Assembly: GCA_040398075.1 (NCBI GenBank)
Contig: JBBAUR010000006.1
Location: forward strand, 22,318 to 86,317
Length of the DNA stretch: 64,000 nucleotides
Origin: Bdellovibrionota bacterium
Lineage (GTDB): Bacteria > Bdellovibrionota_C > UBA2361 > OMII01
Direction of reading: 5' to 3'
Below are positions 1-64,000 of this stretch, piece after piece. Made by a program: the position numbers and the translations under genes. The notes beneath the pieces were generated by a model, which worked only from the letters and a program-made list of their open reading frames with translations, was not told the origin of the DNA and did no database searches. Every line of letters starts with the position of its first letter. Positions within the stretch are counted from its first letter, which is position 1.

Positions 1-778
1 AAGAGACCGATACGCTGCAACGCTTCGAAAGCCTGCTTTTCGATCGCTAGGTTCTCTGGAATACCGAGCTTCTCGGCGCATAGTCGAGCGAGTTGCTTAC
101 CTTCCTTCTGTCGAGCGGGATCGCTGTGCGTGACGCCTGAAGCAACCTCCGCCATCAAGCGCATGTTATCCTCGATCTCTCGCGGGATTACAGCTTCAGA
201 ATCACTCAATCTCTGGTCTATGAAGCACAGCGTTGCCTCCCTGACAGCCTGCTTCTTCCGCTTCGCCTCTTCAGCTCGCTCAAGCTCCTCGACGACCTCA
301 ACCGTTCTCGGCTCGAAATCATCCTTGTCCCGCTTGAAGTGGATCTTTTGGCGGATCAAAGCCACACGCAGGCCGGCGTGCCTAACGAGATCATTATTTC
401 CGAAGTAGGCCTCATTGAGTTCCTGAACCGTGTAAGTTCGTACATCCTCGTGAACGAAAGACCACAGCTCTGCTACATCGAAAGCCTTTGCTTGTTCTTC
501 TATCTTTGCGTGCAGCGCGGAGAGTTCAGCCACACGAGCTGCGGTGGATCCTAAGTTATTTCCTTCGCTGCCGGGCAGTTGGTAAAGCCTCCCCTTGCCA
601 AGCTCGACTTCACGACCGCGGAGGTTCAGAACGATATAACGATCTTTCTTGGGAGCAGTAACTACTCCGAGGATAATCGACCCCTCATCCTCGTATTGTA
701 CGAAGCTACCAACGAGGGGATCGACGGAAGGTGATTTAGGAGATGAGGCCTTACTGGAGCCTTTTGGAAACATACTCA
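1..778 (-). CDS. Hypothetical protein, 5' part only; the ORF runs off the window start. Possibly the N-terminal region of an RNB-family exoribonuclease.
   Basis: My own reverse-complement translation of 1-778 gives an uninterrupted ORF of about 259 codons starting MSMFPKGSS...ILGVVTAPKKDRYIVLNLRGREVELGKGRLYQLPG. It is absent from the ORF track because it has no in-window stop. It lies in the same orientation as the downstream pyrF operon. Confidence 0.45.
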
Positions 779-835
779 TGCCGACGGTACTCTGCGCGAC
801 GACCTACTTCTTGTCAAATCGCGAATAGCTATGCT

Positions 836-1759
836 TTATCCCAGCGCCTCTCGCAATTGACTATTGAACGCGTCTGCATGGCTTCGGATCAGGTCGAGAA
901 ACTCCTCACTAGATCTTGGCTTTCCTGCGACTAATCCCCGCGAAACATTTACCAGGCCGCCGCCCTTCAACCCATCTCGCACGCCGAATCCTGCAACGGA
1001 ATCGTCAGCCGTTCCACCCTGAGCACCCAACCCAGGGATCAAGAAGTAATTCGCCGGCAGAATAGCACGTAGAGCGCGCGCCTCTTCCGGGTACGAGGCG
1101 CCAACTACCGCTCCAAGACCCGACCAACCACATGAACCCGCCAAACGCTCGGCGTTATTAGCAAGCCAGCGGGCGACATGCTCAGTCACGGAAAAACCAT
1201 CACACTTCAATCCCTGAAGGTCCTTTGCACCCGGATTTGATGTCCTCAACAAGACGAAGACACCCTTGTTGTTTCGCTGACAGTCAGACAGAAATGGTTC
1301 AAGCGTATCAAATCCCAGAAACGGGTTGATAGTGAGCGCATCACATTCGAAGGCGGTCAGAGCACGACCTCGCACTTTGACAGCCCCCAGATATGCCGAA
1401 CTGTATGCAGCGGCTGTCGAGCCGATATCACCGCGTTTTGCATCAATGATCAGAAGCACGCTCGCCGACTGCGCAGCATCACACAAACGCTTGAAGGAAT
1501 GGAGCCCCGCAAGCCCGTACTGCTCGAAGAAGGCGATGTTCGGCTTTATCGCCGCAACTCTTCCCTTCGTTGCCTCGAGGAAGATCTCAGTGAATTGATC
1601 CAGTACATACTCGATGAACTGCGCGTCTGAGGAGGCGTACTTGTCCGCCGACTCCAGAAGATAAGCTGGCAGCGACTCGAGCACCGGATCACACCCGGCC
1701 ACCAAGACACTCTTTGAGTGAGCAATTGCGGCTTGTAGCCTATCAGCGAACGGAATCAT
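836..1759 (-). CDS. pyrF: Orotidine 5'-phosphate decarboxylase, type 2
   Basis: Translation carries IKPNIAFFEQYG...LLIIDAKRGDIGSTAAAY, characteristic of type-2 OMP decarboxylase. Start chosen at the internal Met MIPFADRL, giving a 4-nt ATGA overlap with the upstream gene; the track ORF extends to 1864. Confidence 0.8.
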   Translation of the reverse strand: MIPFADRLQAAIAHSKSVLVAGCDPVLESLPAYLLESADKYASSDAQFIEYVLDQFTEIFLEATKGRVAAIKPNIAFFEQYGLAGLHSFKRLCDAAQSASVLLIIDAKRGDIGSTAAAYSSAYLGAVKVRGRALTAFECDALTINPFLGFDTLEPFLSDCQRNNKGVFVLLRTSNPGAKDLQGLKCDGFSVTEHVARWLANNAERLAGSCGWSGLGAVVGASYPEEARALRAILPANYFLIPGLGAQGGTADDSVAGFGVRDGLKGGGLVNVSRGLVAGKPRSSEEFLDLIRSHADAFNSQLREALG

Positions 1760-2856
1760 GCAGAATCTCCCACCATTCGACGGAGCACCTCGAAGGGATC
1801 CTTGTGGGGCTCCTCGTCGATAATTCGCTCTATCTCTCGAATCCTTTTCAGGAAAGCATCCCACGTTCTACCCTCTCTTTCAAAGAGTCGCCGAAATAAA
1901 GAGAGATCTGTGAGGTAAAGCTTGAGCTGCACAATCTCGGCATTGTTTACCTCCTTGAGAAGCTGCAACTTAGGATACCGCTCCCGAAACGGGTGCAGGT
2001 GTTGTTCGAACACCGCAGCCCGTCGCTCTATTTTTTCCTCCGCAGAGAGGGCTGTATCACCATACAACCGCTGTAAATCACCGTAGAGCGACTCCATGAG
2101 TGAGCTCAGATCGTACTGAAGCAATCTGTCTCCCGCGGCAACTTTCAACCTGGCAGCGTGGTCGTCACACCCCTTTTCCCGGTCGTCACATGCACCTCTC
2201 TTGGCCTTGAAATAGGCGAGAGCGCCCTCGGTACCTACGAAATTAGCCAAACTCTCGTTGAATGCGACGTTGTTCTTGATCCACACGGTTGAATGCACGC
2301 TTTCGTGAATCACAGTATTCACGATCCGTGACGGAGGATTTTTGAGAGTAGTGGAGAGCACCGGATCATCGAACCATCCAAGCGTGCTGAATGCCTCCGT
2401 ACCCCTAACCGAGGTCTCGAAGCCCTGCTTCTCGAGGTCTCTAGCTTCGGCTAGCGCATCATCTTTTTCGAAGAACCCCTTGTAGGGTACCCGACCGACT
2501 ATCGGAAACCACCATAATCGGAGAGCAAAAGCATCACGCTTTGATCCCACGACGACCCATGCAAGGGGATCTCTCTGCACGGCGCTATATTTCATAAATG
2601 AGCCGCCCGGATCCAAGCCCAAGGCCTGCGCAAAACTTCTCGCGTCTAGCACCACTTCGAGCTTCTGTCGCTGCTCTGGTAATGTTTCGGGATCATGTAT
2701 GACATTCTGTATCTGTCTACGACTAAGTAGGATCTTGCTCTGCTCGAACGCTGCACGCATCAGATAACCACCCGAGCATCCCGTGCACACGAGCACCGTG
2801 CCGATAAGGAGCACAGCCGATAACAGTACCCACACTGCGCTGCTGCCTCTTACCAT
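1756..2856 (-). CDS. Predicted Zn-dependent aminopeptidase lipoprotein (COG4324-like, HExxH)
   Basis: HESVH zinc-metallopeptidase motif. N-terminal signal peptide with lipobox LLIGTVLVCTGCSGG when started at MVRGSS. Overlaps pgpA upstream and pyrF downstream, so operonic. Confidence 0.65.
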   Translation of the reverse strand: MVRGSSAVWVLLSAVLLIGTVLVCTGCSGGYLMRAAFEQSKILLSRRQIQNVIHDPETLPEQRQKLEVVLDARSFAQALGLDPGGSFMKYSAVQRDPLAWVVVGSKRDAFALRLWWFPIVGRVPYKGFFEKDDALAEARDLEKQGFETSVRGTEAFSTLGWFDDPVLSTTLKNPPSRIVNTVIHESVHSTVWIKNNVAFNESLANFVGTEGALAYFKAKRGACDDREKGCDDHAARLKVAAGDRLLQYDLSSLMESLYGDLQRLYGDTALSAEEKIERRAAVFEQHLHPFRERYPKLQLLKEVNNAEIVQLKLYLTDLSLFRRLFEREGRTWDAFLKRIREIERIIDEEPHKDPFEVLRRMVGDSA

Positions 2857-3386
2857 AAACCTGGACCTCCCCACGATAATCCATACCCTCGAGCCATAGG
2901 CGTAGCTGCCTGAACTACTACCCACGCCAAAGCACCTGCCACGAGGTCATCCAGCATGACTCCGTATGCGCCCGGCAGCCGCTCTGCAGTCCTCACCGGC
3001 CCAAGTTTCGATATATCGAAGGCCCTGAACACGACGAAGGCGAAAAGCACCTGCGTAATGCTGCTCGGATTGGCACCCACGAGAGCTACACACATGCCCG
3101 CCCACTCATCTATGACTATCCAGCCAGGATCCTGCTCGGAGAGTTGTCGGAGGCTTGCGGCGACGGCTATGGTGCCAACAACTACCACCACAACGAGCAG
3201 CTCAACGTGCGTCAATACAGAGCTCGACAGTAGGTTGATTTGGAGTGCGCACCACGTCAATGCTGCTCCGAGGGTTCCAAAGGTTCCCGGAGCTGCACCA
3301 GTGGCGCCACTTCCGAAGCCTATGCTGATCACATTCGCCACTCTCGACGTGATGGTGGGGGCGTTTTTTTCCTCAGCAGTCGTCAT
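2850..3386 (-). CDS. pgpA: Phosphatidylglycerophosphatase A
   Basis: GFGSGATGAAPGTFGTLGA and IDEWAGMCVAL...RAFDISKLGP...ERLPGAYGVMLDDLVAG are PgpA signatures. Start set at the internal Met MTTAEEK for a length of about 179 aa; the track ORF extends to 3611. Confidence 0.75.
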   Translation of the reverse strand: MTTAEEKNAPTITSRVANVISIGFGSGATGAAPGTFGTLGAALTWCALQINLLSSSVLTHVELLVVVVVVGTIAVAASLRQLSEQDPGWIVIDEWAGMCVALVGANPSSITQVLFAFVVFRAFDISKLGPVRTAERLPGAYGVMLDDLVAGALAWVVVQAATPMARGYGLSWGGPGLW

Positions 3387-3823
3387 GCAGGAACTATTGT
3401 GAGCCGCTCGGGAGAACGCAAGAGGCATCAGTCGAGAGAGGTCTTTTTCTCTCCGCCTGCGATATCGTCTCGTTTTGAGTCGAAATGTACTCGCTAAACA
3501 CAGCGCCTGCTCAAATGCAAGTATCTGCGCAAGGGGTATTTTCTCAAAACTTGTTTGTTGACGCACGATCCCCCACTTTGCTATAAACCGCTTAAAGTAA
3601 TTTGTCTTCACCTGACCGAATTCTTGTGAGTGTGCGCCTTAGACCGATGTCTAATGTCGAGGGGCACGCCTCACGTGCGTAAAGTGAAGAGGAGAGAGCG
3701 GGCGTGGTGCTGCACAGAAGGCTTGATGAACTTCCGATAAGATTACTCGGATATCAGATGCTTTCTTCTGGATTTTTCGGATCTGCAGCCCTACAATGCC
3801 GGCTCTTTGATTAGCGGAGCAGT

Positions 3824-4780
3824 ATGGACAACCCCTTCAATGAGAGCGACGAGGGATTTTTTGAGTCAGAGCCAGCGCAGGCAACTCCTTCTACATCCAG
3901 CTCCCCTGCTTCCAGTGCTCTTGACCCAGCGAGCAACGACCGAGACGAGCGCAGCAGCGTTGTAGCAGCTCGGGGGACGGCCGAAGGATTAGTACTGCGA
4001 ATCGACGGAAGGGTAACTTCGGCAGACCTTCAGGTTGCGGTTAGAGACTTCCTGGATTCCAGACGGTCGTTCCTTTCGGGCCACGATGTAGCCTTCGAGT
4101 GGATCGGACGGAAACCGGATGACGAGGCGATACAGGAGCTCACCGCCCTTGTTTCCTCGGAGTTCTCCATCTCGGTACGGAGCTCGCGACTCAAAACTGC
4201 TGTTCCGAAACAACCCAACGTAAGTAGCTCTCAGACTCTAAGTGCCCAGGCACCACAACCAGGCCTCTCCATAGTGGGAGGGACTCCACGCACATCCACC
4301 AGCCGACAGGCTGCTCCGACTGTAGACAAGGCCGTGAGCCTCTTCGATGGCATGGAGGGCTTTGATACCCGCTCGAATACCGGGGCTTCGATGCTGTGGG
4401 ATGAGCCGGATGCACGTATCATTTACGGAACGCTCCGCTCGGGTCAAAAGGTGGAGACTGAGCACTCAATCGTCGTTTTCGGTGATGTGAACTCCGGGGC
4501 AGAGGTAATCGCCGGAGGGGATATCGTCATCCTTGGAACGCTCCGGGGGATCGCCCACGCCGGCGCTTACGATGAAAGCGGTGGCGGGCGCGTTATCTTT
4601 AGCCTCAATTTGCAACCTACGCAGCTTCGAATCGGGCTCGTCATTTCGCGGGGGGCAGGTGGAGACCGCAGCGAGACCTCGCCACGCGGTGGGGGAGCAG
4701 AGGTCGCTCGCGTCGAAAGCAATATGATAGTTGTTGAACCATACCAATCTCGAACCGTCTGGGTACGTCGAAGGGAGTAA
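3824..4780 (+). CDS. minC: Septum site-determining protein MinC, with a long low-complexity N-terminal or linker region
   Basis: C-terminal beta-helical domain GTLRSGQKVETEHSIVVFGDVNSGAEVIAGGDIVILGTLRGIAHAG. Immediately followed by minD and minE. Confidence 0.8.
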   Translation: MDNPFNESDEGFFESEPAQATPSTSSSPASSALDPASNDRDERSSVVAARGTAEGLVLRIDGRVTSADLQVAVRDFLDSRRSFLSGHDVAFEWIGRKPDDEAIQELTALVSSEFSISVRSSRLKTAVPKQPNVSSSQTLSAQAPQPGLSIVGGTPRTSTSRQAAPTVDKAVSLFDGMEGFDTRSNTGASMLWDEPDARIIYGTLRSGQKVETEHSIVVFGDVNSGAEVIAGGDIVILGTLRGIAHAGAYDESGGGRVIFSLNLQPTQLRIGLVISRGAGGDRSETSPRGGGAEVARVESNMIVVEPYQSRTVWVRRRE

Positions 4781-5614
4781 TTGATGAATACGAGGAATTC
4801 TGGAGCCGGAGGTAAAAAGGACCTAGGAGAGGTAATCGTTATCACCTCCGGGAAAGGTGGAGTGGGAAAAACTACCACCACCGCCAGCTTGGGCGCTGCG
4901 TTAGCTTTGCGAGGACAACGCACGCTGGTAGTAGACGCTGACATCGGACTCAGAAACCTTGACGTCATTCTGGGACTGGAGAATCGCATCGTCTTCAACC
5001 TGGTGGATGTAGCCAAAAAGATCTGCAAACCCTCCCAAGCTATAATCAAGTCTAAGAAGTCCAATAATCTCTTTTTGTTACCGGCGTCTCAGACTGACGA
5101 TAAGGACGTTATCGACGAGGCAGAGGTTCGCTACGTGCTCGACCAATTCCGCCGGGAATTCCATTACATTTTGGTAGACTCGCCGGCAGGGATCGAGCAA
5201 GGGTTTCGCAATGCTTGTGCTGGTGCAGATTCTGCAATCGTTGTCACGACTCCCGAAGTTTCTGCTATTCGCGATGCGGACCGAGTGGTGGGCCTGCTCT
5301 CTTCGAAGGGCATAGAGGCCCGGCTAATCATCAACCGGATCGACTTCGACATGGTTCGGCGTGGGGACATGCTCTCGGTTCGAGACGTCCAAGACATCTT
5401 AGGTGTCGAGATCCTCGGGGTCATTGAGCGTGATGAGCAGATCATCGTTGCCGCAAACTGTGGAGAGCCGGTCACCTATAATCCAAAATCGAAGGCGGGA
5501 CAGGCTTTTACGAGAATTGCGGGGCGTGTGTGTGGCGAGCCGATACCGATCCCCAATTTAGCCGGTGGTTCCCTCTGGGATCGCCTCACCCGCAAATTAG
5601 GCGTGAGCACATAG
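4781..5614 (+). CDS. minD: Septum site-determining ATPase MinD
   Basis: Deviant Walker A motif GKGGVGKTT. Full-length similarity to the MinD/ParA family. Confidence 0.95.
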   Translation: MMNTRNSGAGGKKDLGEVIVITSGKGGVGKTTTTASLGAALALRGQRTLVVDADIGLRNLDVILGLENRIVFNLVDVAKKICKPSQAIIKSKKSNNLFLLPASQTDDKDVIDEAEVRYVLDQFRREFHYILVDSPAGIEQGFRNACAGADSAIVVTTPEVSAIRDADRVVGLLSSKGIEARLIINRIDFDMVRRGDMLSVRDVQDILGVEILGVIERDEQIIVAANCGEPVTYNPKSKAGQAFTRIAGRVCGEPIPIPNLAGGSLWDRLTRKLGVST

Positions 5615-5697
5615 CCGATTTTATCTGTACGAGGACCCCCTTTGCGGATAAAGTCAACAAATCGAACGCAGTTGAGTCACTAATGGAGTTCTAGAAC

Positions 5698-6027
5698 GTG
5701 TTCAACACACTCAAGAGAAAGCTCTTCGGGGATAACAGCGAGAGCAAAGCAGTTGCAAAAAGCAGGTTACATTTCGTTCTTGTTCAGGATCGGACGGGCC
5801 TGACGAACGAGGAGATGGCCGGATTTCGGGAAGAGATGGTTAAAGTTATCGAGAAGTACTTCGTCATCGACAAGGAAGGTTTCGATATCAAGTATCACCG
5901 CCTCGCTGATACTACGACCCTCCTTATCAACTCGCCGGTGATCGTTCGAAGGGTAGGGTCTCCCACTCCGAATTCGATACCCGTGACCATGGACGAGCCA
6001 GAGGGCGCTGCAGCATCAAACATTTAG
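5698..6027 (+). CDS. minE: Cell division topological specificity factor MinE
   Basis: N-terminus MFNTLKRKLFGDN...SKAVAKSRLHFVLVQDR matches MinE. At 109 aa it is somewhat longer than typical. Confidence 0.85.
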   Translation: MFNTLKRKLFGDNSESKAVAKSRLHFVLVQDRTGLTNEEMAGFREEMVKVIEKYFVIDKEGFDIKYHRLADTTTLLINSPVIVRRVGSPTPNSIPVTMDEPEGAAASNI

Positions 6028-6053
6028 GTCACGCCCGCGTCTTAGGTAGCAAA

Positions 6054-6089
6054 CCCGCATCCTTACAGTAGTCGAGGCTGCGGGTTTTT
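6054..6089 (+). terminator. Rho-independent terminator after minE
   Basis: Stem cccgcatcc / ggctgcggg followed by a TTTTT run, about 25 nt after the minE stop. Confidence 0.6.
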
Positions 6090-6233
6090 CCATTTCCACA
6101 TCCACCGCCGCCCGACTTCACGACGAGTGCCGCACGGCTGGTATCCTGACGAGCCTCCGCGCTCAAATGCCGCTGGTCATCTGTACACCTCGTCACTGAC
6201 AGGATTAGAATGTCGTTGGACTTCACTTAGACG

Positions 6234-7544
6234 GTGCATATGCTTCGACAGTTCAACAGATTCATCATCCTGGCGTTACTTATCGGAGTAACTCTCTACA
6301 TAACACTCACCAATTCCGAGCGGGCGACGCTGCAGCTCGGCCCAGCCCTCCAAATCACTACGAATGCGGGAGTTCTATACCTCGGCATCTTCGCCGCTGG
6401 CTGCATAGCCGCGTCGATGATCGCCCTTTTCTTTGGCTTCAAAGGCTACATGCGAGAGCGGCGCCTCATCGGTATGGAGCGAACTCGGCAAGCATTTTTT
6501 GAGTTGTTCGTGAAGGCGAGAAACCTCATGGCTGCACACGAATGGAACGCCGCGAGAAACGTGTGGGAACAGGTCCTTCGAAAGGACCCTGAGAACATCA
6601 TCGCCAAAGTAGAGCTCGCAACCTGCCTTGATACCCTCGGGGATAGTCGAGAGGCACTCAGGGTGCTCGACCTACTACGAGCGGAGAAGCGATCGAATGC
6701 CGAGATCCTATTCAAAGCCGCAGAGCTCAATCAGAAACTGGGGAACGACACAGCGGCACGTGACAACATCGCTCTCGTAGTATCCGAATTTCCGAGCAAA
6801 CGTGCTCTCGAGCGCGCACGCGATATCTCGGAACATATGAACAGGATCGACGATGCAGTCGAATATCAGAACGAGATAGAGCGCGCAGGATATACGGATG
6901 GCTCGACTGCTGCTGTCAAAACTCGATTACTACTTGCCCAGCTCGTTCAACAATCGCCAAGCGACAGCTCACTGCGCGAGAGCTTGCAAGCATTTGTAAA
7001 GCGCCACTCCGGGTGTATCGACGCCCTCGATAGGCTCGCTCAACTCGAGATGGCTCAAGGGTGCTTCGAGGAGGCCGCTGAGCTCTTGGTGAAGGCAGCT
7101 AAGGCCTCGGGAGACGAGCCGGCAAGGTGGCTCAAGGTGGTCGACCTGTGGCTTACGAAAGCACCTGGTGATTTCGTGAAGCGAGCAGACCGTGCGTTAG
7201 CCGCAGCTCGGAGCGCAACCCGTTCGAGCACCGGCTCAGCACGCATTCGTGCCGAGCTCGTCGTAGCTCAGACCCTACTCGCCCTGCACAAGTACGAGGA
7301 TGCGCACACTGCACTGAAAAATCTCCCCTCACTTGCAGAACGCGAGGGGGTTGCGCTAACCGGAGAGCTTAAGCAGACTCACACTGCGTTGAGCGGACTG
7401 TGTCTCTCGCGCTTGGGTCTCATCAGCGAAACTGCCCCTCTGTGGCAGGAACTCGGCGAGCCTCAGCAAACATCGACCGGATCACGCGGAAGTCCGGTCT
7501 CTGCTGCGCGGTCTGAGCCCTCTCCGGCTCTTTCCACCCCCTAA
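6234..7544 (+). CDS. Membrane protein with an N-terminal LapA-like (DUF1049) two-TM segment fused to TPR repeats
   Basis: Hydrophobic N-terminus FIILALLIGVTLYITL and GIFAAGCIAASMIALFFGF, followed by TPR-like helical repeats (EWNAARNVWEQVLRKDPEN...). Confidence 0.6.
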   Translation: MHMLRQFNRFIILALLIGVTLYITLTNSERATLQLGPALQITTNAGVLYLGIFAAGCIAASMIALFFGFKGYMRERRLIGMERTRQAFFELFVKARNLMAAHEWNAARNVWEQVLRKDPENIIAKVELATCLDTLGDSREALRVLDLLRAEKRSNAEILFKAAELNQKLGNDTAARDNIALVVSEFPSKRALERARDISEHMNRIDDAVEYQNEIERAGYTDGSTAAVKTRLLLAQLVQQSPSDSSLRESLQAFVKRHSGCIDALDRLAQLEMAQGCFEEAAELLVKAAKASGDEPARWLKVVDLWLTKAPGDFVKRADRALAAARSATRSSTGSARIRAELVVAQTLLALHKYEDAHTALKNLPSLAEREGVALTGELKQTHTALSGLCLSRLGLISETAPLWQELGEPQQTSTGSRGSPVSAARSEPSPALSTP

Positions 7545-7566
7545 TTATTGTCGGTCGAGAGGCACC

Positions 7567-9087
7567 ATGAAAAAACCCACCCTGCTCTGTATCCTCGATG
7601 GCTTTGGTATCAATCCCAACCCACGCGGTAATGCAGTCTACCACGCCAAAAAACCCGTATACGATGAACTCATAAGAACCTGCCCTAACGCGACCCTGGT
7701 AACATATGGCGAAAGGGTAGGCCTTCCCGCTGGCCAAATGGGGAATTCAGAGGTTGGCCACCTGAACCTTGGAGCAGGACGTGAGGTTGAACAGTGGCTC
7801 CTGCGGATCAGCCGTGCCTTATCGGGGCCGTTCCTCGCGGAATCGGCCGAATACCGGGCATTCCTTGCAGCCACGGCCACTTCCAAGAGGATTCATGTGG
7901 TCGGACTCTGCAGTACAGGAGGGGTGCACTCGCACTCAGAGCACCTTGGACTGCTCCTCTCTCGACTCGACCAGGACGTGAAATCATCAGAGATCGTCCT
8001 CCACCTGATCAGTGACGGGCGCGACGTGTCTCCTACCTCTTTTGACAAAGATCTCAGTAAGCTTTTGGTTGAGTTAGAGAGATACCCGCGTTGCTCCGTT
8101 GGCTCGATCTGCGGCCGCTTCTACGCGATGGATCGAGACAAGCGCTGGGAACGAGTCCAGGTTGCTTATGACGCAATTGCTCTCGGAAAAGGTGTATTAA
8201 CCGATAACCTACTGGCGTATATCAAAGATTCCTACGCGCGCGGAGTAACAGATGAGTTTCTCGAGCCCGCCGTCACCTCGGCACGCCCAGTCGAGCCTGA
8301 AGATGGGTTGGTATTCTTTAATTTCCGCGAAGATCGCATGCGCGAGATAGTAGCATCTCTCTGCGTGTCGGAATTTTCCGGATTTACGCGCAGCCTACCC
8401 TTACCAGATCGGAACCGGGTGCTGTGTTTCACGGATTACGATCACACCTTCCACCTACCAGCACTCTTCGCGCAGATAGATATCCGTAACCACATCGGAG
8501 AGGTTCTTTCAGCGGCAGGTTTAAAACAGCTACGAGTAGCGGAAACCGAGAAGTATCCGCACGTGACCTACTTTTTCAACGGAGGAATAGAAAGAGCCTA
8601 CGAGGGTGAGGAGCGCAAAATGGTTCCATCACCACGTGACGTGAAAACGTACGACCAGAAACCGGAGATGAGCGCTTTTGGGGTAGCCGAGACAGTTGTG
8701 GAGGGCATCCGCTCGGGATCCTATGATTTCATCGTAGTAAATTTTGCAAACTGTGACATGGTGGGACACACTGGAGTGCTCGAAGCAGGTATCAAAGCTG
8801 TAGAAACTACTGACACTTGCTTGGGGCAGATCCTTGCGGCCTTGAAAGATGCTGGTGGGCAAGCTGTCATCATCGCGGACCATGGCAATGCAGAGCAGAT
8901 GATCAACTACGAGGACGGCTCTCCTCACACCGCTCACACTACCTACCCCGTACCGGTGATTGTAGTGGGCTGCCCCGAGAGCAGCGCGTTGCGCTCTGAT
9001 GGCGCACTCTGCGATGTTGCGCCAACGCTCTTGAAGATGATGACGATTCCACAACCTCGCGAAATGACCGGCAAGAGCCTTTTCTGA
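7567..9087 (+). CDS. gpmI: 2,3-bisphosphoglycerate-independent phosphoglycerate mutase
   Basis: LLCILDGFGINPNPRGNAV...GNSEVGHLNLGAGR and the metalloenzyme core are iPGM signatures. Length 506 aa. Confidence 0.95.
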   Translation: MKKPTLLCILDGFGINPNPRGNAVYHAKKPVYDELIRTCPNATLVTYGERVGLPAGQMGNSEVGHLNLGAGREVEQWLLRISRALSGPFLAESAEYRAFLAATATSKRIHVVGLCSTGGVHSHSEHLGLLLSRLDQDVKSSEIVLHLISDGRDVSPTSFDKDLSKLLVELERYPRCSVGSICGRFYAMDRDKRWERVQVAYDAIALGKGVLTDNLLAYIKDSYARGVTDEFLEPAVTSARPVEPEDGLVFFNFREDRMREIVASLCVSEFSGFTRSLPLPDRNRVLCFTDYDHTFHLPALFAQIDIRNHIGEVLSAAGLKQLRVAETEKYPHVTYFFNGGIERAYEGEERKMVPSPRDVKTYDQKPEMSAFGVAETVVEGIRSGSYDFIVVNFANCDMVGHTGVLEAGIKAVETTDTCLGQILAALKDAGGQAVIIADHGNAEQMINYEDGSPHTAHTTYPVPVIVVGCPESSALRSDGALCDVAPTLLKMMTIPQPREMTGKSLF

Positions 9088-9189
9088 GCCACGGAAGCAC
9101 CCCAGCCCGAGGGCTCCATAGAGACTTGGCTCACTTGCCTAGCTCGGCACGGTGACGCAACTCTCTGCTCCGTAAGCCGATAGATCGGC

Positions 9190-9969
9190 ATGAGCTCTCC
9201 GTACATCACGGCTATTGTGCGCAGCCTGGAGGTTCTCTTTCCGCGGGAGTGTCTGGTGTGTCAACGACCCCTGAAGGGGTGTTACCTGTGTTTCAGGTGC
9301 AGACCCCCAGCTCCTCAGCTCCACGAGATCATGACGGGACGATGCACAGCCTGCTTCTCTCCCCGCGTCGGCTCATTTGACGACGATGGGCCCTGCCCGG
9401 TTTGTATCCACTTTCCCCCGATACCGAACCGGACCCGTTTTTTATGGGAGTATGGGGGGCTCATTCGGGATCTCATACGCACCATGAAGTATCGGCCCAG
9501 CCCTAAACTCACACGGTTAGCCGGTGAGTGGATGGCTCACGCCCTTGTGCACCTTTTCGAGGAGCAAACGTGGGACCTCGTCGTTCCGATCCCCTCCTCA
9601 CCGATCGCCTATCGCAGACGCCTCTTTCATCCGTGCGGTGAGCTCGCCAGGTTTGTAGCCCGTAAGACGCCAACTTCGGTTTACTCGGAGGTTCTGAAGC
9701 ATAGCTCTCATCGCTCCCCCCAAGCACTCCGTACACATGCTGAGCGACTTCGAGGCCTCAAGACATTATTTACGTGCACGCGACCAGCTCATGTCTGCGG
9801 GAAACGGATCCTCGTAGTTGAAGACGTTATAACGACTGGGGCGACTATAAGCGCGGCAGTGTATGCACTGCGCTCTGCGGGAGCGGTCGACGTTGATGTA
9901 TTCGCTTTGGCAAGAACCCCGGTGTGGAGCCGCTTCCGTTCCCGAATCGGGGCTATATTCAAGCACTAA
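9190..9969 (+). CDS. ComF-family protein / phosphoribosyltransferase domain protein
   Basis: N-terminal Cys-rich zinc finger (CLVCQRP...CYLCFRC) followed by a PRTase motif ILVVEDVITTGATISAA. Confidence 0.75.
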   Translation: MSSPYITAIVRSLEVLFPRECLVCQRPLKGCYLCFRCRPPAPQLHEIMTGRCTACFSPRVGSFDDDGPCPVCIHFPPIPNRTRFLWEYGGLIRDLIRTMKYRPSPKLTRLAGEWMAHALVHLFEEQTWDLVVPIPSSPIAYRRRLFHPCGELARFVARKTPTSVYSEVLKHSSHRSPQALRTHAERLRGLKTLFTCTRPAHVCGKRILVVEDVITTGATISAAVYALRSAGAVDVDVFALARTPVWSRFRSRIGAIFKH

Positions 9970-10058
9970 AGGTGCCTTCTCTTTCATACTTGACGTGCGG
10001 AACGCGCAGGCCATACTACGCAAGAGACCAAACAGCTACAGTCATCTATAATTGCTCC

Positions 10059-11309
10059 ATGAAATGTCTAAAGTGTCCCGACGACGCCCTTCCCAACAAG
10101 GCCCTGTGCGCAGCTTGTTACGTGAAGCACGAGCGCCAGCAGTCGTATCAAAACAGTGACGAGTGGCTCAACCGAACCCTTGATACGACTCGAGACCTTT
10201 TCAAGCAAAAGGGAGAATCTTTCTCTGGGCAACGCACGAAGCGGATCATGCTCCTGGTGGCCATCTTCGGCCTGCTCTTACTAGCGATTGTGTATTACAT
10301 CTCGACCCTCAATTTATACGATTTACCGTGGAGGTACCGCCCCGAGGCGCAAAACCACACGGAACCGCTCGACAGCACAGACGTTCCGGTAGCTGCTCCG
10401 GTAGTCCCGACCATAGATCCCGAAAGCCGTACAGTCTGGGTGGGCAACTCTCCTGGTTCGGTACCCCTACTCCTCGAAGCGCTTGAGTTGGTGAGGCGCC
10501 AGGTGCGTGAGCCTGACCTGAGGTGGACCATAAGACTAGAGCCTGGAGAGCACCGGATTGCAGGATCCATCGTTATACCGAGCTACTCGAGCGTCAAGGG
10601 TGCGGGTCAGCTTCAAAGTGCGATCGTGGGGCAGAGTAGTGGGACGGATTTTAACGATAACGAAGCGGCCCTCATCGTTCTTGCACGGGGTTCTGGGATC
10701 GAACAGGTCTCGGTTGAAAATGAAGCTTCCGGGAGCACTACTGTAGTGCTACGCTGCTCGGCCGCTGCGCTAGCAAATTCAGCGACACCAGGCGATACGC
10801 TAAACCTCGTCCGTGGTGTCTCGATCCGCAGCCAGAATCCATCTGAACGCTCCTACGGGATCGTCAACGACGGTTGCGATTTGAAGCTCGAGCAGGTCAA
10901 TGTTACTACCGGACAAGCTAGCACCAGTAGTCAGGCCCTACTTTCGATGGGCGACACTGCTCAGGTATCAATCACCGATTCCTCCCTGGTTGCCGAGGAT
11001 GAAAAGGGAGCATGCACAGCCCAAACGACAGCGGGATGCGTCGGTCTAACCGTGCTGCGGGGCACAGTAAGCGTTGTTAATTCAAAGATTCGGGGAGCAT
11101 CGCAAGGAGCTACCGTTCTCGATGGCACTCTTCAGCTGATTAATTCGGAGATTACCGCGCCGGGGAGGGGCGTAACGCTCATACAGAGCGGCGCCCTCTT
11201 TGCGGAGAGCTCCAAGATAAGTTCCGTAAGCAATGCATCGAGCGCACAGGTTGTTTGCAAGGAGACCCTCAGACCGGACGGCACTCCTTATGCTGGAGAC
11301 TGCTCGTAA
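10059..11309 (+). CDS. Hypothetical membrane-anchored protein with an N-terminal zinc ribbon, one TM helix and a Ser/Thr/Gly-rich, beta-helix-like C-terminal region
   Basis: Start at MKCLKCPDD...CAACYVKHE (CxxC...CxxC). TM helix IMLLVAIFGLLLLAIVYYI. Repetitive G/S/T/V-rich tail. The track ORF starts further upstream at 9924 and overlaps comF. Confidence 0.5.
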   Translation: MKCLKCPDDALPNKALCAACYVKHERQQSYQNSDEWLNRTLDTTRDLFKQKGESFSGQRTKRIMLLVAIFGLLLLAIVYYISTLNLYDLPWRYRPEAQNHTEPLDSTDVPVAAPVVPTIDPESRTVWVGNSPGSVPLLLEALELVRRQVREPDLRWTIRLEPGEHRIAGSIVIPSYSSVKGAGQLQSAIVGQSSGTDFNDNEAALIVLARGSGIEQVSVENEASGSTTVVLRCSAAALANSATPGDTLNLVRGVSIRSQNPSERSYGIVNDGCDLKLEQVNVTTGQASTSSQALLSMGDTAQVSITDSSLVAEDEKGACTAQTTAGCVGLTVLRGTVSVVNSKIRGASQGATVLDGTLQLINSEITAPGRGVTLIQSGALFAESSKISSVSNASSAQVVCKETLRPDGTPYAGDCS

Positions 11310-11385
11310 CGCACCGCATGCCTGGTGTACCCCACCTGATACGGATCCAGTGTACTCGCTATCTGAACCGGGGTATGAGTAGGCG

Positions 11386-12267
11386 ATGAGTATCGAACGA
11401 CCAGAGTCATCCAATCACGGGGCCGGTAAGGCTCTCGAACACCTCCTCTCTATAGTGGCAAAGCTGCGTGACCCTCGAGGCGGTTGTCCATGGGACCTCA
11501 AACAGACCTTTGACACCCTAGCTCCACTCTTGCTCGATGAGAGCTACGAGGTAGCCGATGCCATCAAGGAGGGTGATGCAGAGCTATGTGAAGAGCTCGG
11601 GGATCTTCTGTCGATCATAGCTCTGTTCTCTCAAATTGCCACGGAGCAGAAGCGCTTCTCACTTGAGGCGGTTATACGCGGGATAGCCGACAAGCTAGTT
11701 CGGCGACACCCGCACGTCTTCGGAGATGTCAAGGTGTCTGGGACCGAGGACGTATTGAGGAATTGGGAAGCTATCAAGCAACAGGAGAGACGCGATGCTC
11801 AGAAGGAAAATAAGGGCCTTCTCGATGGGCTGCCGCGTTCTATGCCGGCACTACATCGATCACACCAGATTGGCGAACGCTGCGCCACGATCAGGTTCGA
11901 TTGGGATTCCAAGGATGATGTAGCCACTAAGGTTCGAGAGGAGTTGGACGAATTCCTGTTCGAGGTATCGCAGAAGACCGAATCCGGTTCGAGCAACACA
12001 TCAAAACAGAAAGCTACAGAACGCACCTTTGAAGAGTTTGGAGACCTCCTCTTTTCGCTGGCCCAGTACGGAAGGCACCTGGGGTTTAACGCCGAGGAAG
12101 CATTAATCGCGGCCAACAACAAATTTATCAAACGATTCAAAATGATTGAATACCTTGCGGAGCGCGATCTGGGTAACACAACCCTGCAAGGTATCCCCCG
12201 GGAAACGCTCGAAGAGTTGTGGCAGCGTGCGAAAAAGCTCTTGGATGATTTGGCTTTCAAGGAATAG
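11386..12267 (+). CDS. mazG: Nucleoside triphosphate pyrophosphohydrolase MazG
   Basis: Two MazG-type EExGEL motifs (DESYEVADAIKEGD..CEELGDLL and a second in the C-terminal half) and RRHPHVFGD. Confidence 0.85.
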   Translation: MSIERPESSNHGAGKALEHLLSIVAKLRDPRGGCPWDLKQTFDTLAPLLLDESYEVADAIKEGDAELCEELGDLLSIIALFSQIATEQKRFSLEAVIRGIADKLVRRHPHVFGDVKVSGTEDVLRNWEAIKQQERRDAQKENKGLLDGLPRSMPALHRSHQIGERCATIRFDWDSKDDVATKVREELDEFLFEVSQKTESGSSNTSKQKATERTFEEFGDLLFSLAQYGRHLGFNAEEALIAANNKFIKRFKMIEYLAERDLGNTTLQGIPRETLEELWQRAKKLLDDLAFKE

Positions 12268-12404
12268 TTCGCTACAGTCTAGCACCGCTCATGGCGGAGA
12301 TAGAAAGCCGTAGGTTTTATTTCCTCGCCCGGATCTCTCAAAGGAAGGATACCATGGTGGTATCCGATGATGAGGTCTGAACACTAGCCAGCAGGAGGCA
12401 CAAA

Positions 12405-12596
12405 ATGCTGGTACTAAGCAGACACCGAGACGAAAGCATCGTTATCGGGGGTTCGATTATTGTGACGGTGATCGATATCCGAGGCGACAAGGTTCGCCTC
12501 GGTATAGTCGCCCCTAAGGAGATTCCCGTTCATCGCCAAGAGGTACATGAGGCGATACAACGGGAAAATCAAAAAAAGCCACCGCGCAGGGAATAG
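12405..12596 (+). CDS. csrA: Carbon storage regulator CsrA
   Basis: MLVLSRHRDESIVIGG.I.VTVIDIRGDKVRLGIVAPKEIPVHRQEV matches the CsrA consensus. Strong SD aggagg lies 8 nt upstream. Confidence 0.9.
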   Translation: MLVLSRHRDESIVIGGSIIVTVIDIRGDKVRLGIVAPKEIPVHRQEVHEAIQRENQKKPPRRE

Positions 12597-12928
12597 TGCG
12601 AGAGGCTCGTGTGAGGATGGGGATGCAAAGGGAAACCTCTGCATCCCCCACACCTCCTCCCTTCTGTGTTAATAGTTTTTTCTTCGGTTCAGCATGGCCT
12701 TCATATCTCCGCAACTCTTATTCCCCTCACGTTTGCCGCATTTTCTCAACTAAGAAGAGGTATTTAGCTCTGCTCCTTGTCGCCCAAACAACACTGGGGT
12801 AAACTGTCTCTTTCGGTTTCGCAGTGAGATGTTTCCGCCTATTGCGCCGCCGATTTCGAAATTGTTGTTTAGGTGGTCGATTTCATTCGGCGCCTCAGAA
12901 TTCAACGTCAAGAGAAGCTATAGAGACC

Positions 12929-14227
12929 ATGAAAACTGACCTCATTGATTACAAAGTCGCCGACATCTCCCTCGCTGAGTGGGGACGCAAAGAAATTGAG
13001 ATCGCCGAGAAGGAGATGCCAGGATTAATGGCTCTCCGTGAGGAGTACGGCAAGCAAAAGCCGCTCAAAGGCGCCCGGATTGCGGGATGTCTACACATGA
13101 CGATTCAGACGGCTGTACTGATCGAGACGCTGGTCGAGCTCGGAGCTGAGGTGCGTTGGTCGAGCTGCAACATCTACTCGACCCAAGACCATGCTGCCTC
13201 TGCTATTGCGAAGGCTGGAATCCCGGTTTTCGCTTGGAAGGGAGAGACACTCGAGGAGTATGATTGGTGCATCGAGAAGACGATCTTCTTCGGAGACAAG
13301 GGGCCCAACATGATACTCGACGACGGGGGAGACCTTACCAAGGTGATACACGAGAAGTACCCCGATCTTCTCAGTGACATTTACGGAATCTCCGAGGAGA
13401 CCACCACCGGTGTACACCGCTTGTACGAGATGCTCAAGGTAGGGGCTCTCAAGGTACCGGCCTTCAACGTCAACGACTCGGTAACCAAGTCGAAGTTCGA
13501 CAATCTTTACGGCTGTCGTGAGTCGCTCGCAGACGGGATAAAGCGCGCTACCGATGTCATGGTAGCAGGAAAGGTCGTCCTGGTAGCGGGGTACGGCGAC
13601 GTTGGCAAGGGTTGCGCTCATTCAATGAAGTCACTGGGTGCCCGTGTACTTGTGACAGAGATCGATCCGATCTGCGCTCTACAAGCTGCAATGGAGGGGT
13701 ACCAAGTCGTAACGATGGAGACGGCAGCTCCTCAAGCTGATATCTTCGTGACTGCCACGGGCAACGTCAATGTCATCAACGAGAAGCACTTCGCGAAGAT
13801 GAAGGACGAGGCGATCCTCTGTAATATCGGTCACTTCGACAACGAGATTGATGTGGCCTGGTTGGAAAACAACACCAAGGAGATGAACATCAAGCCGCAG
13901 GTAGATAAGTTCATCTTCAAGGATGGGCGCGCTATCGTCCTCCTGGCTCGTGGCCGTCTCGTTAACCTCGGATGTGCAACCGGCCATCCGAGTTTCGTCA
14001 TGTCGACCTCGTTCACCAACCAGGTTTTGGCACAGATTGAGCTCTTCACGAAGCGCGGGGAGTACTCAGTCGGTGTGTACGTATTGCCAAAGGTGCTTGA
14101 TGAGAAGGTAGCTCGTCTTCACATCAGAAAGCTCGGCGTTGAACTAACTGAGTTGACGCCCGAGCAGGCTAAGTACCTTAGCGTATCTCAGCAAGGGCCT
14201 TACAAGCCGGAGCACTACCGATACTAG
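12929..14227 (+). CDS. ahcY: Adenosylhomocysteinase
   Basis: [37 protein letters not shown]...NAD-binding [10 protein letters not shown] is canonical SAH hydrolase. Start set at the Met that follows the spurious 35-aa leader of the track ORF. Confidence 0.95.
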
Positions 14228-14229
14228 AA

Positions 14230-14425
14230 GGTATTGTCGCAACTCGGACCGCGGAACTGTCTCTCCGCTTGCTGCTTGCGTCGTGATGCTAGCAGCAAGC
14301 GGACTGGAAAGTCCGTGGTCCGGTTGATGACTCCGCTCCTTGGACCGCGGAGCTTCCGCTCCGCCAGCTAATAGCATCACAACCCAGGCAGCAAACGGAC
14401 TTGAAAGTCCTCGACCCACGGGCTA
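14230..14425. repeat. Tandem pair of structured repeat units of about 80 bp between convergent genes
   Basis: Two diverged units each open with ggaccgcgga and contain gcagcaa(g/a)cggact(g/t)gaaagtcc. Unit A has a perfect 12-bp IR ccgcttgctgct/agcagcaagcgg and both have a ggactNgaaagtcc hairpin. Closing stem ggaccgcgg/ccgtggtcc. Confidence 0.5.
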
Positions 14426-14440
14426 TCCGGTCGCTATTTC

Positions 14441-15517
14441 TTAATCCCCATCACGGAGCCAAACATAGAGATCCGAAATCGGTTGAGTCGCAGACCCATT
14501 TTTCAAGCCGTACGATGTAGCCGGATCTCCCGTTTCATACATCTGGTAATAGTAAAACCGCTCAATAGCCGGTATGCGCTCCGATAGAAACGGCCACGTT
14601 TGCTCGACATACTTCAGCTGCTCGGTTACTCCTTGGGCGCCCGACTCCGTCACCCATATTCGATTCCCCATCGAACCCAAAAAGTCTTGAACGCCACCGT
14701 TTCTCACAACATTTTCGTACTGTCTGCCATAGTAGTGAATCGCAAAAACATCGATAAAGTTGAGCACTCCGTTGTCTCTCAGGGCTCGGTTATAATCGAG
14801 GGTACTCGGGTAATTTTGATTGATGGCCGTGGTAGCTGCGTTGAGGACTAATTTGCCGGGGGCGATTCGTTTAATGGCAGCGTGTGATTGCGCCAACAGT
14901 TCAAGATAGTTGACAGCATTCGTATCGAGTTCGAGCACGCTGTTGTCGAAACGACCAGCGGCGTTGGGTTCGTTCCATATCTGAAAGCCAACAACCCGCG
15001 GATTGGCAGCATATCGCGTAACTATCGGCTCTACCCAGCGCTTTACGAAGGTCGTACGTGGATTTCCATCAACCCATGCAGCAGGATTTGCCATCCACCG
15101 CGGTACATCGGTGAGAATAATCAGCACGTCGACACCATTGGGAGCACCCTCGACTATCGCGTCGTAAAACGAGAGGTTCTGCGCTCCCGCAGCACTTCCC
15201 TGAACAGCATCATTCCACGCAAGAAGAGCACGAATGTGTTTAATGCCCAATGTTTGACGAATCTCGGCATACTGGGTCGATATGGCACCGAAACTTCTTT
15301 CATTGAAAAACGCATTCACTCCCAGCTTTGTGCGGTCAATATCTTTACGAGGGACGCCGTCTGAAATGTCTATGGCATCTCTGGCCTGATTGACGACATC
15401 GGAGTTACACCCCGTCACAAGAACAGCCGTGAATATGAGAGAGCACGTCACGCTTGCTACGATCTTTCGTGCCGCGGAGCATTTCCAGGCAGTCTCGAAT
15501 TGTGATCTCGTGGTCAT
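14441..15517 (-). CDS. Glycoside hydrolase family 5-like lipoprotein
   Basis: GH5 catalytic motifs IWNEPN and VTESG. Lipobox AVLVTGC after the signal peptide. Start set at MTTRSQ. Confidence 0.65.
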   Translation of the reverse strand: MTTRSQFETAWKCSAARKIVASVTCSLIFTAVLVTGCNSDVVNQARDAIDISDGVPRKDIDRTKLGVNAFFNERSFGAISTQYAEIRQTLGIKHIRALLAWNDAVQGSAAGAQNLSFYDAIVEGAPNGVDVLIILTDVPRWMANPAAWVDGNPRTTFVKRWVEPIVTRYAANPRVVGFQIWNEPNAAGRFDNSVLELDTNAVNYLELLAQSHAAIKRIAPGKLVLNAATTAINQNYPSTLDYNRALRDNGVLNFIDVFAIHYYGRQYENVVRNGGVQDFLGSMGNRIWVTESGAQGVTEQLKYVEQTWPFLSERIPAIERFYYYQMYETGDPATSYGLKNGSATQPISDLYVWLRDGD

Positions 15518-15536
15518 TCCAACCAGCCTCCGTGTC

Positions 15537-17024
15537 TTACTTTGCTTCCAAATCCCGCTGCAAAAGCTCATTTAAACCATCAAATGACCCGTTTGACATC
15601 ACCACTACCACCTCACGTGGAGCAGCGTGCTGAGGTGCATAGGTCACTGAAGCCCAGAGGCGCTCTCGTATGGCGTGGACATCGGGTAGCGTTACACTCT
15701 CAACCCCCGCTCGCGCGATGTCTGTGCTCAGCGTGGAAACATTTATCAACTCGAGACCCTGATCGATCGTACGGGCAGTCACATCTTTGAGGATTACGAG
15801 ATCTGCACGTTTGAAGGCCGAGATGTACTCCTCTTGAAAAACCTTTCGACGACTCGTGTGGGACCGCGGCTCGAAGATGGCAGTGATGCGGGCCGCGGGG
15901 AAGGCCTCCTTGACTGCATCGAGCGTCTCTCGGACTGCTGTCGGATGATGCGCGAAGTCCTCAATCAAGACGATCCCTCCACGCTGCGCACGCACCTCCT
16001 GCCGACGCTTAACAGGTTTAAACTCGCCCAAAAATTCAAGTGTTTTCGGTAGAGCTAAGTTTGCTATCATCGATACGACCAGCGCAGCAAGTGCGTTGCG
16101 TGCGTTGTATTCTCCAACCATTGGAATCAGGAAGGTGAGCTCTCCGAGCGCTCCGTTATAGACCGTGATCTCCTGTGAGAAGCCCTCAGGCTTACGGGCT
16201 ACGATTCGATATTCAGCGTCTTGATCAGAGCCAAAAGTGATGATGCGACACGCAGCCGCTGTCCTCCACTCTCCCACAAGCCGTTTCACGCGTGGGAAAT
16301 CTATACAGCATACCGCCGTCCCCTGAGATCCGAGCCCCAGTACCAGTTTGGTAAACTCCTGCTCAATCGCTTCGACATTTGCATATATGTCGGCATGATC
16401 GAACTCGATTGCATTCACCACAACGGTGTCCGGAGTGTAAAAAGAGAATTTAGGGACCTTTGCAAAGAAGGCGCTGTCGTACTCATCCCCTTCAACTACT
16501 GAGAAGCTACCGCTTCCAACCGCGAGGCTCTGGGGCAGACTTTGGGCTACTCCCCCGACAAAGTACGAAGGGGAGGTTTCGTGCTGAAGAAGCAGGGACG
16601 CGATAAGAGCGGTTGTAGTAGACTTTCCATGTGTACCTGATACCACGATTGAGTGTTTTCCCGCGATCGCAACCTCTTGCAGGATTTTTGGGAAGCAGGT
16701 GTAGGGCAAGTTGTGCCGCTCAATAACATCCACCTCCGGATTGCCGTAACTGACTGCGTTTCCGATCACCACAAGACCTGCATCCAAGGGCACATGCTCC
16801 TCGAGGTAGCCGGTTCTGGTTTCCACCGGTGAACCTGCAAGCAGTGTTCGCATCGGTTCGTAGAACTCTTTGTCACTACCAGATACCCTATATCCACGCT
16901 CTGCTAACGAAACCGCAAGCTGCGCCATCGCAACCCCACACACACCGATGACATGAATTTTCGAGCCTGGCTTAAGGGTATGAAGACTCGTAGTACGAGA
17001 GACTGCAAAGAAATCCTTGGGCAT
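15537..17024 (-). CDS. mpl: UDP-N-acetylmuramate:L-alanyl-gamma-D-glutamyl-meso-diaminopimelate ligase
   Basis: KIHVIGVCGVAMAQLA N-terminus and the Mur ligase ATP-binding GTHGKSTTT motif. Adjacent to apaG. Confidence 0.85.
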   Translation of the reverse strand: MPKDFFAVSRTTSLHTLKPGSKIHVIGVCGVAMAQLAVSLAERGYRVSGSDKEFYEPMRTLLAGSPVETRTGYLEEHVPLDAGLVVIGNAVSYGNPEVDVIERHNLPYTCFPKILQEVAIAGKHSIVVSGTHGKSTTTALIASLLLQHETSPSYFVGGVAQSLPQSLAVGSGSFSVVEGDEYDSAFFAKVPKFSFYTPDTVVVNAIEFDHADIYANVEAIEQEFTKLVLGLGSQGTAVCCIDFPRVKRLVGEWRTAAACRIITFGSDQDAEYRIVARKPEGFSQEITVYNGALGELTFLIPMVGEYNARNALAALVVSMIANLALPKTLEFLGEFKPVKRRQEVRAQRGGIVLIEDFAHHPTAVRETLDAVKEAFPAARITAIFEPRSHTSRRKVFQEEYISAFKRADLVILKDVTARTIDQGLELINVSTLSTDIARAGVESVTLPDVHAIRERLWASVTYAPQHAAPREVVVVMSNGSFDGLNELLQRDLEAK

Positions 17025-17035
17025 GAGGTTTTGTC

Positions 17036-17425
17036 CTAATTAAAAGAGTTGGGGTAAAGCAGCCGGAAGCGCGGGATCTGGACAACAAAGAAGTCTCCCG
17101 TTCCTCTACGAAAGACATAGGAGCCCTTCATTGCCCCAATAGGGTCACGTATGACGCAGCTACTTGTATACTGAAAGCTCTTCTCCGGTTCGACGATCGG
17201 CTGAAGACCAATAACACCAGGGCCGACCACCTCACCGATCTGTTCGTCAGCAGACTCAATCATCCAGTGCCGTTCCATGAGTTGGACACTATGGTTCGAG
17301 TGATTTTCGATCGTGACTGTGTATGCGAATACGAACTGGCTCTCCTCTGGCCGAGAGTCTTCGGTCAAAGGAGTCGGCTGGACAGAAACGGTAATATGCG
17401 CCGTAGTCTCGGTGAACGTTGCCAT
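17036..17425 (-). CDS. apaG: ApaG domain protein (DUF525)
   Basis: 129 aa; ITVSVQP...FVFAYTVTIENHS...HW.I...G..VVG.GV.G.QP pattern typical of ApaG. Confidence 0.8.
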   Translation of the reverse strand: MATFTETTAHITVSVQPTPLTEDSRPEESQFVFAYTVTIENHSNHSVQLMERHWMIESADEQIGEVVGPGVIGLQPIVEPEKSFQYTSSCVIRDPIGAMKGSYVFRRGTGDFFVVQIPRFRLLYPNSFN

Positions 17426-17726
17426 CGCCGATCAGTCTAGCTGAGGACGTGGGCACAGGGAAGTCAGAAGTGAGTACGAGTGACGCCCCCAAGGCTTGCT
17501 GGGTCGGGCGAAATTAGCCTTGAACGAGCTGTCTATCAGTCCCGTGGAGTTCTCATTCATTTTTTTCAAAAATGAATCAGGTTGGGGTTCTGATACCACC
17601 GGAAGTGCGGTATCACCCTGCTTTACCACCGATTTCGAGGGCCAGTCCCTCCTGCTGGCCACTGATTTAAGCGCCAATTCGATACGGCGGGCTCTATCGC
17701 ACTTCTCTGGATTCGCATCACTACTC

Positions 17727-18728
17727 ATGTTACCCAGTATTACCATGTCACCGATACCGCCTCTCTGCTCCACCCTAGCTCCACTTCGGAACTTCAGGCA
17801 GGAATTGGATCTATACCCCGTAGCACAGCAGACCCGGGCAGCCTTACAACGCATTGTGAGGTCACAACACTGGCGCACCTGTCGCGAGCTCCTGCGCCAG
17901 GTTGTCGCAACACCCCTAGCTACCAATACGATAGAGCTCTGCGCGGATACCGTCAGAATCTCTTCAAGTATCAAACTGTCCCAGGAAGCTCTCGATGCTC
18001 TGGTGAAAGCTTTGAGTCCATGGCGAATCGGGCCGTTCGACGTGCACGGATGTACAATCGATTCAGAGTGGCGCTCCTTTATAAAATGGAGGCGGATTGA
18101 GCCGCTGCTCGAGCTTGCGCCCGACTTGAGGATCGCGGACGTGGGATGCAGCAACGGTTACTTTCTATTCAAGCTACTGCATCACTCACCATCAATTGCT
18201 GTTGGCTTTGATCCGATTGAGCGCTGTTGGCTTCAGTTCGCATTGTTGAACGCACTCGCCCGACATCCCAGTCTCGCCTTCATTCCAGCAGGGATATCCT
18301 CTCTGAGAGCATTCCCTTCTTTCTTCGACCGGATTCTCTGCATGGGCGTTATCTATCACCAACGAGACCCCTTCCAGGTCGTACGTAGTCTCTATAACGC
18401 CACACGCCCAGGTGGCACAGTCCTCCTTGAAAGCCTCGTGGTCGATCGAGACGGCCCTTATCTCCTCGTGCCAGACAAACGCTATGCAAAGATGAGGAAC
18501 GCTTGGGTTATACCAACAGCAGATGCTCTTGCAGCTCTCATGCAGCGGGCCGGCTTCAAGGAGATTTCAATCCATCGCTTTGGTCCAATCACCACCGAAG
18601 AGCAAAGACGGACGGCTCATGCCCCCTTTGAAAGCTTGGCAGAGTTCCTTGACCCGGAGGATCCGAGCCGCACCGTAGAAGGCTACCCAGCACCTCACAG
18701 CGCTGCCGTGGTAGCCGTGCGCGCGTGA
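17727..18728 (+). CDS. cmoB: tRNA U34 carboxymethyltransferase CmoB
   Basis: LSPWRIGPFDVHGCTIDSEWRSFIKWRRIEP...DVGCSNGYF...MGVIYHQRDP...VPDKRYAKMRNAWVIP...TVEGYPAP aligns along the length of E. coli CmoB. The first 77 codons of the track ORF are non-protein-like, so the start is set at MLPSITM. Confidence 0.8.
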   Translation: MLPSITMSPIPPLCSTLAPLRNFRQELDLYPVAQQTRAALQRIVRSQHWRTCRELLRQVVATPLATNTIELCADTVRISSSIKLSQEALDALVKALSPWRIGPFDVHGCTIDSEWRSFIKWRRIEPLLELAPDLRIADVGCSNGYFLFKLLHHSPSIAVGFDPIERCWLQFALLNALARHPSLAFIPAGISSLRAFPSFFDRILCMGVIYHQRDPFQVVRSLYNATRPGGTVLLESLVVDRDGPYLLVPDKRYAKMRNAWVIPTADALAALMQRAGFKEISIHRFGPITTEEQRRTAHAPFESLAEFLDPEDPSRTVEGYPAPHSAAVVAVRA

Positions 18729-18825
18729 CTTCATAAACCAACTCCTATTCAGGTCGATGTACGACTATCAAGGTGGGATATGTTGAGTATCACCCACTCG
18801 AAGGCGAGGCTCCTCGTATGGAAAC

Positions 18826-19713
18826 CTACCGATAATCAGAACCGATCAAAAGCTCTTCGATTGAGATCTCCAATGCGCGCGCCAGCTTTGCGATCGCTCC
18901 GATGCTGATGTTTTGCTTACCGTGCTCGACGGCGCTTATGTAGGCGCGATCAAGATCAGAGGATTGCGCCAACTCTTGCTGGCTCATCCCTTTGAGTTTT
19001 CGGTGCTCGTGTACCGAGTGTCCTAATTTACGCAGAAACACTGCTAAGGCGTTTTCTGCGTCGAGCACTCCACACAGGTGTCGCGCTATGTTGACTGCCT
19101 CGTGAGGATCACGCGCAAAACCATCAGCTTCTACCTCTTTGACGAGCTCGAGGTTAGTGAGAAAAGCGGCTCCTCCTACTATGACCCTGGGTCCAGCCGG
19201 AATATTGCGCAGCTCTGCGATTAATTTCCGAACGGTCGGGAGGAGAGATGGAAGGGAAACAGATACACACACCAAATGACAGCCCTTGGCCTTAGCAAAA
19301 GGCACTAGGTGGTCGGTTGGAATATCGGCCCCAAGAAAGTCAACTTCCCATCCATCCACTACGAGAAAATCAGCCACCGCTTGTGCTCCGATGAAGTGCT
19401 GATCTCCTTCGACCGAACATACAAGCGCCTTGAGACCCAGCTTCAAGCGAGTCTTGAGCATTCCACGTAGGCGCGCCATCTGTCGTAGTGTGATCTGAGT
19501 AGCTATGTGCTCTTCAGGAATGGTGAGATCTCCTCGATGCCACCTTGCCCCTATTTCTACCTGAGATGGCATAAGCACATCGAGATATAGCCGCGAGGGA
19601 ACGATCCCTCCTGCTAATCCCTGGTCGATGACACGCGCAGCTTTCTCTCCATCGCCTTCCAACACGGCTGTGGTATATCCGTCTCGCAGCTTCGTAATGA
19701 TCTCATTTGGCAT
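18826..19713 (-). CDS. Cobalamin (B12)-binding domain transcriptional regulator with a C-terminal XRE-type HTH
   Basis: MetH-like B12-binding module with DxHxxG (VEGDQHFIGAQAVADFL) and a Rossmann core (VIVGGAAF). C-terminal HTH MSQQELAQSSDLDRAYISAVEHGKQNISIGAIAKLARAL. Start is uncertain; the track ORF extends to 19791. Confidence 0.65.
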   Translation of the reverse strand: MPNEIITKLRDGYTTAVLEGDGEKAARVIDQGLAGGIVPSRLYLDVLMPSQVEIGARWHRGDLTIPEEHIATQITLRQMARLRGMLKTRLKLGLKALVCSVEGDQHFIGAQAVADFLVVDGWEVDFLGADIPTDHLVPFAKAKGCHLVCVSVSLPSLLPTVRKLIAELRNIPAGPRVIVGGAAFLTNLELVKEVEADGFARDPHEAVNIARHLCGVLDAENALAVFLRKLGHSVHEHRKLKGMSQQELAQSSDLDRAYISAVEHGKQNISIGAIAKLARALEISIEELLIGSDYR

Positions 19714-19845
19714 ATACTTACCCAGCCCAGCCTTTGTATAGCATTTACTCAACAGCATGCTATCACATGAGGAGTTAATACAGCAACACAATCCTAGCTG
19801 GGCGAACTGGGCTACGCTGAGAAGAGATCGAGGAATATCAGCGAT

Positions 19846-20880
19846 ATGGAATCTCTGGAAGAATGTCTAGACATCCTTGGGTTGGGAGATGGGGCCTCTT
19901 GGGATGAGATCAACACCGCCTACAAAGATCTGATTAGAGTGTGGCATCCAGACCGCTTCCAGACAGATGAGCGCTTGCGCAAGCGAGCCGAAGAGCAAAC
20001 TCGACTACTCAATGCGGCAGTTGAAACGCTTCGTAACGGCTACAAACCAAACAGACCGAAGCCCTCGAAGAGAGCTGCCACTCAACGCCCTGCTCCTCAG
20101 GCACCACCGGAGCGACCGCAGGCCCCTAAAGCAGACCCTGCTTGGCAACAAACCTTTGGCGCTGCCCACCAACATACGACCTTTGTTCCGGCACCCTTCC
20201 TCGTGTATCAGCGTTTCTCGGCCTCCTTCTATCGCATCACCTTTGCTGCGGTCCTGGGTTCCCTCGGTTTGTGGCTATTCCTATTTAATCCTCAGCCGAG
20301 TCGCGAGAAGGCAGCTTTCGGCTGCTTGGTGAGCGTATTTGCAATCCATATTTTCGTCCGCAACACCTTCCTCATGCTGACACGCAGCCCGCTCGTTGTC
20401 ATAGATCGCCGAGGACTCTCGACTATAGAAAGCGGGACTATTTGTTGGTCGGAGTTAGCTCGGATCTGGACAGTCATCCAGGCGCGAACATATTGCCTTG
20501 CGATACGGCTCTCAGATGCGTACCTGAATCGCCAGCCATTTCCATGGCGTTGGATGCTCAGGGTACGCCATATGGTGCGGCAAGCTCATCTGACGATCCC
20601 CGGTAGTGGATTCGATGTGCATCCCAATGATGTCATCCGCGCTATCGACATGCGCCACCTATCTGGGGATGTAGACCTCCGTACGGAAACAAAGCCTGCT
20701 ATCCCTATCTGGGCTCGTATCTCCCGGCTCGTAGCCATGACGGCCGCTGTCATCCCGATTGTGCGGATATTCATGGGGCTCCAGCTTACGCGGTACGAAC
20801 CCCTCATTTACCTGCTCACCTTTGCCATAGGCCAGGCGGCGGCGACTATTGGCACATCCATAAAACCGAGAAAAAGGTGA
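19846..20880 (+). CDS. J-domain (DnaJ-like) membrane protein
   Basis: N-terminal J domain (YKDLIRVWHPDRF...), a Pro-rich linker, then several hydrophobic segments. Confidence 0.7.
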   Translation: MESLEECLDILGLGDGASWDEINTAYKDLIRVWHPDRFQTDERLRKRAEEQTRLLNAAVETLRNGYKPNRPKPSKRAATQRPAPQAPPERPQAPKADPAWQQTFGAAHQHTTFVPAPFLVYQRFSASFYRITFAAVLGSLGLWLFLFNPQPSREKAAFGCLVSVFAIHIFVRNTFLMLTRSPLVVIDRRGLSTIESGTICWSELARIWTVIQARTYCLAIRLSDAYLNRQPFPWRWMLRVRHMVRQAHLTIPGSGFDVHPNDVIRAIDMRHLSGDVDLRTETKPAIPIWARISRLVAMTAAVIPIVRIFMGLQLTRYEPLIYLLTFAIGQAAATIGTSIKPRKR

Positions 20881-20946
20881 GTATAATCGGGGCGGATTGA
20901 AATCGCTTTCGAGTGGGGGTATAAACCATTAGGCCGTATTCCACAC

Positions 20947-21019
20947 GCCACCTTAGCTCAGCTGGTAGAGCATCTCATTCGTAATGAGAGGGTCACGTGT
21001 TCGATTCACGTAGGTGGCT
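20947..21019 (+). tRNA. tRNA-Thr (anticodon CGU)
   Basis: Cloverleaf GCCACCT-TA-GCTC-AGCTGGTA-GAGC-A-TCTCA-TTCGTAA-TGAGA-GGGTC-ACGTG-TTCGATT-CACGT-AGGTGGC-T. Anticodon loop TTCGTAA gives CGT. Closely resembles E. coli thrW. CCA is not encoded. Confidence 0.9.
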
Positions 21020-21046
21020 TACTTAAATCTCACATCAGTGTTTCTC

Positions 21047-21687
21047 ATGAACAGAGTCACTCCTATAGTTTTCCTGTGTACTCTGCTCACGTTCAACGTC
21101 GAAGCTCAGGAGTCAACTCAGCAGCGAATTACGATCGGCGTTCCTACGGCGCTTTCTGGTAGTGCAGCGGCATTTGGCAATGATATCAAGAATGCTTTAA
21201 CAGGCTGCGGAAAAATGGCTTCGTAGCGAGAAATTCGAGGTTTTGGTGATGGCCGAAAGATCGGATTTCGCAGCAGAGGAGCATTTTTCCGCAGCCTGTT
21301 AAGGCTCTGAATAATTTTGGCTACAAAGGCATGCGCCTAGCAATAAGTCTTGATGACGCAAGGGTATCATCTGCAAAAGGATTGCTTGAGGGATTTATCA
21401 TTAGTCGAGCTGCAGAACCGACAAAGGAATTTAGAAGCGCATTTAGACAACGATTCGGAGAGACTTCTGGTTTATCAGCAGAGGGCGGCTATGATGCGGT
21501 CATGCTGCTGGTACAAGCATTGAATCAGGCTGGAGACTTTGACGTTCGACGGGTTAAAGACAAACTACAGCAAGGCTCATATTCGGGAGCAATCGGTGCT
21601 TTTACATTTGATCAGAATAGAGAAGTAGTTCAGGCACCTGAGCTGGTTGTTGTAAGGAAGGGAAAGCTCGAACGATTGTCGAATTAG
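21047..21687 (+). pseudogene. Remnant of a LivK-like branched-chain amino acid ABC transporter substrate-binding protein, with internal deletion and MITE insertion
   Basis: The N-terminal fragment (signal peptide MNRVTPIVFLCTLLTFNVEA...ITIGVPTALSGSAAAFGNDIKNAL) stops inside the MITE. The C-terminal fragment (21331-21687, ...GAIGAFTFDQNREVV..) corresponds to only the last ~110 aa, so the central ~200 aa are missing. Confidence 0.6.
21197..21302. mobile_element. MITE copy 1 (simple form, 106 bp) with 21-bp terminal inverted repeats TTAACAGGCTGCGGAAAAATG
   Basis: Perfect TIR ttaacaggctgcggaaaaatg ... catttttccgcagcctgttaa flanked by TTAA. Homologous to the outer part of the elements at 28314-28528 and 61568-61781. 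Confidence 0.8.
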
Positions 21688-21903
21688 CAGCATTCAACTT
21701 TTGAGTCAGTTTTGTCCCAGTTAAAGAGCCATCTGGCTCTGACGAGGAAACATGCTGCTTTACCCTTCTTATCGAAGGCTTACCCATAAGTTACGTCTAA
21801 GCCAATTCCCGTTCAGTTATTATGAGATCAAGGTTTCTTGGGTGGAAGAGCTGAGCAGTGTGACCTTTCGAGGGTAACCCCACATGAACGAGACTTGGCT
21901 GCG

Positions 21904-22995
21904 CTACGAGAATTCCTTCACCAAAATCCGTTCGAGGATGTCGGTATCTACCTCGATGTCAGAAGCTGAGTCTACCTGAGTTTCAACTGACCGATATCTA
22001 TGTTTCGATATCGGCATGAGCACTTCGTAGCAATTACACGAATCTCTTTTTTGAAACGGAAACAGCTCTACTACAAGAGAGGCCTCCTCCATAAAGAGGG
22101 TATGAGTCATACCTGAACCGTGAGGAGCAACAACCGCATTTGCTCGCGACGCAATCCGCAGTTGATCGGTAAAAGTGAAGTCTTCGAAGAAAATGGTCTC
22201 GAATCGAAACTTACTGAGCAGGCCCTGTACTTCACTGAAATTGGTAATTCTGCGAAACGTTGCCGTGGGCTTACGAGGAATAAAAATTCTCTTAGGCGAA
22301 CTAGTCAACGGAGAATCTGAAATGACGTCGCGGTAGTATTGTCTGAGTTTTTCCAACAGTGGAAAGTTCTTGTGAGCATGGAAACCTGCGAAATAGGTTG
22401 GTATGTAAAGGTAATCGGCAAGTACGATATTTGTTGTGTGTTCCTCTATACGATAGGAGTTAATTCCGAGGAGTTCGAGACTTACGCGAGCCCACGGTGT
22501 CATAACCCTTGGTGGAATAAGATAAACACCCGTATATCCCGTGGCCTCTGCGAGGACGACCTTAGGGAGAGAATCCGTAATCCAGTGCCAGAAGCAGTAA
22601 CAGCAGGGGGAAATCAATGAGACAACGTGCGGGAGGTGCTTATTCGTATTCGGAGCGGGGGTGTGAGCATGGACGGTACAGAGATTGACCATCACCTCCC
22701 TAGCGTTCTGGCTACCGTAGTTCTGTTCCTTCAGGAGCTGCGTCTCTGACGAGAGAAGGGTCCCGCTGGCCCCGAATACCACACCGCCAGGCAGCGCGAA
22801 GAGGCCGTAGGGAAAAGCTCCGTAAATATCGTCACACAGTTGGCCCCGATAAGCCTGTGCTTCATAAAACGAGACACCCGCAACGTCTTTGACTGAGATC
22901 TGAGCATCGAGCATATTACTCAATGCACCAAACTGCTCCCTCAACGATCTGCTCAGCTCCGTATCGGGAAGACTTGTTTGTGTATCGTTTTCCAT
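21904..22995 (-). CDS. Glycosyltransferase family 61 / DUF563 protein
   Basis: CYCFWHWITDSLP (HWxxD/E motif of GT61/DUF563) and overall length match. Coding GC looks lower than the backbone. Confidence 0.7.
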   Translation of the reverse strand: MENDTQTSLPDTELSRSLREQFGALSNMLDAQISVKDVAGVSFYEAQAYRGQLCDDIYGAFPYGLFALPGGVVFGASGTLLSSETQLLKEQNYGSQNAREVMVNLCTVHAHTPAPNTNKHLPHVVSLISPCCYCFWHWITDSLPKVVLAEATGYTGVYLIPPRVMTPWARVSLELLGINSYRIEEHTTNIVLADYLYIPTYFAGFHAHKNFPLLEKLRQYYRDVISDSPLTSSPKRIFIPRKPTATFRRITNFSEVQGLLSKFRFETIFFEDFTFTDQLRIASRANAVVAPHGSGMTHTLFMEEASLVVELFPFQKRDSCNCYEVLMPISKHRYRSVETQVDSASDIEVDTDILERILVKEFS

Positions 22996-23309
22996 CTCTC
23001 TAAAGCGTTAGCGATGCCAGAAATTCCAGCCGTACAACAGCCCTCGGGGGTTTAGATGGAGATCCATCGCTAATGGGTTCGAAATCTCATTAGCTTACCT
23101 GTAACGCCTTGTATCTCCTGTATAAAAGGTGGTGCTTTGAATACAATGCATTTCCGCCTTTAGCGTGGGTAAGCAACAGGGGATTGCGCAAGGAGGCTAT
23201 CAATCTTGCACACCCTAACCTCGGAAGAACCCTGTTATTTCTGTGGCGGTGAAATTGCGCAGGGCCTAACATACTAGAAACAACTTGCTGGCATCTTGAA
23301 CAGGGTAGG

Positions 23310-24533
23310 ATGAAAAAAGATTGCATCATCGTTGGTGGCGGGCTGGTTGGCCTGAGTACGGCCTATCATTTCTTACTCGCGCGCCCAGGTTCGTCCGTGT
23401 GCGTGCTCGAGAAGGACTCGAGAGTTGCCAACCATCAGAGCACGCGTAACTCCGGTGTCATCCACACGGGTGTTTATTACAAGCCAGGCTCCTATAAGGC
23501 TCAACTCTGTATAAAAGGAAGGCTTGCTCTTCTCGAGTTTGCGGCGCTACACAACATTCCTCATTCAATCTGCGGCAAGCTCATCGTTGCTACAACGCCT
23601 GCGGAGATGGACCAACTAACTGCCTTGCATGCCCGAGGTCAGACGAATCACGTGCGAGTACAGTTACTCTCACCAGATCAAATGAAGGAGAAGGAACCGT
23701 TTGTCACAGGACTTGGTGCCATGTGGGTTCCCGATGCAGGGGTGATTGATTTCAGAGGGCTTGCCGAAGCTCTCGTCGAGCAGATCCGACTCCTGGGAGG
23801 TGAGGTTTTAACTGGTGCGCAGGTCTTATCTGCCTCTCGAGCCGGAGAGGAGTGGCGCCTCTCGGGCACATTTTCGGACCTTACATCCTCGTCTGTTGTC
23901 AACTGCGCGGGCCTATACTCCGACCGCATCGCACGCCTCTTCGGAGAACGCCCACACGGACGTATCGTTCCATTCCGTGGCGAATACTATGTTCTCAAAG
24001 AGTCAGCGCGAAAACTCTGTAGTGCTTTGATTTATCCCGTGCCAGATCAGCGTTTTCCCTTTCTCGGTGTTCACTTCACACGACGATTTGATGGCTCTGT
24101 GGAGTGTGGGCCGAATGCAGTCCCCGCCTTTACGCGAGAGGGGTATTCATGGGGAAAATTTAATTTTGCAGATCTCTCCGATATGTTGGGTTTTTCCGGA
24201 TTTAGGCGTCTGGCACGACGTCATTGGCGGATGGGAGCCGCTGAGATGTATCGTTCTCTTTTCAAGAGCGCATTCGTCAAAGCTCTTCAGAAGCTCGTAC
24301 CAGCGGTAACTGGGGATGACCTCGCTCCGGGCGACGCGGGAGTAAGGGCACAGCTTGTCCAGCCCGTAGGCGAATTGGAGCAAGACTTTGCATTTTCGGA
24401 GTCGCCAGGAGCTTTACACGTACTTAATGCACCATCTCCTGCCGCCACTAGTTGTCTCGCAATTGGAGAGGAGATAATTCGACGAATCCTGGGCGACGGG
24501 AGGGGCAGCGCGACAGGCATAGCTAGCCGATAA
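23310..24533 (+). CDS. lhgO: L-2-hydroxyglutarate oxidase (FAD-dependent)
   Basis: FAD-binding N-terminus CIIVGGGLVGLSTAY. ...NSGVIHTGVYYKPGSYKA... and full-length similarity to LhgO/YgaF. Confidence 0.8.
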   Translation: MKKDCIIVGGGLVGLSTAYHFLLARPGSSVCVLEKDSRVANHQSTRNSGVIHTGVYYKPGSYKAQLCIKGRLALLEFAALHNIPHSICGKLIVATTPAEMDQLTALHARGQTNHVRVQLLSPDQMKEKEPFVTGLGAMWVPDAGVIDFRGLAEALVEQIRLLGGEVLTGAQVLSASRAGEEWRLSGTFSDLTSSSVVNCAGLYSDRIARLFGERPHGRIVPFRGEYYVLKESARKLCSALIYPVPDQRFPFLGVHFTRRFDGSVECGPNAVPAFTREGYSWGKFNFADLSDMLGFSGFRRLARRHWRMGAAEMYRSLFKSAFVKALQKLVPAVTGDDLAPGDAGVRAQLVQPVGELEQDFAFSESPGALHVLNAPSPAATSCLAIGEEIIRRILGDGRGSATGIASR

Positions 24534-24719
24534 ATTTATGCGCATAGTTCATTTGAGTGGAGTTCGAGGACAACAGCCCAAATGTCGTGTACATGTGTTC
24601 CAGTTAGAACCCTCGGAAGATTCGTTGGGGAGGTGAGCCAAAACCTACCTGTTGCGAGAAAGTAGAGCTTCAAACTGATATTCGATTTCCTTAGCAGGGA
24701 GGGGTTTTGCCTCGCTTCC

Positions 24720-26312
24720 CTAGCGACGGGCTCGGACACAGGCTCGAATCGTATCAACCATATATTCGAGCATAGAAGGCTTGAGGCCTGGATAGACACC
24801 CAACCAAAACGAATTATGCAAAACTCGATCAGACTCAGACAGATCGCCGATTGTTCGGTATCCTGTACCAGTACCTCTCAGATCATCGAATAGTGGATGT
24901 CTGAGGATGTTGCCGGCGAACAACATTCGTGTCTGTATTCCCTTTGTTTCCAAATATTCCACTACGGAGCCACGACCAATCGAACATCCGTCCCTCAAAG
25001 TAAGAATAAATCCGAACCAGCTCGGCTCGCTCTCAGGCGTCGCAGATGGTAAAATGAAAATATCTTCGAGATCACTCAAGGCATTCCGCAGAAAATTCCA
25101 GTTTCGTTTTCGTGCAGCCACGAATTGATCGAGCTTTCCAAGCTGGGCGCAACCGATAGCCGCTTGCAGATCGGTTACCTTGAGGTTGTAGCCAAAATGA
25201 CGGTAAATGTATTTGTGGTCATACCCACGAGGAAGAGTTCCCAGTTGCTGGTCGAAGCGGATGCCGCATGTATTGTCCTTTCCTGATGCGCACCAGCAGT
25301 CTCGCCCCCAGTCCCTGAGCGATTCAACGATTCGCTTGAACTTTACACTCGTAGAATACACTGCCCCGCCTTCGCCCATCGTCATGTGGTGCGGCGGGTA
25401 AAAGCTACTAGTGGCTAGGTCCCCGAAGGTACCCGTCAACTGCCCCCGATATCGCGACCCAAGCGCATCACAGTTGTCTTCAATAAGGTATAGGTTGTTC
25501 CGTTTACAAAAATCAGCAACCTTCCCGAGATCAAATGGATTGCCTAACGTATGCGCGAGCATAACGGCTCGGGTTTTGGCAGAAAGCGCCTGCTCGAGCT
25601 GAGACACGTCTATGTTATACGTTCCATCATCGACAGTTATGTCTACAAATACCGGCACACAGCCATTCTGCAAGATTGGGTTGATCGTCGTTGGGAATCC
25701 CGCTGCTACCGTTATTACCTCATCGCCCGGCCGTATCCGTCTATCCTTGAGAAGCGGGGACGTCAGTGTGGTAAAGGCAAGCAGATTGGCTGAGGAGCCG
25801 GAATTCGTCAGGCATGCAAAGCGCACTCCAAGCTTCTGCGCAAAATCGCTCTCGAATCGCTCCGAAAAACGACCCGACGTAAGCCAAAAGTCCAGAGATG
25901 CCTCGGTCAGGAGCTCCATTTCCGAGTGGTCAAACACCCGCCCAGCATACGGAACGCGGTCACCAGGCGCAAATTCCTGACTGGCTATGACTTCGTGAAC
26001 TTGGCGATAGTACCTGGCCACTCCACTCTGAACCACTGAGCGCAAAATGACATCGAGAACGCTCTGAGTGGTGCGGAGGTCTGTTGGTACCAAACTTCCC
26101 CCGTCGATATCGATAATCTTTCGGGGGTCATAAGCGAAGCTCGTTACACCGTCTGAACACACGAATGAGTTTCGATTGTCTTGGTGATCAGTACTATCAG
26201 ACAACAAAAGAATAGTTTCGACTATGCATTCGTCTAGTTGCCCGATTACGATGTAATGGCGGCTAGGCTTAGAGTTGGCCTCTCGCACTATACAGCCAAT
26301 CAAGTCCCTCAT
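24720..26312 (-). CDS. rfbH: CDP-6-deoxy-D-xylo-4-hexulose-3-dehydrase (RfbH/DdhC/AscC-like, DegT family)
   Basis: PMP-dependent DegT fold with RfbH-specific stretches [25 protein letters not shown] and N-terminal [31 protein letters not shown]. The track ORF has about 90 extra N-terminal codons; the true start is probably near 26034-26045 (TTG/GTG). Confidence 0.8.
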
Positions 26313-27406
26313 TCCTCGGTCTCACTTCCTGCTAGACGCTCAAAGTCCTCTATTTGACCGAGCGTAGTTGATTGAGCAGTAGCAGTATTAGTAAGCACTT
26401 CCCTGTACCAAACTGCCGTCCATCTCAAAGCTTCCTCCACACTAAGTCGCGTATGCCAATTGAGCAATTGATTTGCTTTAGAGGCATCGATTCGAAGGGT
26501 TAGAGTTTCGTGCGGATGATCACTTGAATCATAGGTCCATGGACAGACCTTTCCGTAATGGTGCGAGAACGTGTCGAGCAGCCAACCAACCGGCTTTTGA
26601 GCAGAGGTTGGCGGCCCGAAATTCCACGCACCTGCCTTGGAGTGGTCCTTGTTGGCAAGCCGCTCGGCTAGAACGATGTACCCATGGAGTGCATCGAGAA
26701 CGTGCTGCCAGGGACGAATAGCCTCGGGATTTCGAACTGAAAGCGGCACGCCGTTCGTTATGGAGCGGATAAAATCGGGAATGATGCGATCGCGGCTCCA
26801 GTCGCCCCCACCAATAACGTTTCCCGCACGGGCGGTTGCGAGCAATGCGGATTCCGTTCCCTTGAAAAAGGAGCTACGGTAGGCCGCCGTCACGAGTTCG
26901 GAGCACGCCTTACTGGCACTGTATGGGTCAGAGCCTCCCAACGGCTCCCCCTCTCGGTAGCCCCACAAAAGCTCTCGATTCTCATAGCACTTGTCGGTCG
27001 TGACGTTTACGACAGTGGTGACGCTCGGGCAGGCCCGTACTGCGTCGAGGAGATTCACGGTTCCTAACACATTCGTCTCGAATGTTTCGACAGGCTGCTG
27101 ATACGAATACCTTACGAGGGCTTGGGCTGCCATGTGGACTACGACCTCTGGCTTGAAGTCATTCAGGTATGCGGTCAGAGCTTCACGATTTCGGATGTCT
27201 TCGAGGAGGGAACTCTCCATGACAGCCGATACGTCGCAGAGCTGATAGAAGCTTGGCTGACCTGAGTCAGGTGCGAGACCATACCCACCGACGCGAGCCC
27301 CAGCCTGCGCTAGCCACAGACACAACCATCCGCCCTTAAACCCTGTGTGCCCTGTTACCAGGACTTTCTTTCCCACCCAATACTTTCGGTTCATGCGTCG
27401 CTTCAA
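26309..27406 (-). CDS. rfbG: CDP-glucose 4,6-dehydratase
   Basis: [19 protein letters not shown] Rossmann N-terminus, catalytic SDR YSASK, and full-length match to RfbG/DdhB. Confidence 0.9.
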
Positions 27407-28193
27407 CCTCGATAGTCAGCCCCTCTTGTATCTTCCACGGGGCCTCTCCATTGGTCCACAATTGCTCGAGAAGGCGAAGATCGCGCAGCGTATCCATGCA
27501 CTGCCAGAAACCATTGTGTTTGAAACCCATCAACTGTCCATCTCGTGCTAAATTGTGAAGGGGGTCTTGCTCAAAGGGCGTGTCATCATCGTGAATGTAA
27601 GAGGCTACCCGTGTATCAAGAACAAAAAATCCTCCGTTAATCCAGCCCTCTCCTCCTAGCGGCTTCTCTTGGAATGAATGTACGGTGTCCCCCTCGAATC
27701 GTAGCGCGCCGAAGCGTGCAGGTGGGGTGACCGCGGTAATAGTTGCCAATTTTCCGTGCGCCCGATGAAAGGCGAGTAGCTCTCTGATGTTAACATTTGA
27801 GAGTCCATCACCATACGTCATCATTATGGTACCTGGGCCGACGTATTCACATACTCGCCTTACACGTCCTCCTGTGTGAGTGGTAGCTCCAGTATCAAGC
27901 AGATCAACCTTCCAAGACTCAGCCCACCGCTTGGTTGGCACGACGGCTCCGGTAGCCAAATCAATCGATAGGTCGCTTGCAAGCTGACAATACTTCAGGA
28001 AGTACTCCTTTATTACTTCCCCCTTATACCCCAGCGCCACTACGAACTCATCGAATCCATGAGCTGCATAGAGCTTCATGATGTGCCACAACATGGGCTT
28101 GCCGCCTATTTCGACCATGGGCTTCGGCCTCGTGCCGGTCTCTTCACTGAGCCGGGTTCCGAGACCGCCTGCTAGAATACATACTTTTGGCTG
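27336..28193 (-). CDS. rfbF: Glucose-1-phosphate cytidylyltransferase
   Basis: MQPKVCILAGGLGTRLSEETGTRPKPMVEIGGKPMLWHIM is the RfbF/DdhA N-terminus. Start set at this Met. The 3' end overlaps rfbG. Confidence 0.9.
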   Translation of the reverse strand, partial: QPKVCILAGGLGTRLSEETGTRPKPMVEIGGKPMLWHIMKLYAAHGFDEFVVALGYKGEVIKEYFLKYCQLASDLSIDLATGAVVPTKRWAESWKVDLLDTGATTHTGGRVRRVCEYVGPGTIMMTYGDGLSNVNIRELLAFHRAHGKLATITAVTPPARFGALRFEGDTVHSFQEKPLGGEGWINGGFFVLDTRVASYIHDDDTPFEQDPLHNLARDGQLMGFKHNGFWQCMDTLRDLRLLEQLWTNGEAPWKIQEGLTIEVEATHEPKVLGGKESPGNRAHRV

Positions 28194-28313
28194 CATAAGT
28201 ACCTTCCAGTCCAGAGTTGGTGCTTCCTGCAACCCATTCGGTTGTAGGGATCTTTGGATGTGCACCTGCCAACTTATGAAGATGATTCAGCGCTTAAAAA
28301 GGTTTCAAGATTT

Positions 28314-28528
28314 TTAACAGGCTGCGGAAGAATGGCTTCTTCGCGAGAAATTCGAGGTTTTGGTGATGGGTGAGGATGAGAGCGCGAAAAAACCGCGGGT
28401 GTATCCACGACTCGACTACTGCTCGCCGAAGTCTGCAATACATTGAGGATTTTTTCGCGCTCTCATCCTCGACCAGCGCCGAAAGATCGAATTTCGCAGC
28501 AGAAGAGCATTTTTCCGCAACCTGTTAA
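28314..28528. mobile_element. Composite MITE copy 2: outer 106-bp element carrying a nested ~110-bp second MITE (TIR GAGGATGAGAGCGCGAAAAAA)
   Basis: Outer TIRs ttaacaggctgcggaagaatg...catttttccgcaacctgttaa. Internal IR gatgagagcgcgaaaaaa...ttttttcgcgctctcatc. Same orientation as copy 1 and inverted relative to copy 3. Confidence 0.8.
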
Positions 28529-29421
28529 GGTACTTTGTGGCTCCCCCGCTTCTCCAACTCTATGAGCTCTCGGAGTCCAGAGCTAAGGTCGGTCAGCGGA
28601 ACCCAGCCAAAGCGTGACAAAGCCTCTAGGTCCGCTTTCGAGCAAGAGATCTCATCCGCTCGGTCAGGTAGTTCACCAAAGCGTAGTTCACTACTACTCC
28701 CGGCAAGCGATTTGATACGTTCCACTACGTCTCGAAGCGCTGTTGGTACTCCGGTCCCAACATCAATCGATGTAAAGCCTCGAGATAGAGAGGAGCGCTG
28801 TTCAATGACGGCTCGAAATGCTCGGGCTGCATCTTTCACATGAATAAAGTCGCGAAGCTGGGAACCCGTTGTCAAGGCAATAGAGGGGGCTTCATGTACA
28901 AGTTGTTTGACTATGCTTGGGATGAATTTAGAGGGGCTGTCTGAGGGGCCGTAGAGGTGCTCTAGTCGCATGTTTACTACCGTTAGCCGAGTGTCGAGCA
29001 TAGCGAGTAATGCTACGGAAGCTCTCTTCGTCTCTCGGTAAGCCGCGAGATACTCATACGAAGTCGAGGCTTTACAGAAAAAGGTGTCGATATGAATGAA
29101 CAAAGCTTCAGGAGTAGAGAGGAGAGTCTCGGCAAGACGCAAGGGTAGCAGCGTATTTGTTTCAAGGGTTTCGGCAAGGCTTTCGTCACGTCCATAAGCA
29201 ACTGCCGCATTAATCACCACATGAGCGCCAACGCGTCCTATGAGAGCGGGTAGCTCTCGAGCTTCGCACTCTATTATTTCTACCTCCTGCGAGACTGAGG
29301 TCAACCGAGCTAAAGTCGAACCTGGTCGGCAGCAGGCCACCACCTTATAGCTCGAGGCAAGCTCACCAACGATATGACTTCCGAGAAAACCTGCGGCTCC
29401 AACAACCAGAACGGTATGCAC
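28525..29421 (-). CDS. NAD-dependent sugar epimerase/reductase (SDR family); CDP-deoxyhexose 4-reductase-like
   Basis: N-terminal Rossmann motif VLVVGAAGFLGSHIV and the SDR catalytic region. About 298 aa, similar to CDP-abequose/paratose synthase-type enzymes. Its TAA stop lies within the TTAA terminus of MITE copy 2. Confidence 0.7.
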   Translation of the reverse strand: MHTVLVVGAAGFLGSHIVGELASSYKVVACCRPGSTLARLTSVSQEVEIIECEARELPALIGRVGAHVVINAAVAYGRDESLAETLETNTLLPLRLAETLLSTPEALFIHIDTFFCKASTSYEYLAAYRETKRASVALLAMLDTRLTVVNMRLEHLYGPSDSPSKFIPSIVKQLVHEAPSIALTTGSQLRDFIHVKDAARAFRAVIEQRSSLSRGFTSIDVGTGVPTALRDVVERIKSLAGSSSELRFGELPDRADEISCSKADLEALSRFGWVPLTDLSSGLRELIELEKRGSHKVP

Positions 29422-29436
29422 GATTAGTTCTCCTGG

Positions 29437-30837
29437 TTATTTCTCCCTGCTAAATACAGTAGCCAAGTCAACCCCATTTCGGTATTGACGCGCCCACAAC
29501 TTGGTTGCTTCGCTGGCATCTCGAGAGTGCCGCACCATGTGTGCTCTAACCAGCGCGGCTCCCCGACGAGCATCGAGAGGCAACCTCAATATCAGATTAT
29601 CTGGAATTTCACGCTCGAATCCATAACGAGTCTCGAGAACTGCCACCGATCCGTTGAATTCGAGTGATTTTAACAAAGCGCCCTCGACAGGGGCAGACCA
29701 CTCACTTGGACATAGAACCAGATTGCTTGCAATCACCGCTTCCTTCAGGCCAGTGTTCCAGCTGAGCGGCCTCATCGTGACATTTGCCGAAATAGGTACC
29801 TCCGGCGCTTCACCTCGAACATGTGCAGCCTCGCTAGGGATCAGAAATCTGTACTCAGGCAACTCAGTCGCAAGCTCCAGCGCGTAGCGTATCCCTTTGG
29901 CCGCAATTGCGTGGCCGTGAAGGACGATGTCGAAACGCTCCGTTTCAGGGAGCCTCCGAGATCCTACCACATCGACTCCATTGAACTCATCTGTTCTCAT
30001 GCCAACCACCCTGCAGGTAATTCCACTTCCGAAATGGGTGGCTAGTAGTGCAGCTTGGTGATGCGTTTGGCATAAGAATTCGATGTTCAAAGCAGCAGAG
30101 CGTAACCAACTCAAAAACTCTAGGTTACCTTCTCGAGAAACGGGAATGGGAACGGGCTTACACGAGGGATGACATCTCGAGAGATCTCCCAAGCAATCGA
30201 AACATTCCCCTCGCTTTGACGCACGGTGATTGTAGGACTGAATGCAGAAGAAACCATTATCCAATACATACATGCTGATTTTATTTCCCGCGTTGTACAG
30301 CGACCTGAAGCACTCGTAACCCAGGGTCTGCGGATGAAGAATCACTATATGCGAATCGCGAATAGACGCGATTCGTGCCTGCTCTGCCTCTGAGAAAAAC
30401 CCTCCCGCTGGGAATATCGACCTGACTCCTGCTTCTTTCGCGAACGGCAAAAGAGCTGACAGAAACACACCGGTGCCACCACTGTGGGGAGGCATTCCAC
30501 ATACGAGATATTCCGAGTGACTCGGCAAATCTTCGAGGAGTGTTGGATTTTTTTGGTATTGAGTTCGAATCTCTGCCAGCAGAGACTGAGCTTCCGGTAG
30601 GCACTGAGGATTTAAGTGCTCTCTCTCCAAAGCCGGAATTACTCTGTCTAATTTTCCGAGCTTCAGTGCACACACAGCCGCAAGAAAATAGAGTCCGTTG
30701 ATAGGTGCCTCGACCTCGATGAGCCGATCCAAAAGCTCGAGGCACTCGCGATACCGTTGAGTTTGAAAATACTCAAGTGATTCCTTCAGGCATGCTTGAA
30801 GGTCGGGCGTACTCATCAATAGCGTGGAACTGGTCAT
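29437..30837 (-). CDS. TPR-repeat protein with a C-terminal Cys-containing domain (putative glycosyltransferase-like)
   Basis: N-terminal TPR-like helices (YRECLELLDRLIEV..GLYFLAAVCALKLGKLD). No confident family assignment for the C-terminal 300 aa. Confidence 0.5.
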   Translation of the reverse strand: MTSSTLLMSTPDLQACLKESLEYFQTQRYRECLELLDRLIEVEAPINGLYFLAAVCALKLGKLDRVIPALEREHLNPQCLPEAQSLLAEIRTQYQKNPTLLEDLPSHSEYLVCGMPPHSGGTGVFLSALLPFAKEAGVRSIFPAGGFFSEAEQARIASIRDSHIVILHPQTLGYECFRSLYNAGNKISMYVLDNGFFCIQSYNHRASKRGECFDCLGDLSRCHPSCKPVPIPVSREGNLEFLSWLRSAALNIEFLCQTHHQAALLATHFGSGITCRVVGMRTDEFNGVDVVGSRRLPETERFDIVLHGHAIAAKGIRYALELATELPEYRFLIPSEAAHVRGEAPEVPISANVTMRPLSWNTGLKEAVIASNLVLCPSEWSAPVEGALLKSLEFNGSVAVLETRYGFEREIPDNLILRLPLDARRGAALVRAHMVRHSRDASEATKLWARQYRNGVDLATVFSREK

Positions 30838-31195
30838 GAGTGGTGTCTCAAGAAATCAGGGTACCTGCTGTATAAGATGAGAAGCGTGAAGGTATCGTAG
30901 CCTGTAGACGCGAGACAGGTTGGTGCGACCCCTTAATCGTTCCTAACTTCAATAGCTTACCGCCAATCATGAGTATCATAATTCCTGAATCGCCGCGCGC
31001 CGAAGCGCCTTCAGTGCTAGACAAAATGTGCTCGATGAGCCTACCCGCCTGAACGTAGCGAGGCAAGGCTGCAGAGACCACCTCGAGATAGAACCGTTTC
31101 AGGAAACCATGGTCGGTTTGACTGCATCATAAGCCCCATGAAGGCTGGTACCGCCTAGGCTCACACTATTTCGAGCACTTAATATTTGAGCACCC

Positions 31196-31723
31196 ATGTT
31201 CAAGAATTTCACTACCATGATTCTCGACGTCGATGGAGTGATGACGGACGGGAAATTCTATTACAACTCGACTGGCAAGGCTTTCAAAGCATTCGGACCA
31301 GATGACCACGATGCGCTATCTCTACTCAAGCCATATCTGCACATTCACTTTGTAACCGGCGATCATCGAGGGTTTGAGATCAGCGCGTCGAGAATCGTGC
31401 ACGACATGAATATGCCGCTCGATCTGGTTAGTACTGTAAAACGAATCGATTGGATTCGTGAGCGTTGGGATCCCAAAAGTGTGATCTATATCGGTGACGG
31501 GATCTTCGATCATTACGTGTTCCGTGAGGTCGGGTACTCTATCGCACCAGCTAATGCAGATCCCTTTGCAAAAGAAGTTGCTAACTATGTCACTCGTCGT
31601 TCTGGAGGTGACCGAGCGGTAGCAGAAGCTGCTCTCCATATCTTAGAGAAGTTTTATTCACCCTACGATCGAGCCCAATTGCCCGGGAGCGATGTGGCAC
31701 TCAGCGGCAAGTGGTCCGTGTAA
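31196..31723 (+). CDS. KdsC-family HAD phosphatase (3-deoxy-ulosonate/nonulosonate phosphate phosphatase-like)
   Basis: HAD motif I ILDVDGVMTDG and KdsC/YrbI-like length (175 aa), with the IGDGIFD motif. Confidence 0.75.
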   Translation: MFKNFTTMILDVDGVMTDGKFYYNSTGKAFKAFGPDDHDALSLLKPYLHIHFVTGDHRGFEISASRIVHDMNMPLDLVSTVKRIDWIRERWDPKSVIYIGDGIFDHYVFREVGYSIAPANADPFAKEVANYVTRRSGGDRAVAEAALHILEKFYSPYDRAQLPGSDVALSGKWSV

Positions 31724-31731
31724 GGAGAGAG

Positions 31732-33066
31732 ATGGCAATGTCAAATACTAGGTTTATCTTCGCGCAAGAGAGAAGCGTAATTGATTTACGCGAGTATATA
31801 AGAGATGCAGCTCATCCGATTCTTTGCCTTGGACCGATGTCCGTCAACTGTGTCGAGTCCGTAATTCGTGTTGCCAACCGCCTCAAGCGACCCATTCCGC
31901 TGATTGCGAGCCGCCGCCAAATAGACTGTGAGGCATTTGGTGGAGGATACGTGAATCGGTGGAACACTCGCAGCTTTGCACAGTACGTTCACGCGCGGGA
32001 CCTTGGGTACGTGCCCTTGTGCCGGGATCACGGTGGTCCTTGGCAGGGTAACGGCGAAGCAGATCTGGACGATAAGTCGGCCATGGAGCGTGCCAAGGAG
32101 TCGATGCTCGAGGATATCACATGCGGCTTTGATCTCATTCACATCGACCCATCCTTACGAGGGGGATCGCCAGCTAGTGTCGAGACAGTTGAAAAGATAT
32201 GCGAGCTGTACTCGTTCGTCGTCGAGACCGCAGCACGACTCGGTCGACGCATTGAGATCGAGATAGGCGCCGAACAACAATCAGGACATTTTTCAGAGCC
32301 GGAGGAGCTCGTTTCTCTCTTAAAGCAAATAACCAAGTTCTGTCAGCAACGGGGATTCCAGAAGCCTCTGTTTTGCGTGGTACAGACTGGTACGCTCGTC
32401 AAGGAGATGCGAAACGTAGGCCTTACCGAGGGACGTAAGAACGAAAGTTACGATCAGAAATACGCAGTTGAGAACATAGGGCGTGGAATTAAGTATCTCT
32501 CGGATATCGCTTATATAAATGGGGTCTACATCAAAGAACACAACGGTGACTATTTGAGCGACGGATCGATGGCGTTCAGGACACAGCTTCAAGTCGGGGG
32601 CATCAATATTGCGCCTGAGTTGGGTGTCTTTGAGTCAAAGTGCCTGGTATCCCTCTGTCTCGAGCTGGGCCTTGATTCGCTGCTTCAAGAGATGCTGACG
32701 ATTTTTCACAGCACACGAAAATGGGAGAAATGGCTGAGCGAGAACTCCGTGGCGACGGATCTCGATAAGGCCATCATCGCTGGCCACTATGCATTTTCGA
32801 CACCTGCATTCCTCGAGGTAAAAGAGAAGCTGGCGCATATCGTGCGGGAGAAGGAGAATATCGACCTGGACGAGTATCTCATCGGTCGGTTGTCATCGCT
32901 TGTAACTAGGCTGCTCTGGAACGCCGGTTACTATCAGTCGGTCGGGGAAGAGCTCAGCAAAATTATGGGGGAAACTTTACAACCATGTCAGTCATCGATG
33001 AGTATTTCGACGCCTTCGCTAGACGAGACCTGCCAGGTATCAGTGAGCTCCTCACAGAAGATGTGA
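31732..33066 (+). CDS. GatZ/KbaZ-family protein (tagatose-bisphosphate aldolase non-catalytic subunit / sugar-phosphate 4-epimerase-like)
   Basis: Aligns with GatZ: HPILCLGPMSVNCVESVI...PLIASRRQID...GGYV..W...LCRDHGGPWQ. Start set at the ATG preceded by SD aaggagag. Confidence 0.6.
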   Translation: MAMSNTRFIFAQERSVIDLREYIRDAAHPILCLGPMSVNCVESVIRVANRLKRPIPLIASRRQIDCEAFGGGYVNRWNTRSFAQYVHARDLGYVPLCRDHGGPWQGNGEADLDDKSAMERAKESMLEDITCGFDLIHIDPSLRGGSPASVETVEKICELYSFVVETAARLGRRIEIEIGAEQQSGHFSEPEELVSLLKQITKFCQQRGFQKPLFCVVQTGTLVKEMRNVGLTEGRKNESYDQKYAVENIGRGIKYLSDIAYINGVYIKEHNGDYLSDGSMAFRTQLQVGGINIAPELGVFESKCLVSLCLELGLDSLLQEMLTIFHSTRKWEKWLSENSVATDLDKAIIAGHYAFSTPAFLEVKEKLAHIVREKENIDLDEYLIGRLSSLVTRLLWNAGYYQSVGEELSKIMGETLQPCQSSMSISTPSLDETCQVSVSSSQKM

Positions 33067-33332
33067 CCCTCCAAGACCCAAATGTCGCGTTGGTCTCGGG
33101 GAAAGAGGCGGTTCTTGTTGAATATCAGAAGATATTCTCCTCGTTTCGGTCTATCCTCTGCGAGCTAAGGCGTCGATACATATTTGGCGACGAGTATGCC
33201 GTGGAATTCTCACTACGACTCGAAGCTCTATCGGGTGAACTTGTACGAGTGGATGGCATTGATTGCATAACTCTGTGTGACGGCCGCATCAAGGGTCTAC
33301 GCGCCTACCTGGATGTGAATCCAAAAAACTAA
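32985..33332 (+). CDS. NTF2-like / SnoaL-like small protein
   Basis: 115 aa; MSVIDEYFDAFARRDLPGISELLTEDVTLQDP pattern typical of SnoaL/ketosteroid-isomerase-like domains. Confidence 0.55.
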   Translation: MSVIDEYFDAFARRDLPGISELLTEDVTLQDPNVALVSGKEAVLVEYQKIFSSFRSILCELRRRYIFGDEYAVEFSLRLEALSGELVRVDGIDCITLCDGRIKGLRAYLDVNPKN

Positions 33333-33342
33333 TGTATAGGAC

Positions 33343-34110
33343 ATGAGTATGATAGGTCAATCTTTTGGTGGAAACGAAGTTACTCGAGTAAATCTTGCCT
33401 CTGATAAGTTCTGTGAATTTGCCGCCTCACCCTACGTATATCGGTACTACCGGTTGGAAGCGGAGGGATCCTTGGTTATCGACGGGCTGTCGTCGTTTAC
33501 GATCTTTTGTATGCCTGCTGCCGAGCCGTCCCGAGTCGTGGTCGACGAAGATACTCTCTTGTATCCAGGGGACGTCGCACAAGTCCAGGGCCGGAGCGCA
33601 AGTTTGAAGGCACACCATGCAGCAGCCATTTTAGTAGCAGGATTGTCTGGTCCGTCAGAGGAAGCTGGCGGTGTCGTTACCGTCACGAGAGCAGACAAAG
33701 TAAAGAAAGTTGTCAAGCCATGGGGGCATGAGCTTTGGATAGCCGGCGAGCATAGTGGATACGCCTTGAAGCAGATAGCGATATCAGCCCCGCATAAGAC
33801 GAGCTTGCAGTACCATCATTTTAAGTCTGAGACTAACGTCCTCTTCAGCGGACGCGCAAAGCTACACTACAAGGCGAGCGACACTGATAACAGTAGGCTC
33901 ACTCAAGCCGATATCTCGTCAGTAGAGCTTTCGATTGGCTCGGTGATCAACGTGCAGCCTCCTGTTATTCACCGGATAGAGGCAGTTACCGATCTGATGC
34001 TTTACGAAGTATCCACTCCCCATCTCGACGACGTCGTCCGAGTTCAGGATGATGCGAATCGACCTGACGGTCGGATAGAGGCTGAGCACCAGGGACAGCC
34101 ATGTACGTAG
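33343..34110 (+). CDS. Cupin-domain protein (mannose-6-phosphate isomerase type II-like cupin)
   Basis: KPWGHELWIA motif characteristic of type-II PMI / ManC C-terminal cupins. Confidence 0.6.
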   Translation: MSMIGQSFGGNEVTRVNLASDKFCEFAASPYVYRYYRLEAEGSLVIDGLSSFTIFCMPAAEPSRVVVDEDTLLYPGDVAQVQGRSASLKAHHAAAILVAGLSGPSEEAGGVVTVTRADKVKKVVKPWGHELWIAGEHSGYALKQIAISAPHKTSLQYHHFKSETNVLFSGRAKLHYKASDTDNSRLTQADISSVELSIGSVINVQPPVIHRIEAVTDLMLYEVSTPHLDDVVRVQDDANRPDGRIEAEHQGQPCT

Positions 34111-35726
34111 AAGATCTTCCGACTATTTGCATCCTCGCTGCGGGACGCGGCTCCCGCCTTGGAGAGGTTTCAGACCACCTCAATAAAGCGCTTCTGCCAC
34201 TAGGCAAGAAGGCGATTATTTCTAGGATACTGGAGAAGTTTCCTACGAGGTGCAGCTTCGTCGTGGCGCTTGGTTACAGAGGGGAACAGGTCAAGACATA
34301 CCTTTCGATGGCGCATCCGGACCTGAATATAACCTATGTCGATATACCGAACTGGCAAGGCCCGGGGAGTGGTCCTGGGCTCTCCTTGCTTTGCTGTAAA
34401 CCTGCTATTCCTGGACGCTTTATCTTCGTGGCCTGTGACACTTTGTGGGACGGAGATATCGACCTCGAGAGTCACAACGATTGGTTTGGCGTCGCCACTG
34501 TTTCAGCAGAGGAGTCGAGTCGGTACTGTAATTTCGAGGTATCTGCCGGTCGAATCTCTGCCGTCCACGACAAAGTTTCGGTAAGTGGCCCACAGTACAA
34601 AGCATTCGTAGGACTGTGCCATGTGTTCAATACAAAGACATTCTGGAGCGCGCTCGAGTCAACCTCTCTGATAAAGGGAGAGCATCAGATATCGAATGGG
34701 GTGAGCGAACTAGTAGCCCGTCACGGGCCTCACGCGGTTCCAGTCGAGTGGTATGATACCGGGACGGCCGAACAATTCGCTACGCTAGCGGCCCACTACG
34801 AACAGTTCGATTTCAGTAAGCCAGAGGAGGCAATTTACATCGTCGGCAGCCGGGTAATTAAGTACTTCTCCAAGCCCGAAATAGCCGAACATCGGGCGAA
34901 GCGAGCGCAGTCGCGACCGGGCGTTTTCCCGGAGATTGCCCAGTGCACGAACGGCTTCTACTGGTACCCTTTGCAGCCTGGACATACCTTGTACCAGGGC
35001 TGTTCGCCTCACTTGTTCACAGGGTTACTTGCGTTCCTCGATCGGGAGCTTTGGCAACCAGTACATGTGCCAGTAGACGAGCTGCGGGCCGTATGTCGTA
35101 AATTTTACGTCGATAAGACAGTAGAGAGATTGGCTCTCTACGAGAAAAAGCATCCCGCAGCGGGGAAGACCATGCGGGTCAACGGGGCCGACCTGCCAGC
35201 TATCTCTGATCTCATGTCTCGTATTCCGTGGGATGACCTGCTTGATGCTGAACCGGTCGTATTTCACGGCGATCTGCAGTTCGACAATATTCTGTTCGAC
35301 CCAAAAAGTGGTGTATTTACACTCCTCGATTGGAGGCAGGATTTTGGGGGTCGTACAGACTTTGGCGACCTGTACTACGACTTAGCCAAGCTCAATGGAG
35401 GGCTACTGCTGAATTACGACCTGATCAAGGACAATCACTTCCGCGTGACACACGAGGGTAATGGAGTCTTCTTGGATTTCGCCCGACGGTCGTCCGGGGA
35501 CACATACAAGGAGATTCTTCGCTCTTTCGTGGATACAAAGGGGCTCGATTGGAATCGAGTGGAGCTCATGACTGCTCTCATTTATCTTAATATGTCCCCC
35601 CTTCACGCAGCACCGTTCGATGAACTATTGTACGCTCTGGGCAGGCGAATGCTGTGCCAGGTACTCTACGCACGTGATTACGAAATCGACTCAACTTTAT
35701 ATCTCGGTCTCTCGAAGTCCAACTAA
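34101..35726 (+). CDS. Bifunctional sugar-phosphate nucleotidyltransferase (N-terminal) / APH-like phosphotransferase (C-terminal)
   Basis: N-terminus ICILAAGRGSRLG (sugar-1-P nucleotidyltransferase G-loop). C-terminus HGDLQFDNILFD...DW (APH/choline-kinase Brenner motif). Architecture resembles a LicC-LicA or MurU-AmgK fusion. Confidence 0.75.
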   Translation: MYVEDLPTICILAAGRGSRLGEVSDHLNKALLPLGKKAIISRILEKFPTRCSFVVALGYRGEQVKTYLSMAHPDLNITYVDIPNWQGPGSGPGLSLLCCKPAIPGRFIFVACDTLWDGDIDLESHNDWFGVATVSAEESSRYCNFEVSAGRISAVHDKVSVSGPQYKAFVGLCHVFNTKTFWSALESTSLIKGEHQISNGVSELVARHGPHAVPVEWYDTGTAEQFATLAAHYEQFDFSKPEEAIYIVGSRVIKYFSKPEIAEHRAKRAQSRPGVFPEIAQCTNGFYWYPLQPGHTLYQGCSPHLFTGLLAFLDRELWQPVHVPVDELRAVCRKFYVDKTVERLALYEKKHPAAGKTMRVNGADLPAISDLMSRIPWDDLLDAEPVVFHGDLQFDNILFDPKSGVFTLLDWRQDFGGRTDFGDLYYDLAKLNGGLLLNYDLIKDNHFRVTHEGNGVFLDFARRSSGDTYKEILRSFVDTKGLDWNRVELMTALIYLNMSPLHAAPFDELLYALGRRMLCQVLYARDYEIDSTLYLGLSKSN

Positions 35727-36471
35727 CTTCGGCACCACCGTTTATTCTCATCTTTTCTCGCATTATGGGATCGATGCGATCTACGTTCCACGTGTTGCTC
35801 CTCGCTCGGCGGGCGAACTGATCGCTGCCGTGCGAACTCTGGATGTGCAGGGCTGTAGTGTGTCGATGCCCCTGAAGGGAGATGTCTTGCCGTATCTCGA
35901 TTGGGCTGAGCCTCTCGCTGAAGAGACAGAGATGGTGAACACCATCATTCATCGAAATGGAGCGCTACACGGATATAACTGCGATGCAGCTGGTATGGCT
36001 GACTGCCTTGATGGCCTTCAGCTTGGTTCCGCCCTGATATACGGCTACGGTGCCATCTTCCGCACCGCTGTACATGTCCTCAGAAAGCACGGAGTGTCTC
36101 ATATAACAGGCATAGGAAGGGACCAACAAAAGGCACGGGCTGCTTGTGAGGAGGCCGGAATACTCTTCGGCGGGAGCTGTCGTGACGTGGCTTCCACTGG
36201 CAAGACCTTCGATATCTTGATAAACGCTACGCCTGGGGGCGCGGAGCCTACGCATGAATTGCTCCAGATCGTTCCGTTCGCTCTAAGGGTTTTCGATGTA
36301 GTGCTTTGCAAACATACTACACCACTGGTAGAGGCTGCCGTGTCGGCCGGGAAGCAGGTCACAACAGGCCAGAATATGTACATTGGTCAGCTGGCTCGTC
36401 AATTTTTTCTCTATACCGATATCTCTCCCGATCAAAGCGTAATCCTCGAGGCCGTCAGCAAGGTGCTCTGA
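35674..36471 (+). CDS. Shikimate/quinate dehydrogenase-like (AroE family) oxidoreductase
   Basis: SVSRSPTNFGTTVYSHLFSHYGID...NTI....GYNCDAAG...NATPGG parallels AroE motifs. Probable GTG start at 35674; the track ORF starts at 35620, overlapping the upstream gene. Confidence 0.6.
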   Translation: MITKSTQLYISVSRSPTNFGTTVYSHLFSHYGIDAIYVPRVAPRSAGELIAAVRTLDVQGCSVSMPLKGDVLPYLDWAEPLAEETEMVNTIIHRNGALHGYNCDAAGMADCLDGLQLGSALIYGYGAIFRTAVHVLRKHGVSHITGIGRDQQKARAACEEAGILFGGSCRDVASTGKTFDILINATPGGAEPTHELLQIVPFALRVFDVVLCKHTTPLVEAAVSAGKQVTTGQNMYIGQLARQFFLYTDISPDQSVILEAVSKVL

Positions 36472-36628
36472 AATCACCTGAGGGACGGAATTTCACAGGA
36501 GAGGGGAGCGAGGCATAGGCAAGGTCTCTTGTGGATGATTATCCCCCGTCGCTCTGGACTTTCTGCATGAGCTCACCGCTTTGAGTAGGTCGCGCTATGA
36601 TGTTGGGCGGACTACCTAATCGAGCCCC

Positions 36629-38521
36629 TCAGACACCGATCTTTTTGTTGTTGTGTTCGAAGATCGGGCTGGACGGCACTCCAAAGGCTGGGAGCGGGGG
36701 AGAAACGAACAAAATCGACCTGTGCTCTGTACACAGCACATGGCGAGCGCCTTGCAAAACCAATCGATCTGCGAGCTCAAAGCATCCGCCTTTGACGCCC
36801 GCTCTCTCGTCCGACTCGTCGAACCCGTCTCCACTCAAAGCATCATCGAAGCTAAATGAGAAGCATATGCGATTAGGTAGAGGAAGAATTTGGATAGGTT
36901 CAATCGAACCTTGGGCGTTCACCGGACCCTGTACCTCCCAGGTGCTATGCTCGACTACCACCGAGTGCGGCTGCTCTGAGCCGGAGCTTACGAACTCTGC
37001 AGCAGCAAATTCAAGTAACGATCTGTTGAGTCGAGGAAGCCTATAAGCCAATTCACAAACCGTGACGATCTCTCCCCTGCATTCAGCGAGCGCAACGTTC
37101 AGCGCCGCCCCCTTGTGGAGATTGTCGTGAAAATGACAGGCAATCCAGGCGTCTAAATATTGTGCACGCTCTCTCAGGGCCGCCGGCGGCGTATTGTTCC
37201 AGAGCGAAAGCCAAATAACCTCTATCTCCTTATCGTTACTCACGGACTCAAAAAACGGCTTGAGTGTTTCGAAGCTGCCGTCTTCATAGTCCACGAGTAT
37301 GATTGAATGGCGAGGTCTTGCCTTCTGCAGGTTGAGCTTATAGTACCGAACCTCGCGTAACCAATTCGAGGTTGAGCGTTGTCCCTGGAGGTCAAATGGT
37401 ATGTGTATCCCCGAGCTTGTAGCTGTCCTCATGAACGCCGCAGGAACTACCTTGGTTAGGTCACCGGAGAAGGTTTGCGCGCCGTCAAGGATCATGCTTC
37501 TCATCATTCGATTGTGATGCAGTAGGACTTCATTTTCGTCGACAGATGCGGGCGCCTCGATTCGACTGATTCGCTTTCTCCAAAAGAGCGGCAGCTCATC
37601 GAGAGCACAGCGATAATCAGCGCCGCTCGGACTCGTGCATGCAAAGGCGGGATTCAGCGGGTTTACGTTCGTAAACCCTGGCATCCGAGCATCAGAAAGG
37701 TAATTTATCCTTATATCTCCTTCGAAGAATCCGTCGGGAATCCTGAGCGGCGGACATGTCCGAATATCTAATCCTTGATGAGAGTATGCATCGTAATGAC
37801 GGAGCAGCTCACGTTTGGGCCACAACATGGCCATCTCGGGTGATGGAATACCATCCGCTCTGAAATGTAATTGAGTGCCGAGGTTGCGCTTCAGCCAGAA
37901 GTCCTCGAGCACGGGCATACTCATCACTAACAAACTTCCCGATTCGCGCATTGCGAGCACGGCGTACTCGTCCGTATCCTCGAGAAGAGGCTGGCCTGGT
38001 TGATTGAGTTGAGAGAGGTAGACTTGTCCGAAAATCTGGCTCCAATGCGAGAACAATAAGCTCGCATATCCGTATCTTCTCGATAGCTCCCGAAGCTTGG
38101 ATAGGAGCCTCTCGAGATAGTCGATATCCTTGTCGACAAACACGTGATCGTCATTGCCGAGATACCAAACGAGCTCATCAGCAGAATTCTCAGCCTTGAT
38201 CATTTCTACCGACTCTCTCCACTGCGGTAAAAACTCATTGCGACCCCTCCTGATATAGGCGGCCGGAAACAGAGACCGGATGTAGTCATCCATTTCGTCG
38301 TAGCGTGATTCGTATTCCGAATCCAACCGATAATATATGTAGACGCGAGAGAACGGGATCACTTCCAGACTGGCGAGCATGTACCGGAATACATCGAACC
38401 GGGTATCAGGAGGGGGAAAGAGTCCTCGATCATAGAATACTCCGAGGCGCGCCTCCGTAACGAAGACATTAACAAAAAGAATCATAGATGTGCCCGATGT
38501 TTCGTACCCGATTAAGAACAA
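36629..38521 (-). CDS. Large putative glycosyltransferase (630 aa, GT-A-like with a DxD-type motif)
   Basis: GNDDHVFVDKD DxD-like motif. Position within the glycan operon. No confident family assignment. Confidence 0.5.
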   Translation of the reverse strand: MFLIGYETSGTSMILFVNVFVTEARLGVFYDRGLFPPPDTRFDVFRYMLASLEVIPFSRVYIYYRLDSEYESRYDEMDDYIRSLFPAAYIRRGRNEFLPQWRESVEMIKAENSADELVWYLGNDDHVFVDKDIDYLERLLSKLRELSRRYGYASLLFSHWSQIFGQVYLSQLNQPGQPLLEDTDEYAVLAMRESGSLLVMSMPVLEDFWLKRNLGTQLHFRADGIPSPEMAMLWPKRELLRHYDAYSHQGLDIRTCPPLRIPDGFFEGDIRINYLSDARMPGFTNVNPLNPAFACTSPSGADYRCALDELPLFWRKRISRIEAPASVDENEVLLHHNRMMRSMILDGAQTFSGDLTKVVPAAFMRTATSSGIHIPFDLQGQRSTSNWLREVRYYKLNLQKARPRHSIILVDYEDGSFETLKPFFESVSNDKEIEVIWLSLWNNTPPAALRERAQYLDAWIACHFHDNLHKGAALNVALAECRGEIVTVCELAYRLPRLNRSLLEFAAAEFVSSGSEQPHSVVVEHSTWEVQGPVNAQGSIEPIQILPLPNRICFSFSFDDALSGDGFDESDERAGVKGGCFELADRLVLQGARHVLCTEHRSILFVSPPLPAFGVPSSPIFEHNNKKIGV

Positions 38522-38640
38522 GAATAGTCAGAATGCTATATCACCGAGCGTAACTGATCCTGAACTCTTGGACACCAGTAAAAACCGTCAATAAAGCTGT
38601 TATTGAACAGGTCGGGCGACAAGTCTCACGCTGGTCCACT

Positions 38641-39759
38641 CTAGCGCAGCGCTTCCCGTACTGCTTCGATTATCCGATCCTGATCAGCTATCGAAAGATA
38701 AGGATGCATGGGAAGACTGACAACCTCCCCAGAGAGCTGCTCGCTACAAGGAAGCTCGCCTCGTTTGTAGCCGAGGTGTGCGTATGCCTCCTGTAGGTGA
38801 AGAGGCTTGGCATAATACACAACGGCCGGAATATCTTTCGTCTTTAGGTGACTCAGCACCGCATCTCGGTCAGAAATTCGAAGGGTGTATTGGGCCCAAA
38901 CGCTGAGATGGGTATCCGGGACCGAGGGAGTTATCGCTACATCGGCCAGCCCGTCTGTATATCGCCGCGCTACATGTTGCCGTTTTTCTACTTCGTCGTC
39001 GAAGATACTCAATTTTTCCAGCAAAACAGCCGCCTGAAGTGTATCGAGCCGCCCGTTCATACCGATGCGGACATTCCGATACTTATCTACTCCCTGTCCG
39101 TGGACCCGAATCGAGCGCATGACATCCGCTAATTCTCTGCTTTCGCAAAAGATAGCTCCCCCGTCTCCATAACATCCAAGAGGCTTTGCTGGGAAAAAGG
39201 AGGTGGCACTGATTGGGGCGAGATTACAACTGCGACGACCTTTGAATGTGGCTCCGAACGATTGAGCCGCATCCTCAATCACGAAGAGCCCATAGCGCTC
39301 CGCGAAATTGAGCAGTTCATCGAAGTCCGGACATAGTCCGAAAAGGCTCACAGGGATCATCCCCTTTATTGTCATGCCTGGATATCGGCACTTTGCATCT
39401 GTGAGTGCCGCCTCGAGTGTTGCAACGCTCACCACGAAGGTCTGCGGATCGACATCCACGAAGATGGGAGTGGCCCCGACAAGCGAAACCACCTCTGCAG
39501 TGGCGAAAAAAGTGAATGCTGGCACTAGCACTCCATCCCCAGGGCCTACTCCGAGTGCCATCAGTGGTATCAGGAGAGCATCTGTACCATTCGAGCACGT
39601 GAGGCACTCTCGGGAACCCGTGTAATCCCGGAGCTGAGTCTCCAGTTCTTCGATCTCCGGGCCCATGATGTAAGTGCCTGAATCGAGGATCTTCTTGAAG
39701 CGAGCATCGATCCTGTCTCGTATCCGTAGCTGCTGACTTTTAAGATCGATAAAATCCAT
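38641..39759 (-). CDS. DegT/DnrJ/EryC1/StrS-family sugar aminotransferase (PLP-dependent)
   Basis: Full-length match, including CSNGTDALLIPLMALGVGPGDGVLVP..FTFFAT and the C-terminal region. Confidence 0.9.
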   Translation of the reverse strand: MDFIDLKSQQLRIRDRIDARFKKILDSGTYIMGPEIEELETQLRDYTGSRECLTCSNGTDALLIPLMALGVGPGDGVLVPAFTFFATAEVVSLVGATPIFVDVDPQTFVVSVATLEAALTDAKCRYPGMTIKGMIPVSLFGLCPDFDELLNFAERYGLFVIEDAAQSFGATFKGRRSCNLAPISATSFFPAKPLGCYGDGGAIFCESRELADVMRSIRVHGQGVDKYRNVRIGMNGRLDTLQAAVLLEKLSIFDDEVEKRQHVARRYTDGLADVAITPSVPDTHLSVWAQYTLRISDRDAVLSHLKTKDIPAVVYYAKPLHLQEAYAHLGYKRGELPCSEQLSGEVVSLPMHPYLSIADQDRIIEAVREALR

Positions 39760-39771
39760 CTGAACAGTCCA

Positions 39772-41034
39772 TCAAACGAAAGCGGTTGATTCATGGATGC
39801 ATGCTGCGGCTCCTGCAACCCCGCCTCCCCACCTAGGTATCTTGTCTCTATGACCGAGAATGGCGGGAGACAACAACTTTTTATTCACCAAGTCATCAAT
39901 GGAGGCAGATCTGGGAAGACCCCATCGAAGCACTAAGGTATCGGTTAGCTGTAGCAGATCTTCTCCTATCCTATCATGTGGTACACATTCCCCTGATGTA
40001 TAGAGCGTAGGGTAATGAATCCGCGAGTCAGGGGCTGAATCCTCCAAAGCTCGCAGCATTCCATCACAGACAGACACATGATCATGATATCGCTGGGCAT
40101 ACACCCTCCCCTGCTCTGCAAGAGAGATACGCAACTCTCGATTCTCTATCAACTCGCGGAGACGCTCCTTGAGATTCCATGGATTAACGGACCATATCGG
40201 GCGTTCGGGAGGATAAGGCTCTCGTACGAAGTCAGCTCCGTTGACTACGGCACATCCACATCCCATGGCCTCTATTGCGGTTTTCCCGTAGAGCGGTGCA
40301 AGTAGTTCATCCAGGTATATATCTGCTGTTCGCATCTCCGAAAGAACCTGACTGTTCGGGATATCCTCGAGGGTCCTCAACTCGAAAACAACACCCTCGC
40401 GGTGTAGCGCTTCGCAGGCCTCAAGAAAAAAGCTCGTTCCCTTCATACCACGACGAGCAGGGATGTGAAGGACCTTTGGGATGGGGTTGTTGGGAATATG
40501 GAACTGAGTTTTCGAGAGATCCACCGGTATGAAGAGATGGTGATACGGGCGCACGCCGAGCAGCGATTGATTCGGCTGCGAGAAGATAACCGAACTAAAG
40601 GCTTCCGCCATACGGAGGGGTACCAACGAAGATGAGATATCCTCTTTGTTGAAAGGAAGAGAGAGGATGTAGTCCCGAAGGGGTCCCAGCCATTCAGCAA
40701 ACGTGGGATAGTGCCTGACGTCGGAGCCCATGAAGGCAGAGATGATTTTTTTGCCTTTCGACTGCAAGAAGGGAAGATCGCCGAGATTCGGGAGGAAGCT
40801 GTCCCGAGCCCACTGGTATAGGAAGACATCATGGCTTCCCAATAAATAGCCGGCATCGAAAATACGCTGCCCGTCGAAGGGCCGATCAGTGAAGTCGTAG
40901 TCGTAGCTTGCATCCCACCAATTCTTGTTTCGGAATACGACTGCCGTAGTTACCTCGTGACCTAGCTTTCGGAAACCGTCTGCAAAAAGCGAGATCTGGC
41001 CACAGATCTCAGTTGGGCCAACCAAAATCCTCAT
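39772..41034 (-). CDS. Glycosyltransferase, GT-B fold (GT1/GT4-like)
   Basis: MRILVGP... N-terminus and the C-terminal GT-B region (...GKTAIEAMGCGCAVVNG...). Start set at MRILVG, giving an ATGA overlap with the upstream amidotransferase; the track ORF extends to 41142. Confidence 0.75.
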   Translation of the reverse strand: MRILVGPTEICGQISLFADGFRKLGHEVTTAVVFRNKNWWDASYDYDFTDRPFDGQRIFDAGYLLGSHDVFLYQWARDSFLPNLGDLPFLQSKGKKIISAFMGSDVRHYPTFAEWLGPLRDYILSLPFNKEDISSSLVPLRMAEAFSSVIFSQPNQSLLGVRPYHHLFIPVDLSKTQFHIPNNPIPKVLHIPARRGMKGTSFFLEACEALHREGVVFELRTLEDIPNSQVLSEMRTADIYLDELLAPLYGKTAIEAMGCGCAVVNGADFVREPYPPERPIWSVNPWNLKERLRELIENRELRISLAEQGRVYAQRYHDHVSVCDGMLRALEDSAPDSRIHYPTLYTSGECVPHDRIGEDLLQLTDTLVLRWGLPRSASIDDLVNKKLLSPAILGHRDKIPRWGGGVAGAAACIHESTAFV

Positions 41035-42293
41035 ATCGTCTCTCTCGTGCCTTTGTCGCAGGCCCATACCGGCCGCGGCTGAGGATATGTGTATTTCATG
41101 TAAAAGCTCTTGGTGACCAGGCTGTTTTTGTACATCAGCCAAAAGAAAGGCCTGAGTAACTCGAATGTCTTTTTATAGGTTCGATAGTCTTGATAACACT
41201 TCCTGGGTAGTGTCATGAGTCTCGTAAACTCTTCGTCGGTTAACTCCAAGCGCTTTTTCACGAGCGCTATGATTTCGGGATCGTAAACCCGCGGTTGCAT
41301 TATCTCATCGATCGCCGCTTGGCGCGTGGTCTGATGCGAGCGGATATGCGCACTCTGCTCGATGATCCTATCATCGAATCCAAAGCGCTGTGGCCAAAAG
41401 TAAGTGTGGAAAAACCCGGTAAATCGGTTGTCGAGGTGGTGACCTCCGTACCACTCCCAACCGAATTTACGTTTCAGGAGCTCCATCGTTTCAGCTTTTA
41501 GGTAATCCAGATAATAAAGCGGTCGAATCGTTTTAGTGCGGCTTAAAAGCAGCCGACGCAAAAAGTTTGCAAGCGACATGTTCGGGAAAGACGGATGCGG
41601 CATCGTACCGAATTCCCTCAGAACGCTCTTGATGTATCCTCCATCCATGTAAATCCAGCCGAGCGGCGCAATACCTTCGGTCCGAAAGGAGTGCCCTTCG
41701 ATGACGTGAGAGACCTTGAACTTGCGGGCCGCGTTGAACAATGTACTGGCAAATCCGATGTCGGTCGGAATCTCGATGTCCGGCACTCCAGCTTTTAGAA
41801 AGGCTCGGTAAATGTCGTCATACTCACGGCTATCGACTACGAGAGTATATAGATCTACATCGAGTGCTTTGAGCATCTTCTGGATGTTCTGAGTGGCTGC
41901 AGTCGAGTTCCAGGTGTTGTCGAAATGAACTGCAAGTGGCCTGAGCCCGTACTGTCTAACTACGTATAGTAAGTAGGAGGAATCACAGCCACCACTCACC
42001 CCAACGATGCAGTCATACGGCTTCCCTTTTCCTGCAGCGCGAATCCCCGCGAAGATCTTTTCGAGCCGAGCAGCTCCCTGTTGACCGGTCGGATACTCTA
42101 AGTCCATTTGGCCGTGGGTTAGGCAGAAGTTGCAAACTCCTGAGTCATCAAAAGAGATCCCAGGAATCGCCTCATCCGATACGCAGCGCGAGCATCGGCG
42201 TAAAGCCATCATGCGGTTTTGATAGTCACGGATCTGCCCCGGTGTGAAGAGCAGCTCTACCTTTTGAGATGGGACTGTTACGGAGGCGCTCAT
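41031..42293 (-). CDS. N-acetyl sugar amidotransferase (WbpG/WbuX/PseA family, PP-loop ATPase)
   Basis: PP-loop VGVSGGCDSS plus an N-terminal Cys cluster (CSRCVSD...CNFC). Family TIGR03573-like. The partner HisH and HisF paralogues are at 46299 and 49610. Confidence 0.85.
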   Translation of the reverse strand: MSASVTVPSQKVELLFTPGQIRDYQNRMMALRRCSRCVSDEAIPGISFDDSGVCNFCLTHGQMDLEYPTGQQGAARLEKIFAGIRAAGKGKPYDCIVGVSGGCDSSYLLYVVRQYGLRPLAVHFDNTWNSTAATQNIQKMLKALDVDLYTLVVDSREYDDIYRAFLKAGVPDIEIPTDIGFASTLFNAARKFKVSHVIEGHSFRTEGIAPLGWIYMDGGYIKSVLREFGTMPHPSFPNMSLANFLRRLLLSRTKTIRPLYYLDYLKAETMELLKRKFGWEWYGGHHLDNRFTGFFHTYFWPQRFGFDDRIIEQSAHIRSHQTTRQAAIDEIMQPRVYDPEIIALVKKRLELTDEEFTRLMTLPRKCYQDYRTYKKTFELLRPFFWLMYKNSLVTKSFYMKYTYPQPRPVWACDKGTRETI

Positions 42294-42439
42294 AGCATTA
42301 GCAACGACGTTTGAAACAATTCGCTTTGATACTCCAGTTAATAGATGACATTTTCTTGGCCTGTGACTCTGGTATTTGAGGCTGCGTGTGCCACTGAGAG
42401 CTAACTCGTAATCCCGGGAGTGGCCATACCACCAGCAAT

Positions 42440-42447
42440 GGGGGGGG
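42440..42447. promoter_or_regulatory. G8 homopolymeric tract in the divergent promoter region between two glycan operons
   Basis: caatgggggggggatatat: eight consecutive G between the minus-strand operon (start 42293) and the plus-strand wbpD-like operon (start 42559). Confidence 0.5.
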
Positions 42448-42558
42448 ATATATTTGAGCAGAAAACCTCATGCTTTTAGGTATTTATGCGGTGCACTTCA
42501 CCCCTTCTATCAGCAGCATCAGGTGCATCCTCTACTCTCTTGTCCGCATCCTAACTGA

Positions 42559-43164
42559 TTGAATCAAATGGACAGAGCACCCAACCATCCAGGAGTACGC
42601 ATTCATTCGACAGCGCATGTGTCGCCCGATGCCACGATCGGGTCTGGAACAAGCATCTGGAATTTTGCGCAGGTACGAGAAGGGGCTGAGATCGGCACAG
42701 ACTGCATCTTGAGCAAGGGCGTATATATCGATTCAGGGGTAAGGATCGGCAACAATGTGAAGATCCAGAATAACGTGTCCGTTTATCACGGCGTACAGAT
42801 TGAGGACGGTGTGTTCTGCGGGCCTCACTGTGTTTTTACCAACGACCGAATTCCGAGAGCTATCAATCCTGACGGATCACTCAAGTCAGCGCACGATTGG
42901 GTCGTGTCAAAAACTCTCGTCAAACGTGGTGCTTCGATTGGAGCTCACGCTGTACTCGTCTGCGGCGTTACGGTCGGCGAATGGTCGATGATCGGCAGCG
43001 GAAGCGTCGTGACCAAGGACGTGCCTGCGCATGCACTGGTTTTTGGTAATCCGGCCAAGATTCACGGGTATGTGTGTGCCTGCGGTGCTCGTGTGAAGGA
43101 TCCCGAGGTGTCACTGCAGTGCACGGTGTGTAGGACATCTCCGGACAAAGGGTTCGAAGCATGA
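42559..43164 (+). CDS. Hexapeptide-repeat sugar N-acetyltransferase (WbpD-like)
   Basis: Left-handed beta-helix repeats (IGSGTSIWNFAQV..GAEIGTDCILSKGVYID..VRIGNNVKIQNNVSV). Gene order with a WbpB-like oxidoreductase and a WbpE-like aminotransferase. Confidence 0.8.
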   Translation: MNQMDRAPNHPGVRIHSTAHVSPDATIGSGTSIWNFAQVREGAEIGTDCILSKGVYIDSGVRIGNNVKIQNNVSVYHGVQIEDGVFCGPHCVFTNDRIPRAINPDGSLKSAHDWVVSKTLVKRGASIGAHAVLVCGVTVGEWSMIGSGSVVTKDVPAHALVFGNPAKIHGYVCACGARVKDPEVSLQCTVCRTSPDKGFEA

Positions 43165-44177
43165 GGACTTTAAAAATGGCAGTAGTCGGTGTTGGTGCGA
43201 TGGGTCAGAACCATGCCCGAGTACTCAACGACATGCCTAATGTCGAACTAGCTGCCATCGTTGACGCGTCTTCTGAGCGAGCTACTTCAGTGGGCGAACG
43301 CTTCAAGGTGCCTTACTACACGTCGGTAGCAGAGCTCACATCAAATCATCGGCTCGACGCTGTTATTGTTTCATGCCCTACTATCTATCATCGCGATACC
43401 GCTGTGGACCTCATGTCTCAAGGCATCCATGTATTGGTCGAGAAACCGATATCTTTCACACTCAACGAAGCAAGGGATATGATTGAGTGCGCCGAGGCTT
43501 CCGGTGTTTTACTAGGCGTAGGGCACATAGAGCGATACAATCCCGCGATCGTGGAACTCAAGAAGCGAATAGATCGCGGGGATCTCGGCAAGATCTTCAT
43601 GATTCATTCTCGACGACAAAGCCCCTTGCCTCGTCGAATAGTCGATGTCGGAGTGGGTATGGACCTCGCCACACACGAACTCGACATGATGCGATTTTTG
43701 ACAAATTCCGACGTGAGCTACATAAGCGCTGAGGTGTCTCAAGTGACGAAGGCAAAAGCACGTGAAGATATTATCTTTGCTCTCCTACGATTCAAGTCGG
43801 AGGTTCTCGGCATCCTCGATGTCAATTGGGTAACTCCTACGCAGGTTCGCGAGATCTCCGTGACCGGAGAGAAGGGCATGTTTTCAGTGAATTACCATTC
43901 GCAGGAGATCTGTTTCTTCGAGAATCAAGCGACTCCCAACTTCGAACAGATGGCGAACTGGGATACTGAGCGGGAATTTTGCGTAGTAGCCGGAAACATG
44001 ACCCGATTTCAGATAACAAAACGGGAGCCCTTGCGGCTCGAGCTTGAAGCATTTACGACTGCAGTACTGTCGGAGGATAAGGTTGCGCCGTGTACAGGTC
44101 ATGACGGATACCACGCCCTCAAATTAGCATTGGAAATTGTAACCTCTGGCCACGCTTCTCGAATTGTCACGCCTTAA
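43161..44177 (+). CDS. Gfo/Idh/MocA-family oxidoreductase (WbpB-like UDP-sugar 3-dehydrogenase)
   Basis: MKMAVVGVGAMGQNHARVL Rossmann N-terminus; VEKPISFTLNEAR. ATGA overlap with the upstream gene. Confidence 0.85.
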   Translation: MRTLKMAVVGVGAMGQNHARVLNDMPNVELAAIVDASSERATSVGERFKVPYYTSVAELTSNHRLDAVIVSCPTIYHRDTAVDLMSQGIHVLVEKPISFTLNEARDMIECAEASGVLLGVGHIERYNPAIVELKKRIDRGDLGKIFMIHSRRQSPLPRRIVDVGVGMDLATHELDMMRFLTNSDVSYISAEVSQVTKAKAREDIIFALLRFKSEVLGILDVNWVTPTQVREISVTGEKGMFSVNYHSQEICFFENQATPNFEQMANWDTEREFCVVAGNMTRFQITKREPLRLELEAFTTAVLSEDKVAPCTGHDGYHALKLALEIVTSGHASRIVTP

Positions 44178-44187
44178 GGGAGGAATC

Positions 44188-45156
44188 ATGGATGTATCGG
44201 ACAAAACGCTGATGTTAGTAGGCGGAGCAGGGTTGGTAGGCTCACATATCCTGGATCAACTACTTTCTGAGGACGTGAAGAAATTGGTCGTTTTCGACAA
44301 CTTCGTGCGCGGAACGCGGTCCAACATCGAAGAAGCGATCAAAGATCCACGAGTGGAAATTATCGAGGGAGACATCCGCAACGCTGCTCAGATAGACCGA
44401 GCTTGTAAGGGCGTGGATGGAGTTTTTCTTCTGTCTGCCCTCTGGTTGCTCCAATGTGCCGAAGATCCCCGATCAGGCCTTGATGTCAATGTGAACGGTA
44501 ACTTCAACGTACTGGAGGCCTGTCGTTTGGCTGGAGTTCAGCGCCTCGTGTACTCGTCTTCTGCATCGGTATACGGGAATGCGCTATCGAGTTCCATGTC
44601 GGAAGATCATCCACTAAACAACCGCACGTTTTATGGTGCTACCAAGGTTGCTTTGGAGCAGATGCTACGCTCGTACTACGAAATGTATAAACTACCCTAC
44701 GTAGCACTACGGTACTTCAACATCTACGGACCGCGACAGGATTACAAGAATGCATACGTGAGTGTCATCATGAAGGTTCTCGACCGTATAGATTCGAACC
44801 TTTCCCCCGTCGTGATGGGCGATGGTAGTCAGGCGTACGATTTTATCTATGTCAAGGACATCGCGAGAGCGAACATCATCGCAATGAAGAGTGCTGTTGC
44901 TGACCAGAGCTTCAACGTGTGTGTCGGAAAAAAGACGAGTATTCGAACTTTAGTTGAGATGCTTCTCGAACTTACTGGTGCCAAGCTGGACATCGAATAT
45001 CAACCAGCTTCCCAGGTTTTCGTTACTGACCGAGTTGGAGATCCTTCTCACGCTCGAGAAGTTCTTGGGTTCGAGGCTTCGGTCCCATTGGTCAAAGGAT
45101 TAGAGGAGTTGATTGCGTGGCGGCGAAGCCGCATAGAGGCCGAGAGAAAGGTATGA
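44188..45156 (+). CDS. NAD-dependent epimerase/dehydratase (UDP-sugar epimerase-like SDR)
   Basis: MLVGGAGLVGSHILDQLL Rossmann; catalytic YGATK. RBS aagggagg. The track ORF starts at 44164. Confidence 0.8.
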   Translation: MDVSDKTLMLVGGAGLVGSHILDQLLSEDVKKLVVFDNFVRGTRSNIEEAIKDPRVEIIEGDIRNAAQIDRACKGVDGVFLLSALWLLQCAEDPRSGLDVNVNGNFNVLEACRLAGVQRLVYSSSASVYGNALSSSMSEDHPLNNRTFYGATKVALEQMLRSYYEMYKLPYVALRYFNIYGPRQDYKNAYVSVIMKVLDRIDSNLSPVVMGDGSQAYDFIYVKDIARANIIAMKSAVADQSFNVCVGKKTSIRTLVEMLLELTGAKLDIEYQPASQVFVTDRVGDPSHAREVLGFEASVPLVKGLEELIAWRRSRIEAERKV

Positions 45157-46289
45157 ACATTCCAGTTACCAAGGCCATCTTCGGAGAGGAAGAAGTAGAA
45201 GCAATACGACAGACCCTCGAGAGTGGATGGGTAGTCCAGGGACCGCGTGTGGCTCAGTTCGAGAAGATGTGGAGCGAGTTTTCGGGAGCGGCCTTCTCGA
45301 GAGCGACGACATCTTGTACAACCGCGCTTCATCTTGCACTCCTAGCGCTCGGGATTGGTCCAGGTGACGAGGTCATAGTTCCTGCATTTACCTGGGTCGC
45401 AACAGCAAATGCAGTTGAATACTGCGGAGCGAAGGCTGTCTTGTGTGATATCGACATCGCGACGTTCAACATTGATCCCGCTAAGATCGAGGAGAAAATT
45501 ACCCCTCAAACGAAGGCGATTATGCCGGTTCACGAGTTCGGCTTGAGTGCCGATATGAACGCCATCATGGCCCTCGCGCATAAGCACAAGCTCAAGGTGG
45601 TGGAGGACGGCGCATGCGCGTGCGGCGCTCTATACGACGGAAAGCATGTCGGTACATTCGGTGACCTGGGTTGTTTCAGTTTTCACCCCCGCAAAGCGAT
45701 CACTACCGGCGAAGGCGGTATGATTACAACCAACAACGAGAGCTATGTCGCAATCATCGACGAACTTCGTTCGCATGGAGCACAAAGTACCGACCTTGCG
45801 CGCCATCAGAGTAGCCACGGTTTCATACTACCCGAGTTCAACCGCCTTGGTTACAACTATCGCATGACTGACATACAAGGAGCGATCGGGATTGAACAGA
45901 TGAAGAGGGTGCGTGGTATTCTCGCGGATCGCCGCCGTCTAGCTAGCCGATACAAGGAGATGTTGGCAGGTCAACGGGGTATAGATCTTCCATTGGAGCC
46001 GAATGGATGCACCCATGTTTATCAGTCCTTCACACTCCTGGTTAAAGAGAGTAACGAGGAGCGCAATCGGATCGCTCTCGACTTGCAGTCCCAGGGAATA
46101 GCAACACGCCAGGGAACTCATGCAGTGCATGCATTAGGCTACTACAAGAGGAAATACAACCTCGTTGAGTCCGATTGTCCACAAGCCTGGAAGGCGGATC
46201 AACAGAGCATGACTCTGCCACTGTACGCGACGATGACGGAAGAAGAGCAAGACTATGTAGTTGAAGCTCTCGTGAAGGCTCTTGGGTAG
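45153..46289 (+). CDS. DegT-family aminotransferase (WbpE-like)
   Basis: MNIPVTKAIFGEEEVEAIRQTLESGWVVQGPRVAQFEKMW...SCTTALHLALLALGIGPGDEVIVPAFTW. ATGA overlap with the upstream gene. Confidence 0.9.
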   Translation: MNIPVTKAIFGEEEVEAIRQTLESGWVVQGPRVAQFEKMWSEFSGAAFSRATTSCTTALHLALLALGIGPGDEVIVPAFTWVATANAVEYCGAKAVLCDIDIATFNIDPAKIEEKITPQTKAIMPVHEFGLSADMNAIMALAHKHKLKVVEDGACACGALYDGKHVGTFGDLGCFSFHPRKAITTGEGGMITTNNESYVAIIDELRSHGAQSTDLARHQSSHGFILPEFNRLGYNYRMTDIQGAIGIEQMKRVRGILADRRRLASRYKEMLAGQRGIDLPLEPNGCTHVYQSFTLLVKESNEERNRIALDLQSQGIATRQGTHAVHALGYYKRKYNLVESDCPQAWKADQQSMTLPLYATMTEEEQDYVVEALVKALG

Positions 46290-46298
46290 CAGTCGCCA

Positions 46299-46910
46299 AT
46301 GATCATCATCATCGACTACGGGATGGGAAATCTCGGCTCAATCATCAACATCTTTAAAAAAATCGGGGTAACAGCAGTTGCTTCCTCGTCGCCCGACGAA
46401 ATAGCCAGAGCCTCCAAATTGATCCTGCCGGGAGTTGGCGCTTTCGATACAGGGATGAAGAATCTTGGGGAGAGCGGGCTCCTGGACCTTCTACACGAGA
46501 AGGTCATCGAGCAAAAAACTCCCGTATTGGGAGTTTGCTTGGGTATGCAGCTCTTGGGACAGTCGAGTGAAGAGGGCAGCTTGTCAGGCTTAGGGTGGAT
46601 CGCCGCCAAAACCGTTAAATTTCGGCTCGACCCTTCCTCACAATTTAAGATTCCACATATGGGTTGGGCGTACGTGACATCAACTCGGCCCAATCGCTTA
46701 TTTTCAGATATGCCCTACAAAGCGCGTTTCTACTTCGTCCACTCCTACCACTTTGTGTGTGATGATCTATCCGACGTAATAGCTACTGCCGACCACGGAA
46801 TCACTTTCTGCGCAGCGATCAATCGAGGTAACATATGGGGCGCTCAATTTCATCCGGAAAAGAGCCATAAATTCGGAATGCTCTTGTGTAAGAACTTTGC
46901 CGAATTGTAG
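46299..46910 (+). CDS. hisH: Imidazole glycerol phosphate synthase glutamine amidotransferase subunit paralogue (HisH-like, WbuY-type)
   Basis: MIIIIDYGMGNLGSI...LPGVGAF...GVCLGMQLL... contains the class-I GATase Cys-His-Glu triad. Confidence 0.9.
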   Translation: MIIIIDYGMGNLGSIINIFKKIGVTAVASSSPDEIARASKLILPGVGAFDTGMKNLGESGLLDLLHEKVIEQKTPVLGVCLGMQLLGQSSEEGSLSGLGWIAAKTVKFRLDPSSQFKIPHMGWAYVTSTRPNRLFSDMPYKARFYFVHSYHFVCDDLSDVIATADHGITFCAAINRGNIWGAQFHPEKSHKFGMLLCKNFAEL

Positions 46911-46919
46911 GAGACCACA

Positions 46920-47579
46920 ATGACCAACAAGCTCGTAATCCTGGGCTGTGGAGGCAACTGCTTCGATATCGTCGATACCGTAGAGGATATCAACAGAGCT
47001 TCCGGAACTAGCACATACGAGGTGCTTGGTTTTCTCGACGATGACCCTCGAAAAGCAGAAGTTACGTACCGTGGCATCAAAGTTATCGGTGGCTTGAAAA
47101 GATCTCAGGAGCTCTCCGAGTGCGTTTTCGTCAATGGTATCGGTAGCCCCAATAACTTTCGCTCAAAGGCATCTATAATTGAATCACTCGGCATACCAGA
47201 GGATCGTTTCATCTCCCTCCTTCATCCTTCGGTGTCTGTCTCCCCTAGCGCATCGCTGTCCTGCGGAGTGGTGGCTTTCCAAAACTGTGTGATTACATCG
47301 AATGTGCGAATCGGTAAGCACGTTATTATGCTCCCTAACTCTGTTATAAGCCATGACTGCATCGTGGGGGACTACTGCTGTATTACAGGCGGCGTCAATA
47401 TTTCTGGTGGCGTGGTGATTGGCGCATCATGTTACCTGGGCTCGAACTGCGCAATCATCCAAAACGTCACTATCGGCCACAATACTATGGTTGGCATCGG
47501 TAGTACCGTGATAGGCAACGTTCCGGCGGATTCTGTTGTAGTTGGCAATCCTGCTCGAGATATACGGACAAGCCGCTGA
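46920..47579 (+). CDS. PglD/NeuD-family sugar acetyltransferase (hexapeptide)
   Basis: N-terminal Rossmann-like LVILGCGGNCFDIVD followed by a C-terminal LbH (IGKHVIMLPNSVISHDCIVGDYCCITGGVNISGGVVIG). Confidence 0.85.
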   Translation: MTNKLVILGCGGNCFDIVDTVEDINRASGTSTYEVLGFLDDDPRKAEVTYRGIKVIGGLKRSQELSECVFVNGIGSPNNFRSKASIIESLGIPEDRFISLLHPSVSVSPSASLSCGVVAFQNCVITSNVRIGKHVIMLPNSVISHDCIVGDYCCITGGVNISGGVVIGASCYLGSNCAIIQNVTIGHNTMVGIGSTVIGNVPADSVVVGNPARDIRTSR

Positions 47580-47599
47580 GAAAGAAGCCTCTCGGACTC

Positions 47600-49429
47600 C
47601 TATTCGGAAGCGGTAAAGGTTCGTAGGAAGTAATCGAGCGCCATTATGGATGCAAGAGGTGCGGTAGCATCAGCAGCACCAGCCTTGTGTTGTGCCCAAA
47701 GTGAGTGAACGTAGGGCACATTTATCCACTGTCTACTCACGAATCGTGGGTCATTGAGAATAGTATCGATCCGCGGAGCCAACAAGTTTCGGAAGATGGA
47801 CTTTCCATCGTAGTAATCATCTACCGGCACACCTTGAGTAATGAGATTCTCTTGGTATCTCAGAAAGCTCGCATATCCGCTGATCTTCGGGATCATGAAG
47901 ACCTCCGGAAACTGAGTCGCTAGAAGCTCTGAGTCCCAGGTGCGAGAAAATTTTAGCTCACTCGGAAGACTGGACATTAATTCTAGGAGTGAACGATCGT
48001 GGTAAAATGGATTGAGTCCCTCGTAGTGGTCCTGCAGCGGCGCATTGAACAGGCCCCACCTCCGACCGGTCTGGGTCATGGCCAGATACTCGAATTTGTC
48101 AGCCGCCGAGATATCCATTCTTGCGAAAAACTGTCTATCGAACGAGGAAGCTGCATTCAAGAGCGCTTGTTGTGCAAAGTCCTGAGCGAGCATGGGTAGC
48201 GTCGAATTTTTTATCTGGCTCAGGATATGAAATACCACCATTCGGTGGAGCCCATCTCCCCTATTTTGTAGGAACCAGTCTGCTGAGATCCCCTCGTTCA
48301 GCACACCCATCTGGAATTTAAAATACGTCGTGGCATAATCCCCGAAAATGTGGTTGCCATTGTTGCCGTTGATTACGAAGTCATACTCACTGCGCAGCTG
48401 TTCAACGGGTAAGGCTTGAGGGAAATAGGAGCAGGGCCACGTTCCATCGTGGATTTCAAGATGTTCAGCTAGCAACTTCTCTGCTTCGGTAATCTGATAA
48501 TTGACAGGCTTCCACGGGATTCCGAGCGCGTGTGCAATTCGGGTAGATGCCCGAGAGTCTGTAGCAGGTTGTCCGTTGAACTGCATCCCGAGCGCATCGA
48601 ATGAAGAGCCGAAAACTCGCTGCATGTAACAGGCTATGATGCGAGAGTCGAAACCACCGCTCAAAAACAGCCCCTTTTTCCCCTTTACACTGTCGAGCTT
48701 AGTTACGCATGCCTCCAGACACCTATCCAGTTCAAGCGCAAAAGCGGCAGAGGATACCTCGCGGCCTATGCGCTTCTGATACGGAATTCTCCAGTACTGC
48801 TTGGTGCTACGACCCGAACGATCCCACCTGACGAATGTGCCAGCTTCGAGGCTTTTTACGTCTTCCAGGAACGTTTTGTCTCCCCAGGGTTGTCCGAGGA
48901 CTAGGTAATCAGCGATCGCCTTCCAATCGACACCGATCTTTACCCAGGGGCACGCTTTGAAGGCCTTGAGTTCAGGCGCAATCAGAATGTGGCCTTCATT
49001 GTCGCTGTAGTAAAATGTGTGTAGATGCCCATAGCAGTCGCCTACAAGGTAGTGAGTCTTAGTGGCAGAATCCGACAGGAAAAAGACGAAGCTACCGTCA
49101 GCCTTCGAAAAGAAACTTTCGCCCATCCTTTCAAAACCGTTGAGGACGATGAAGCTGTCGCTGGAATCCGCGGGCAGGCGCAGGATTTTTGCAAGGTTAG
49201 CACGATTCGAGAGGTATCCTTGAAACACACATGTGACCCCGGATTGTAGAGTGGCCAGGGGAGCGCGCTGGACTTGAGACCGAACCCCTACTAGGCCGAT
49301 ACTACCCGCGCTCGTCGTGGTGTGGACATGTGAGAGGACATCGGTACGGCAGAGAGTCGACGCGATCTTGTGTGCATCGGAAGCCGCACTTTCTACACCT
49401 ATAATCGCAACTATTCCGGACATTTGCAC
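47600..49429 (-). CDS. Asparagine synthetase (glutamine-hydrolysing) family amidotransferase (WbpS-like)
   Basis: AsnB fold with PP-loop LFLSGGFDSRIIA. The N-terminus is MQMSGIV rather than the canonical MCGI, so it apparently lacks the Cys nucleophile. Confidence 0.8.
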   Translation of the reverse strand: MQMSGIVAIIGVESAASDAHKIASTLCRTDVLSHVHTTTSAGSIGLVGVRSQVQRAPLATLQSGVTCVFQGYLSNRANLAKILRLPADSSDSFIVLNGFERMGESFFSKADGSFVFFLSDSATKTHYLVGDCYGHLHTFYYSDNEGHILIAPELKAFKACPWVKIGVDWKAIADYLVLGQPWGDKTFLEDVKSLEAGTFVRWDRSGRSTKQYWRIPYQKRIGREVSSAAFALELDRCLEACVTKLDSVKGKKGLFLSGGFDSRIIACYMQRVFGSSFDALGMQFNGQPATDSRASTRIAHALGIPWKPVNYQITEAEKLLAEHLEIHDGTWPCSYFPQALPVEQLRSEYDFVINGNNGNHIFGDYATTYFKFQMGVLNEGISADWFLQNRGDGLHRMVVFHILSQIKNSTLPMLAQDFAQQALLNAASSFDRQFFARMDISAADKFEYLAMTQTGRRWGLFNAPLQDHYEGLNPFYHDRSLLELMSSLPSELKFSRTWDSELLATQFPEVFMIPKISGYASFLRYQENLITQGVPVDDYYDGKSIFRNLLAPRIDTILNDPRFVSRQWINVPYVHSLWAQHKAGAADATAPLASIMALDYFLRTFTASE

Positions 49430-49609
49430 CTCCGCGGCAGGGCTCCCGTAATAGACTGTGGCCCCTCATTTTGATGCAGTAGATCCTCTGCACGATTTCG
49501 AAATCTGTACTTTGAGCTGCCACACACGACTCCCGCCGCATCCTAAGTTCTTGGGGGAGCAATCCCTGTGACGCGTCAATGGTGACGACTACGAATATTT
49601 ATTTCTCAT

Positions 49610-50377
49610 ATGTATCGCGCTCGAGTTATGCCCTGCCTCCTCTTAAAAGATGGGGTCTTGGTGAAAACCGTGAAGTTCAAGAACCCCACGTACGTTGGGG
49701 ACCCGGTCAATGCCATTCGGATATACAACGAACTGGAGGTGGACGAATTGGTCTTCCTCGATATTACCGCCACCGCCGGTGGTAAGAAGCCTCCCTTCAA
49801 AGTCCTAGCTGAAATCGCAGATGAATGCTTCATGCCACTTGCCTACGGAGGGGGTATCCGTAGCCTCGAGGAGGCGCGCACTATCTTTAGCCTCGGCTTT
49901 GAGAAGGTCGTGTTGAACACGGCTGCTTTTGAGCAGCCCGAATTAGTGCGAAGCATCGCCGAGACCTTCGGCAGTCAGAGTATCGTGGTATCCGTAGACG
50001 CTCGTGCTAAATTACTCGGGGGTTACGAAGCCTATGTTCGCAACGGACAGGTCAGTACCAAAATGGAGGTCGTCCGATATGCAAAACGCGCCGTTGAATT
50101 AGGTGCCGGTGAGCTTCTTCTCTATTCAATCGATCGCGATGGCACTCACTCTGGCTACGACTTATCTCTCATTCAACGGGTTACCGCTGCAGTATCAGTG
50201 CCTGTAGTCGCATGTGGTGGAGCACACAGCGTAGAAGATTTCGGACGTGCCGTTCATCAGGCAGGCGCTTCGGCATGCGCGGCAGGAAGTATGGTTGTTC
50301 ATTTTGGTCCTCACCGGGCGGTGCTGATCAACTTCCCAGATGCACAGGTAATTGACAGAGAGCTCACACGTCATTAG
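49610..50377 (+). CDS. hisF: Imidazole glycerol phosphate synthase cyclase subunit paralogue (HisF-like, WbuZ-type)
   Basis: MYRARVMPCLLLKDGVLVKTVKF...VGDPVNAIRIYNELEVDELVFLDITA...(beta/alpha)8 HisF signature. Confidence 0.9.
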   Translation: MYRARVMPCLLLKDGVLVKTVKFKNPTYVGDPVNAIRIYNELEVDELVFLDITATAGGKKPPFKVLAEIADECFMPLAYGGGIRSLEEARTIFSLGFEKVVLNTAAFEQPELVRSIAETFGSQSIVVSVDARAKLLGGYEAYVRNGQVSTKMEVVRYAKRAVELGAGELLLYSIDRDGTHSGYDLSLIQRVTAAVSVPVVACGGAHSVEDFGRAVHQAGASACAAGSMVVHFGPHRAVLINFPDAQVIDRELTRH

Positions 50378-50621
50378 CCACGTCTCCCGAACCGTACCTC
50401 TCTAGCGCTTGTCCAGAGATGTGCGCTAAATGCAGGTGAATCCAACTGGTTAAGCAGCCACTGCGCCATTTCTACCGGACGATTTTCTCCGCTGAGTTTC
50501 GAGAAACGAACCCTTGAAACCCGTCATCTTATGAAAAATACAGGTGTTACCAGCGCTGTGTTGCGAGAACTGTCGATTGTCGGCTTACCGTGTTGGCATC
50601 GTTCATGAGGAATCTCGACCT

Positions 50622-51686
50622 ATGTCTAGAATTAAAGTAGCTCAGATCGGAGTCGGTTATTGGGGTCCAGCGCTGCTTCGCAACCTGGCTGCAAACCGAC
50701 GCTGCGAAGTGGTCGCTGTCGCCGATCTTTCTGCCGAGCGAAGGGATTTCGTCAAAGAGAGCTTTCCCGCTATTCCGGCTATAGATGATCCGAGCTTTAT
50801 CTTCAACGACCCCGAAATCCAGGCAGTCGTCATAGCCACACCTGCGGCAACTCACTACGAACTAGGCATGAGGGCACTCGAGGCGGGTAAGCACATCCTG
50901 GTAGAGAAGCCGATGGCAACCTGCGTGAAGGAGGTACAGAAGCTCGGCCTGGCAGCGCAAGAGCGAGGGCTTACTGCTATGGTAGGTCATACATTCGTGT
51001 ATCATCCCGCCGTTCACTATCTTCGTGATATCATAAATCTAGGAGAGCTCGGCCAAGTTCGTTACGTTTACAGCCAGCGCTTGAATCTCGGCCGTATAAG
51101 ATCAGACTGCGATGTTTTGTGGAACCTTGCACCTCACGACATTAGTATCGTTCAGTTTCTATTGGGAGATCCCGTCCCATTGTCTGTCCAGCGCACCGGG
51201 ATGGATTACGTCCAACGGGGAATAGATGACGTGGTTTTCGTCAACATCATGTATCCCAACCGCGTCATGGCTCACTTTCACCTCTCCTGGCTAGATCCGA
51301 ATCGCACCAGATGCCTCACGGTAGTAGGATCAGAGAAGATGGCGATCTACGACGACACGAAGGAAAATAAGATCGCGATTTACGATAAAGGTATCGACCG
51401 TCTTCATTCCCTCGACAAAAACATGGATTACGACCGACCTTCCTTCAACCTTCGAACGGGCAAGGTCTATGAGCCGCAGGTCAAGATGGAGGAGCCTCTG
51501 GCCATCGAAGTCGCTCACTTTCTCGATTGCATCGAGCGCGGTATCGAATGCTGGACGGGCCCGGAACACGCCTCAAAGGTTGTGAAGATCTTGAGCGATT
51601 GCGGTACCACCGCCCCCGCACAGGCCACAGATTCGACTCGGCTAGATACAGGTGCTTGTGAAATTCCGAAAGAAGTTTGGCGCTAG
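50622..51686 (+). CDS. Gfo/Idh/MocA-family oxidoreductase (second copy)
   Basis: MSRIKVAQIGVGYWGPALLRNL; VEKPMATCVKE. Start set at the Met following a 26-codon spurious extension. Confidence 0.85.
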   Translation: MSRIKVAQIGVGYWGPALLRNLAANRRCEVVAVADLSAERRDFVKESFPAIPAIDDPSFIFNDPEIQAVVIATPAATHYELGMRALEAGKHILVEKPMATCVKEVQKLGLAAQERGLTAMVGHTFVYHPAVHYLRDIINLGELGQVRYVYSQRLNLGRIRSDCDVLWNLAPHDISIVQFLLGDPVPLSVQRTGMDYVQRGIDDVVFVNIMYPNRVMAHFHLSWLDPNRTRCLTVVGSEKMAIYDDTKENKIAIYDKGIDRLHSLDKNMDYDRPSFNLRTGKVYEPQVKMEEPLAIEVAHFLDCIERGIECWTGPEHASKVVKILSDCGTTAPAQATDSTRLDTGACEIPKEVWR

Positions 51687-51706
51687 TACATTAGTTGGTA
51701 AACGTT

Positions 51707-52813
51707 ATGAAGATCCCCTTCGTTGACCTTAAAGCCCAATACGAGTCGATAAAAGCCGAAATTGACCACGCAATCGCTAGCGTGATTGACGAGACAGCTT
51801 TCATCAAGAGTCCCTACATCGCCGCTTTCGAGAAAAGCTTTGCGGAGTATCTGGGTATCGAACATTGCATTGGTTGTGCAAATGGCACGGATGCTATCGA
51901 AATCGCACTTCGCGCGCTGGGAGTAGGTGCCGGCGACGAGGTCATTGTACCAGCGAACACCTGGATATCGACCGCTGAAGCCGTAACCACTGCGGGTGCA
52001 AAGGTGGTATTCGTCGACAACCATCCTGAGCTGTATACTATTGACGTATCGAAGATCGAAGCCAAGATCACTGCCCGCACGAAAGCAATCATACCGGTTC
52101 ATCTGTACGGATTGCCTGCAGAGATGGACGTCATTATGTCGTTGGCAGCCAAATACAACCTCAAGGTCATCGAGGATTGTGCCCAATGCCACGGCGCCAC
52201 GTACAAGGGCACGACGACGGGCACTTTCGGAGATATCGCAACATTCAGCTTCTTCCCAGGTAAAAATCTGGGAGCATACGGGGACGCAGGGGGTATCGTG
52301 ACGAGTAATCAGGAGCTCGCAAGAACGTGCCGAATGGTCGGTGACCACGGACGCCTCGGTAAGTACGATCACGGGCTGGAAGGCAGAAACAGCCGCCTCG
52401 ATGGCCTTCAAGCGGCGATTCTGAGTGCCAAACTTCCGCACTTAAAGCAGTGGACCAAGGCACGTCAAGACAACGCTGCTTGCTACGATCACTATCTGTC
52501 TAACCTCGACATCCAGCGCCCTATCTGTCCAGAGTATTCGAGGCATGTGTACCATCTGTACGTCGTACAGGTTCCCAATCGCGAACAGGTGCAAGAACGT
52601 CTGCAGGCGCGAGGGATTGCTACCGGGATCCACTATCCGATCGCTCTTCCCCTGCTGAGTGCCTACCAATACCTAGGACATAGCGCGGCCGATTTTCCAG
52701 TCGCTGCCGGTGGCATGAATCGTATCTTGTCACTTCCAATGTACGCAGAGATGACCGAAGAGAAGATCAAGTACGTGGTCGACGCGCTCGCAGACGCTCT
52801 CTCTACAAACTAG
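51707..52813 (+). CDS. DegT-family sugar aminotransferase (third copy)
   Basis: MKIPFVDLKAQYESIKAEIDHAI...CANGTDAIEIALRALGVGAGDEVIVPANTW. Confidence 0.9.
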   Translation: MKIPFVDLKAQYESIKAEIDHAIASVIDETAFIKSPYIAAFEKSFAEYLGIEHCIGCANGTDAIEIALRALGVGAGDEVIVPANTWISTAEAVTTAGAKVVFVDNHPELYTIDVSKIEAKITARTKAIIPVHLYGLPAEMDVIMSLAAKYNLKVIEDCAQCHGATYKGTTTGTFGDIATFSFFPGKNLGAYGDAGGIVTSNQELARTCRMVGDHGRLGKYDHGLEGRNSRLDGLQAAILSAKLPHLKQWTKARQDNAACYDHYLSNLDIQRPICPEYSRHVYHLYVVQVPNREQVQERLQARGIATGIHYPIALPLLSAYQYLGHSAADFPVAAGGMNRILSLPMYAEMTEEKIKYVVDALADALSTN

Positions 52814-52831
52814 CTAAGGGGGTACGGGACG

Positions 52832-54199
52832 ATGCGTTTCCTTCAGATCTTTTCATTTTATCCGGAATACCTGAATCACTGGTACCACCAACACCCCGAT
52901 CTCCTGCAACAGCCCTACGAGACTCAAGCGGAACGCCTTTTCGCCGACGGATTCTCTGCGTCTCACCTCTTTTGGCTCGAACTGAAGCGCTTGGGATGCG
53001 ACTCCAGATGCATAGTCGCGAATTGTGAGCCGATGCAGAAAGCATGGGCGCGCGAGCATGGCTACGAGGTAGCCGGTAGAAACTGGTCGATGGAGATACT
53101 GAAGAAACAGATCGAAGATTATCGTCCAGATATCCTCTACTCGTGCGATCCGATCACCTTCGACTCGAGATTCTTACGTTCCCTCTCAGTACGCCCTCCC
53201 CTCGTGGTCGGTTGGAGGGCTGCTGGTGTCCCGGCGTGGAGCGACTTTACCGAGTTCGACCTCATGCTATCGAGTGACCCTGTATCCCCTGAGCTGTGCA
53301 AGAAGCAAGGAGCACGAGCTACGCGCCATTTCCTGCCCGGCTTTCCGAAATGGGTCGCTGATGCAGTCAAAGATGAGCCGAAGGCTCATGATGTCGTATT
53401 CTGTGGGCAATTCAGCCACGAGCATCTCAAAAGAGTGACACTCGCAGAGCAACTATCGCTGTATGCTCGCCAGAGCGGGGAATTCACCCCAGCATTTTTC
53501 GTTTATAAGGCGAGTGATTGGAGATTTCAGTACGCCACTCCGTTCGTGAAGACTGAACGATGGGGGCTCGATATGTATCGGGAGATCCGACGAGGCAAGA
53601 TCGGCTTCAATAATGTCATCGATTTCGCCAAGGGTGAGTCCGGCAATATGCGACAATTCGAAGTAACAGGATGTGGCACCTTTCTTCTCACTGAATATCA
53701 TGATTCCTTACTCGAGCACTTCATACCAGGACGGGAAATAGAGACCTACTCTTCATTCGACGAACTCGTAGAGAAGATACGATTCTACTCGCACAATGAC
53801 GTTGCGCGTGAAGAGATCGCCAGACGGGGCCAAGAGCGGTGTCTGCGCGAGCACGGTATGCTCCATAGGACTCAACAGCTTGTCGACATCCTATCTCATT
53901 TTCTCGGAAATATCGGCTCATCTGTGTCGTCTGAGCCGATTACGCCCCTGGACGAGCTACTAAATTCGTCCGTTCAACTGATTTCAAGTAACAACATAGA
54001 GGAGAGCTATCGTACTGCTTTGAGAGCTCTGCGGTATTATCCTCGAGGGCGACATGTACATTACTTATTAGGGCTGGGCCTTCTTCGCATGCAGCGAGCT
54101 GAAGAGGCTTACGATGCCTTCTCGCGCGAGGTTGCTCTCTTTCCGGACAACAGAGATGCGTGCGAACTCTTGAGAACACTGGATCAAGTACGCACGTGA
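52832..54199 (+). CDS. CgeB-like glycosyltransferase with a C-terminal TPR region
   Basis: Central and C-terminal region resembles the CgeB/spore-maturation glycosyltransferase family (DVVFCGQFSHEH...GCGTFLLTEY...). TPR-like C-terminal helices. Confidence 0.6.
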   Translation: MRFLQIFSFYPEYLNHWYHQHPDLLQQPYETQAERLFADGFSASHLFWLELKRLGCDSRCIVANCEPMQKAWAREHGYEVAGRNWSMEILKKQIEDYRPDILYSCDPITFDSRFLRSLSVRPPLVVGWRAAGVPAWSDFTEFDLMLSSDPVSPELCKKQGARATRHFLPGFPKWVADAVKDEPKAHDVVFCGQFSHEHLKRVTLAEQLSLYARQSGEFTPAFFVYKASDWRFQYATPFVKTERWGLDMYREIRRGKIGFNNVIDFAKGESGNMRQFEVTGCGTFLLTEYHDSLLEHFIPGREIETYSSFDELVEKIRFYSHNDVAREEIARRGQERCLREHGMLHRTQQLVDILSHFLGNIGSSVSSEPITPLDELLNSSVQLISSNNIEESYRTALRALRYYPRGRHVHYLLGLGLLRMQRAEEAYDAFSREVALFPDNRDACELLRTLDQVRT

Positions 54200-54325
54200 A
54201 CCTCTGTCTGTAGTTTCGATTCGTTACTTACACTTTGGAATCCTCGAATTTCGTGCGAAATGGTCACCCTACGGTCAGAGTTTAGGGTTCAACCACTGTA
54301 GAGCTAATAGGCGGTTTTTATTCGC

Positions 54326-55477
54326 CTAGCTTTCTCGTGATTTCAACACAATCTCCGAGGCTCGCGTGAATGCTATGCTCCGTGGCGGAATATTTTTCAC
54401 AACGACACAGCCCGAGCCTACAATTGAGTGCTCTCCTAGCACCAGGCGAGGTTCGACGAAGACCCCCGTGCCGAGCTTGATCTCGTCCTCGATCGTCACT
54501 GAGCCCGATGTCATGACACCCGGTCCGAATGTACAGTGACTACCAACTATGTTGTGGTGCTCGATATTGCAATGCGCTGATATGAAATTATTACTTCCGA
54601 TCTCTGCGCAGGGGCCCACCGTAACGTTCGCTAGGATCACGTTACCATCTCCGAGCGCGGTCTCTATACCGATATAAGCACTCCGATGGATTACGTTCAC
54701 CAGCGGGATGCCCGCATCCCGCAATTTCTCAAAAACCTCCTTGCGAACGGAGATTGAGCCTGAGACGGATATTACAGCAGCGTCGAAGAGACCACGTGCA
54801 AGATCGGCTTTCATGGCAGCGGCGTCGACGCTTCCACATACAGGGATACCATAAATGCTCTGTCCATGCTTCGAGCTCTCGTCGTCATAAATACACACCG
54901 GACACAGGGAGCTTCCAACCATTGCATCGAGAACCTGAATGAAGGCCTTTCCTCCTCCGACGACGGCTATACGGCGAAAACGATTCGTGTTCGGAGAACG
55001 CGCAACCACTGCATCACGAGCGGAGCGGCGACTCGTCGAGAGGATGAAGTCATTTACTATCTTTTCGGTAATCAGTGCTTGCGAAAATACGCTGGGATTT
55101 ATGCCATGACTATCGAGTAGCTTCTTTGCCTTGGCAGTTATCGTTTTAGCTGAATCTCCGGCTGATTGAGGAGATCGCGACTCGACGACAGGAGCAAGTG
55201 CGCGTTGGTACTCGGCCGCATCTGCTTCCGCATAGCGCTCGAGTACGAGAAAGAGTCCTTGATTGACCTGAACCATGTCTCCCAAGGAATGTGAGGTGAC
55301 AAACACACCATCGGTCTCGGCATGAACTTCGTAGGAGGCTTTACTGGAGTCTAGTGTCATGACGAGATCGCCCCTCTTCACTCGTTCTCCGTTCGAAAAG
55401 CGTATCTCGGCTACCTTGTAGGTGGCATCGTTGACATTCAACTGCTCGCAACGCTGTATGTTGGTCTCGTGGATCAT
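54326..55477 (-). CDS. Chimeric E2-like protein: lipoyl domain + E3-binding (PSBD)-like segment + PglD/NeuD hexapeptide acetyltransferase domain
   Basis: N-terminal lipoyl-attachment motif VMTLDSSKASYEVHAETDGVFV. Linker with a PSBD-like AKAKKLLDSHGINPSVF. C-terminal NeuD/PglD-like RIAVVGGGKAFIQVLDA plus LbH repeats. Confidence 0.75.
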   Translation of the reverse strand: MIHETNIQRCEQLNVNDATYKVAEIRFSNGERVKRGDLVMTLDSSKASYEVHAETDGVFVTSHSLGDMVQVNQGLFLVLERYAEADAAEYQRALAPVVESRSPQSAGDSAKTITAKAKKLLDSHGINPSVFSQALITEKIVNDFILSTSRRSARDAVVARSPNTNRFRRIAVVGGGKAFIQVLDAMVGSSLCPVCIYDDESSKHGQSIYGIPVCGSVDAAAMKADLARGLFDAAVISVSGSISVRKEVFEKLRDAGIPLVNVIHRSAYIGIETALGDGNVILANVTVGPCAEIGSNNFISAHCNIEHHNIVGSHCTFGPGVMTSGSVTIEDEIKLGTGVFVEPRLVLGEHSIVGSGCVVVKNIPPRSIAFTRASEIVLKSRES

Positions 55478-57450
55478 ACCATCTCTTTGATTAGCCGCTT
55501 GATAGTAGCTACGCTCGGCAAAAGAGTTAACTCCCCGGCGTGAGAGCTCGGAATCACGGAATTATTGCCGATCCGGCGAAATTCTTGAATAGGTGTTTTC
55601 ACCTCAGTAAGCGCTGCTACTACCTCGGCGCCTAGAGCGGCAAAACTCGGGCCTTCTTCGACCACCAGAAGTCGTTTGGAGCGTTGCACCGACTCAATGA
55701 GAGGCGTCAAATTGAGGGGCTGTATTCGCGTAGGAGCTATCAGCTCGACTGATATCTCCTCCTCGAGGAAGGCCTCCTCGAGGGCTCTTTCGCAGTCCCA
55801 CAGCGTACCTCCGTAGCAAAATAGAGTTATCGCAGCACCAGCTGCGGGTTCTCTGGGTGATATGCGTAGGGTTGGATACTGCTCGTCAGAGAGCCAATAG
55901 GTGTGAGTTGCATTCATAGCCTCATTGAGAAACCGTCCATAGTCGAGCTTGTTCTCGATGAAGAGGGCTGGGGACTTCGAGCACTTGAACCAATGTCCGT
56001 AGAGCTCGGTCGGGTCAACGCGGTAGTTGGGCGCTATTATCTCCAAATGCGACGCTCCGAGAAAAAGACGCTCGAGCGACTGGGAATGCGTTGGGCCGTA
56101 GCCACGTTTGCCACCCATCGGAGTACGCAGCATGAAGGGTAGCGGAATTCGCCGCCCATACATGCCCTGGATCTTGCATGCCTGCTGCAGGATCTGATCA
56201 ACTACGAGGGTCGTGAAATCACCGAACATGATTTCTGCGACAGTTCGTACACCACTGAGGGCCATACCGATACCGAGCCCTACAACACCGGCTTCGCTGA
56301 TAGGCGTGTTATTGACGCGGCTTGGAAAAAGAACGCTCAGATCCTTCGTAACCTTGAAGGCTCCACCGTAAGAGCGGGGATTAAACTCGTTTCTGTCCTC
56401 GATATCCTCGCCAAAGATGTGCAGGAGCTCGTCGCACTCTAACGCGCCCCGAAGGGTCCGATAAATTCCCTCATTCAAGCGGATCGATTCGTCCGATAGG
56501 GTCAGCGCCTTATACTTGCACTGTGTATTGTGTATCAATTCCGAGACATTCGGCGAGGTGAGAAGCGGATCTTGTGTGACCGCAGTAAGAATGTGCTGTA
56601 GTTCGGCCTCCACTTCCTGGGTAAGGGACGAAAAAAGCTCAGGCTGCTGCAAGGCAAACTGGTTAATTGGATCGCGCTCGACAAAAGTACGAACCTCATC
56701 GGGATTCCGATTGTCGTCCCCTTTCGAGTGCGAGTTCAGTCGATAGCAATCGATCTCGATGAAACACGGCTCACACGATCGGGTCTTCTGGACCGCTTCT
56801 GCCACTGTTGTATTCAGTCGTTCAGGCTCCCAGATCGACCCGCTGAAAAAGTGGATACCGAAACCCGTTACACGCGCATTGAGGTCGCCCCGAAATGTTT
56901 GGCGGGCGCTCGTCGATTGGGCATAACCGTTATTCTCGAGCACGAAGAGTGTAGGAGCCTTGTAGAGAGCTGCTAACTGTAACGCCTCGTACAGCACGCC
57001 CTCGCCGAGAGTTCCATCGCCGAGGAAGACAACTGATATCGGCTCCGTTTCTGGTGCGATCTGCGAGCGTCCGAGTGAAAAGCCTACTCCGACCGGCGCA
57101 AACCCCCCTTGGATACCGTTACTGAAGAACCCCTCGCCTAAGAGATGCTGGCTTCCTCCATATCCTCCAGAGCAACCAGACGCTCGCCCCATTACCTCCG
57201 CGAGTAGGCCACGTAGGTCTCCAGTTTTAGCGAGATAATGTCCGTGTCCTCGATGGTTCGAAAAGAAGGTGTCTAAGTCCTTCATGTGCTGTGCTAGCAC
57301 AGCAGGAATAAGCTCCTGACCCACGCATGTATGCACGGTACCGTTCAGCTTGCCCTCTGCAAACAGCTTGAGTAGGAGCTGCTCAAAGTGGCGGATGGTG
57401 ATCGCTGTTTTCCAAACCTGCGGTGTGATCATGTAAAATGTCGGCTTCAA
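55474..57450 (-). CDS. TPP-dependent 2-oxoacid dehydrogenase E1 component, fused alpha-beta subunits
   Basis: Alpha-type TPP motif FLGDGTLGEGVLYEALQLAALYKAPTLFVLENNGYAQST. Beta-type SEAGVVGLGIGMALSGVRTVAEIMFGDF and a transketolase-C-like tail. 658 aa. 4-nt overlap with the downstream E2-like gene. Confidence 0.85.
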   Translation of the reverse strand: MKPTFYMITPQVWKTAITIRHFEQLLLKLFAEGKLNGTVHTCVGQELIPAVLAQHMKDLDTFFSNHRGHGHYLAKTGDLRGLLAEVMGRASGCSGGYGGSQHLLGEGFFSNGIQGGFAPVGVGFSLGRSQIAPETEPISVVFLGDGTLGEGVLYEALQLAALYKAPTLFVLENNGYAQSTSARQTFRGDLNARVTGFGIHFFSGSIWEPERLNTTVAEAVQKTRSCEPCFIEIDCYRLNSHSKGDDNRNPDEVRTFVERDPINQFALQQPELFSSLTQEVEAELQHILTAVTQDPLLTSPNVSELIHNTQCKYKALTLSDESIRLNEGIYRTLRGALECDELLHIFGEDIEDRNEFNPRSYGGAFKVTKDLSVLFPSRVNNTPISEAGVVGLGIGMALSGVRTVAEIMFGDFTTLVVDQILQQACKIQGMYGRRIPLPFMLRTPMGGKRGYGPTHSQSLERLFLGASHLEIIAPNYRVDPTELYGHWFKCSKSPALFIENKLDYGRFLNEAMNATHTYWLSDEQYPTLRISPREPAAGAAITLFCYGGTLWDCERALEEAFLEEEISVELIAPTRIQPLNLTPLIESVQRSKRLLVVEEGPSFAALGAEVVAALTEVKTPIQEFRRIGNNSVIPSSHAGELTLLPSVATIKRLIKEMV

Positions 57451-57968
57451 TCAGCACGGTAGTTGGCTTACATCGTAATAAGAATCTACCCTCTCGATAG
57501 CACTACCCCAAGCGTTTAGATGATCAAACGCTATTCGGGGGCGCTCGGCTACCAGTCCACTCAGAGTAACACTGTGCGCGCTGGCCTCTAGCTGCTGAGA
57601 GATCCATTCATTCCTCGTAAATACCTGAACCAAGGTACGACCCTACCGGTCCCGAAGTTATGCAGAGAGCATGTGCTAGGGATGACGATCGAGTTCCCCC
57701 CCTCTGTGTACTTGTTTCTAGGCATATCATTGTTCGTTTAACGAGAGGTTCCATTCCAGGATTTATCCATCGAGGGTTTCCTCATTCCCTGGGGTGCTCA
57801 GCCAACAATCCGCTGAGTCGGCGTGTCAACAGAGAGTTCAACTCAATCTCGTCGAGGTCGTCAGGCTGCGTAATTCAAAGCAGGTACTGCTTGATGTCCA
57901 TCAGAGAGGCATGGGGTTTTTAAAGGGTAGTTATGGAAACTGGTCTTCTCTTCAACTAGAGGCGCGTC

Positions 57969-59306
57969 ATGACTATTTGGGACGATGTAGATCTCATCAA
58001 GCATTCCGTAGGCGATACCCCACACTCGGTAGATACGATTTACCAATACTTACAGCCACGGGTGCGCGAGGCCCGAGTGGTAATGTTCGGTGAGGCAACT
58101 CACGGCACGGAGGATTTTTACGTCATTCGCGCGGAACTCACCAAGAGGCTCATCGAGGAGCACAGCTTCAACCTGGTCGCAATCGAAGCCGACTGGCCCG
58201 AAGCTTATGGTGTCAACCGTTTTGTGAAAGGCCGTGAAGGTGCTGTATCCGCCACCACCTCTCTCGGATTGTTTACGCGCTTTCCAACGTGGATGTGGGC
58301 CAACACCGCTGTGCACTCATTCATCCAATGGCTGCGGAGTTATAATGATGTGCGGGCCGAGAGTCAGCGTGTTGGGGTCTATGGTTTGGATCTCTATAGT
58401 CTCTTCAGCTCACTGGAGTCTGTGCTTGGGTATCTCGAGGTAGTAGACTCTGCGGCGGCACGCAGGGCTCGGGATCGCTACTCTTGTTTCGAGCACTACG
58501 CGAGCGATGCACAGAGTTATGGTTTTGCGTCGAGCCTTGGGTTGGCTACGGGCTGCGAAGAACGTGCCATCGAACAGCTACAGGAGCTACGAGCGCACAG
58601 ATGGGAGTATCTCCTCTCGAACGGGCTTCTGGCAGAGGATGCTCAATTTAGCGCAGAACAAAACGCCACTATCGTAGTCAATGCTGCAGCGTACTATCGA
58701 GCCATGTTCAGGCAGCCACACGTGACCTGGAACCTTCGTGATACGCACATGTTCGATACCCTAACAGCACTGATGCAACACCAGGAAAGGTTGGGGCGAC
58801 CTGCACGCGCCGTAGTTTGGGAGCACAATTCCCATATCGGGGACTCACGGGCAACTGAATTTACACAGCGCGGACAGCTCAACATCGGTCAATTGGCGAG
58901 GCAGAAGTTCGGCAACGCTTGTTGTCTGGTAGGCTTTACGACGTACGAGGGTGAAGTTATTGCCGCACCCGAGTGGGGTGCAGCAGGAGAAATCGAGGTG
59001 GTCAGAGAGGCACTCCCTGGGAGTTACGAGGATCTCTTTCACCAGGTGGGAGCCCAACAGTTTGTTGTACCCCTCCGCGGTTCCACCCCCCTATCGCTTA
59101 TGCTCGCACGGCCACGTCTCGAACGCGCTATCGGTGTTGTCTATCACCCACATACCGAACGGTACAGCCACTACTTCAACGCTCGATTGAGCGAGCAGTT
59201 CGATGCAGTGATACACGTCGATACTACACATGCGGTTACTCCGCTCGACGTTAAACAGGAGCCTCGACTAGAGGAACCTCCGGAGACCTTTCCCAGCGGT
59301 ATATAG
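57969..59306 (+). CDS. Erythromycin esterase-family (Ere-like) protein
   Basis: VVMFGEATHGTEDFY...VAIEADWPEAYGVNRFV...VVWEHNSHIGD are typical of PF05139. Confidence 0.7.
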   Translation: MTIWDDVDLIKHSVGDTPHSVDTIYQYLQPRVREARVVMFGEATHGTEDFYVIRAELTKRLIEEHSFNLVAIEADWPEAYGVNRFVKGREGAVSATTSLGLFTRFPTWMWANTAVHSFIQWLRSYNDVRAESQRVGVYGLDLYSLFSSLESVLGYLEVVDSAAARRARDRYSCFEHYASDAQSYGFASSLGLATGCEERAIEQLQELRAHRWEYLLSNGLLAEDAQFSAEQNATIVVNAAAYYRAMFRQPHVTWNLRDTHMFDTLTALMQHQERLGRPARAVVWEHNSHIGDSRATEFTQRGQLNIGQLARQKFGNACCLVGFTTYEGEVIAAPEWGAAGEIEVVREALPGSYEDLFHQVGAQQFVVPLRGSTPLSLMLARPRLERAIGVVYHPHTERYSHYFNARLSEQFDAVIHVDTTHAVTPLDVKQEPRLEEPPETFPSGI

Positions 59307-59516
59307 AAAGCTTTGCAACTCTCCGAAATTCCTACCTTTTGATTCCTGTAAACAGGTAATGGTTGTGGTGTTGTTTGACTGCCTCGATCGTCATCATGTG
59401 TGACCAGATGTCAGATGCGGTACTCTCCTGCCCTAAATTCTTGGGGGGTACATCCTCTTGTTCAGAGACTCGGATCGTGTAACGATCAGCGGACTTAAGC
59501 GAGTAAGGATCTAGAA

Positions 59517-60404
59517 ATGTATCACGGTGACGCCGGACCTAACGACGAGTTCAAATTAAGTAATATCATCAAACAGGGTGTTTTCTGGTCAGTCCATGTT
59601 GCCTGTTTAGCAGCTCTGTGGGTGGGCTTCAGCTGGGTAGCTCTGGCGGTCTGTCTACTACTCTACTTTGTTCGCATGTTTGCGATAACAGGTGGCTATC
59701 ACCGTTATTTTTCTCACCGTTCATACCAAACGAGCCGTCCCTTCCAATTCGTCCTTGGATTTCTCGGAGCCAGTGCCGCCCAGAAGGGTCCGATCTGGTG
59801 GGCTTCTCACCATCGACACCACCACAGACATTCTGACACTGAGGAGGACATTCACTCTCCGATCATTCACGGAATTTACTATGCCCACGTAGGATGGGTA
59901 TTGGGCTCTCAGTTCATCGACTCGCGTCCTGAGCTCGTCAAGGACCTGACCAAGTTCCCTGAACTGCGCTGGCTGGACAAATACTACATGATTCCACCAG
60001 CTATCCTTGGAACACTTACCTATTTCCTAGGTGCTTGGCTGCAAACGGCCCACCCTGAGCTAGGAACCTCGGGTCTGCAGATGCTGACATGGGGCTTCTT
60101 CATCAGCACGGTCCTCGTCTACCACGGCACTTTTTGCATCAACTCATTTACCCACCTCATCGGGAAGCGTCGGTTTCCCTCGACTGATTCCAGTAAGAAT
60201 CACTGGTTCCTCGCACTCATCACGCTGGGAGAGGGCTGGCACAACAACCATCACTATTATCCGGGGTCCGAGCGACAAGGGTTCTATTGGTGGGAGATCG
60301 ATATATCGCATTACGTCCTGAAGGTTCTCTCATGGATGGGATTGGTATGGGATCTTAGAACACCTCCGCAGCGGGTGTACGAAGCGGCTCAACCCCTTCA
60401 CTAA
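59517..60404 (+). CDS. Acyl-CoA (stearoyl-CoA delta-9-like) membrane fatty acid desaturase
   Basis: Three His boxes HRYFSH, HHRHHHRHSD and HNNHHYYP. Four hydrophobic segments. Confidence 0.85.
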   Translation: MYHGDAGPNDEFKLSNIIKQGVFWSVHVACLAALWVGFSWVALAVCLLLYFVRMFAITGGYHRYFSHRSYQTSRPFQFVLGFLGASAAQKGPIWWASHHRHHHRHSDTEEDIHSPIIHGIYYAHVGWVLGSQFIDSRPELVKDLTKFPELRWLDKYYMIPPAILGTLTYFLGAWLQTAHPELGTSGLQMLTWGFFISTVLVYHGTFCINSFTHLIGKRRFPSTDSSKNHWFLALITLGEGWHNNHHYYPGSERQGFYWWEIDISHYVLKVLSWMGLVWDLRTPPQRVYEAAQPLH

Positions 60405-60587
60405 TCAACTTAAGCTCTCAAAGGATTACTCAGCACCTAATTCCGATCATGGGAGTTTTTAGGGATTCCCGTATGCTCTGTTCTCAAGAGACGTTGAGCT
60501 CAAGTGAGGATTCGGTTGATTCCGCTCCTCACAAGTTACAGTCCCTGATAGCGTAATAGTTGTCATACAGTAACGGCTTAGCGTCTC

Positions 60588-60622
60588 GGGCCCGATCATC
60601 ATTTGGTGGTCGGGTTTTTTTT
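60588..60622 (+). terminator. Rho-independent terminator
   Basis: gggcccgatcatcatttggtggtcggg followed by tttttttt. Confidence 0.6.
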
Positions 60623-61032
60623 ACCTTGCGACCTGTTTCATTTGGGGTTTTGAGCGAGCCTTGACTCGATGAGCCTTAAAGAGCTCCACCTACACCGCTC
60701 GATTGCGCCTTGCCTGGTATAGCGTTTGGTTTCTTGTACGCTAACTTAAAGCCCTGGGCAGGGGATGACGCAACTCACTATGGCTGTGCGTGATTTTGTA
60801 TTTTGCCCTTAATTTCCGTCTATAGAAGCGCGCATAGCGCTAGAGGCCGTGGCTTTTGCCGCAGTGCGTTGCGCTGGCCCTGCTATTGCGAGTGAGTTTT
60901 TTAAAATCCTTTGATCTGGGTTTATACCCTAGGCTAAATACTATTTTGTTATTAGCATCTCTTATGATCACCTCTTAGGTGACCTGCAGGTGCCGAAATT
61001 GGTGATTTATAAATAGTCAAATGGGGATTGCT

Positions 61033-61515
61033 ATGAATAAAAAACTCGTTGCGTCGATGGTAGTAGTATGTGCTGCTGTGTTGAGTGTTGATTTTGCTCA
61101 CGCAGGTCGCAAATTTGGGCAGATTTATCGACAATGTGGGCTCGGTGCGATGATTGCATCAGACGATCCGACGTTGGCCTTGGTCTCTAACATCACCACG
61201 GACTTGGGCACTACTGCCATTCTGTCCAATGCTACTACCCCCGATACGTGTAAGGGTTCGAGCGCCAAGACAGCATTATTCATTCACGAGTCCTACGATG
61301 CGCTCGCTAGTGATCTTTCTCGTGGCCAGGGAAGGTACTTGGACTCCCTTGCAGCGCTCAACTCGTGGTCGGGGGAATCACAAAAGGTGATCACGGAACA
61401 CATTCGCGCTGATTTTGCCAAGGTCGTTGCCTCAAACGGCTACTCGGAGAAGAGTCGTCTCGACAAATCAGAGGCTCTCTTTGATATCGTCGAGAAACAT
61501 ATCGCTCAGTCATAA
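61033..61515 (+). CDS. Secreted hypothetical protein (signal peptide)
   Basis: MNKKLVASMVVVCAAVLSVDFAHA signal peptide followed by a hydrophilic 130-aa domain. Purine-rich gggg stretch upstream of the ATG. Confidence 0.6.
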   Translation: MNKKLVASMVVVCAAVLSVDFAHAGRKFGQIYRQCGLGAMIASDDPTLALVSNITTDLGTTAILSNATTPDTCKGSSAKTALFIHESYDALASDLSRGQGRYLDSLAALNSWSGESQKVITEHIRADFAKVVASNGYSEKSRLDKSEALFDIVEKHIAQS

Positions 61516-61567
61516 AGATACTGGATTCGAGAGGTCTCGAATCCTCATAGGTTCACGCCCGGGCAGC

Positions 61568-61781
61568 TTAACAGGCTGCGGAAAAATGCTCTTCTGCTGC
61601 GAAATCCGGTCTTTCGGAGCTGGTCGAAGATGAGAGCGCGAAAAAATCCTCAATGTATCGCAGACTTCGGCGAGCTGTAGTCGAGTCGTGGATACACCAG
61701 CGATTTTTTCGCGCTCTCATCCTCACCCATCACCAAAACCGCGAATTTCTCGCTACGAGGCCATTTTCCGCTGCCTGTTAA
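61568..61781. mobile_element. Composite MITE copy 3, inverted relative to copy 2
   Basis: ttaacaggctgcggaaaaatg...ccattttccgctgcctgttaa. Internal gatgagagcgcgaaaaaa...ttttttcgcgctctcatc. Reverse complement of copy 2 with a few mismatches. Confidence 0.8.
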
Positions 61782-61813
61782 GAAACTATCCGGGCTTTAT
61801 CTTTTTGTGCCCC

Positions 61814-63715
61814 TTGTCGACGCGGATACCTTTCAATGTCAGCACGTCGCTTTTCGCGACCTTCCTCTTCTTGGTTGTATGTCTCTCTGCTTTCGCTTCT
61901 CCGGTAGATGAAGTACTCGAGCTAGCTCGGGAGCGTAGCCTATCAAATCATCCACAGTGGCTCAGCCTGCTTCATCAAAAAAGTGGCGCTTCCTCTGACC
62001 GAATTATCTCAGCAGATTTCTATCTCTCTCCGCATGGCTCTACCGATCCAGAGTCTGAGCTCGAAGCTACTGTGCGAGCTCTCGAATCCTCCTGGGATGG
62101 GGACCCCAACAGACATCCCCGTTGCCGCTTCCCCGCGCGATACCTCTGGCTTGCGCGCCATATCTCTCTACCACACTACACACCACGAGATAAGCGCTGC
62201 ACTAATCTCGAGACGTGGGCTCTCATAGATGATCTCGATTCGGTGAGCCTCTACCTCATCGGCGGGTATTTCGGGAATCCAGCGTCGACGTTCGGGCATG
62301 CGGTGCTGAAGTTCAATTCGGGATCAAAAACCGATACGAATCCGCTCTTCGACGTAACCGTTGGTTTTGGTGCACTGGTCCCTGAGAATGAGTGGAGCGT
62401 CCGCTATATTCTCAAGGGCCTTTTTGGGGGATACAGCGCACGTTTTTTGGACAAATACTACTACGCACAGGACTTGGTCTATTCTCGGTCTGAATTCCGA
62501 GACATCTGGGACTTTCAATTGGCGCTCGCTCCCGATGATAGAGAATTACTCGTATTTCATGTCTGGGAGCTGTTAGGACACAACTTCAATTATTTTTTTC
62601 TCGATAGGAACTGTGCCTATAGACTCGCAGAGTTAATCGAGTTGGTAGTAGACACTCCGGTAGCTGAGGCGCATCTCGGGTGGTACGCTCCGGTGGATCT
62701 CTTCTTCGGCCTGCGAGACGCCGATAAAGCGCGCGCTACAAGGGGAGAATCTTCGCTCATTACCTCGGTCACATTCATTCCTTCAACTCAACGGACGCTG
62801 ATCCATCAACTTCGAAATCTGACCCCCTCACAGCGCAAGTTGTTCGAGGCAATCCTGACAGCGGGACCAGACTCAATTGAGCAACAGCTACGCACTATCG
62901 ACGTAAGGGAGAGAATAACGATCCTAGATGCCCTGCTCGCTCACGCCGATTATCGGATGACCGTACTGGGAGATGAGCACGAACCCTTTCATAAACTATT
63001 TCGGGATCGTGTCCTGCTGGCTAGGCTCCTTCTACCATCGAGCTCCGCGAAGCCAGAGCCGGTCCCCGAACTTCCATCTCCCACAGAGGGCTCACGCCCT
63101 TCTCGCGCCTATGTCGGCGTCGGGTGGGACAATCGTTCGGCATTCACCCGGCTCAATTGGTCGCCTTTTGCATGGGAGATAGTGGGTCAAAACAGCCTAG
63201 AGGGAGATGAACTCGTGGTATCGGACCTCACATTAGGTGTACTCCACGAAGAGGAGTCGCTCTTTGTAGACCGCTTCGACCTCCTCCGAATCATTAATTT
63301 CAACACCACTCCAGAGACCTCCGCGGACGCGAGTGGCGTGTCGTGGGAGCTGCGGCTTGGCTCAGAGCGCGTGCGCTATGAGGAGGGTGATCGTTATGAT
63401 GGAATACTCTCGCTTGGATTTGGTCGAGCAGCACAGCCGACTGAATCAATGATAGTTTACGGCATGGTCGATGGAGCGATACACACGCTCGAATCGTACG
63501 GCCGTATTCGCCCACACCTTGGCTTGCGCCTTGCGGCTGGTCCTAGTCGACTGTGGTTATACGGAGGGGTCGAATCGCAAGGGCAACTAGAGCGATATCG
63601 CGATGTATGGGGAGGTAAGGGTCAATATCAGATCTCTGCAGGAAGTGCTCTACAGTTCGAGATCAGTAATGAACGAGCGACGCGCTACAGCATTGGTATG
63701 AGCTGGTTTTTTTGA
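61814..63715 (+). CDS. Large secreted hypothetical protein (possibly DUF4105-like periplasmic domain)
   Basis: The track ORF begins at 61688 inside the MITE. The likely start is an in-frame TTG just after the MITE, giving signal peptide STRIPFNVSTSLFATFLFLVVCLSAFASP. No confident family assignment. Confidence 0.5.
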   Translation: MSTRIPFNVSTSLFATFLFLVVCLSAFASPVDEVLELARERSLSNHPQWLSLLHQKSGASSDRIISADFYLSPHGSTDPESELEATVRALESSWDGDPNRHPRCRFPARYLWLARHISLPHYTPRDKRCTNLETWALIDDLDSVSLYLIGGYFGNPASTFGHAVLKFNSGSKTDTNPLFDVTVGFGALVPENEWSVRYILKGLFGGYSARFLDKYYYAQDLVYSRSEFRDIWDFQLALAPDDRELLVFHVWELLGHNFNYFFLDRNCAYRLAELIELVVDTPVAEAHLGWYAPVDLFFGLRDADKARATRGESSLITSVTFIPSTQRTLIHQLRNLTPSQRKLFEAILTAGPDSIEQQLRTIDVRERITILDALLAHADYRMTVLGDEHEPFHKLFRDRVLLARLLLPSSSAKPEPVPELPSPTEGSRPSRAYVGVGWDNRSAFTRLNWSPFAWEIVGQNSLEGDELVVSDLTLGVLHEEESLFVDRFDLLRIINFNTTPETSADASGVSWELRLGSERVRYEEGDRYDGILSLGFGRAAQPTESMIVYGMVDGAIHTLESYGRIRPHLGLRLAAGPSRLWLYGGVESQGQLERYRDVWGGKGQYQISAGSALQFEISNERATRYSIGMSWFF

Positions 63716-63857
63716 GCGAGAGGAGCAATTCGCTGAATCGATGGCTCTCGAACGCGACAGGCCACTGTATCTGCTGAGCCTCTCGAGATACTCGCTCTAA
63801 AAGGGACGACATCCCTGAAGAGAAATGTCGTCCCCTCTGCATCGACATCAGTGACGA

Positions 63858-64000
63858 CTATGCGGCCTTGGAGGACCCCTGCTGTCGTTGCTGTGTGTGC
63901 TGCTGAGCCTCAGCAGCACCCTGTATCTGAATGCGCTTTGCTTGCGCCCGAGCTTGTTCAGTCTTCGGAAGCGTAATTGTCAGCAGGCCGCGATCGAATT
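63858..64000 (-). CDS. Small heat-shock protein (Hsp20 family), C-terminal fragment; the gene continues beyond the window
   Basis: Reverse-strand translation ends ...FDRGLLTITLPKTEQARAQAKRIQIQGAAEAQQ...*; GxLTITLPK is the conserved Hsp20 alpha-crystallin-domain end. Confidence 0.55.
   Translation of the reverse strand, partial: FDRGLLTITLPKTEQARAQAKRIQIQGAAEAQQHTQQRQQGSSKAA

Follow-up and report, generated by a model that had tools for sequence, protein, structure and literature searches.

The window, the whole 64-kb stretch of DNA analysed here, contains three copies of a short repeat, designated A, B and C (Table 1). These copies are MITE-type mobile repeats, and a search of all 64 kb with a family profile (nhmmer) recovered only these three. 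The inverted pair A and B reported by the initial annotation is real, with positions and sequences as described. When A is aligned with the reverse complement of B, 200 of 215 positions are identical, and the 15 differences leave perfect runs of 37, 30, 29 and 22 nt. The outer terminal repeat, TTAACAGGCTGCGGAAAAATG, has six matches in the window, at both ends of the three elements, where shuffled sequences are expected to give none. This 21-nt repeat is present at every end with 0-3 mismatches. The inner repeat, GAGGATGAGAGCGCGAAAAAA, has four matches against an expectation of 0.01. In copy A, the inner inverted repeats lie at 28372-28392 and 28450-28470. A third, simple copy is also confirmed. 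Copy C consists of the outer halves fused directly, and deletion of 109 bp from A yields C almost exactly. The elements are noncoding, with stops in nearly all reading frames and a longest open stretch of at most 70 codons; no Pfam-bearing ORF was found in the MITE copies.

Table 1. Repeat copies in the window and the features at their insertion sites.
Feature	Position	Strand	Remarks
Periplasmic binding protein gene remnants	21014..21687	+	N- and C-terminal parts, flanking copy C
MITE copy C	21197..21302	.	106 bp; short form without central module; same direction as A
DegT gene	24720-26312	-	overlaps dehydratase gene; order kept in L070
Dehydratase gene	26309-27406	-	overlaps in the run after the nucleotidyltransferase; order kept in L070
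Nucleotidyltransferase (cytidylyltransferase) gene	27336..28265	-	directly downstream of copy A, same strand
MITE copy A	28314..28528	.	215 bp; long form; entire element an imperfect palindrome
Copy A central module	28370..28478	.	109 bp; missing in copy C; the "inner MITE" of the initial annotation
NAD-dependent epimerase gene	28525..29421	-	relatives annotated CDP-paratose synthase; TAA stop within the TTAA that ends copy A
DUF3015 gene	61021..61515	+	last gene of the bracketed block; conserved partner of the next gene
Terminator-like hairpin split by copy B	61557..61806	+	compared with the uninterrupted hairpin of L072
MITE copy B	61568..61781	.	214 bp; long form; opposite orientation to A, 93% identity
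Copy B central module	61618..61726	.	inner inverted repeats 61626-61646 and 61704-61724
DUF7843/Lnb_N/DUF7840 (DUF4105-type) gene	61790..63715	+	just outside the block

Insertion sites of the three copies

Copy A splits a CDP-sugar operon, in which the epimerase gene, the MITE and the cytidylyltransferase, dehydratase and DegT genes follow one another on the same strand. In the related locus L070 (72% amino-acid identity), the epimerase and cytidylyltransferase genes are separated by a 128-bp spacer, the dehydratase and DegT genes follow, and there is no MITE. Copy A probably landed at a TTAA overlapping the epimerase stop codon, within this operon.

Copy B lies between the DUF3015 gene and the Lnb_N gene. 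These two genes are neighbors in L072, L073 and GCA_041447075.1, and in L072 and L073 one leads directly to the other with no MITE between them. In the window, a left stem (GCCCGGGCAGC, 61557-61567) precedes the element, and a right-stem remnant, CCGGGC, with a T-rich tail follows it at 61790-61806; L072 carries the uninterrupted hairpin GCCCGGGCAGCTATACATCTGCCCGGGCTTTATATTTT. Copy B thus appears to have inserted into the loop of a terminator-like hairpin that lies between the DUF3015 and DUF4105 genes.

Copy C seems to be linked to a binding-protein gene that has decayed. Of this gene, the signal peptide and N-terminus remain at 21014-21196, and a C-terminal part (Pfam positions 224-339) remains at 21331-21687. 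Taken together, the loci show presence/absence polymorphism at orthologous sites: L070 is without A, L072 and L073 are without B, and a copy in L048 occupies a site where the window has none.

The 33-kb segment between copies A and B

The initial annotation had proposed that the inverted repeats delimit a unit that was mobilised as a whole or can invert, and had suggested a comparison with related genomes. This comparison goes against the proposal. The genes on the two sides of A, and those on the two sides of B, are adjacent in relatives that have no MITEs. Since both adjacencies are intact there, the assembled block has undergone no insertion, relocation or inversion away from the ancestral order. 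The 33-kb segment is probably not a mobile or invertible unit; A and B most likely bracket it by coincidence, and its assembled orientation is that of the ancestor. That A and B face opposite ways may be no more than a coin-flip result for a near-palindromic element.

A composite transposon or island, in which the MITE-bounded block was mobilised whole, is scarcely credible. Inverted copies of a transposable element do stand at both ends of a variable glycan gene cluster, and the gene content inside the block differs from that of L070. However, the genes immediately inside and outside each MITE are conserved neighbors in the MITE-free relatives, and each MITE carries its own complete pair of ends. 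GC content is 0.50-0.54 across the window, with no compositional step. Moreover, glycan genes occur on both sides of copy A, and a single CDP-sugar biosynthetic pathway is divided across it.

Another possibility is that RecA-dependent recombination of A with B flips the 33 kb in a fraction of the population, for example as a switch of glycan genes. If so, glycan expression would vary within populations of this bacterium. Two inverted repeats of ~215 bp with 93% identity and the perfect runs given above are suitable in principle, and repeats of this kind have been tied to rearrangements in Neisseria (PMC9778887, PMC2649163). Nevertheless, this scenario is very unlikely. The stretch of homology is short and broken up by 15 differences, and both ancestral adjacencies are kept in the assembled order. 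Inversion would remove the epimerase gene from its operon and split the DUF3015 and DUF4105 pair. Neither a recombinase domain in the genes adjoining A and B nor a promoter consensus in or beside the repeats was found, so the junctions offer no recombinase gene and no switch-like promoter. With dozens of copies per genome, inverted pairs also arise by chance. A short-read contig of the same strain, 33,096 bp long, has one end within MITE A, which suggests that the short-read assembly broke at both MITE repeats.

Family ends and architecture of the long form

The family is much larger than the window indicates. In related Bdellovibrionota genome bins (~75% nucleotide identity), dozens of copies are present, mainly in a 190-bp form with the same outer-plus-inner architecture. 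Bin JBILFA01 contains at least 31 copies, further copies are found in three other bins, and about ten copies in related bins sit at contig ends. The initial annotation had recommended a search for family size and a parent element, and had named abundance at dispersed positions as evidence against its association of the repeats with island borders. Abundance and dispersal are largely what the related genomes display, and the association is not upheld. For the parent, the ends point to a candidate type of insertion sequence.

The MITEs end in CAGGCTGCGGAAAAATG next to TTAA, and these termini match those of 1.3-kb insertion sequences (L074, L075, L076 and L042). The latter are elements of 1.27-1.36 kb with ends CAGGCTGCGGAAAAAYG...CATTCTTCCGCAGCCTG that encode DUF772 and DDE_Tnp_1_6 transposase domains. 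Their terminal 17 nt (CAGGCTGCGGAAAAAYG) are common to the MITEs. They are flanked by 4-bp YTAR sequences (CTAA, TTAG or CTAG), which are identical on the two sides of L076 (CTAA/CTAA); the TTAA of the MITEs fits the same pattern. The target that IS5 itself duplicates is a 4-bp YTAR sequence. In these IS5/IS1182-type elements, the leader and the region around the start codon can also be partly aligned with the MITE arm, whereas the MITEs have no coding capacity. A DDE transposase of IS5/IS1182 type, inserting at TTAA (a YTAR-type 4-bp target), may therefore mobilise the family in trans. The insertion sequences with matching ends come from Chloroflexota/Dehalococcoidia assemblies and appear degraded or split in two reading frames; neither the window nor the Bdellovibrionota loci retrieved yielded an intact transposase of this type. 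TTAA adjoins both ends of every MITE copy, and no direct repeat extends beyond it. Since TTAA is palindromic and always present, it can be taken either for a 4-bp duplication or for a portion of the repeat, and a target duplication is inseparable from the element ends. In Acidobacteriota, the same ends delimit MITEs with unrelated interiors.

Within the family, A and B would represent the long form and C an internally deleted form. The initial annotation had read the long form as a MITE within a MITE. The inner inverted repeats and the uninterrupted 105-106-bp form on which this reading drew both exist; a solo inner family and a target duplication, which it would also lead one to expect, were not found. 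Nested MITEs are well documented in plant genomes, where a short inverted-repeat element likewise appears to lie inside another and the pair spreads as a unit. In genuine cases, the inner family exists on its own and has its own target duplication. Here, by contrast, neither an independent inner family nor such a duplication was found. The window and 587 kb of related loci yielded no solo inner module, and the apparent solo hits are decayed composites. A metagenome scan returned no solo inner element either, although this is a weak test, as the collection had no composite form. The borders of the inner module carry no target duplication.

The MITE-in-MITE reading is doubtful, and the "inner MITE" most probably does not represent a second transposon. 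More likely, the element is one long fold-back MITE with deletion derivatives. The long form would have originated as a fold-back of the left end of an insertion sequence, comprising its terminal repeat, 5' leader and first transposase codons. The inner repeat would then correspond to the start region of the transposase gene, present on both arms. All 215 bp fold into one hairpin, and the palindrome runs through the supposed junction, with GGTGATGG on one arm and GGCGCTGG on the other. The inner repeat can be aligned to the related transposase gene at its ribosome-binding site and start codon, and lies equally far from the end. Arm nt 48-85 align to left-end nt 54-92 of the insertion sequence, spanning the transposase ATG, with a score of 24 that was matched by 0-1 of 500 shuffles; the match is short (38 nt) and is one among 16 comparisons. 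The inner repeat reads ATG-AGA-GCG-CGA-AAA-AAT-CCT-CAA and translates to MRARKNPQ, and the transposase N-termini are MRGRRNPQ and MRGRHDPQ. Old decayed copies (L031 4262-4500 and L037 3700-3870) already have the outer-plus-inner structure, and in L031 the apex is longer too.

Family copies range from 58 to 215 bp. Variants of 58-60, 94, 105-106, 178 and 189-191 bp differ solely around the dyad, and most have microhomology at the junction (CGAA, TTCT, ATCTT, and also CCGC or CCGCAG, read by eye). The shorter forms would arise by microhomology-mediated deletion about the dyad axis, deletion rather than insertion being the direction that we infer. The 105-106-bp copies (C, and L024 and L053 from related genomes) share one junction, located at an imperfect direct repeat, ATCTTTCGG / ATCTTCGA, and could therefore equally be deletion products. 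The short form itself stands, then, and it need not record transposition of the outer element before it acquired the insert, or excision of the insert, as the initial annotation had held.

Two observations count against a fold-back with deletion derivatives. The junction of the 106-bp form in the window has only imperfect microhomology. In addition, 20-21 of 21 nt of the inner inverted repeat agree between the arms, far above the agreement in the ~35 nt that separate the inner and terminal repeats, and this stronger conservation is the pattern expected of a true nested MITE. In such a history, an unrelated MITE with the GAGGATGAGAGCGCGAAAAAA repeat inserted once into the center of a 106-bp MITE, the composite was amplified, and the 106-bp copies are the ancestor or excision products. 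The near-perfect 21-nt repeats of the inner module, the almost exact recovery of C from A minus 109 bp, and the same-junction short copies in three genomes, which indicate that the short form propagates too, all agree with it. We consider it somewhat unlikely, as it is opposed by the missing solo module and target duplication, the palindrome that crosses the junction, the match to the start region of the transposase gene, and the further length variants centered on one axis, most with junction microhomology. It is highly improbable that the inner module is still able to insert or excise in a true two-level nested transposon, or that the inverted pair reversibly inverts the 33-kb surface-glycan region. 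The best explanation, and one that we regard as quite probable, is that one non-autonomous family inserted three times independently, as A, B and C, each time in an intergenic spacer, that the 33 kb between A and B is ordinary chromosome, and that the long form is a fold-back of an insertion sequence with deletion derivatives.

RNA-level effects and comparison with known repeat families

The folded copies have very stable predicted hairpins. Copy A, on its transcribed (-) strand, has a folding energy of -112.9 kcal/mol (z = -13), and copy B on the + strand has -99.4 kcal/mol (z = -9). Both are located between same-strand genes and would have the same transcribed sense relative to the flanking genes. 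The elements may have been co-opted as RNA regulators: once co-transcribed, a hairpin with a stem of ~100 bp would be a target for RNase III cleavage or binding, or would increase the stability of the upstream mRNA, and expression within the operon would thereby become uncoupled. Correia elements provide a precedent (PMC2649163). Such co-option is nevertheless unlikely. There is no orientation rule, as copy C and L048 are reversed relative to local transcription; the sites are not kept between relatives, and a terminator tail is lacking. Any RNA-level effect is probably incidental to selfish spread.

The Correia elements (CREE) of Neisseria occur in size classes of 104-108 and 153-157 bp, with 71-73-bp and other deletion variants (PMC2649163, PMC9778887). 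Like the family described here, they are MITEs of small size and high copy number that occupy intergenic regions, have terminal inverted repeats and A/T-rich palindromic targets, and fall into discrete size classes with common ends and a differing core. Both families also give mRNA hairpins when co-transcribed, interrupt short-read assemblies and lie close to points of rearrangement (PMC2649163, PMC9778887). However, the sequences are unrelated, and the flanks are TTAA here and TA in CREE. The whole element is a long palindrome here, whereas in CREE a 26-bp repeat encloses an asymmetric core. The MITEs showed neither an IHF site nor a promoter consensus, and a candidate parent type of insertion sequence can be named for this family. 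The enterobacterial ERIC/IRU and RU-1, RU-2 and RU-3 repeats are also similar. They are imperfect palindromes of ~100-170 bp, lie in intergenic regions that are transcribed, and occur in longer and shorter classes with common ends (PMC2759123). Their sequences are unrelated, and ERIC is not known to have a clear transposase partner or defined target duplication, whereas the present family has transposon-like ends that match insertion sequences.

The significance of these repeats lies chiefly in annotation and assembly, and their wider interest is modest. The family appears to break short-read assemblies of freshwater Bdellovibrionota-like genomes, and it can mimic island borders. An apparent MITE within a MITE can be a fold-back of an insertion sequence end that retains the transposase start region, with length classes produced by deletions at the hairpin axis, and automated calls of nested transposons call for caution. 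Gene callers are misled as well: the public annotation of the Lnb_N gene begins at a GTG at 61688, inside copy B.

A dispersed MITE family

The outer terminal repeat TTAACAGGCTGCGGAAAAATG has six matches in the window, which bound three elements on either side; none is expected by chance. The inner repeat GAGGATGAGAGCGCGAAAAAA has four, flanking the central module in two of these elements. Both repeat sequences and their positions, proposed in the initial annotation, are thus confirmed. Copies A and B, the long elements, are identical at 200 of 215 aligned positions, and their longest unbroken identical runs are 37, 30, 29 and 22 nt. The short element, copy C, is without the module present in copy A. 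A profile search of the whole 64 kb found no family copies beyond A, B and C. Elsewhere in the window, an inverted repeat with 38-nt arms (76% complementary, 2-nt spacer) is located directly 3' of a gene ending at 14227.

A scan for the outer repeat, with each species represented by one genome, yielded 56 loci, most of them from Lake Mendota Bdellovibrionota metagenome-assembled genomes. The chief source bin, JBILFA01, has at least 31 elements, and other source bins are JBILEW01, JBIIOE01 and a "Deltaproteobacteria" bin, JAKAVN01. Window 14447-21019 and the fetched locus L048 are syntenic, with a nucleotide identity of 71-77%, which makes these bins relatives of the window organism. The commonest form in these bins is 189-191 bp long, with the outer ends and inner repeats placed as in A and B and a shorter apex. 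About ten family copies in the fetched loci are found at contig ends.

Nearly every reading frame of the elements contains stops, and open stretches never exceed 70 codons. Rfam at gathering thresholds detected only the tRNA-Thr and no family at the repeats, and no flanking direct repeat was found around the elements beyond the terminal TTAA. Such features typify a MITE family. Copies A, B and C are MITEs with all the tested features of such elements, save a target duplication, which is inseparable from the palindromic TTAA. The initial MITE call is therefore supported by the terminal repeats, the lack of coding capacity and the dispersed copies in relatives. The same abundance and dispersal argue against a tie between the repeats and island boundaries. 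Locus L027, with outer repeats 1470 bp apart, was considered as an autonomous IS; it consists of two 190-bp MITEs flanking rhodanese-like and ArsR-like ORFs.

Table. Positions of the repeats and other features in the window, and loci of related elements
Feature	Position or locus	Length	Remark
Copy A	28314-28528	215 bp	
Module of copy A absent from copy C	28370-28478	109 bp	
Copy B	61568-61781	214 bp	Compared with A as reverse complement
Copy C	21197-21302	106 bp	Outer halves directly joined
Inverted repeat	14245-14322		
tRNA-Thr	20947-21019		
Peripla_BP_6 gene remains	21014-21687		
GT61 glycosyltransferase gene	21904-22995		
Asparagine-synthase-like gene set	46299-50377		
Fused E1 protein and the protein following it	54326-57450	658 aa (E1)	Minus strand
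Hairpin after DUF3015 stop	61523-61544; L072 851-872		Perfect 9-bp stem
P0041, public model	61688-63715	675 aa	
Other length forms	L024, L053	105 bp	
	L054	178 bp	
	L052	94 bp	
	L020, L037, L040	58-60 bp	
Old decayed copies	L031 ~4262-4500 (JBILEW010000024.1); L037 ~3700-3870		
Acidobacteriota MITEs	L005, L013, L015, L025, L038, L041, L045, L046		Same 21-nt ends

Insertion sequence ends and the palindromic element

In Acidobacteriota bins, the same terminal repeat is found on MITEs of 109-262 bp with unrelated interiors. Since unrelated interiors lie behind the same ends, the repeat is that of a widespread IS lineage. Judging from the sequences, at least two phyla have distinct MITE families that arose from this lineage. 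In the Dehalococcoidia locus L042, the repeat and a diverged partner enclose a 1.27-kb element with remnants of a DUF772 and DDE_Tnp_1_6 transposase. Homologues of the L042 protein led to three better-preserved copies of 1.34-1.36 kb (L074, L075 and L076) with the termini CAGGCTGCGGAAAAAYG ... CATTCTTCCGCAGCCTG. Each contains a DUF772 ORF and, downstream of it, a DDE_Tnp_1/DDE_Tnp_1_6 ORF, and the 4-bp flanks fit YTAR (CTAA/CTAA in L076, TTAG/CTAG in L075). IS5 duplicates a 4-bp YTAR target. The IS ends and YTAR flanks define the MITE core as CAGG...CCTG and the target as TTAA. An IS5/IS1182-type transposase acting in trans may mobilise the MITEs at TTAA sites. An intact transposase of the DUF772/DDE type was found neither in the window nor in the fetched Bdellovibrionota loci. 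Locus L003 has a DUF772 transposase N-terminus directly next to 30 nt of MITE end and was a candidate parent IS. Its second end was not found, its protein is only distantly related to the transposase bounded by these ends, and this reading was dropped. Literature searches on IS1182 with TTAA and on nested bacterial MITEs returned nothing useful.

The long copies had been described as one MITE nested within another. Part of this description holds, as the inner repeats are present and a short form exists. The inner repeats are near perfect, the arms match better there than in the adjoining outer sequence, and removal of the module regenerates the short form, all of which favors true nesting. However, no independent inner family was found, no target duplication marks the module, and the palindrome runs on through its supposed borders. 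A solo inner module is absent from the window, from 587 kb of fetched loci and from a metagenome collection. The collection is a weak test, as it also lacks the composite and does not sample this lineage; its matches to the inner repeat were 12 unrelated single ones, none paired and none with outer ends. We regard true nesting as rather unlikely.

The simplest account, which we consider probable, is that an IS left end, folded back on itself, gave the long element, a palindromic MITE with shorter deletion derivatives. In RNA folding, the whole 215 bp forms one hairpin (-113 and -99 kcal/mol, z = -13 and -9). Nucleotides 48-85 of the arm align with nucleotides 54-92 of the IS left end (L074, L075), spanning the transposase start codon. 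In 500 shuffles the score of this alignment, 24, came up 0 to 1 times, and the comparison was one of 16. The inner repeat, read as ATG AGA GCG CGA AAA AAT CCT CAA, encodes MRARKNPQ, and the transposases start with MRGRRNPQ and MRGRHDPQ. All the length variants read as deletions with the dyad at their centre. Their junctions show microhomology of CGAA in L020, TTCT in L040 and ATCTT in L024 and, by reading of the sequences, CCGC in L054 and CCGCAG in L052; the junction of the 105-106-bp form is at an imperfect direct repeat, ATCTTTCGG / ATCTTCGA. In the fold-back account, an IS left end comprising the terminal repeat, leader and first codons would have folded back into the long palindrome. The shorter derivatives may have arisen by slippage or hairpin-associated deletion, and some would also have spread.

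Two BLAST matches considered as solo inner modules, in L031 and L037, are old decayed copies with outer arms around the inner module. In L031 the apex of this copy is longer and includes the window-specific apex sequence, and both arms carry the inner repeat ACGATGGGGAAAAACCC, versus GATGAGAGCGCGAAAAAA. Since both arms changed together, the hairpin has been kept by concerted change.

Insertion sites and the 33 kb between copies A and B

Copy A is flanked by two minus-strand genes, an NAD-dependent epimerase upstream and a nucleotidyltransferase downstream. Relatives of the epimerase are annotated as CDP-paratose synthase, and overlapping 4,6-dehydratase and DegT-type genes follow the nucleotidyltransferase; together they look like one CDP-dideoxyhexose operon with the MITE inside. 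A GT61 glycosyltransferase gene is located farther out, and glycan genes are thus present on both sides of A. The TAA stop of the epimerase falls within the terminal TTAA of the MITE, and if the element entered at a TTAA already present there, the epimerase protein would be unchanged. The related locus L070 (72% amino-acid identity) has the order 466-aa gene, epimerase, 128-bp spacer, nucleotidyltransferase, dehydratase and DegT, and its spacer contains no MITE. The spacer motif AATCTTGAAACCTTTT is conserved with L070, and its window copy starts exactly at the MITE end.

Copy B separates a DUF3015 gene from a DUF7843/Lnb_N/DUF7840 (DUF4105-type) gene; the two genes are directly adjacent in three relatives. 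The empty site in L072 has an unbroken terminator-like hairpin, GCCCGGGCAGC-TATACAT-CTGCCCGGGC, with a T-run behind it. Copy B parts GCCCGGGCAGC from ...CCGGGC-TTTATCTTTTT in the window. Upstream of this split hairpin, directly after the DUF3015 stop, the window and L072, a relative with 74% identity, share another hairpin, GGATTCGAG...CTCGAATCC. The public model of the Lnb_N/DUF4105 protein (P0041) begins at a GTG inside the MITE. This start was probably mis-called owing to the insertion, since the relatives are only 607-652 aa long. Exact-sequence look-ups of the DUF3015 protein and the P0041 model gave no match.

The initial annotation proposed, as one possibility, that the segment bracketed by A and B was mobilised as a unit. 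This proposal fails, because the flanking genes are neighbours in relatives without the MITEs and the GC content stays at 0.50-0.54 over the whole window, with no step at A or B. A repeat-bounded island was rejected on the same grounds. By comparison of gene order, both junctions are evidently ancestral adjacencies broken by lineage-specific insertions; the block was thus not imported, moved or inverted relative to the ancestral order. Its interior contains many sugar-modifying genes, but the last genes (erythromycin esterase homologue, desaturase and DUF3015) do not form a glycan module. The bracketing is coincidental. Homologous recombination between A and B has a low probability; their homology is short and interrupted, and turning the segment round would break up an operon and a conserved gene pair. 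Furthermore, inverted MITE pairs tens of kb apart are expected by chance, given dozens of copies per genome. L048 was also considered as an exact empty site and set aside, its spacer being too diverged (~75% identity).

Near the 466-aa gene and epimerase operon, L070 has homologues of GFO_IDH_MocA, DegT and TPR-containing Glyco_trans_1_2 genes, and the same three gene types are found ~20 kb further in within the window (29437-54199). This difference in placement indicates that glycan cluster content varies among relatives independently of the MITEs. In the glycan cluster, an asparagine-synthase-like gene is flanked by HisH-like (GATase) and HisF-like (His_biosynth) genes, a set resembling the amidotransferase sets that make acetamidino sugars. 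The sugar-modification cluster also includes an unusual 2-oxoacid-dehydrogenase-like pair. A fused E1 protein (E1_dh, Transket_pyr and Transketolase_C) is followed by a protein with biotin/lipoyl-attachment and hexapeptide acyltransferase domains that lacks a normal E2 catalytic domain.

L057, a 33,096-bp Logan contig of SRR11430613 from the same strain, corresponds to window 28501-39421 and onward. Its fetched part is identical to the window, and one end lies inside copy A. Since its span equals the A-to-B distance, the assembly very likely broke at the MITE repeats. The family is probably a cause of fragmented short-read assemblies in this lineage.

Transcription and likeness to Correia elements

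Copies A and B are inverted on the chromosome because their host operons face opposite ways; both would be co-transcribed with the host genes, in the same sense relative to them. No general rule links orientation to transcription, copy C and L048 being counterexamples. Scans for promoter and terminator consensus found nothing in or beside A and only weak hairpins near B, with no terminator tail. Effects on the host operons would be neutral or mildly polar.

Functionally, the family comes closest to the Correia elements of Neisseria, in which size classes are likewise discrete and share their ends, and which also have deletion variants and form mRNA hairpins (PMC2649163, PMC9778887). However, there is no sequence relationship, and the family described here works alike without being a member. 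The mRNA hairpin of Correia elements is a substrate of RNase III (PMC2649163), and by analogy such a large hairpin could be one as well.

Copy C is found within the remains of a Peripla_BP_6 periplasmic binding protein gene directly downstream of tRNA-Thr. The signal peptide and N-terminal motif ITIGVPTALSGSAAAFGNDIKNA lead directly into copy C, beyond which the ORF picks up at Pfam position 224 of 343. About 200 codons are absent, and the gap looks like a MITE-associated deletion.

Follow-up and report, generated by a model that had tools for sequence, protein, structure and literature searches.

A conserved four-gene cassette in a Bdellovibrionota glycan island with a proposed role in making a nucleotide-activated sugar

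The window analysed here is a stretch of 64,000 nucleotides of the Bdellovibrionota contig JBBAUR010000006.1, in which six ORFs are packed tightly into one operon-like run (Table 1); the earlier description of six contiguous plus-strand genes is borne out by the ORF coordinates. Gaps and overlaps between genes do not exceed about 14 nt (the cupin gene and the gene for the nucleotidyltransferase and kinase fusion, NTK, overlap by 10 nt), except for overlaps that fall within C-terminal tails, and the flanking genes are divergent on the upstream side and convergent on the downstream side. There is a single, weak promoter-like match on the plus strand, and terminator-like matches are weak and few in number (9 found, with 5.1±2.3 expected), three of them internal on the plus strand. 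An AAGGAG Shine-Dalgarno sequence for the GatZ-like gene straddles the termination codon of the HAD gene, and the most likely start is either ATG 31738, as in the public gene call, or ATG 31732; the GTG at 31711, implied by the HAD/GatZ-like overlap that had been noted earlier, is less likely. The dehydrogenase lies within an ORF spanning 35620-36471 and its probable start is GTG 35674, because the alignment with HI0607 begins at that residue.

Table 1. Features of the operon-like run and its convergent neighbour, in window positions
Feature	Position	Strand	Remarks
KdsC-type (C0 cap) HAD phosphatase	31196-31723	+	175 aa; TIGR01670, Pfam Hydrolase_3
Divergent GatZ/KbaZ-like class II aldolase-fold protein	31738-33066	+	442 aa; profile search, AlphaFold2/Foldseek
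SnoaL_2 / NTF2-like protein	32985-33332	+	115 aa; Pfam SnoaL_2
Type II PMI-like cupin	33343-34110	+	255 aa; PF01050
NTK (nucleotidyltransferase + kinase fusion), whole gene	34101-35726	+	NTP_transf_3 + APH
NTK N-terminal sugar-1-phosphate nucleotidyltransferase domain	34101-34796	+	residues 1 to ~232
NTK C-terminal APH/choline-kinase-fold kinase domain	34797-35726	+	residues ~233-541
SdhL-class (HI0607-like) shikimate-dehydrogenase-family NAD(P) oxidoreductase	35674-36471	+	265 aa; ORF opens 35620
U630, convergent 630-aa protein	36629-38521	-	no family assigned by Pfam, NCBIfam, PHROG or PDB

All six family assignments proposed earlier hold, five of them through Pfam and NCBIfam and the GatZ link through profile search and predicted structure, and none of the curated equivalog families of NCBIfam reaches its cut-off for any cassette protein. 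The HAD protein matches the KdsC subfamily TIGR01670 (E 1.3e-19, 70.6 bits, under the curated cut-off of 107) as well as Hydrolase_3, is 62% identical to its cassette counterpart in Clostridium saccharoperbutylacetonicum, and belongs to a group of 101 sequences in which the DVDGV and GDG..D motifs are kept. The cupin scores 28.6 bits against PF01050 (MannoseP_isomer), over the 23.6 cut-off, and aligns to the C-terminal region of TIGR01479. Its catalytic domain spans approximately residues 118-240, preceded by an N-terminal extension that is missing in the archaeal and CPR versions, and the motifs of type II PMI (KPWG.E, S.QYH..K.E, HR and E.STP..DDV.R..DD..R) are kept in 71 sequences, suggesting that it may isomerise a ketose phosphate to an aldose phosphate. 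The dehydrogenase matches Shikimate_dh_N and scores under the cut-off of every NCBIfam AroE equivalog; among solved structures 1npy (HI0607) is its closest relative (E 5.6e-32), and it keeps the catalytic Lys of SMPLK and the catalytic Asp of YNCD.

A less direct relationship is seen with the GatZ-like protein, for which Pfam gives no match to the GatZ family (PF08013) at E<=0.01, whereas homologues 42-46% identical to it do carry PF08013. Profile searches retrieve 3txv (E 1.6e-6) and 2fiq (E 1.8e-5), and an AlphaFold2 model (pLDDT 87, falling below 60 in a low-confidence tail past about residue 410) has the same two structures as its best Foldseek matches at E about 1e-15, with class II FBP/TBP aldolases coming next. 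Among 137 GatZ-like sequences D97, H98, H135, D137, E175, K266, H268, N269, D271 and N290 are invariant. GatZ itself was recently shown to be a fructose-6-phosphate 4-epimerase, with Asp87, His88, Glu171 and His257 as proposed catalytic and metal residues (PMC11907403), and all of these are kept in the GatZ-like protein. We therefore propose, from sequence and model, that it is either a metal-dependent enzyme epimerising a ketose phosphate at C4 or an aldolase.

Comparison with other genomes shows that HAD, GatZ-like, cupin and NTK genes form a conserved four-gene module. They co-occur in about 140 of 165 fetched loci, of which 85 are cellular (the window's own DNA included, as one SnoaL-positive locus) and 80 are viral-type, the latter being predicted viral contigs from IMG/VR; conservation of the neighbourhood, which the earlier note had proposed checking, is thus very strong. 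NTK is accompanied by a cupin in 74 of the cellular loci, a GatZ-like protein in 70 and a HAD in 65; the corresponding counts in IMG/VR are 70, 74 and 41. The same enzyme set is seen in hundreds of genomes, be they bacterial, archaeal or predicted viral ones, its cellular carriers including Bdellovibrionota, Legionella, Planctomycetota, Verrucomicrobia, Elusimicrobia, Clostridium, CPR and DPANN/Thaumarchaeota. Gene order varies between loci, and natural fusions join HAD to GatZ-like, GatZ-like to cupin, and cupin to NTK. Full-text literature searches found no paper describing the set, and no curated family represents it, so that in this respect the earlier view that it matches no canonical route stands.

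The other two genes have a different standing. SnoaL (SnoaL_2, E 5.3e-16), previously counted as a pathway member, is a rare accessory outside the core, present in only five loci (3/85 cellular, the window among them, and 2/80 viral-type); in L007, L008 and L135 the homologue immediately precedes the cupin gene. In the window its ORF shares 82 nt with the 3' end of the GatZ-like ORF, where the low-confidence tail is encoded, and is missing from the public annotation of this DNA. The SdhL-type dehydrogenase is indeed a member here, but of an optional oxidoreductase slot: it is present in 48/83 cellular and 21/80 viral-type loci, a classical SDR fills the slot in 18 cellular loci and never together with it (p=6e-9), and approximately 45% of loci have no reductase within 8 kb. 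The phosphatase slot is likewise interchangeable. Among 162 loci, 103 have only a KdsC-type enzyme, 28 only a small phage-type HAD (RB69 gp51/AfhF-like or S-SRM01-type), one has both and 30 neither, so that the two types are mutually exclusive (p=3e-14), and in most of their 28 loci the small HADs directly adjoin a GatZ-like or a cupin gene.

The phage connection extends to NTK, which is a remote homologue, as judged by profile comparison, of the bifunctional phage enzymes AfhE, RB69 gp52/53 and that of cyanophage S-SRM01. The kinase profile matches RB69 gp52 (E 1.3e-5), with which it shares the motif D-x-R-x-x-F-G...G...Y-D-x-A-K; the full-length profile gives 97.8% probability for the enzyme of S-SRM01, which is encoded between a SIS isomerase gene and that of a small HAD phosphatase; and the relationship to AfhE-type kinases is distant (80% probability, 23% identity). 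Phage HY126 offers a precedent grounded in experiment: according to PMC13326640 (citing He et al. and Mahler et al. 2025), AfhE, with the same arrangement of N-terminal nucleotidyltransferase and C-terminal APH-like kinase, places a phosphate on C1 of Araf5P and later forms UDP-Araf, the HAD phosphatase AfhF takes off the 5-phosphate between these two steps, and an isomerase provides the aldose-5-phosphate. The phage route thus runs from aldose-ω-phosphate through the 1,ω-bisphosphate and the 1-phosphate to the NDP-sugar. Two differences count against the analogy: the isomerase of the cassette is a cupin and not a SIS protein, no SIS isomerase being found in any of 162 loci, and AfhF has no sequence relationship to the HAD of the window. 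The same logic of isomerase, anomeric kinase, distal phosphatase and nucleotidyltransferase is found in ADP- and GDP-heptose synthesis, and with these precedents (for the phage route, as that source presents it; PMC13326640) the combination is not as unprecedented as had been thought.

A plausible scenario, to which we give about an even chance, is that the operon makes a nucleotide-activated aldose from a ketose ω-phosphate of central metabolism for the surrounding glycan island. Folds and family relationships, catalytic residues, recurrence of the cassette, its fusions and the exchange of unrelated enzymes within a slot are shown here; every substrate, the step order and the product are what we infer. 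The GatZ-like protein would invert C4 of the ketose phosphate by metal-dependent retro-aldol/aldol chemistry, for which the GatZ/KbaZ conversion of fructose-6-phosphate to tagatose-6-phosphate is the model, and the cupin would convert the ketose phosphate to an aldose-ω-phosphate. By analogy with the phage enzymes the NTK kinase domain would then phosphorylate the anomeric C1, the HAD would strip the distal (ω) phosphate from the resulting aldose-1,ω-bisphosphate, and the NTK nucleotidyltransferase domain would yield the NDP-sugar. The phosphatase, taken in the earlier note as the final step, is placed mid-pathway because of the AfhE/AfhF route and heptose-type logic. The dehydrogenase, or an SDR elsewhere, may perform an optional NAD(P)-dependent tailoring step and SnoaL may be an occasional accessory; that these five steps leave the dehydrogenase without a place counts against the scheme.

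Alternative readings concern mainly the activated hydroxyl and the first step. The nucleotidyltransferase domain is closest to sugar-1-phosphate nucleotidyltransferases, in favour of the scheme above. Its top structural neighbours include LicC, however, and among solved structures the NTK kinase domain comes nearest to the choline kinase LicA, so alcohol-phosphate/CDP-alcohol chemistry must still be reckoned with. In such a LicC/LicA- or Gtp-style route to a CDP-polyol or CDP-sugar, the GatZ-like protein, cupin and reductase would make a sugar or polyol that the phosphatase sets free, the kinase would re-phosphorylate a specific, non-anomeric hydroxyl, and after activation a phosphodiester-linked substituent would be transferred, on the model of phosphocholine, CDP-2-glycerol, CDP-ribitol and CDP-6-glucitol. 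This remains a live rival, but an unlikely one: Pfam finds no LicD, TagF or CDP-alcohol-transferase families among 24 island ORFs, the commonest families linked with the cassette are either GT2/GT-A-like or unknown, many loci do without the reductase, an aldose-forming isomerase is superfluous for going from ketose to polyol, and both the homology of NTK to AfhE-type enzymes and the exchange of the phosphatase with small phage-type HADs, AfhF-like ones included, point to the sugar route. GatZ-family proteins can also serve as partners of aldolases, and longer sugars are built by class II aldolases of the YdjI type, so that step 1 could be carbon-carbon bond formation and not epimerisation. With the same activation logic, an aldose phosphate joined to a dihydroxyacetone unit would then give a C7-C9 ketose phosphate to be isomerised, reduced and activated, as with YdjI or in KDN/Kdo logic ahead of KdsC-type phosphatases.

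This aldolase reading draws on the class II aldolase fold, shared with YdjI (6ofu), on the intact Asp/His/Glu residues, on the place of the phosphatase in the KdsC/KDN-9-phosphate phosphatase branch, where known substrates are C8-C9 sugars from aldol-type synthases, and on the HAD-GatZL fusion P0126, which suits consecutive steps. We consider it improbable, since the one activity demonstrated in the GatZ/KbaZ family is C4 epimerisation of hexulose-6-phosphate (PMC11907403), the GatZ-specific ligand set (His, His, Glu, not three His) is kept, nothing in the cassette provides an unusual aldehyde acceptor, and the KdsC-type enzyme can give way to small phosphatases of the AfhF type, whose substrate is a pentose bisphosphate. 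AmgK/MurU-like salvage, in which the kinase would act at C1 of a free sugar taken up from outside or released by glycan turnover, nucleotide activation would follow and the other genes would be catabolic or unrelated, is very improbable, as it would leave the obligatory linkage and fusion with isomerase, epimerase/aldolase and phosphatase unexplained, and the cassette sits in biosynthetic glycan clusters with no transporters or glycosidases nearby. The rarity of SnoaL elsewhere and the lack of the dehydrogenase in many related loci would suit six genes adjacent by chance and forming no functional unit, the probability of which is negligible given the tight spacing, the Shine-Dalgarno sequence at the HAD stop and the spread across domains of life; for the four core genes chance adjacency is effectively refuted by co-occurrence, varied gene orders and fusions.

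The setting of the preferred scheme in a glycan cluster, proposed earlier, agrees with the island contents, which include four DegT aminotransferases, SDR sugar dehydratases/epimerases, glycosyltransferases and acetyltransferases. U630 has no match in Pfam, NCBIfam, PHROG or PDB save a marginal one to GT2 (E 0.07), and homologues of its N-terminal ~330 aa adjoin the cassette in 10 other cellular loci and directly follow the GatZ-like gene in 28/80 viral-type loci; our guess is that it is a cassette partner, such as a transferase using its product.

Among the products suggested earlier, an NDP-ketose or a cyclitol finds no support, there being no cyclase, and the PMI-type isomerase indicates an aldose; the phosphorylated substituent survives in the LicC/LicA-style rival. 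GatZ-type C4 inversion combined with PMI-type C2 stereochemistry would give a talo-configured hexose or heptose, the simplest guess on stereochemical grounds but one that we regard as doubtful. The product is most likely a rare sugar in nucleotide-activated form, destined for a surface glycan and made by an enzyme set that is newly recognised and whose activation design is already known from heptose and phage routes.

The segment 31196-36471 of the window contains six plus-strand open reading frames, coding in order for a KdsC-type HAD phosphatase, a GatZ-like protein, a SnoaL_2 protein, a cupin, a fused nucleotidyltransferase-kinase (NTK) and an SdhL-like dehydrogenase. The Shine-Dalgarno sequence of the GatZ-like gene, AAGGAG, spans the stop codon of the HAD gene, and the two larger gene overlaps (82 nt and about 53 nt) both fall within C-terminal tails of the upstream proteins that are modelled at low confidence and are longer than those of their homologues. 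The upstream neighbour of the set is divergent and the downstream neighbour convergent, and terminator-like and promoter-like matches within the region are few, weak and near the level of shuffled sequence. Given this layout, the orientation of the neighbours and the few, weak internal signals, co-transcription of the genes as an operon is plausible. The SnoaL_2 reading frame, which overlaps the final 82 nt of the GatZ-like gene, is missed by the public gene call on the identical contig. Exact look-ups find no match to the NTK sequence in public assemblies, and an exact copy of the GatZ-like protein on just one Logan/NCBI contig.

Features of the window discussed in the text. Positions are those of the whole stretch.
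Feature	Position	Strand	Remarks
tRNA gene	20947-21019	+	Rfam, 67.8 bits
GT61 glycosyltransferase	21904-22995		first glycan gene
HAD phosphatase	31196-31723	+	
GatZ-like protein	31738-33066	+	ATG 31738 is the start in the public gene call
SnoaL_2 protein	32985-33332	+	
Cupin	33343-34110	+	
NTK	34101-35726	+	
SdhL-like dehydrogenase	ORF from 35620	+	probable start GTG 35674, where the HI0607 alignment begins
U630	36629-38521	-	630 aa
HisH-like glutamine amidotransferase	46299-46910		
Asparagine-synthase-like protein	47600-49429	-	
HisF-like cyclase	49610-50377		
E1 dehydrogenase and lipoyl/acyltransferase pair	54326-57450	-	

All six family assignments made in the earlier note hold up in Pfam and NCBIfam, that of the GatZ-like protein by profile and structure; the profile searches that it had proposed find NTP_transf_3 and APH in NTK, PF01050 in the cupin and the shikimate dehydrogenase N-terminal domain in the dehydrogenase. 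With the equivalog cut-offs of the June 2026 NCBIfam release applied to all six proteins, no equivalog is reached. The phosphatase has HAD motifs I and IV but scores 70.6 against TIGR01670, the KdsC equivalog (cut-off 106.95), 64 against NF007019 (cut-off 208) and 58.6 against the KDN-9-P phosphatase model (cut-off 180), and is a KdsC-like HAD rather than KdsC itself. The cupin matches PF01050, the C-terminal catalytic domain of type II phosphomannose isomerase (PMI), with 28.6 bits against a gathering threshold of 23.6, and the motifs KPWG.E, S.QYH..K.E, HR and E.STP..DDV.R, which we take to be those of type II PMI, are kept across 71 sequences. NTK is a single polypeptide in which a sugar-1-phosphate nucleotidyltransferase precedes a kinase of the APH/choline-kinase fold (AF2 model, pLDDT 91), the architecture of phage AfhE. 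Single-sequence searches of the PDB with the GatZ-like protein, the cupin and the kinase domain are uninformative.

The dehydrogenase misses every AroE equivalog cut-off, its best equivalog being NF009202 at 155 bits (cut-off 306). Its best solved relative is HI0607 (SdhL; E 5.6e-32), with which it shares an S-x-S..P..FGTT N-terminal motif and the catalytic Lys/Asp dyad; it differs from the SdhL class in its setting, a sugar-activation cassette in which it is interchangeable with a short-chain dehydrogenase (SDR). The scores below the cut-offs, the glycan-cassette context and the filling of the same slot elsewhere by an SDR place it, as judged from sequence, outside AroE.

Pfam gives no match to the GatZ-like protein at E<=0.01, and TIGR02810 reaches E 0.0056 with 15.6 bits, far under its cut-off of 569. 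PF08013, the GatZ/KbaZ family of fructose/tagatose-6-phosphate 4-epimerases and aldolase partner subunits, is carried by homologues at 42-46% identity. A profile search of the PDB finds 3txv (E 1.6e-6) and 2fiq (E 1.8e-5), and Foldseek with the AF2 model (pLDDT 87) ranks the same two structures best (1.2e-15 and 1.9e-15), followed by dozens of class II FBP, TBP, sulfofructose-P and YdjI aldolases. Residues D97, H98, H135, D137, E175, K266, H268, N269, D271 and N290 are invariant among 137 homologues, and D97, H98, E175/E179 and H268 correspond to GatZ D87, H88, E171 and H257. E. coli GatZ was recently shown to epimerise fructose-6-phosphate to tagatose-6-phosphate, with Asp87, His88, Glu171 and His257 as the proposed catalytic set (PMC11907403). 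At the level of profile and predicted structure the relationship to GatZ is solid and extends to these proposed Asp-His, Glu and His residues, although the window protein is only about 15% identical to the solved members and falls in a clade of its own whose genes always accompany cupin and NTK genes rather than GatY/KbaY or PTS genes.

Full-length homologues of NTK, at about 50% identity or less, number in the thousands, and 638 representatives reach E<=1e-30 in a library clustered at 50% identity. The earlier note had called for a gene-neighbourhood search, and this reveals a conserved core: within about 8 kb of NTK in 85 cellular loci (80 at one genome per species and five from exact-protein look-ups) a cupin is present in 74, a GatZ-like gene in 70, a KdsC-type HAD in 65 and an SdhL-like gene in 49, with SnoaL in three, one of them the window's own DNA. 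Cupin isomerase and HAD are adjacent both in the window and in the majority of the 162 loci, cellular and viral-type. The bacterial carriers are Bdellovibrionota, a Legionella MAG, Planctomycetota, Verrucomicrobia, Elusimicrobia, Gemmatimonadota, SAR86 and many CPR lineages; Nano-, Woese- and Pacearchaeota and one Thaumarchaeote represent the archaea, and Clostridium saccharoperbutylacetonicum (N1-4) and Sulfuriflexus mobilis are cultured carriers. No cassette is present in the plasmid collection searched, and full-text literature searches return no description of the cassette or its gene combination; a seeming GatZ match in a paper on Campylobacter HS:19 is the name of an author.

Three layouts are seen: that of the window, one in which an additional gene of 274 aa (U275) separates the GatZ-like gene from the cupin gene, and one in CPR and DPANN with the order [SdhL]-HAD-NTK-GatZ-like-[SDR]-short cupin, the bracketed genes being optional. 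Since linkage is kept despite this shuffling, and natural fusions join HAD to GatZ-like, GatZ-like to cupin and cupin to NTK, gene organization shows that the four core genes work together. SnoaL homologues lie directly upstream of the cupin in one Gemmatimonadota MAG, one Roizmanbacteria MAG and one IMG/VR contig, a distribution that suggests a rare but genuine accessory. U275 (about 274-275 aa) occurs in 15 loci, such as L004:11161-11988 and L009:6354-7178 among the cellular ones, and is absent from the window. It is unusually conserved, its alignment columns averaging 70% identity between Clostridium, Legionella and Verrucomicrobia, and has no match in Pfam, NCBIfam or the PDB; its motifs IILNRN...VVEAGSD...LLTNDTE look GT-A-like by eye. 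The Clostridium copy has no similarity to the dehydrogenases, of which it was considered a diverged form.

Relatives of NTK are also found on 188 IMG/VR (predicted viral) contigs, and among the best 80 of these loci a GatZ-like gene is present in 74, a cupin in 70 and a homologue of U630, the gene convergent with the operon in the window, in 28. A HAD is present as well, and many of the contigs, which measure up to 385 kb at 28-52% GC, carry the whole cassette in the order cupin-NTK-HAD-GatZ-like-U630, as in L110:7526-12115. Methyltransferases, B12-radical SAM enzymes, a carbamoyltransferase and AdoHcy hydrolase, genes of glycan or auxiliary type, flank the cassettes of L110 and of a second such locus, L106, and no virion hallmark (capsid, terminase) lies within ±8 kb of either; the contigs may belong to viruses or giant viruses or may be cellular DNA that was mis-binned. 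We also note that on the contig of JGI metagenome 3300059473 with the closest related cassette (protein P0001), a PPDK-like/PEP-utilising protein, a GATase, an APS-kinase-like protein, an NTP transferase and SnoaL_2 lie within 10 kb, a set that presumably resembles the Campylobacter O-methyl phosphoramidate genes (Cj1415-Cj1418).

Two positions of the cassette are filled by alternative enzymes. Among 83 cellular loci, SdhL is present in 48 and a classical adh_short SDR, usually between the GatZ-like gene and the cupin, in 18; because the two never co-occur (Fisher p=6e-9) they are seen as alternative fillers of one redox slot, which is optional, as only about 55% of all loci have either. Similarly, a KdsC-type HAD alone is found in 103 of 162 loci and a small phage-type HAD alone (RB69 gp51/AfhF type or a homologue of the phosphatase of cyanophage S-SRM01) in 28, with both in one and neither in 30, so that the one kind excludes the other (p=3e-14); in most of its loci the small HAD lies directly against the gene for the GatZ-like protein or the cupin. 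No SIS-type isomerase takes the place of the cupin in any of the 162, from which the cupin would be the isomerase of the module. The exchange of SdhL for SDR in a sugar-activation cassette argues for a sugar substrate rather than shikimate. The literature on SdhL offers only an E. coli gene adjoining a sorbose operon: in one lineage, ST648, sdhL is directly upstream of the L-sorbose PTS operon (PMC12817954). This position likewise hints at ketoses, and not shikimate, as possible substrates of SdhL-class enzymes.

The closest parallel in design comes from phages. A 2026 paper on arabinosylated 5-hydroxycytosine in phage DNA summarises experiments on HY126, in which, as outlined there, an arabinose-5-phosphate isomerase supplies the substrate of AfhE, a nucleotidyltransferase-N/kinase-C fusion that phosphorylates arabinofuranose-5-phosphate at C1 and later forms UDP-arabinofuranose, the HAD phosphatase AfhF taking off the 5-phosphate between the two AfhE reactions; the RB69 counterparts listed are gp52/53 (AfhE), gp51 (AfhF) and gp55 (isomerase) (PMC13326640). 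The profile of the window kinase domain aligns with RB69 gp52 over 211 columns (hhalign, prob 80%, E 1.3e-5), including HGDxxFxN and an unusual D-x-R-x-x-F-G...G...Y-D-x-A-K motif, and the profile of full-length NTK can be aligned over its whole length with an 'NDP-sugar synthase' of S-SRM01 (prob 97.8%, E 8.5e-13); BLASTP of the nucleotidyltransferase domain against gp53 gives E 0.17. The window and the phage pathway have in common the fusion, a ketose-P/aldose-P isomerase and a HAD phosphatase; the kinase is a probable remote homologue of RB69 gp52 and the whole protein one of the related S-SRM01 enzyme, and phosphatases of the AfhF or S-SRM01 type replace the KdsC type in 28 related cassettes. 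They differ in that the window isomerase is a PMI-type cupin and not a SIS protein, the phosphatase is KdsC-type, a GatZ-like enzyme (nearly always) and often a dehydrogenase are added, and the setting is a cellular glycan island rather than a DNA-modification cluster. We regard isomerase, NTK and phosphatase as a recurring design with one experimentally characterised member; the sugar of the cassette is probably not arabinose. In the cultured Synechococcus phage S-SRM01 itself (MW015081.1, 195088-197500), a SIS isomerase, the NTK-like enzyme and a small phosphatase form a triad inside a cluster of GDP-fucose genes and fucosyl- and other glycosyltransferases, and this looks like glycan synthesis rather than DNA modification, linking the AfhE design to phage glycans.

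ADP- and GDP-heptose synthesis follows the same four-step chemistry: ketose-7-phosphate isomerisation by GmhA, anomeric phosphorylation, distal dephosphorylation by GmhB and nucleotidylation, with kinase and nucleotidyltransferase fused in HldE or separate as HddA and HddC. The window nucleotidyltransferase domain weakly resembles HddC and shares its fold, not that of the cytidylyltransferase-like domain of HldE, whereas the other families differ: a cupin stands in place of the SIS isomerase, an APH-like kinase in place of a ribokinase or GHMP kinase and a KdsC-type in place of a GmhB-type HAD, and there is an extra C4-epimerase- or aldolase-like step. None of these heptose-pathway families is present in the cassette, which agrees with the earlier note in setting it apart from the heptose route; by this comparison it would work like the NDP-heptose pathway and is no member of it.

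The operon is located within a glycan island of roughly 35 kb flanked by housekeeping genes. The island encodes four DegT-type aminotransferases, several SDR sugar epimerases/dehydratases, a second, stand-alone sugar nucleotidyltransferase, GT61 and GT-B-like transferases, hexapeptide acyltransferases, GFO/IDH/MocA oxidoreductases and an asparagine-synthase-like protein with HisH- and HisF-like partners, a trio that we take to resemble WbpG/HisH2/HisF2, a set associated with the acetamidino groups of amino sugars. A tRNA gene directly precedes the first glycan gene, a position that fits a variable island inserted at a tRNA locus. Unusual in a glycan island, a fused alpha/beta TPP-dependent E1 dehydrogenase (658 aa) adjoins a protein with a lipoyl/biotinyl-attachment domain and hexapeptide acyltransferase repeats, and the pair may supply an unusual acyl group. 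U630 has no match in Pfam, NCBIfam, PHROG or the PDB and is unrelated to U275. Homologues of its N-terminal ~330 aa lie beside the cassette in 10 other cellular loci as well as the 28 viral-type loci, and conserved N-D-H and H-x-D-x-x-x-H motifs suggest a metal site; U630 may be a transferase for the cassette product.

From the folds, homologies, catalytic residues, linkage, fusions and slot interchange described here we infer substrates, step order and product of a general scheme, to which we give an even chance, leading from a ketose-ω-phosphate to an NDP-aldose. The GatZ-like enzyme would invert C4 of the ketose-ω-phosphate and the PMI-type cupin would isomerise the product to an aldose-ω-phosphate; the NTK kinase domain would then make the aldose-1,ω-bisphosphate, the HAD would convert this to the aldose-1-phosphate and the NTK nucleotidyltransferase domain would form the NDP-aldose, with optional redox tailoring by SdhL or SDR and the rare SnoaL accessory completing the set. 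If the GatZ reaction and PMI stereochemistry are retained, the product would be talo-configured (talose from fructose-6-phosphate or D-glycero-D-talo-heptose from sedoheptulose-7-phosphate), a stereochemical guess only and a rather improbable one.

Structural neighbours would favour a CDP-alcohol donor of the LicC/LicA or Gtp type: LicA is the closest solved structure to the window kinase, LicC is near-closest to the nucleotidyltransferase, LicCA fusions have the domain order of NTK, and the reductase would gain a role. This likeness is structural only, as NTK has no PDB sequence match to LicA or LicC at E<=1 and the cassette no significant sequence match to LicC/LicA or the Gtp1-3 CDP-2-glycerol pathway. 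Moreover, NTK is probably homologous to AfhE-type enzymes, the phosphatase slot is interchangeable, the reductase is dispensable, the sugar-phosphate enzymes linked to the cassette have no counterpart in the choline and glycerol routes, and a Pfam scan of 24 island ORFs finds no LicD- or TagF-type transferase. Having neither sequence membership nor a LicD-type partner, the cassette would not be counted as a phosphocholine system, and we consider a CDP-alcohol product unlikely.

That the GatZ-like enzyme is instead an aldolase building a C7-C9 sugar would fit the KdsC/KDN-9-P-type phosphatase and the YdjI-like fold, and is judged decidedly unlikely; a role in salvage seems very improbable. Chance juxtaposition of the six genes, which is excluded for the four core genes by their conserved linkage, is scarcely credible. 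Returning to the NDP-aldose scheme, two products suggested in the earlier note fare poorly: a cyclitol-like unit is rejected, there being no cyclase present and an ordinary SDR being able to replace SdhL, and a nucleotide-activated ketose is not favoured because the isomerase is aldose-forming.

The overall design is already known from HldE/GmhB and AfhE/AfhF, and there is no new principle; what is new are the enzyme families in the isomerase and phosphatase slots, the added GatZ-like step and the SdhL/SDR slot. It is likely that the cassette yields a new nucleotide sugar. Taken as a whole, the proposal is of an undescribed NDP-sugar, such as an NDP-D-talo-hexose or -heptose or a redox-tailored derivative, made by families not previously so used (GatZ-type 4-epimerase, PMI cupin, AfhE-like kinase/nucleotidyltransferase, KdsC-type phosphatase and SdhL), as a major overlooked source of glycan diversity, and we hold this tentatively, with somewhat less than an even chance. 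It is directly testable with six soluble enzymes and commercial sugar phosphates. Bacterial and archaeal glycobiology would gain a new nucleotide sugar together with a new route to it, a large GatZ-like clade now annotated 'tagatose-6-phosphate kinase' or 'aldolase non-catalytic subunit' would acquire a biosynthetic role, and the orphan SdhL dehydrogenases, a class of shikimate-dehydrogenase homologues, would receive a substrate context and their first physiological role. The phage AfhE/AfhF design, itself a recent discovery, would be carried over from DNA arabinosylation to the glycans of cells. The family has many members, most of them in uncultured lineages and predicted viral contigs, about whose glycan chemistry next to nothing is known, and, if the proposal is true, it is an overlooked contributor to the diversity of surface or virion-associated glycans in CPR, DPANN, many environmental bacteria and large viruses.

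Follow-up and report, generated by a model that had tools for sequence, protein, structure and literature searches.

A conserved E1/lipoyl–LbH gene pair as a candidate coenzyme A-independent acyl-transfer module for amino sugars

Two genes on the minus strand of the window, the 64,000-nucleotide stretch of DNA analysed here, encode a TPP-dependent E1 and a protein that joins a lipoyl domain to a left-handed beta-helix (LbH) acyltransferase. Both open reading frames are present at the coordinates and on the strand given in a preliminary description of this DNA. They overlap by 4 bp (ATGA), the stop codon of the E1 gene overlapping the ATG of the lipoyl–LbH gene. Domain architecture, catalytic-residue conservation, gene-pair conservation, genomic context and phylogenetic placement were computed, all of them comparative. 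The pair comprises the following features:

55474–57450, minus strand: TPP-dependent fused E1 alpha-beta (Pfam E1_dh, Transket_pyr and Transketolase_C)
56653–57402, minus strand: E1 alpha-like, TPP diphosphate-binding part, aa 17–266 (alignment to human PDHA1)
55543–56472, minus strand: E1 beta-like part, aa 327–636 (alignment to 3duf_B)
54326–55477, minus strand: 383-aa fusion of lipoyl domain, PSBD-like segment and PglD-type LbH acyltransferase (Pfam, TIGR03570, AlphaFold model)
55193–55477, minus strand: lipoyl domain, aa 1–95 (Biotin_lipoyl; hhalign to the QncL-like E2 N terminus; model)
55340–55342, minus strand: codon of Lys46, the predicted lipoyl-lysine (invariant in 33 of 33 family members; translation agrees)
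55037–55144, minus strand: diverged PSBD-like segment, aa 112–147, ITAKAKKLLDSHGINPSVFSQALITEKIVNDFIL (alignment with canonical PSBDs; Ala117 invariant)
54329–54985, minus strand: PglD_N-like nucleotide-sugar-binding domain and left-handed beta-helix, aa 165–383 (TIGR03570 and PerB matches)
54557–54559, minus strand: codon of His307 (IEHHN), equivalent to the PerB catalytic base His141 (invariant in the family; translation agrees)

The E1 is 658 aa long from the TTG at 57450, or 652 aa from the ATG at 57432, the choice of a metagenome gene caller. Pfam detects E1_dh at aa 17–266 (E = 2.6e-35), Transket_pyr at aa 327–504 (E = 2.4e-17) and Transketolase_C at aa 537–636 (E = 3.6e-12); since all three occur in one protein, it is a fused E1 alpha-beta. 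The NCBIfam models for pyruvate dehydrogenase (PDH) E1 alpha and E1 beta match with 174 and 132 bits, both under cut-off. Alignment of the alpha-like part to human PDHA1 reveals the motifs S-N-H66-R-G-H-G, G144-D-G...E172-N-N174 and H241-S-K-G-D245, whose positions do not vary in 37 of 38 partner E1s; the remaining sequence has a gap there. In the beta-like part, alignment to 3duf_B identifies Glu386 as the TPP-activating glutamate and His455 as the equivalent of His128 in the E1 beta of G. stearothermophilus, for which a role in the reductive acylation of lipoate has been proposed (PMC2663715). Both residues are invariant in all 38 sequences, and the TPP motif, Glu386 and the two catalytic histidines (His241 and His455) are retained across the partner E1s.

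The AlphaFold model of the 383-aa protein (mean pLDDT 86.7) shows three modules with two disordered linkers between them. Biotin_lipoyl matches aa 22–76 with 24.8 bits against a cut-off of 22.1 and is detected in 33 of 33 family members. The lipoyl domain combines an unusual N-terminal motif, NVNDxxY, with a D-S-S-K46-A hairpin, in which Lys46 lies between strands 38–43 and 48–52 of the model; this lysine is also invariant in a mixed alignment with true E2s. The PSBD-like segment, flanked by the two linkers (pLDDT < 50), aligns with the canonical PSBDs of archaeal family members and of a rhizobial E2, and its Ala117 is invariant in the 33 family members. The family profile also matches lipoyl domain 3 and the PSBD of the E. 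coli PDH E2 (7b9k, E = 2e-26). By alignment, then, the segment is homologous to true PSBDs, but it is shortened and diverged: Pfam E3_binding, which scores 2.9e-13 in an archaeal family member, was not detected in the window protein, whose segment appears too diverged to tell E3 binding, E1 binding or neither. The C-terminal module matches the NeuD/PglB/VioB family TIGR03570 over aa 170–370 (E = 9e-39; 133 bits, below the curated cut-off of 160.8), and the family profile matches PerB (4ea7) with E = 1e-29. In Foldseek it superposes on this perosamine N-acetyltransferase with a PerB-normalised TM score of 0.89 and an rmsd of 1.9 Å. His307, invariant in the 33 family members, aligns with the site mutated in PerB H141N and H141A (4eaa, 4eab). 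The domains proposed in the preliminary description, a fused E1 alpha-beta and a partner running from an N-terminal lipoyl domain to a NeuD/PglD-type LbH, are thus borne out by domain search and structure prediction; its PSBD-like segment stands as a PSBD homologue, though one that the E3_binding model does not recognize.

At least several hundred protein clusters have the lipoyl–LbH architecture; they come from many phyla of bacteria and from two archaeal MAGs. At 50% identity, about 1,045 representatives match with E <= 1e-30, and the best 150 of the family representatives all exceed 298 bits, most being full-length (360–395 aa). We compared 80 genomic loci from Bacteroidota, Chloroflexota, Planctomycetota, Acidobacteriota, Actinomycetota, Alphaproteobacteria, Verrucomicrobiota and the two archaeal MAGs. 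Of the 66 loci whose upstream DNA is long enough, 64 have a fused or split E1 immediately upstream in the same orientation. The pair is a conserved module rather than an accidental fusion. A tblastn search of 82 loci and the window found neither a CAT-like E2 core nor an ACP partnering the pair; the sole ACP-like match is weak and lies ~7 kb downstream of the pair in one locus (L038). Genes for E3, LipA/LipB and LplA were not found in the window. A literature search found no account of a lipoyl–LbH protein with an E1, and the preliminary description was aware of none for glycan tailoring; the conserved pairing is apparently undescribed so far.

Pfam annotation of the neighbours places the pair among DegT aminotransferases and sugar-modifying enzymes, as had been proposed, and confirms WbuX/HisH/HisF, DegT, GFO and hexapeptide genes around it. 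Three plus-strand neighbours are:

50544–51686, plus strand: GFO/IDH/MocA oxidoreductase, UDP-GlcNAc 3-dehydrogenase-like (Pfam; NF040723 with 137.6 bits, below cut-off)
51695–52813, plus strand: DegT-family sugar aminotransferase (Pfam DegT, E = 2e-115)
52832–54199, plus strand: glycosyltransferase-like protein with a TPR tail (Pfam Glyco_trans_1_2, E = 2e-27)

The oxidoreductase is the probable maker of a keto-sugar, and the aminotransferase the probable maker of the amino-sugar acceptor. The glycosyltransferase-like gene ends the plus-strand glycan operon; the pair is convergent with this operon and lies outside it. Among 53 large loci, members of the DegT cluster occur in 34, often adjoining the pair, the GFO cluster in 28 and an epimerase/dehydratase in 27; FdtA isomerases are present in five loci. 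In one 21-kb stretch (L001), an RmlA/4,6-dehydratase/FdtA/DegT cluster holds the pair, and the genes called there include no further hexapeptide-type acyltransferase. In Chryseobacterium, the loci also encode an L-2-hydroxyglutarate oxidase (542 bits; cut-off 299), which fits the 2-oxoglutarate/2-hydroxyglutarate cycle of WbpB-type 3-dehydrogenases reportedly described by Larkin and Imperiali in 2009. The polysaccharide island that holds the pair already contains a WbpD-like hexapeptide transferase (42559–43164) and a PglD-like transferase (46920–47579) that passes the TIGR03570 cut-off, which counts against simple redundancy of the pair with acetyl-CoA enzymes. By clustering, 12 of the 53 large loci have no recognisable sugar genes (DegT, GFO, FdtA), so the acceptor may not always be a sugar; eight of these 12 are from Chloroflexota and have an aldo-keto reductase and/or a type II pantothenate-kinase-like gene.

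The two archaeal operons (L080 and L059) encode LipA (352 > 310), Lpd (416.6 > 408.8) and LipB (115 > 83.6), all above cut-off, together with E1 alpha, E1 beta, DegT and a 3-dehydrogenase-like GFO. Their LbH protein is composed of lipoyl, canonical E3_binding (E = 2.9e-13), PglD_N and LbH domains. That these operons bring genes for lipoylation (LipA and LipB) and for a dihydrolipoyl dehydrogenase suggests that the module needs a lipoylated arm and its recycling by E3. The archaeal partner E1s cluster with Aco/PDH-like E1s, not with QncN-like ones, which suggests that the donor may differ within the family.

The best annotated relative of the window E1 is RenH (39.5% identity over 99% of its length, 482 bits). 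NRPS/PKS-linked ACP–E1–E2 cassettes are also among its best annotated relatives, and Thermus AcoAB (230 bits) and a rhizobial E1 (259 bits) are weaker ones. In a distance-based (neighbour-joining) phylogeny with few outgroups, Qnc-like E1s fell outside the partner family in 0 of 200 bootstrap replicates, and RenH joined the clade containing the window E1 in 199 of 200. Ten signature residues are common to the window E1 family and Qnc-like E1s, and hhalign matches the lipoyl and PSBD-like segment to the N terminus of a QncL-like E2 (probability 99%, E = 2e-18). By these comparisons, the window E1 lies robustly within the clade holding QncN/RenH-type enzymes. QncN/QncL/QncM (NapB/NapD/NapC, RenH/RenI, SclQ1-4) is described as a two-component transketolase/lipoyl-E2/ACP system that draws glycolyl (C2) from ketose phosphates and provides it to NRPS lines (Peng et al. 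2012 PNAS, as cited in PMC6335953, PMC7570522 and PMC13249901), the C2 glycolaldehyde unit reportedly being taken from ketose phosphates by the QncN/RenH-type enzyme (PMC6335953, PMC13249901). This closest known system went unnamed in the preliminary description.

As QncN/QncL (RenH/RenI) cassettes are the closest match for both the E1 and the lipoyl segment, the acyl group may be glycolyl, not acetyl. By this analogy, glycolyl from a ketose phosphate is our leading guess, though a tentative one; acetyl from pyruvate is only somewhat less likely, and the same holds for another short acyl group. The preliminary description had proposed a 2-oxoacid donor such as pyruvate, which is questionable because the E1 sits inside the QncN/RenH clade. 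Its idea of coenzyme A-free transfer from a lipoyl arm to an amino sugar is strongly supported by comparison: by the constancy of the pair, the lack of an E2 core or ACP partner, the DegT and GFO neighbours, and the archaeal LipA, LipB and Lpd.

We consider it probable, on sequence comparison, that the pair is a self-contained, CoA-independent module of acyl donor and acyltransferase that tailors a nucleotide-linked amino sugar. On TPP, the E1 would form a short activated unit, C2 or another, and pass it oxidatively to the dithiolane of lipoyl-Lys46, generating an S-acyl-dihydrolipoyl thioester. The lipoyl domain, on its flexible linkers, would swing this thioester into the PerB/PglD-type LbH active site of its own protein, by analogy a trimer. 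There, His307 would deprotonate the sugar amino group, and attack of the amine on the thioester would yield the N-acyl amino sugar and dihydrolipoyl. An E3, presumably a housekeeping enzyme in the window organism and operon-encoded in the archaeal versions, would re-oxidise the arm. The acceptor is probably a UDP-2-acetamido-3-amino-type sugar made by the neighbouring 3-dehydrogenase-like and DegT enzymes, and a dTDP-3-amino-3,6-dideoxyhexose would take its place in other loci. From the comparisons above we infer that Lys46 is lipoylated, what serves as donor and acceptor, that the acyl passes directly from lipoyl to the amine, and that E3 recycles the arm. If this reading is correct, an acyl group would reach amino sugars without coenzyme A or a classical E2 core.

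To our knowledge, the characterised PerB/PglB/PglD-type family members all use acyl-CoA. The C-terminal domain is structurally close to these enzymes and, with no sign of CoA-site loss, might still bind acetyl-CoA. It could thus be an ordinary acyl-CoA-dependent sugar N- or O-acetyltransferase fed indirectly by the E1 and lipoyl domain, or a substitute E2 core moving the acyl from lipoyl to CoA for use by the LbH or other enzymes. We regard this as unlikely: a pure lipoyl-to-CoA transferase would not be expected to keep a full PglD_N-like domain and the catalytic histidine, a CoA relay would be an extra step of no evident benefit, and the joining of arm and transferase in one chain across hundreds of lineages, next to so constant an E1, argues for direct delivery. 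We judge it no more likely that the arm works as proposed on a different acceptor, either the hydroxyl of a sugar, which would then be O-acylated as by NeuD, or a molecule other than a sugar in some lineages. The NeuD family, to go by its name, includes O-acetyltransferases, and both the loci without sugar genes and the convergent orientation of the window pair would suit such an acceptor. However, DegT aminotransferases are the commonest neighbours, often directly adjacent; the closest solved relatives (PerB, PglB, VioB and PglD) are all amino-sugar N-acetyltransferases; and the lipoyl–LbH protein fills the N-acetyltransferase slot in FdtA and WbpB-like contexts.

In the biosynthesis of avilamycin and paulomycin, C-4 acetyl branches on keto-sugars are proposed to be the work of E1 alpha/beta homologues (PMC4753412), and keto-sugar-forming dehydrogenases and dehydratases lie near the pair. 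An E1 resembling AviB1/AviB2 or Pau11/Pau12, using TPP carboligation to attach a pyruvate-derived C2 branch straight to a keto-sugar while the lipoyl–LbH protein serves a separate function, is nevertheless improbable. It would leave unexplained why the constant neighbour of the E1 is a lipoyl domain with an invariant lysine, and why archaeal operons include LipA, LipB and Lpd. Both histidines are kept, including the one proposed for reductive acylation of lipoate (PMC2663715), and the nearest annotated relatives are the lipoyl-using QncN/RenH-type enzymes, AviB/Pau being compared by description only. Least probable is an ordinary dehydrogenase operon for the catabolism of acetoin, pyruvate or branched-chain 2-oxoacids that happens to adjoin glycan genes. 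The PDH models are the best NCBIfam matches of the E1, and the lipoyl and PSBD-like parts resemble an E2, but the PDH scores are all far under cut-off, the window has no E3, and the glycan context is conserved across phyla. With the CAT-like E2 domain absent from the protein, the window and the 82 related loci, such an operon is in effect refuted.

Of the known systems, QncN/QncL and RenH/RenI share with the window a TPP enzyme of the PDH-E1 type that is dedicated to the system and encoded beside a protein with an N-terminal lipoyl domain. RenH, like the window E1 with which it nests in the tree, is alpha-beta fused, and QncL-like E2s and the window protein have a lipoyl and PSBD-like N terminus with a common unusual NxNDDxY motif. 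By analogy, the logic would be the same: the acyl is built on TPP, moved to a lipoyl arm and delivered to a biosynthetic acceptor rather than to CoA. Beyond the arm, the window has a PerB/PglD-type LbH with a nucleotide-sugar-binding domain, whereas Qnc/Ren have a CAT-like 2-oxoacid_dh core. The window pair also stands apart in having no ACP partner or NRPS/PKS context, and its likely acceptor is a sugar amine instead of a phosphopantetheine thiol.

PDH, acetoin dehydrogenase (AcoABCL) and BCKDH resemble the window E1 in their heterotetramer-type E1, TPP motif, activating glutamate and both histidines. The likeness extends to the lipoyl lysine at a hairpin tip, the PSBD-derived segment, and the E3, LipA and LipB that accompany the module in archaeal operons. 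Unlike in these complexes, there is no E2 acyltransferase core, and therefore no acyl-CoA product is expected; unlike PDH, the window E1 scores well below the family cut-offs and has a biosynthetic (glycan), not catabolic, context.

NeuD, PglD, PerB, VioB and the PglB acetyltransferase domain (PglB-ATD) have the same Rossmann-like N-domain, LbH and catalytic histidine, as well as a genomic position beside DegT aminotransferases. In contrast to them, the window protein carries ~165 extra N-terminal residues with the lipoyl domain and PSBD-like segment, falls under the TIGR03570 cut-off and has an obligatorily adjacent, dedicated E1; its predicted acyl donor is its own acyl-lipoyl arm, not acetyl-CoA. 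The 3-acetamido-sugar pathways WbpB/WbpE/WbpD and FdtA/FdtB/FdtC share with the loci described here a triad of oxidation or isomerisation, transamination and N-acylation, a logic also found in archaeal UDP-GlcNAc 3-dehydrogenase/aminotransferase/acetyltransferase pathways. GFO and DegT, or FdtA and DegT, flank the pair, and the L-2-hydroxyglutarate oxidase of the Chryseobacterium loci adds to the resemblance with WbpB. Unlike in the Wbp and Fdt pathways, the third step would be carried out by an E1 and a lipoyl–LbH protein rather than by a small acetyl-CoA-dependent LbH enzyme.

The two genes of the pair share an ATGA, common to the E1 stop and the start of the downstream frame, and therefore overlap by 4 bp:

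54326-55477, minus strand: downstream ORF, the 383-aa lipoyl-LbH protein (lipoyl domain, PSBD-like segment and PerB/PglD-type left-handed beta-helix, LbH)
55474-57450, minus strand: upstream ORF, the E1, 658 aa from a TTG start

The lipoyl-LbH protein contains a Biotin_lipoyl domain (aa 22-76) that scores over the Pfam cut-off and a NeuD/PglB/VioB region (TIGR03570, aa 170-370; E 9e-39) that reaches 133.1 bits, below the curated cut-off of 160.8. Pfam detected no 2-oxoacid_dh domain (PF00198) in the 383 residues. The AlphaFold model (mean pLDDT 86.7) features three modules, joined by two linkers with pLDDT below 50:

aa 1-95: beta-sandwich module
aa 112-147: small helical unit
aa 165-383: Rossmann-like domain and left-handed beta-helix

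Lys46, the predicted lipoyl-lysine, is located between two strands at the tip of a beta-hairpin. Foldseek aligns the C-terminal module with the perosamine N-acetyltransferase PerB at a PerB-normalised TM score of 0.89 and an rmsd of 1.9 Å, and also with PglB-ATD, VioB and PglD. The family profile matches PerB (E 1e-29), placing the invariant His307 (IEHHN) on the catalytic His141 of PerB, and the same profile matches lipoyl domain 3 and the subunit-binding domain of E. coli PDH E2 (E 2e-26). PglD_N was detected in 17 of 33 family members. The helical segment of the window protein is a shortened PSBD homologue that lacks a Pfam E3_binding match; this domain still scores in only 3 of the 33 members. 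The PSBD alignment spans the canonical archaeal ASPAAKRVAREQKIELHQIPATGPGGRIVESDVWDYL to the shortened window form ITAKAKKLLDSHGINPSVFSQALITEKIVNDFIL, and an archaeal LbH protein carries a canonical PSBD (E3_binding, E 2.9e-13), which traces the helical segment back to a true PSBD.

The upstream ORF combines E1_dh (aa 17-266), Transket_pyr (327-504) and Transketolase_C (537-636) domains and therefore unites the E1 alpha and beta subunits in a single chain. It scores far under the NCBIfam cut-offs for PDH E1 alpha (174 versus 394 bits) and E1 beta (132 versus 321 bits). The GDG144-146/E172-x-N174 TPP motif, the TPP-activating Glu386, His241 and His455 are all retained, and the motif, the activating Glu and both active-site histidines are kept in 37-38 of 38 partner E1s, that is, E1s encoded beside a lipoyl-LbH gene. 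His241 aligns with His263 of human E1 alpha and with His271 alpha of G. stearothermophilus, and His455 with His128 beta of the latter. The residues verified in this active site are the generic catalytic ones and point to no particular donor substrate. The E1 start is ambiguous between TTG 57450 (658 aa) and, six codons in, ATG 57432 (652 aa); a metagenome gene caller chose the ATG, and no obvious Shine-Dalgarno sequence precedes either codon. Promoter and terminator scans around the pair gave counts no higher than in shuffled sequence. An erythromycin-esterase-family gene (57969-59306; Pfam E 2e-124) adjoins the E1 gene in divergent orientation. The preliminary description, made by a model from sequence alone, had proposed a fused E1 and a protein with lipoyl, PSBD-like and NeuD/PglD-type LbH parts. 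These structural assignments proved correct throughout by Pfam/NCBIfam, AlphaFold, Foldseek and profile matches, with Biotin_lipoyl at the N-terminus and LbH at the C-terminus.

The lipoyl-LbH architecture is widespread. A word-indexed search returned 138 homologues, nearly all of 370-390 aa and most with precomputed Biotin_lipoyl and Hexapep matches. An exhaustive profile search of 1.84 billion representatives found 1,045 cluster representatives at E <= 1e-30; the best 150 of these all exceed 298 bits, and most are full length. The hundreds of full-length homologues, together with the same locus on an independent metagenome contig, rule out a chance fusion or assembly artefact. An alignment of 33 diverse members shows no variation at Lys46, which stands in the motif (E/D)(S/T)SKA, at Ala117 of the helical segment or at His307. 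A search with a profile of the N-terminal part alone, for other catalytic domains fused to the lipoyl/PSBD module, returned two weak and uninformative matches. Members are publicly annotated as 'sugar O-acyltransferase', 'isoleucine patch superfamily' or 'biotin/lipoyl-containing protein', and there is no curated NCBIfam model for the architecture.

Scanning one genome per species yielded 80 loci, which come from Bacteroidota (several Chryseobacterium species, Chitinophaga, Saprospiraceae and Bacteroides cutis), Chloroflexota, Planctomycetota, Acidobacteriota, Actinomycetota (Actinoplanes cyaneus, Allorhizocola), Alphaproteobacteria (Roseibium), Verrucomicrobiota (Pelagicoccus mobilis), Armatimonadota and two archaeal MAGs. 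Of the 66 loci that include 2.3 kb or more of sequence upstream of the lipoyl-LbH gene, 64 have an E1 as its immediate upstream neighbour on the same strand. Within a subset of 38 loci, 18 encode a fused partner E1 and 20 encode alpha and beta separately. L022 and L072 have a lipoyl-LbH gene without an intact upstream E1; the E1-like sequence of L072 amounts to two short ORF fragments of 173 and 107 aa. No intact E1 was seen upstream of the gene in L034 and L046 either, where the upstream sequence is short and the lipoyl-LbH gene adjoins genes that we judged from their sequences to encode GT2-type or multi-pass membrane proteins. The E1 of these four loci may be encoded elsewhere or lost.

Genes around the pair were compared by clustering all locus ORFs and searching cluster representatives against family models, with counts taken from the 53 loci of at least 15 kb. 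DegT-type sugar aminotransferases occur in 34 of these large loci, often directly adjoining the pair, GFO/MocA oxidoreductases of the UDP-GlcNAc 3-dehydrogenase type in 28 and epimerase/dehydratases in 27. The co-occurrence of the fusion with E1 and glycan genes, suggested as a check in the preliminary description, is seen both in the upstream E1 and in the DegT counts. FdtA 3,4-ketoisomerases, flippases, glycosyltransferases, WbuX/HisH/HisF amidotransferase sets and methyltransferases also recur. The order in L001 is RmlB-like, RmlA-like, GFO, FdtA, FdtA, E1, lipoyl-LbH, methyltransferase, DegT and flippase; no further hexapeptide-type acyltransferase is present among the genes called in this 21-kb stretch, and lipoyl-LbH thus occupies the usual position of FdtC. 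Four Chryseobacterium loci (L005, L007, L009 and L011) are ordered L-2-hydroxyglutarate oxidase (gene at about 5700-6900; 542 bits versus a cut-off of 299), DegT, E1, lipoyl-LbH and GFO, a set that fits WbpB/WbpE-type 3-oxidation and 3-transamination. In the WbpB pathway, 2-oxoglutarate is reduced to 2-hydroxyglutarate, and the oxidase may recycle the 2-hydroxyglutarate from a WbpB-type 3-dehydrogenase.

The island in the window contains the following genes:

41031-42293: WbuX, above cut-off
42559-46289: second complete hexapeptide, GFO, epimerase and DegT set
46299-46910: HisH-like
46920-47579: PglD-like transferase, above the TIGR03570 cut-off (182.7 bits)
47600-49429: AsnB-like amidotransferase
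49610-50377: AglZ/HisF2-like, above cut-off
50544-51686, strand opposite to the pair and running towards it: GFO gene
51695-52813, strand opposite to the pair and running towards it: DegT gene
52832-54199, strand opposite to the pair and running towards it: glycosyltransferase-like gene

Between 41031 and 50377, WbuX and the HisH-like and AglZ/HisF2-like proteins form a complete acetamidino-forming set, and the island is probably the source of several diamino sugars that differ in their N-modification. Two large ORFs of the island, 39772-41142 and 36629-38521, have at most marginal Pfam matches to Glyco_trans_1_2 and none in NCBIfam; the former, started from TTG, overlaps WbuX by 112 nt and is called as 420 aa by the metagenome gene caller. 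Apart from a tRNA-Thr(CGT) at 20947-21019, no RNA gene was detected in the window.

Some loci depart from this pattern. The clustering-based search recognised no sugar genes in 12 of the 53 large loci, eight of which are Chloroflexota loci where an aldo-keto reductase gene, a type II pantothenate-kinase-like (Fumble) gene or both precede the pair. In Caldilineae/Chloroflexota MAG loci L006, L013, L017, L023, L024, L025 and L032, the genes just upstream of E1 are the aldo-keto reductase and, in most of these loci, the Fumble gene, in place of DegT and GFO. The best NCBIfam match of the reductase, L-glyceraldehyde-3-phosphate reductase, is under its cut-off. The acceptor, or the supply of the donor, may differ in this subgroup. 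About ten loci have a SAM-dependent methyltransferase gene beside lipoyl-LbH, which it follows directly in nine of them; it is of the Methyltransf_23 type in L001-L004 and L061 and TylF-like in L038, L056, L063, L067 and L069. It could modify the sugar or the acyl group, for instance by O-methylation of a glycolyl unit.

The window and 82 loci were also searched by tblastn; the queries were four CAT-like E2 cores, three ACPs and one each of Lpd, LipA and LipB. None of the four E2 cores found a match in the window or the loci. The three ACP queries likewise revealed no ACP beside the pair, the sole match being weak and about 7 kb away, in L038. No E3 (Lpd) was found in the window, in agreement with a regular-expression search for the redox-disulfide motif. 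Lpd, LipA and LipB were found solely in the two archaeal loci:

L080, CAZOPZ010000001.1, 3040-14034: archaeal operon, Methanosarcinales MAG
L059, DATDWF010000084.1, 36-10297: archaeal operon, archaeal MAG

The order in L080 is GT2, WecB, LipA, Lpd, LipB, E1 alpha, E1 beta, a lipoyl/E3_binding/PglD_N/LbH protein, DegT, a 3-dehydrogenase-like GFO and GT2; L059, described from its ORF layout and from tblastn for LipA, Lpd and LipB only, starts at a WecB-like gene. LipA, Lpd, LipB and E1 beta of the archaeal operon score above curated cut-offs. These lipoylation genes seem to serve a surface-glycan pathway and not central metabolism. A glycan operon with its own lipoate synthesis, attachment and dihydrolipoyl dehydrogenase would be hard to explain unless the lipoyl domain is lipoylated and redox-cycling, and this is the strongest single argument for a lipoyl-arm mechanism.

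The window E1 was searched against annotated plasmids by tblastn. The best annotated relative is RenH of the renieramycin cluster of Ca. Endohaliclona, a fused E1 of 673 aa with 39.5% identity over 99% of the window E1; RenH scores 482 bits, compared with 230 for Thermus AcoAB and 259 for a rhizobial E1 that has a normal E2. The next matches are E1 pairs from Streptomyces, Nonomuraea and Paenibacillus, and the inspected Streptomyces (H6) and Paenibacillus (H10) pairs are located in NRPS/PKS clusters, the Streptomyces record reading ACP, E1 alpha, E1 beta, E2. RenI, encoded after RenH, consists of a lipoyl domain and a 2-oxoacid_dh core. RenH/RenI and the Streptomyces and Paenibacillus E1 sets are cassettes of the QncN/QncL/QncM (E1/lipoyl-E2/ACP) type, and a published account assigns RenH/RenI the same role as QncN/QncL/QncM (PMC13249901). 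Qnc-type cassettes are reported to draw on a ketose phosphate as donor and to transfer glycolyl, and relatedness alone suggests as much for the window pair.

A neighbour-joining tree (distance method, 200 bootstraps, few outgroups, with AviB, Pau, PDH and BCKDH sequences left out) separated AcoAB, the rhizobial E1 and the archaeal partner E1s from the bacterial partner E1s and Qnc-like E1s in 200 of 200 replicates. RenH fell within the fused-E1 clade that contains the window E1 in 199/200, and with these limited outgroups the Qnc-like E1s were placed outside the partner family in 0/200. With the same limited outgroups, the window E1 is a member of the QncN/RenH clade. Ten positions are common to the bacterial partner and Qnc-like E1s and differ in the outgroups. 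The Qnc-like natural-product E1s (L083-L086, from renieramycin, Streptomyces and Paenibacillus plasmids) were monophyletic in 0/200 and branch at two places within the glycan-associated family, a pattern suggesting that the E1/lipoyl cassette has passed more than once between glycan and NRPS/PKS pathways. The lipoyl/PSBD-like N-terminus in turn aligns with that of the Streptomyces QncL-like E2 (hhalign probability 99%, E 2e-18), including an unusual NxNDDxY motif in place of the usual E2 N-terminus. The two systems therefore have an E1/lipoyl-arm cassette in common and differ in the fused transferase.

Given the architecture, residues, pairing, context and relatedness described here, acyl transfer by the lipoyl arm is the best-supported reading and a likely one, its chemical steps being in silico predictions. 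E1 would assemble an acyl equivalent on TPP and pass it oxidatively to lipoyl-Lys46, and the arm would bring the thioester to the LbH site. His307 would there activate the amino group of a nucleotide-linked amino sugar supplied by the neighbouring dehydrogenase or isomerase and DegT, and E3 would re-oxidise the dihydrolipoyl arm. The costly machinery, the acetyl-CoA-type transferases in the island and the position of the E1 among C2-hijacking enzymes favour a non-acetyl group. Within this mechanism, glycolyl is our leading guess from sequence, held tentatively; acetyl and some other acyl group are each only a little less probable. The archaeal partner E1s are PDH/Aco-like by sequence, and it is quite possible that pyruvate yields acetyl there.

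Other explanations are less probable. That the pair is a catabolic dehydrogenase is scarcely credible given the missing E2 core. An ordinary acetoin or PDH operon (the preliminary description had raised the acetoin case) is rejected on the absence of an E2 core from the window and 82 loci, the absence of an E3 from the window and the conserved glycan context. The E1 might instead attach a two-carbon branch to a keto-sugar, the role put forward for AviB1/B2 and Pau11/12 (PMC4753412), with the lipoyl domain unrelated to it; we consider this very improbable beside the archaeal operons, whose lipoate genes speak for a working lipoyl arm. It is unlikely that the LbH domain still uses acyl-CoA or serves as a surrogate E2 core that produces acyl-CoA, and a hydroxyl or non-sugar acceptor seems similarly improbable, the Chloroflexota loci with aldo-keto reductase and/or Fumble genes counting in favour of a non-sugar molecule and the DegT genes of most large loci fitting an amino sugar.

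To our knowledge, lipoic acid is the cofactor of only a handful of central-metabolic complexes and of the rare QncN/L natural-product cassette. A full-text literature search, in which coverage of subscription journals was thin so that a recent description could be missed, returned no description of the lipoyl-LbH architecture. If the lipoyl arm feeds a sugar N-acyltransferase directly, this would be a new role for lipoate, in glycan biosynthesis, and would give left-handed beta-helix acyltransferases a third class of acyl donor beside acyl-CoA and acyl-ACP. Such lipoyl-dependent tailoring would surprise lipoate and glycan biochemists alike. It predicts unusual N-acyl groups, possibly N-glycolyl, on the surface polysaccharides of bacteria and archaea, many of them uncultured and some in culture. 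It would also account for lipoylation genes in some anaerobic archaeal genomes and, with just two proteins, would offer a compact means of acylating amino sugars independently of CoA. In a more speculative reading, a widespread and hitherto unrecognised lipoyl-arm pathway would dispense with CoA and ACP and furnish the nucleotide-linked amino sugars of surface glycans, in bacteria and archaea alike, with N-glycolyl, its C2 unit drawn from pentose-phosphate ketoses via a QncN-like E1, or with other non-acetyl groups. The QncN/QncL cassettes for tetrahydroisoquinoline antibiotics would then have branched off from this glycan module, with LbH exchanged for a CAT-like core.

All parts of the system are known ones, and it would operate much as the Qnc cassette does. 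The window pair resembles PDH, Aco and BCKDH complexes in its E1 catalytic residues and lipoyl domain but differs from them in its absent E2 core. With NeuD, PglD and PerB, its C-terminal module has the PglD_N-like domain, the LbH and the catalytic His in common, although it scores under the TIGR03570 cut-off. In Qnc-type systems, a CAT-like transferase follows the lipoyl arm and an ACP thiol is the acceptor, whereas in the window system an LbH and a nucleotide-sugar domain follow the arm; compared with QncN/QncL/QncM, the window pair has no CAT-like domain and no adjoining ACP, and its context is glycan synthesis rather than NRPS/PKS.
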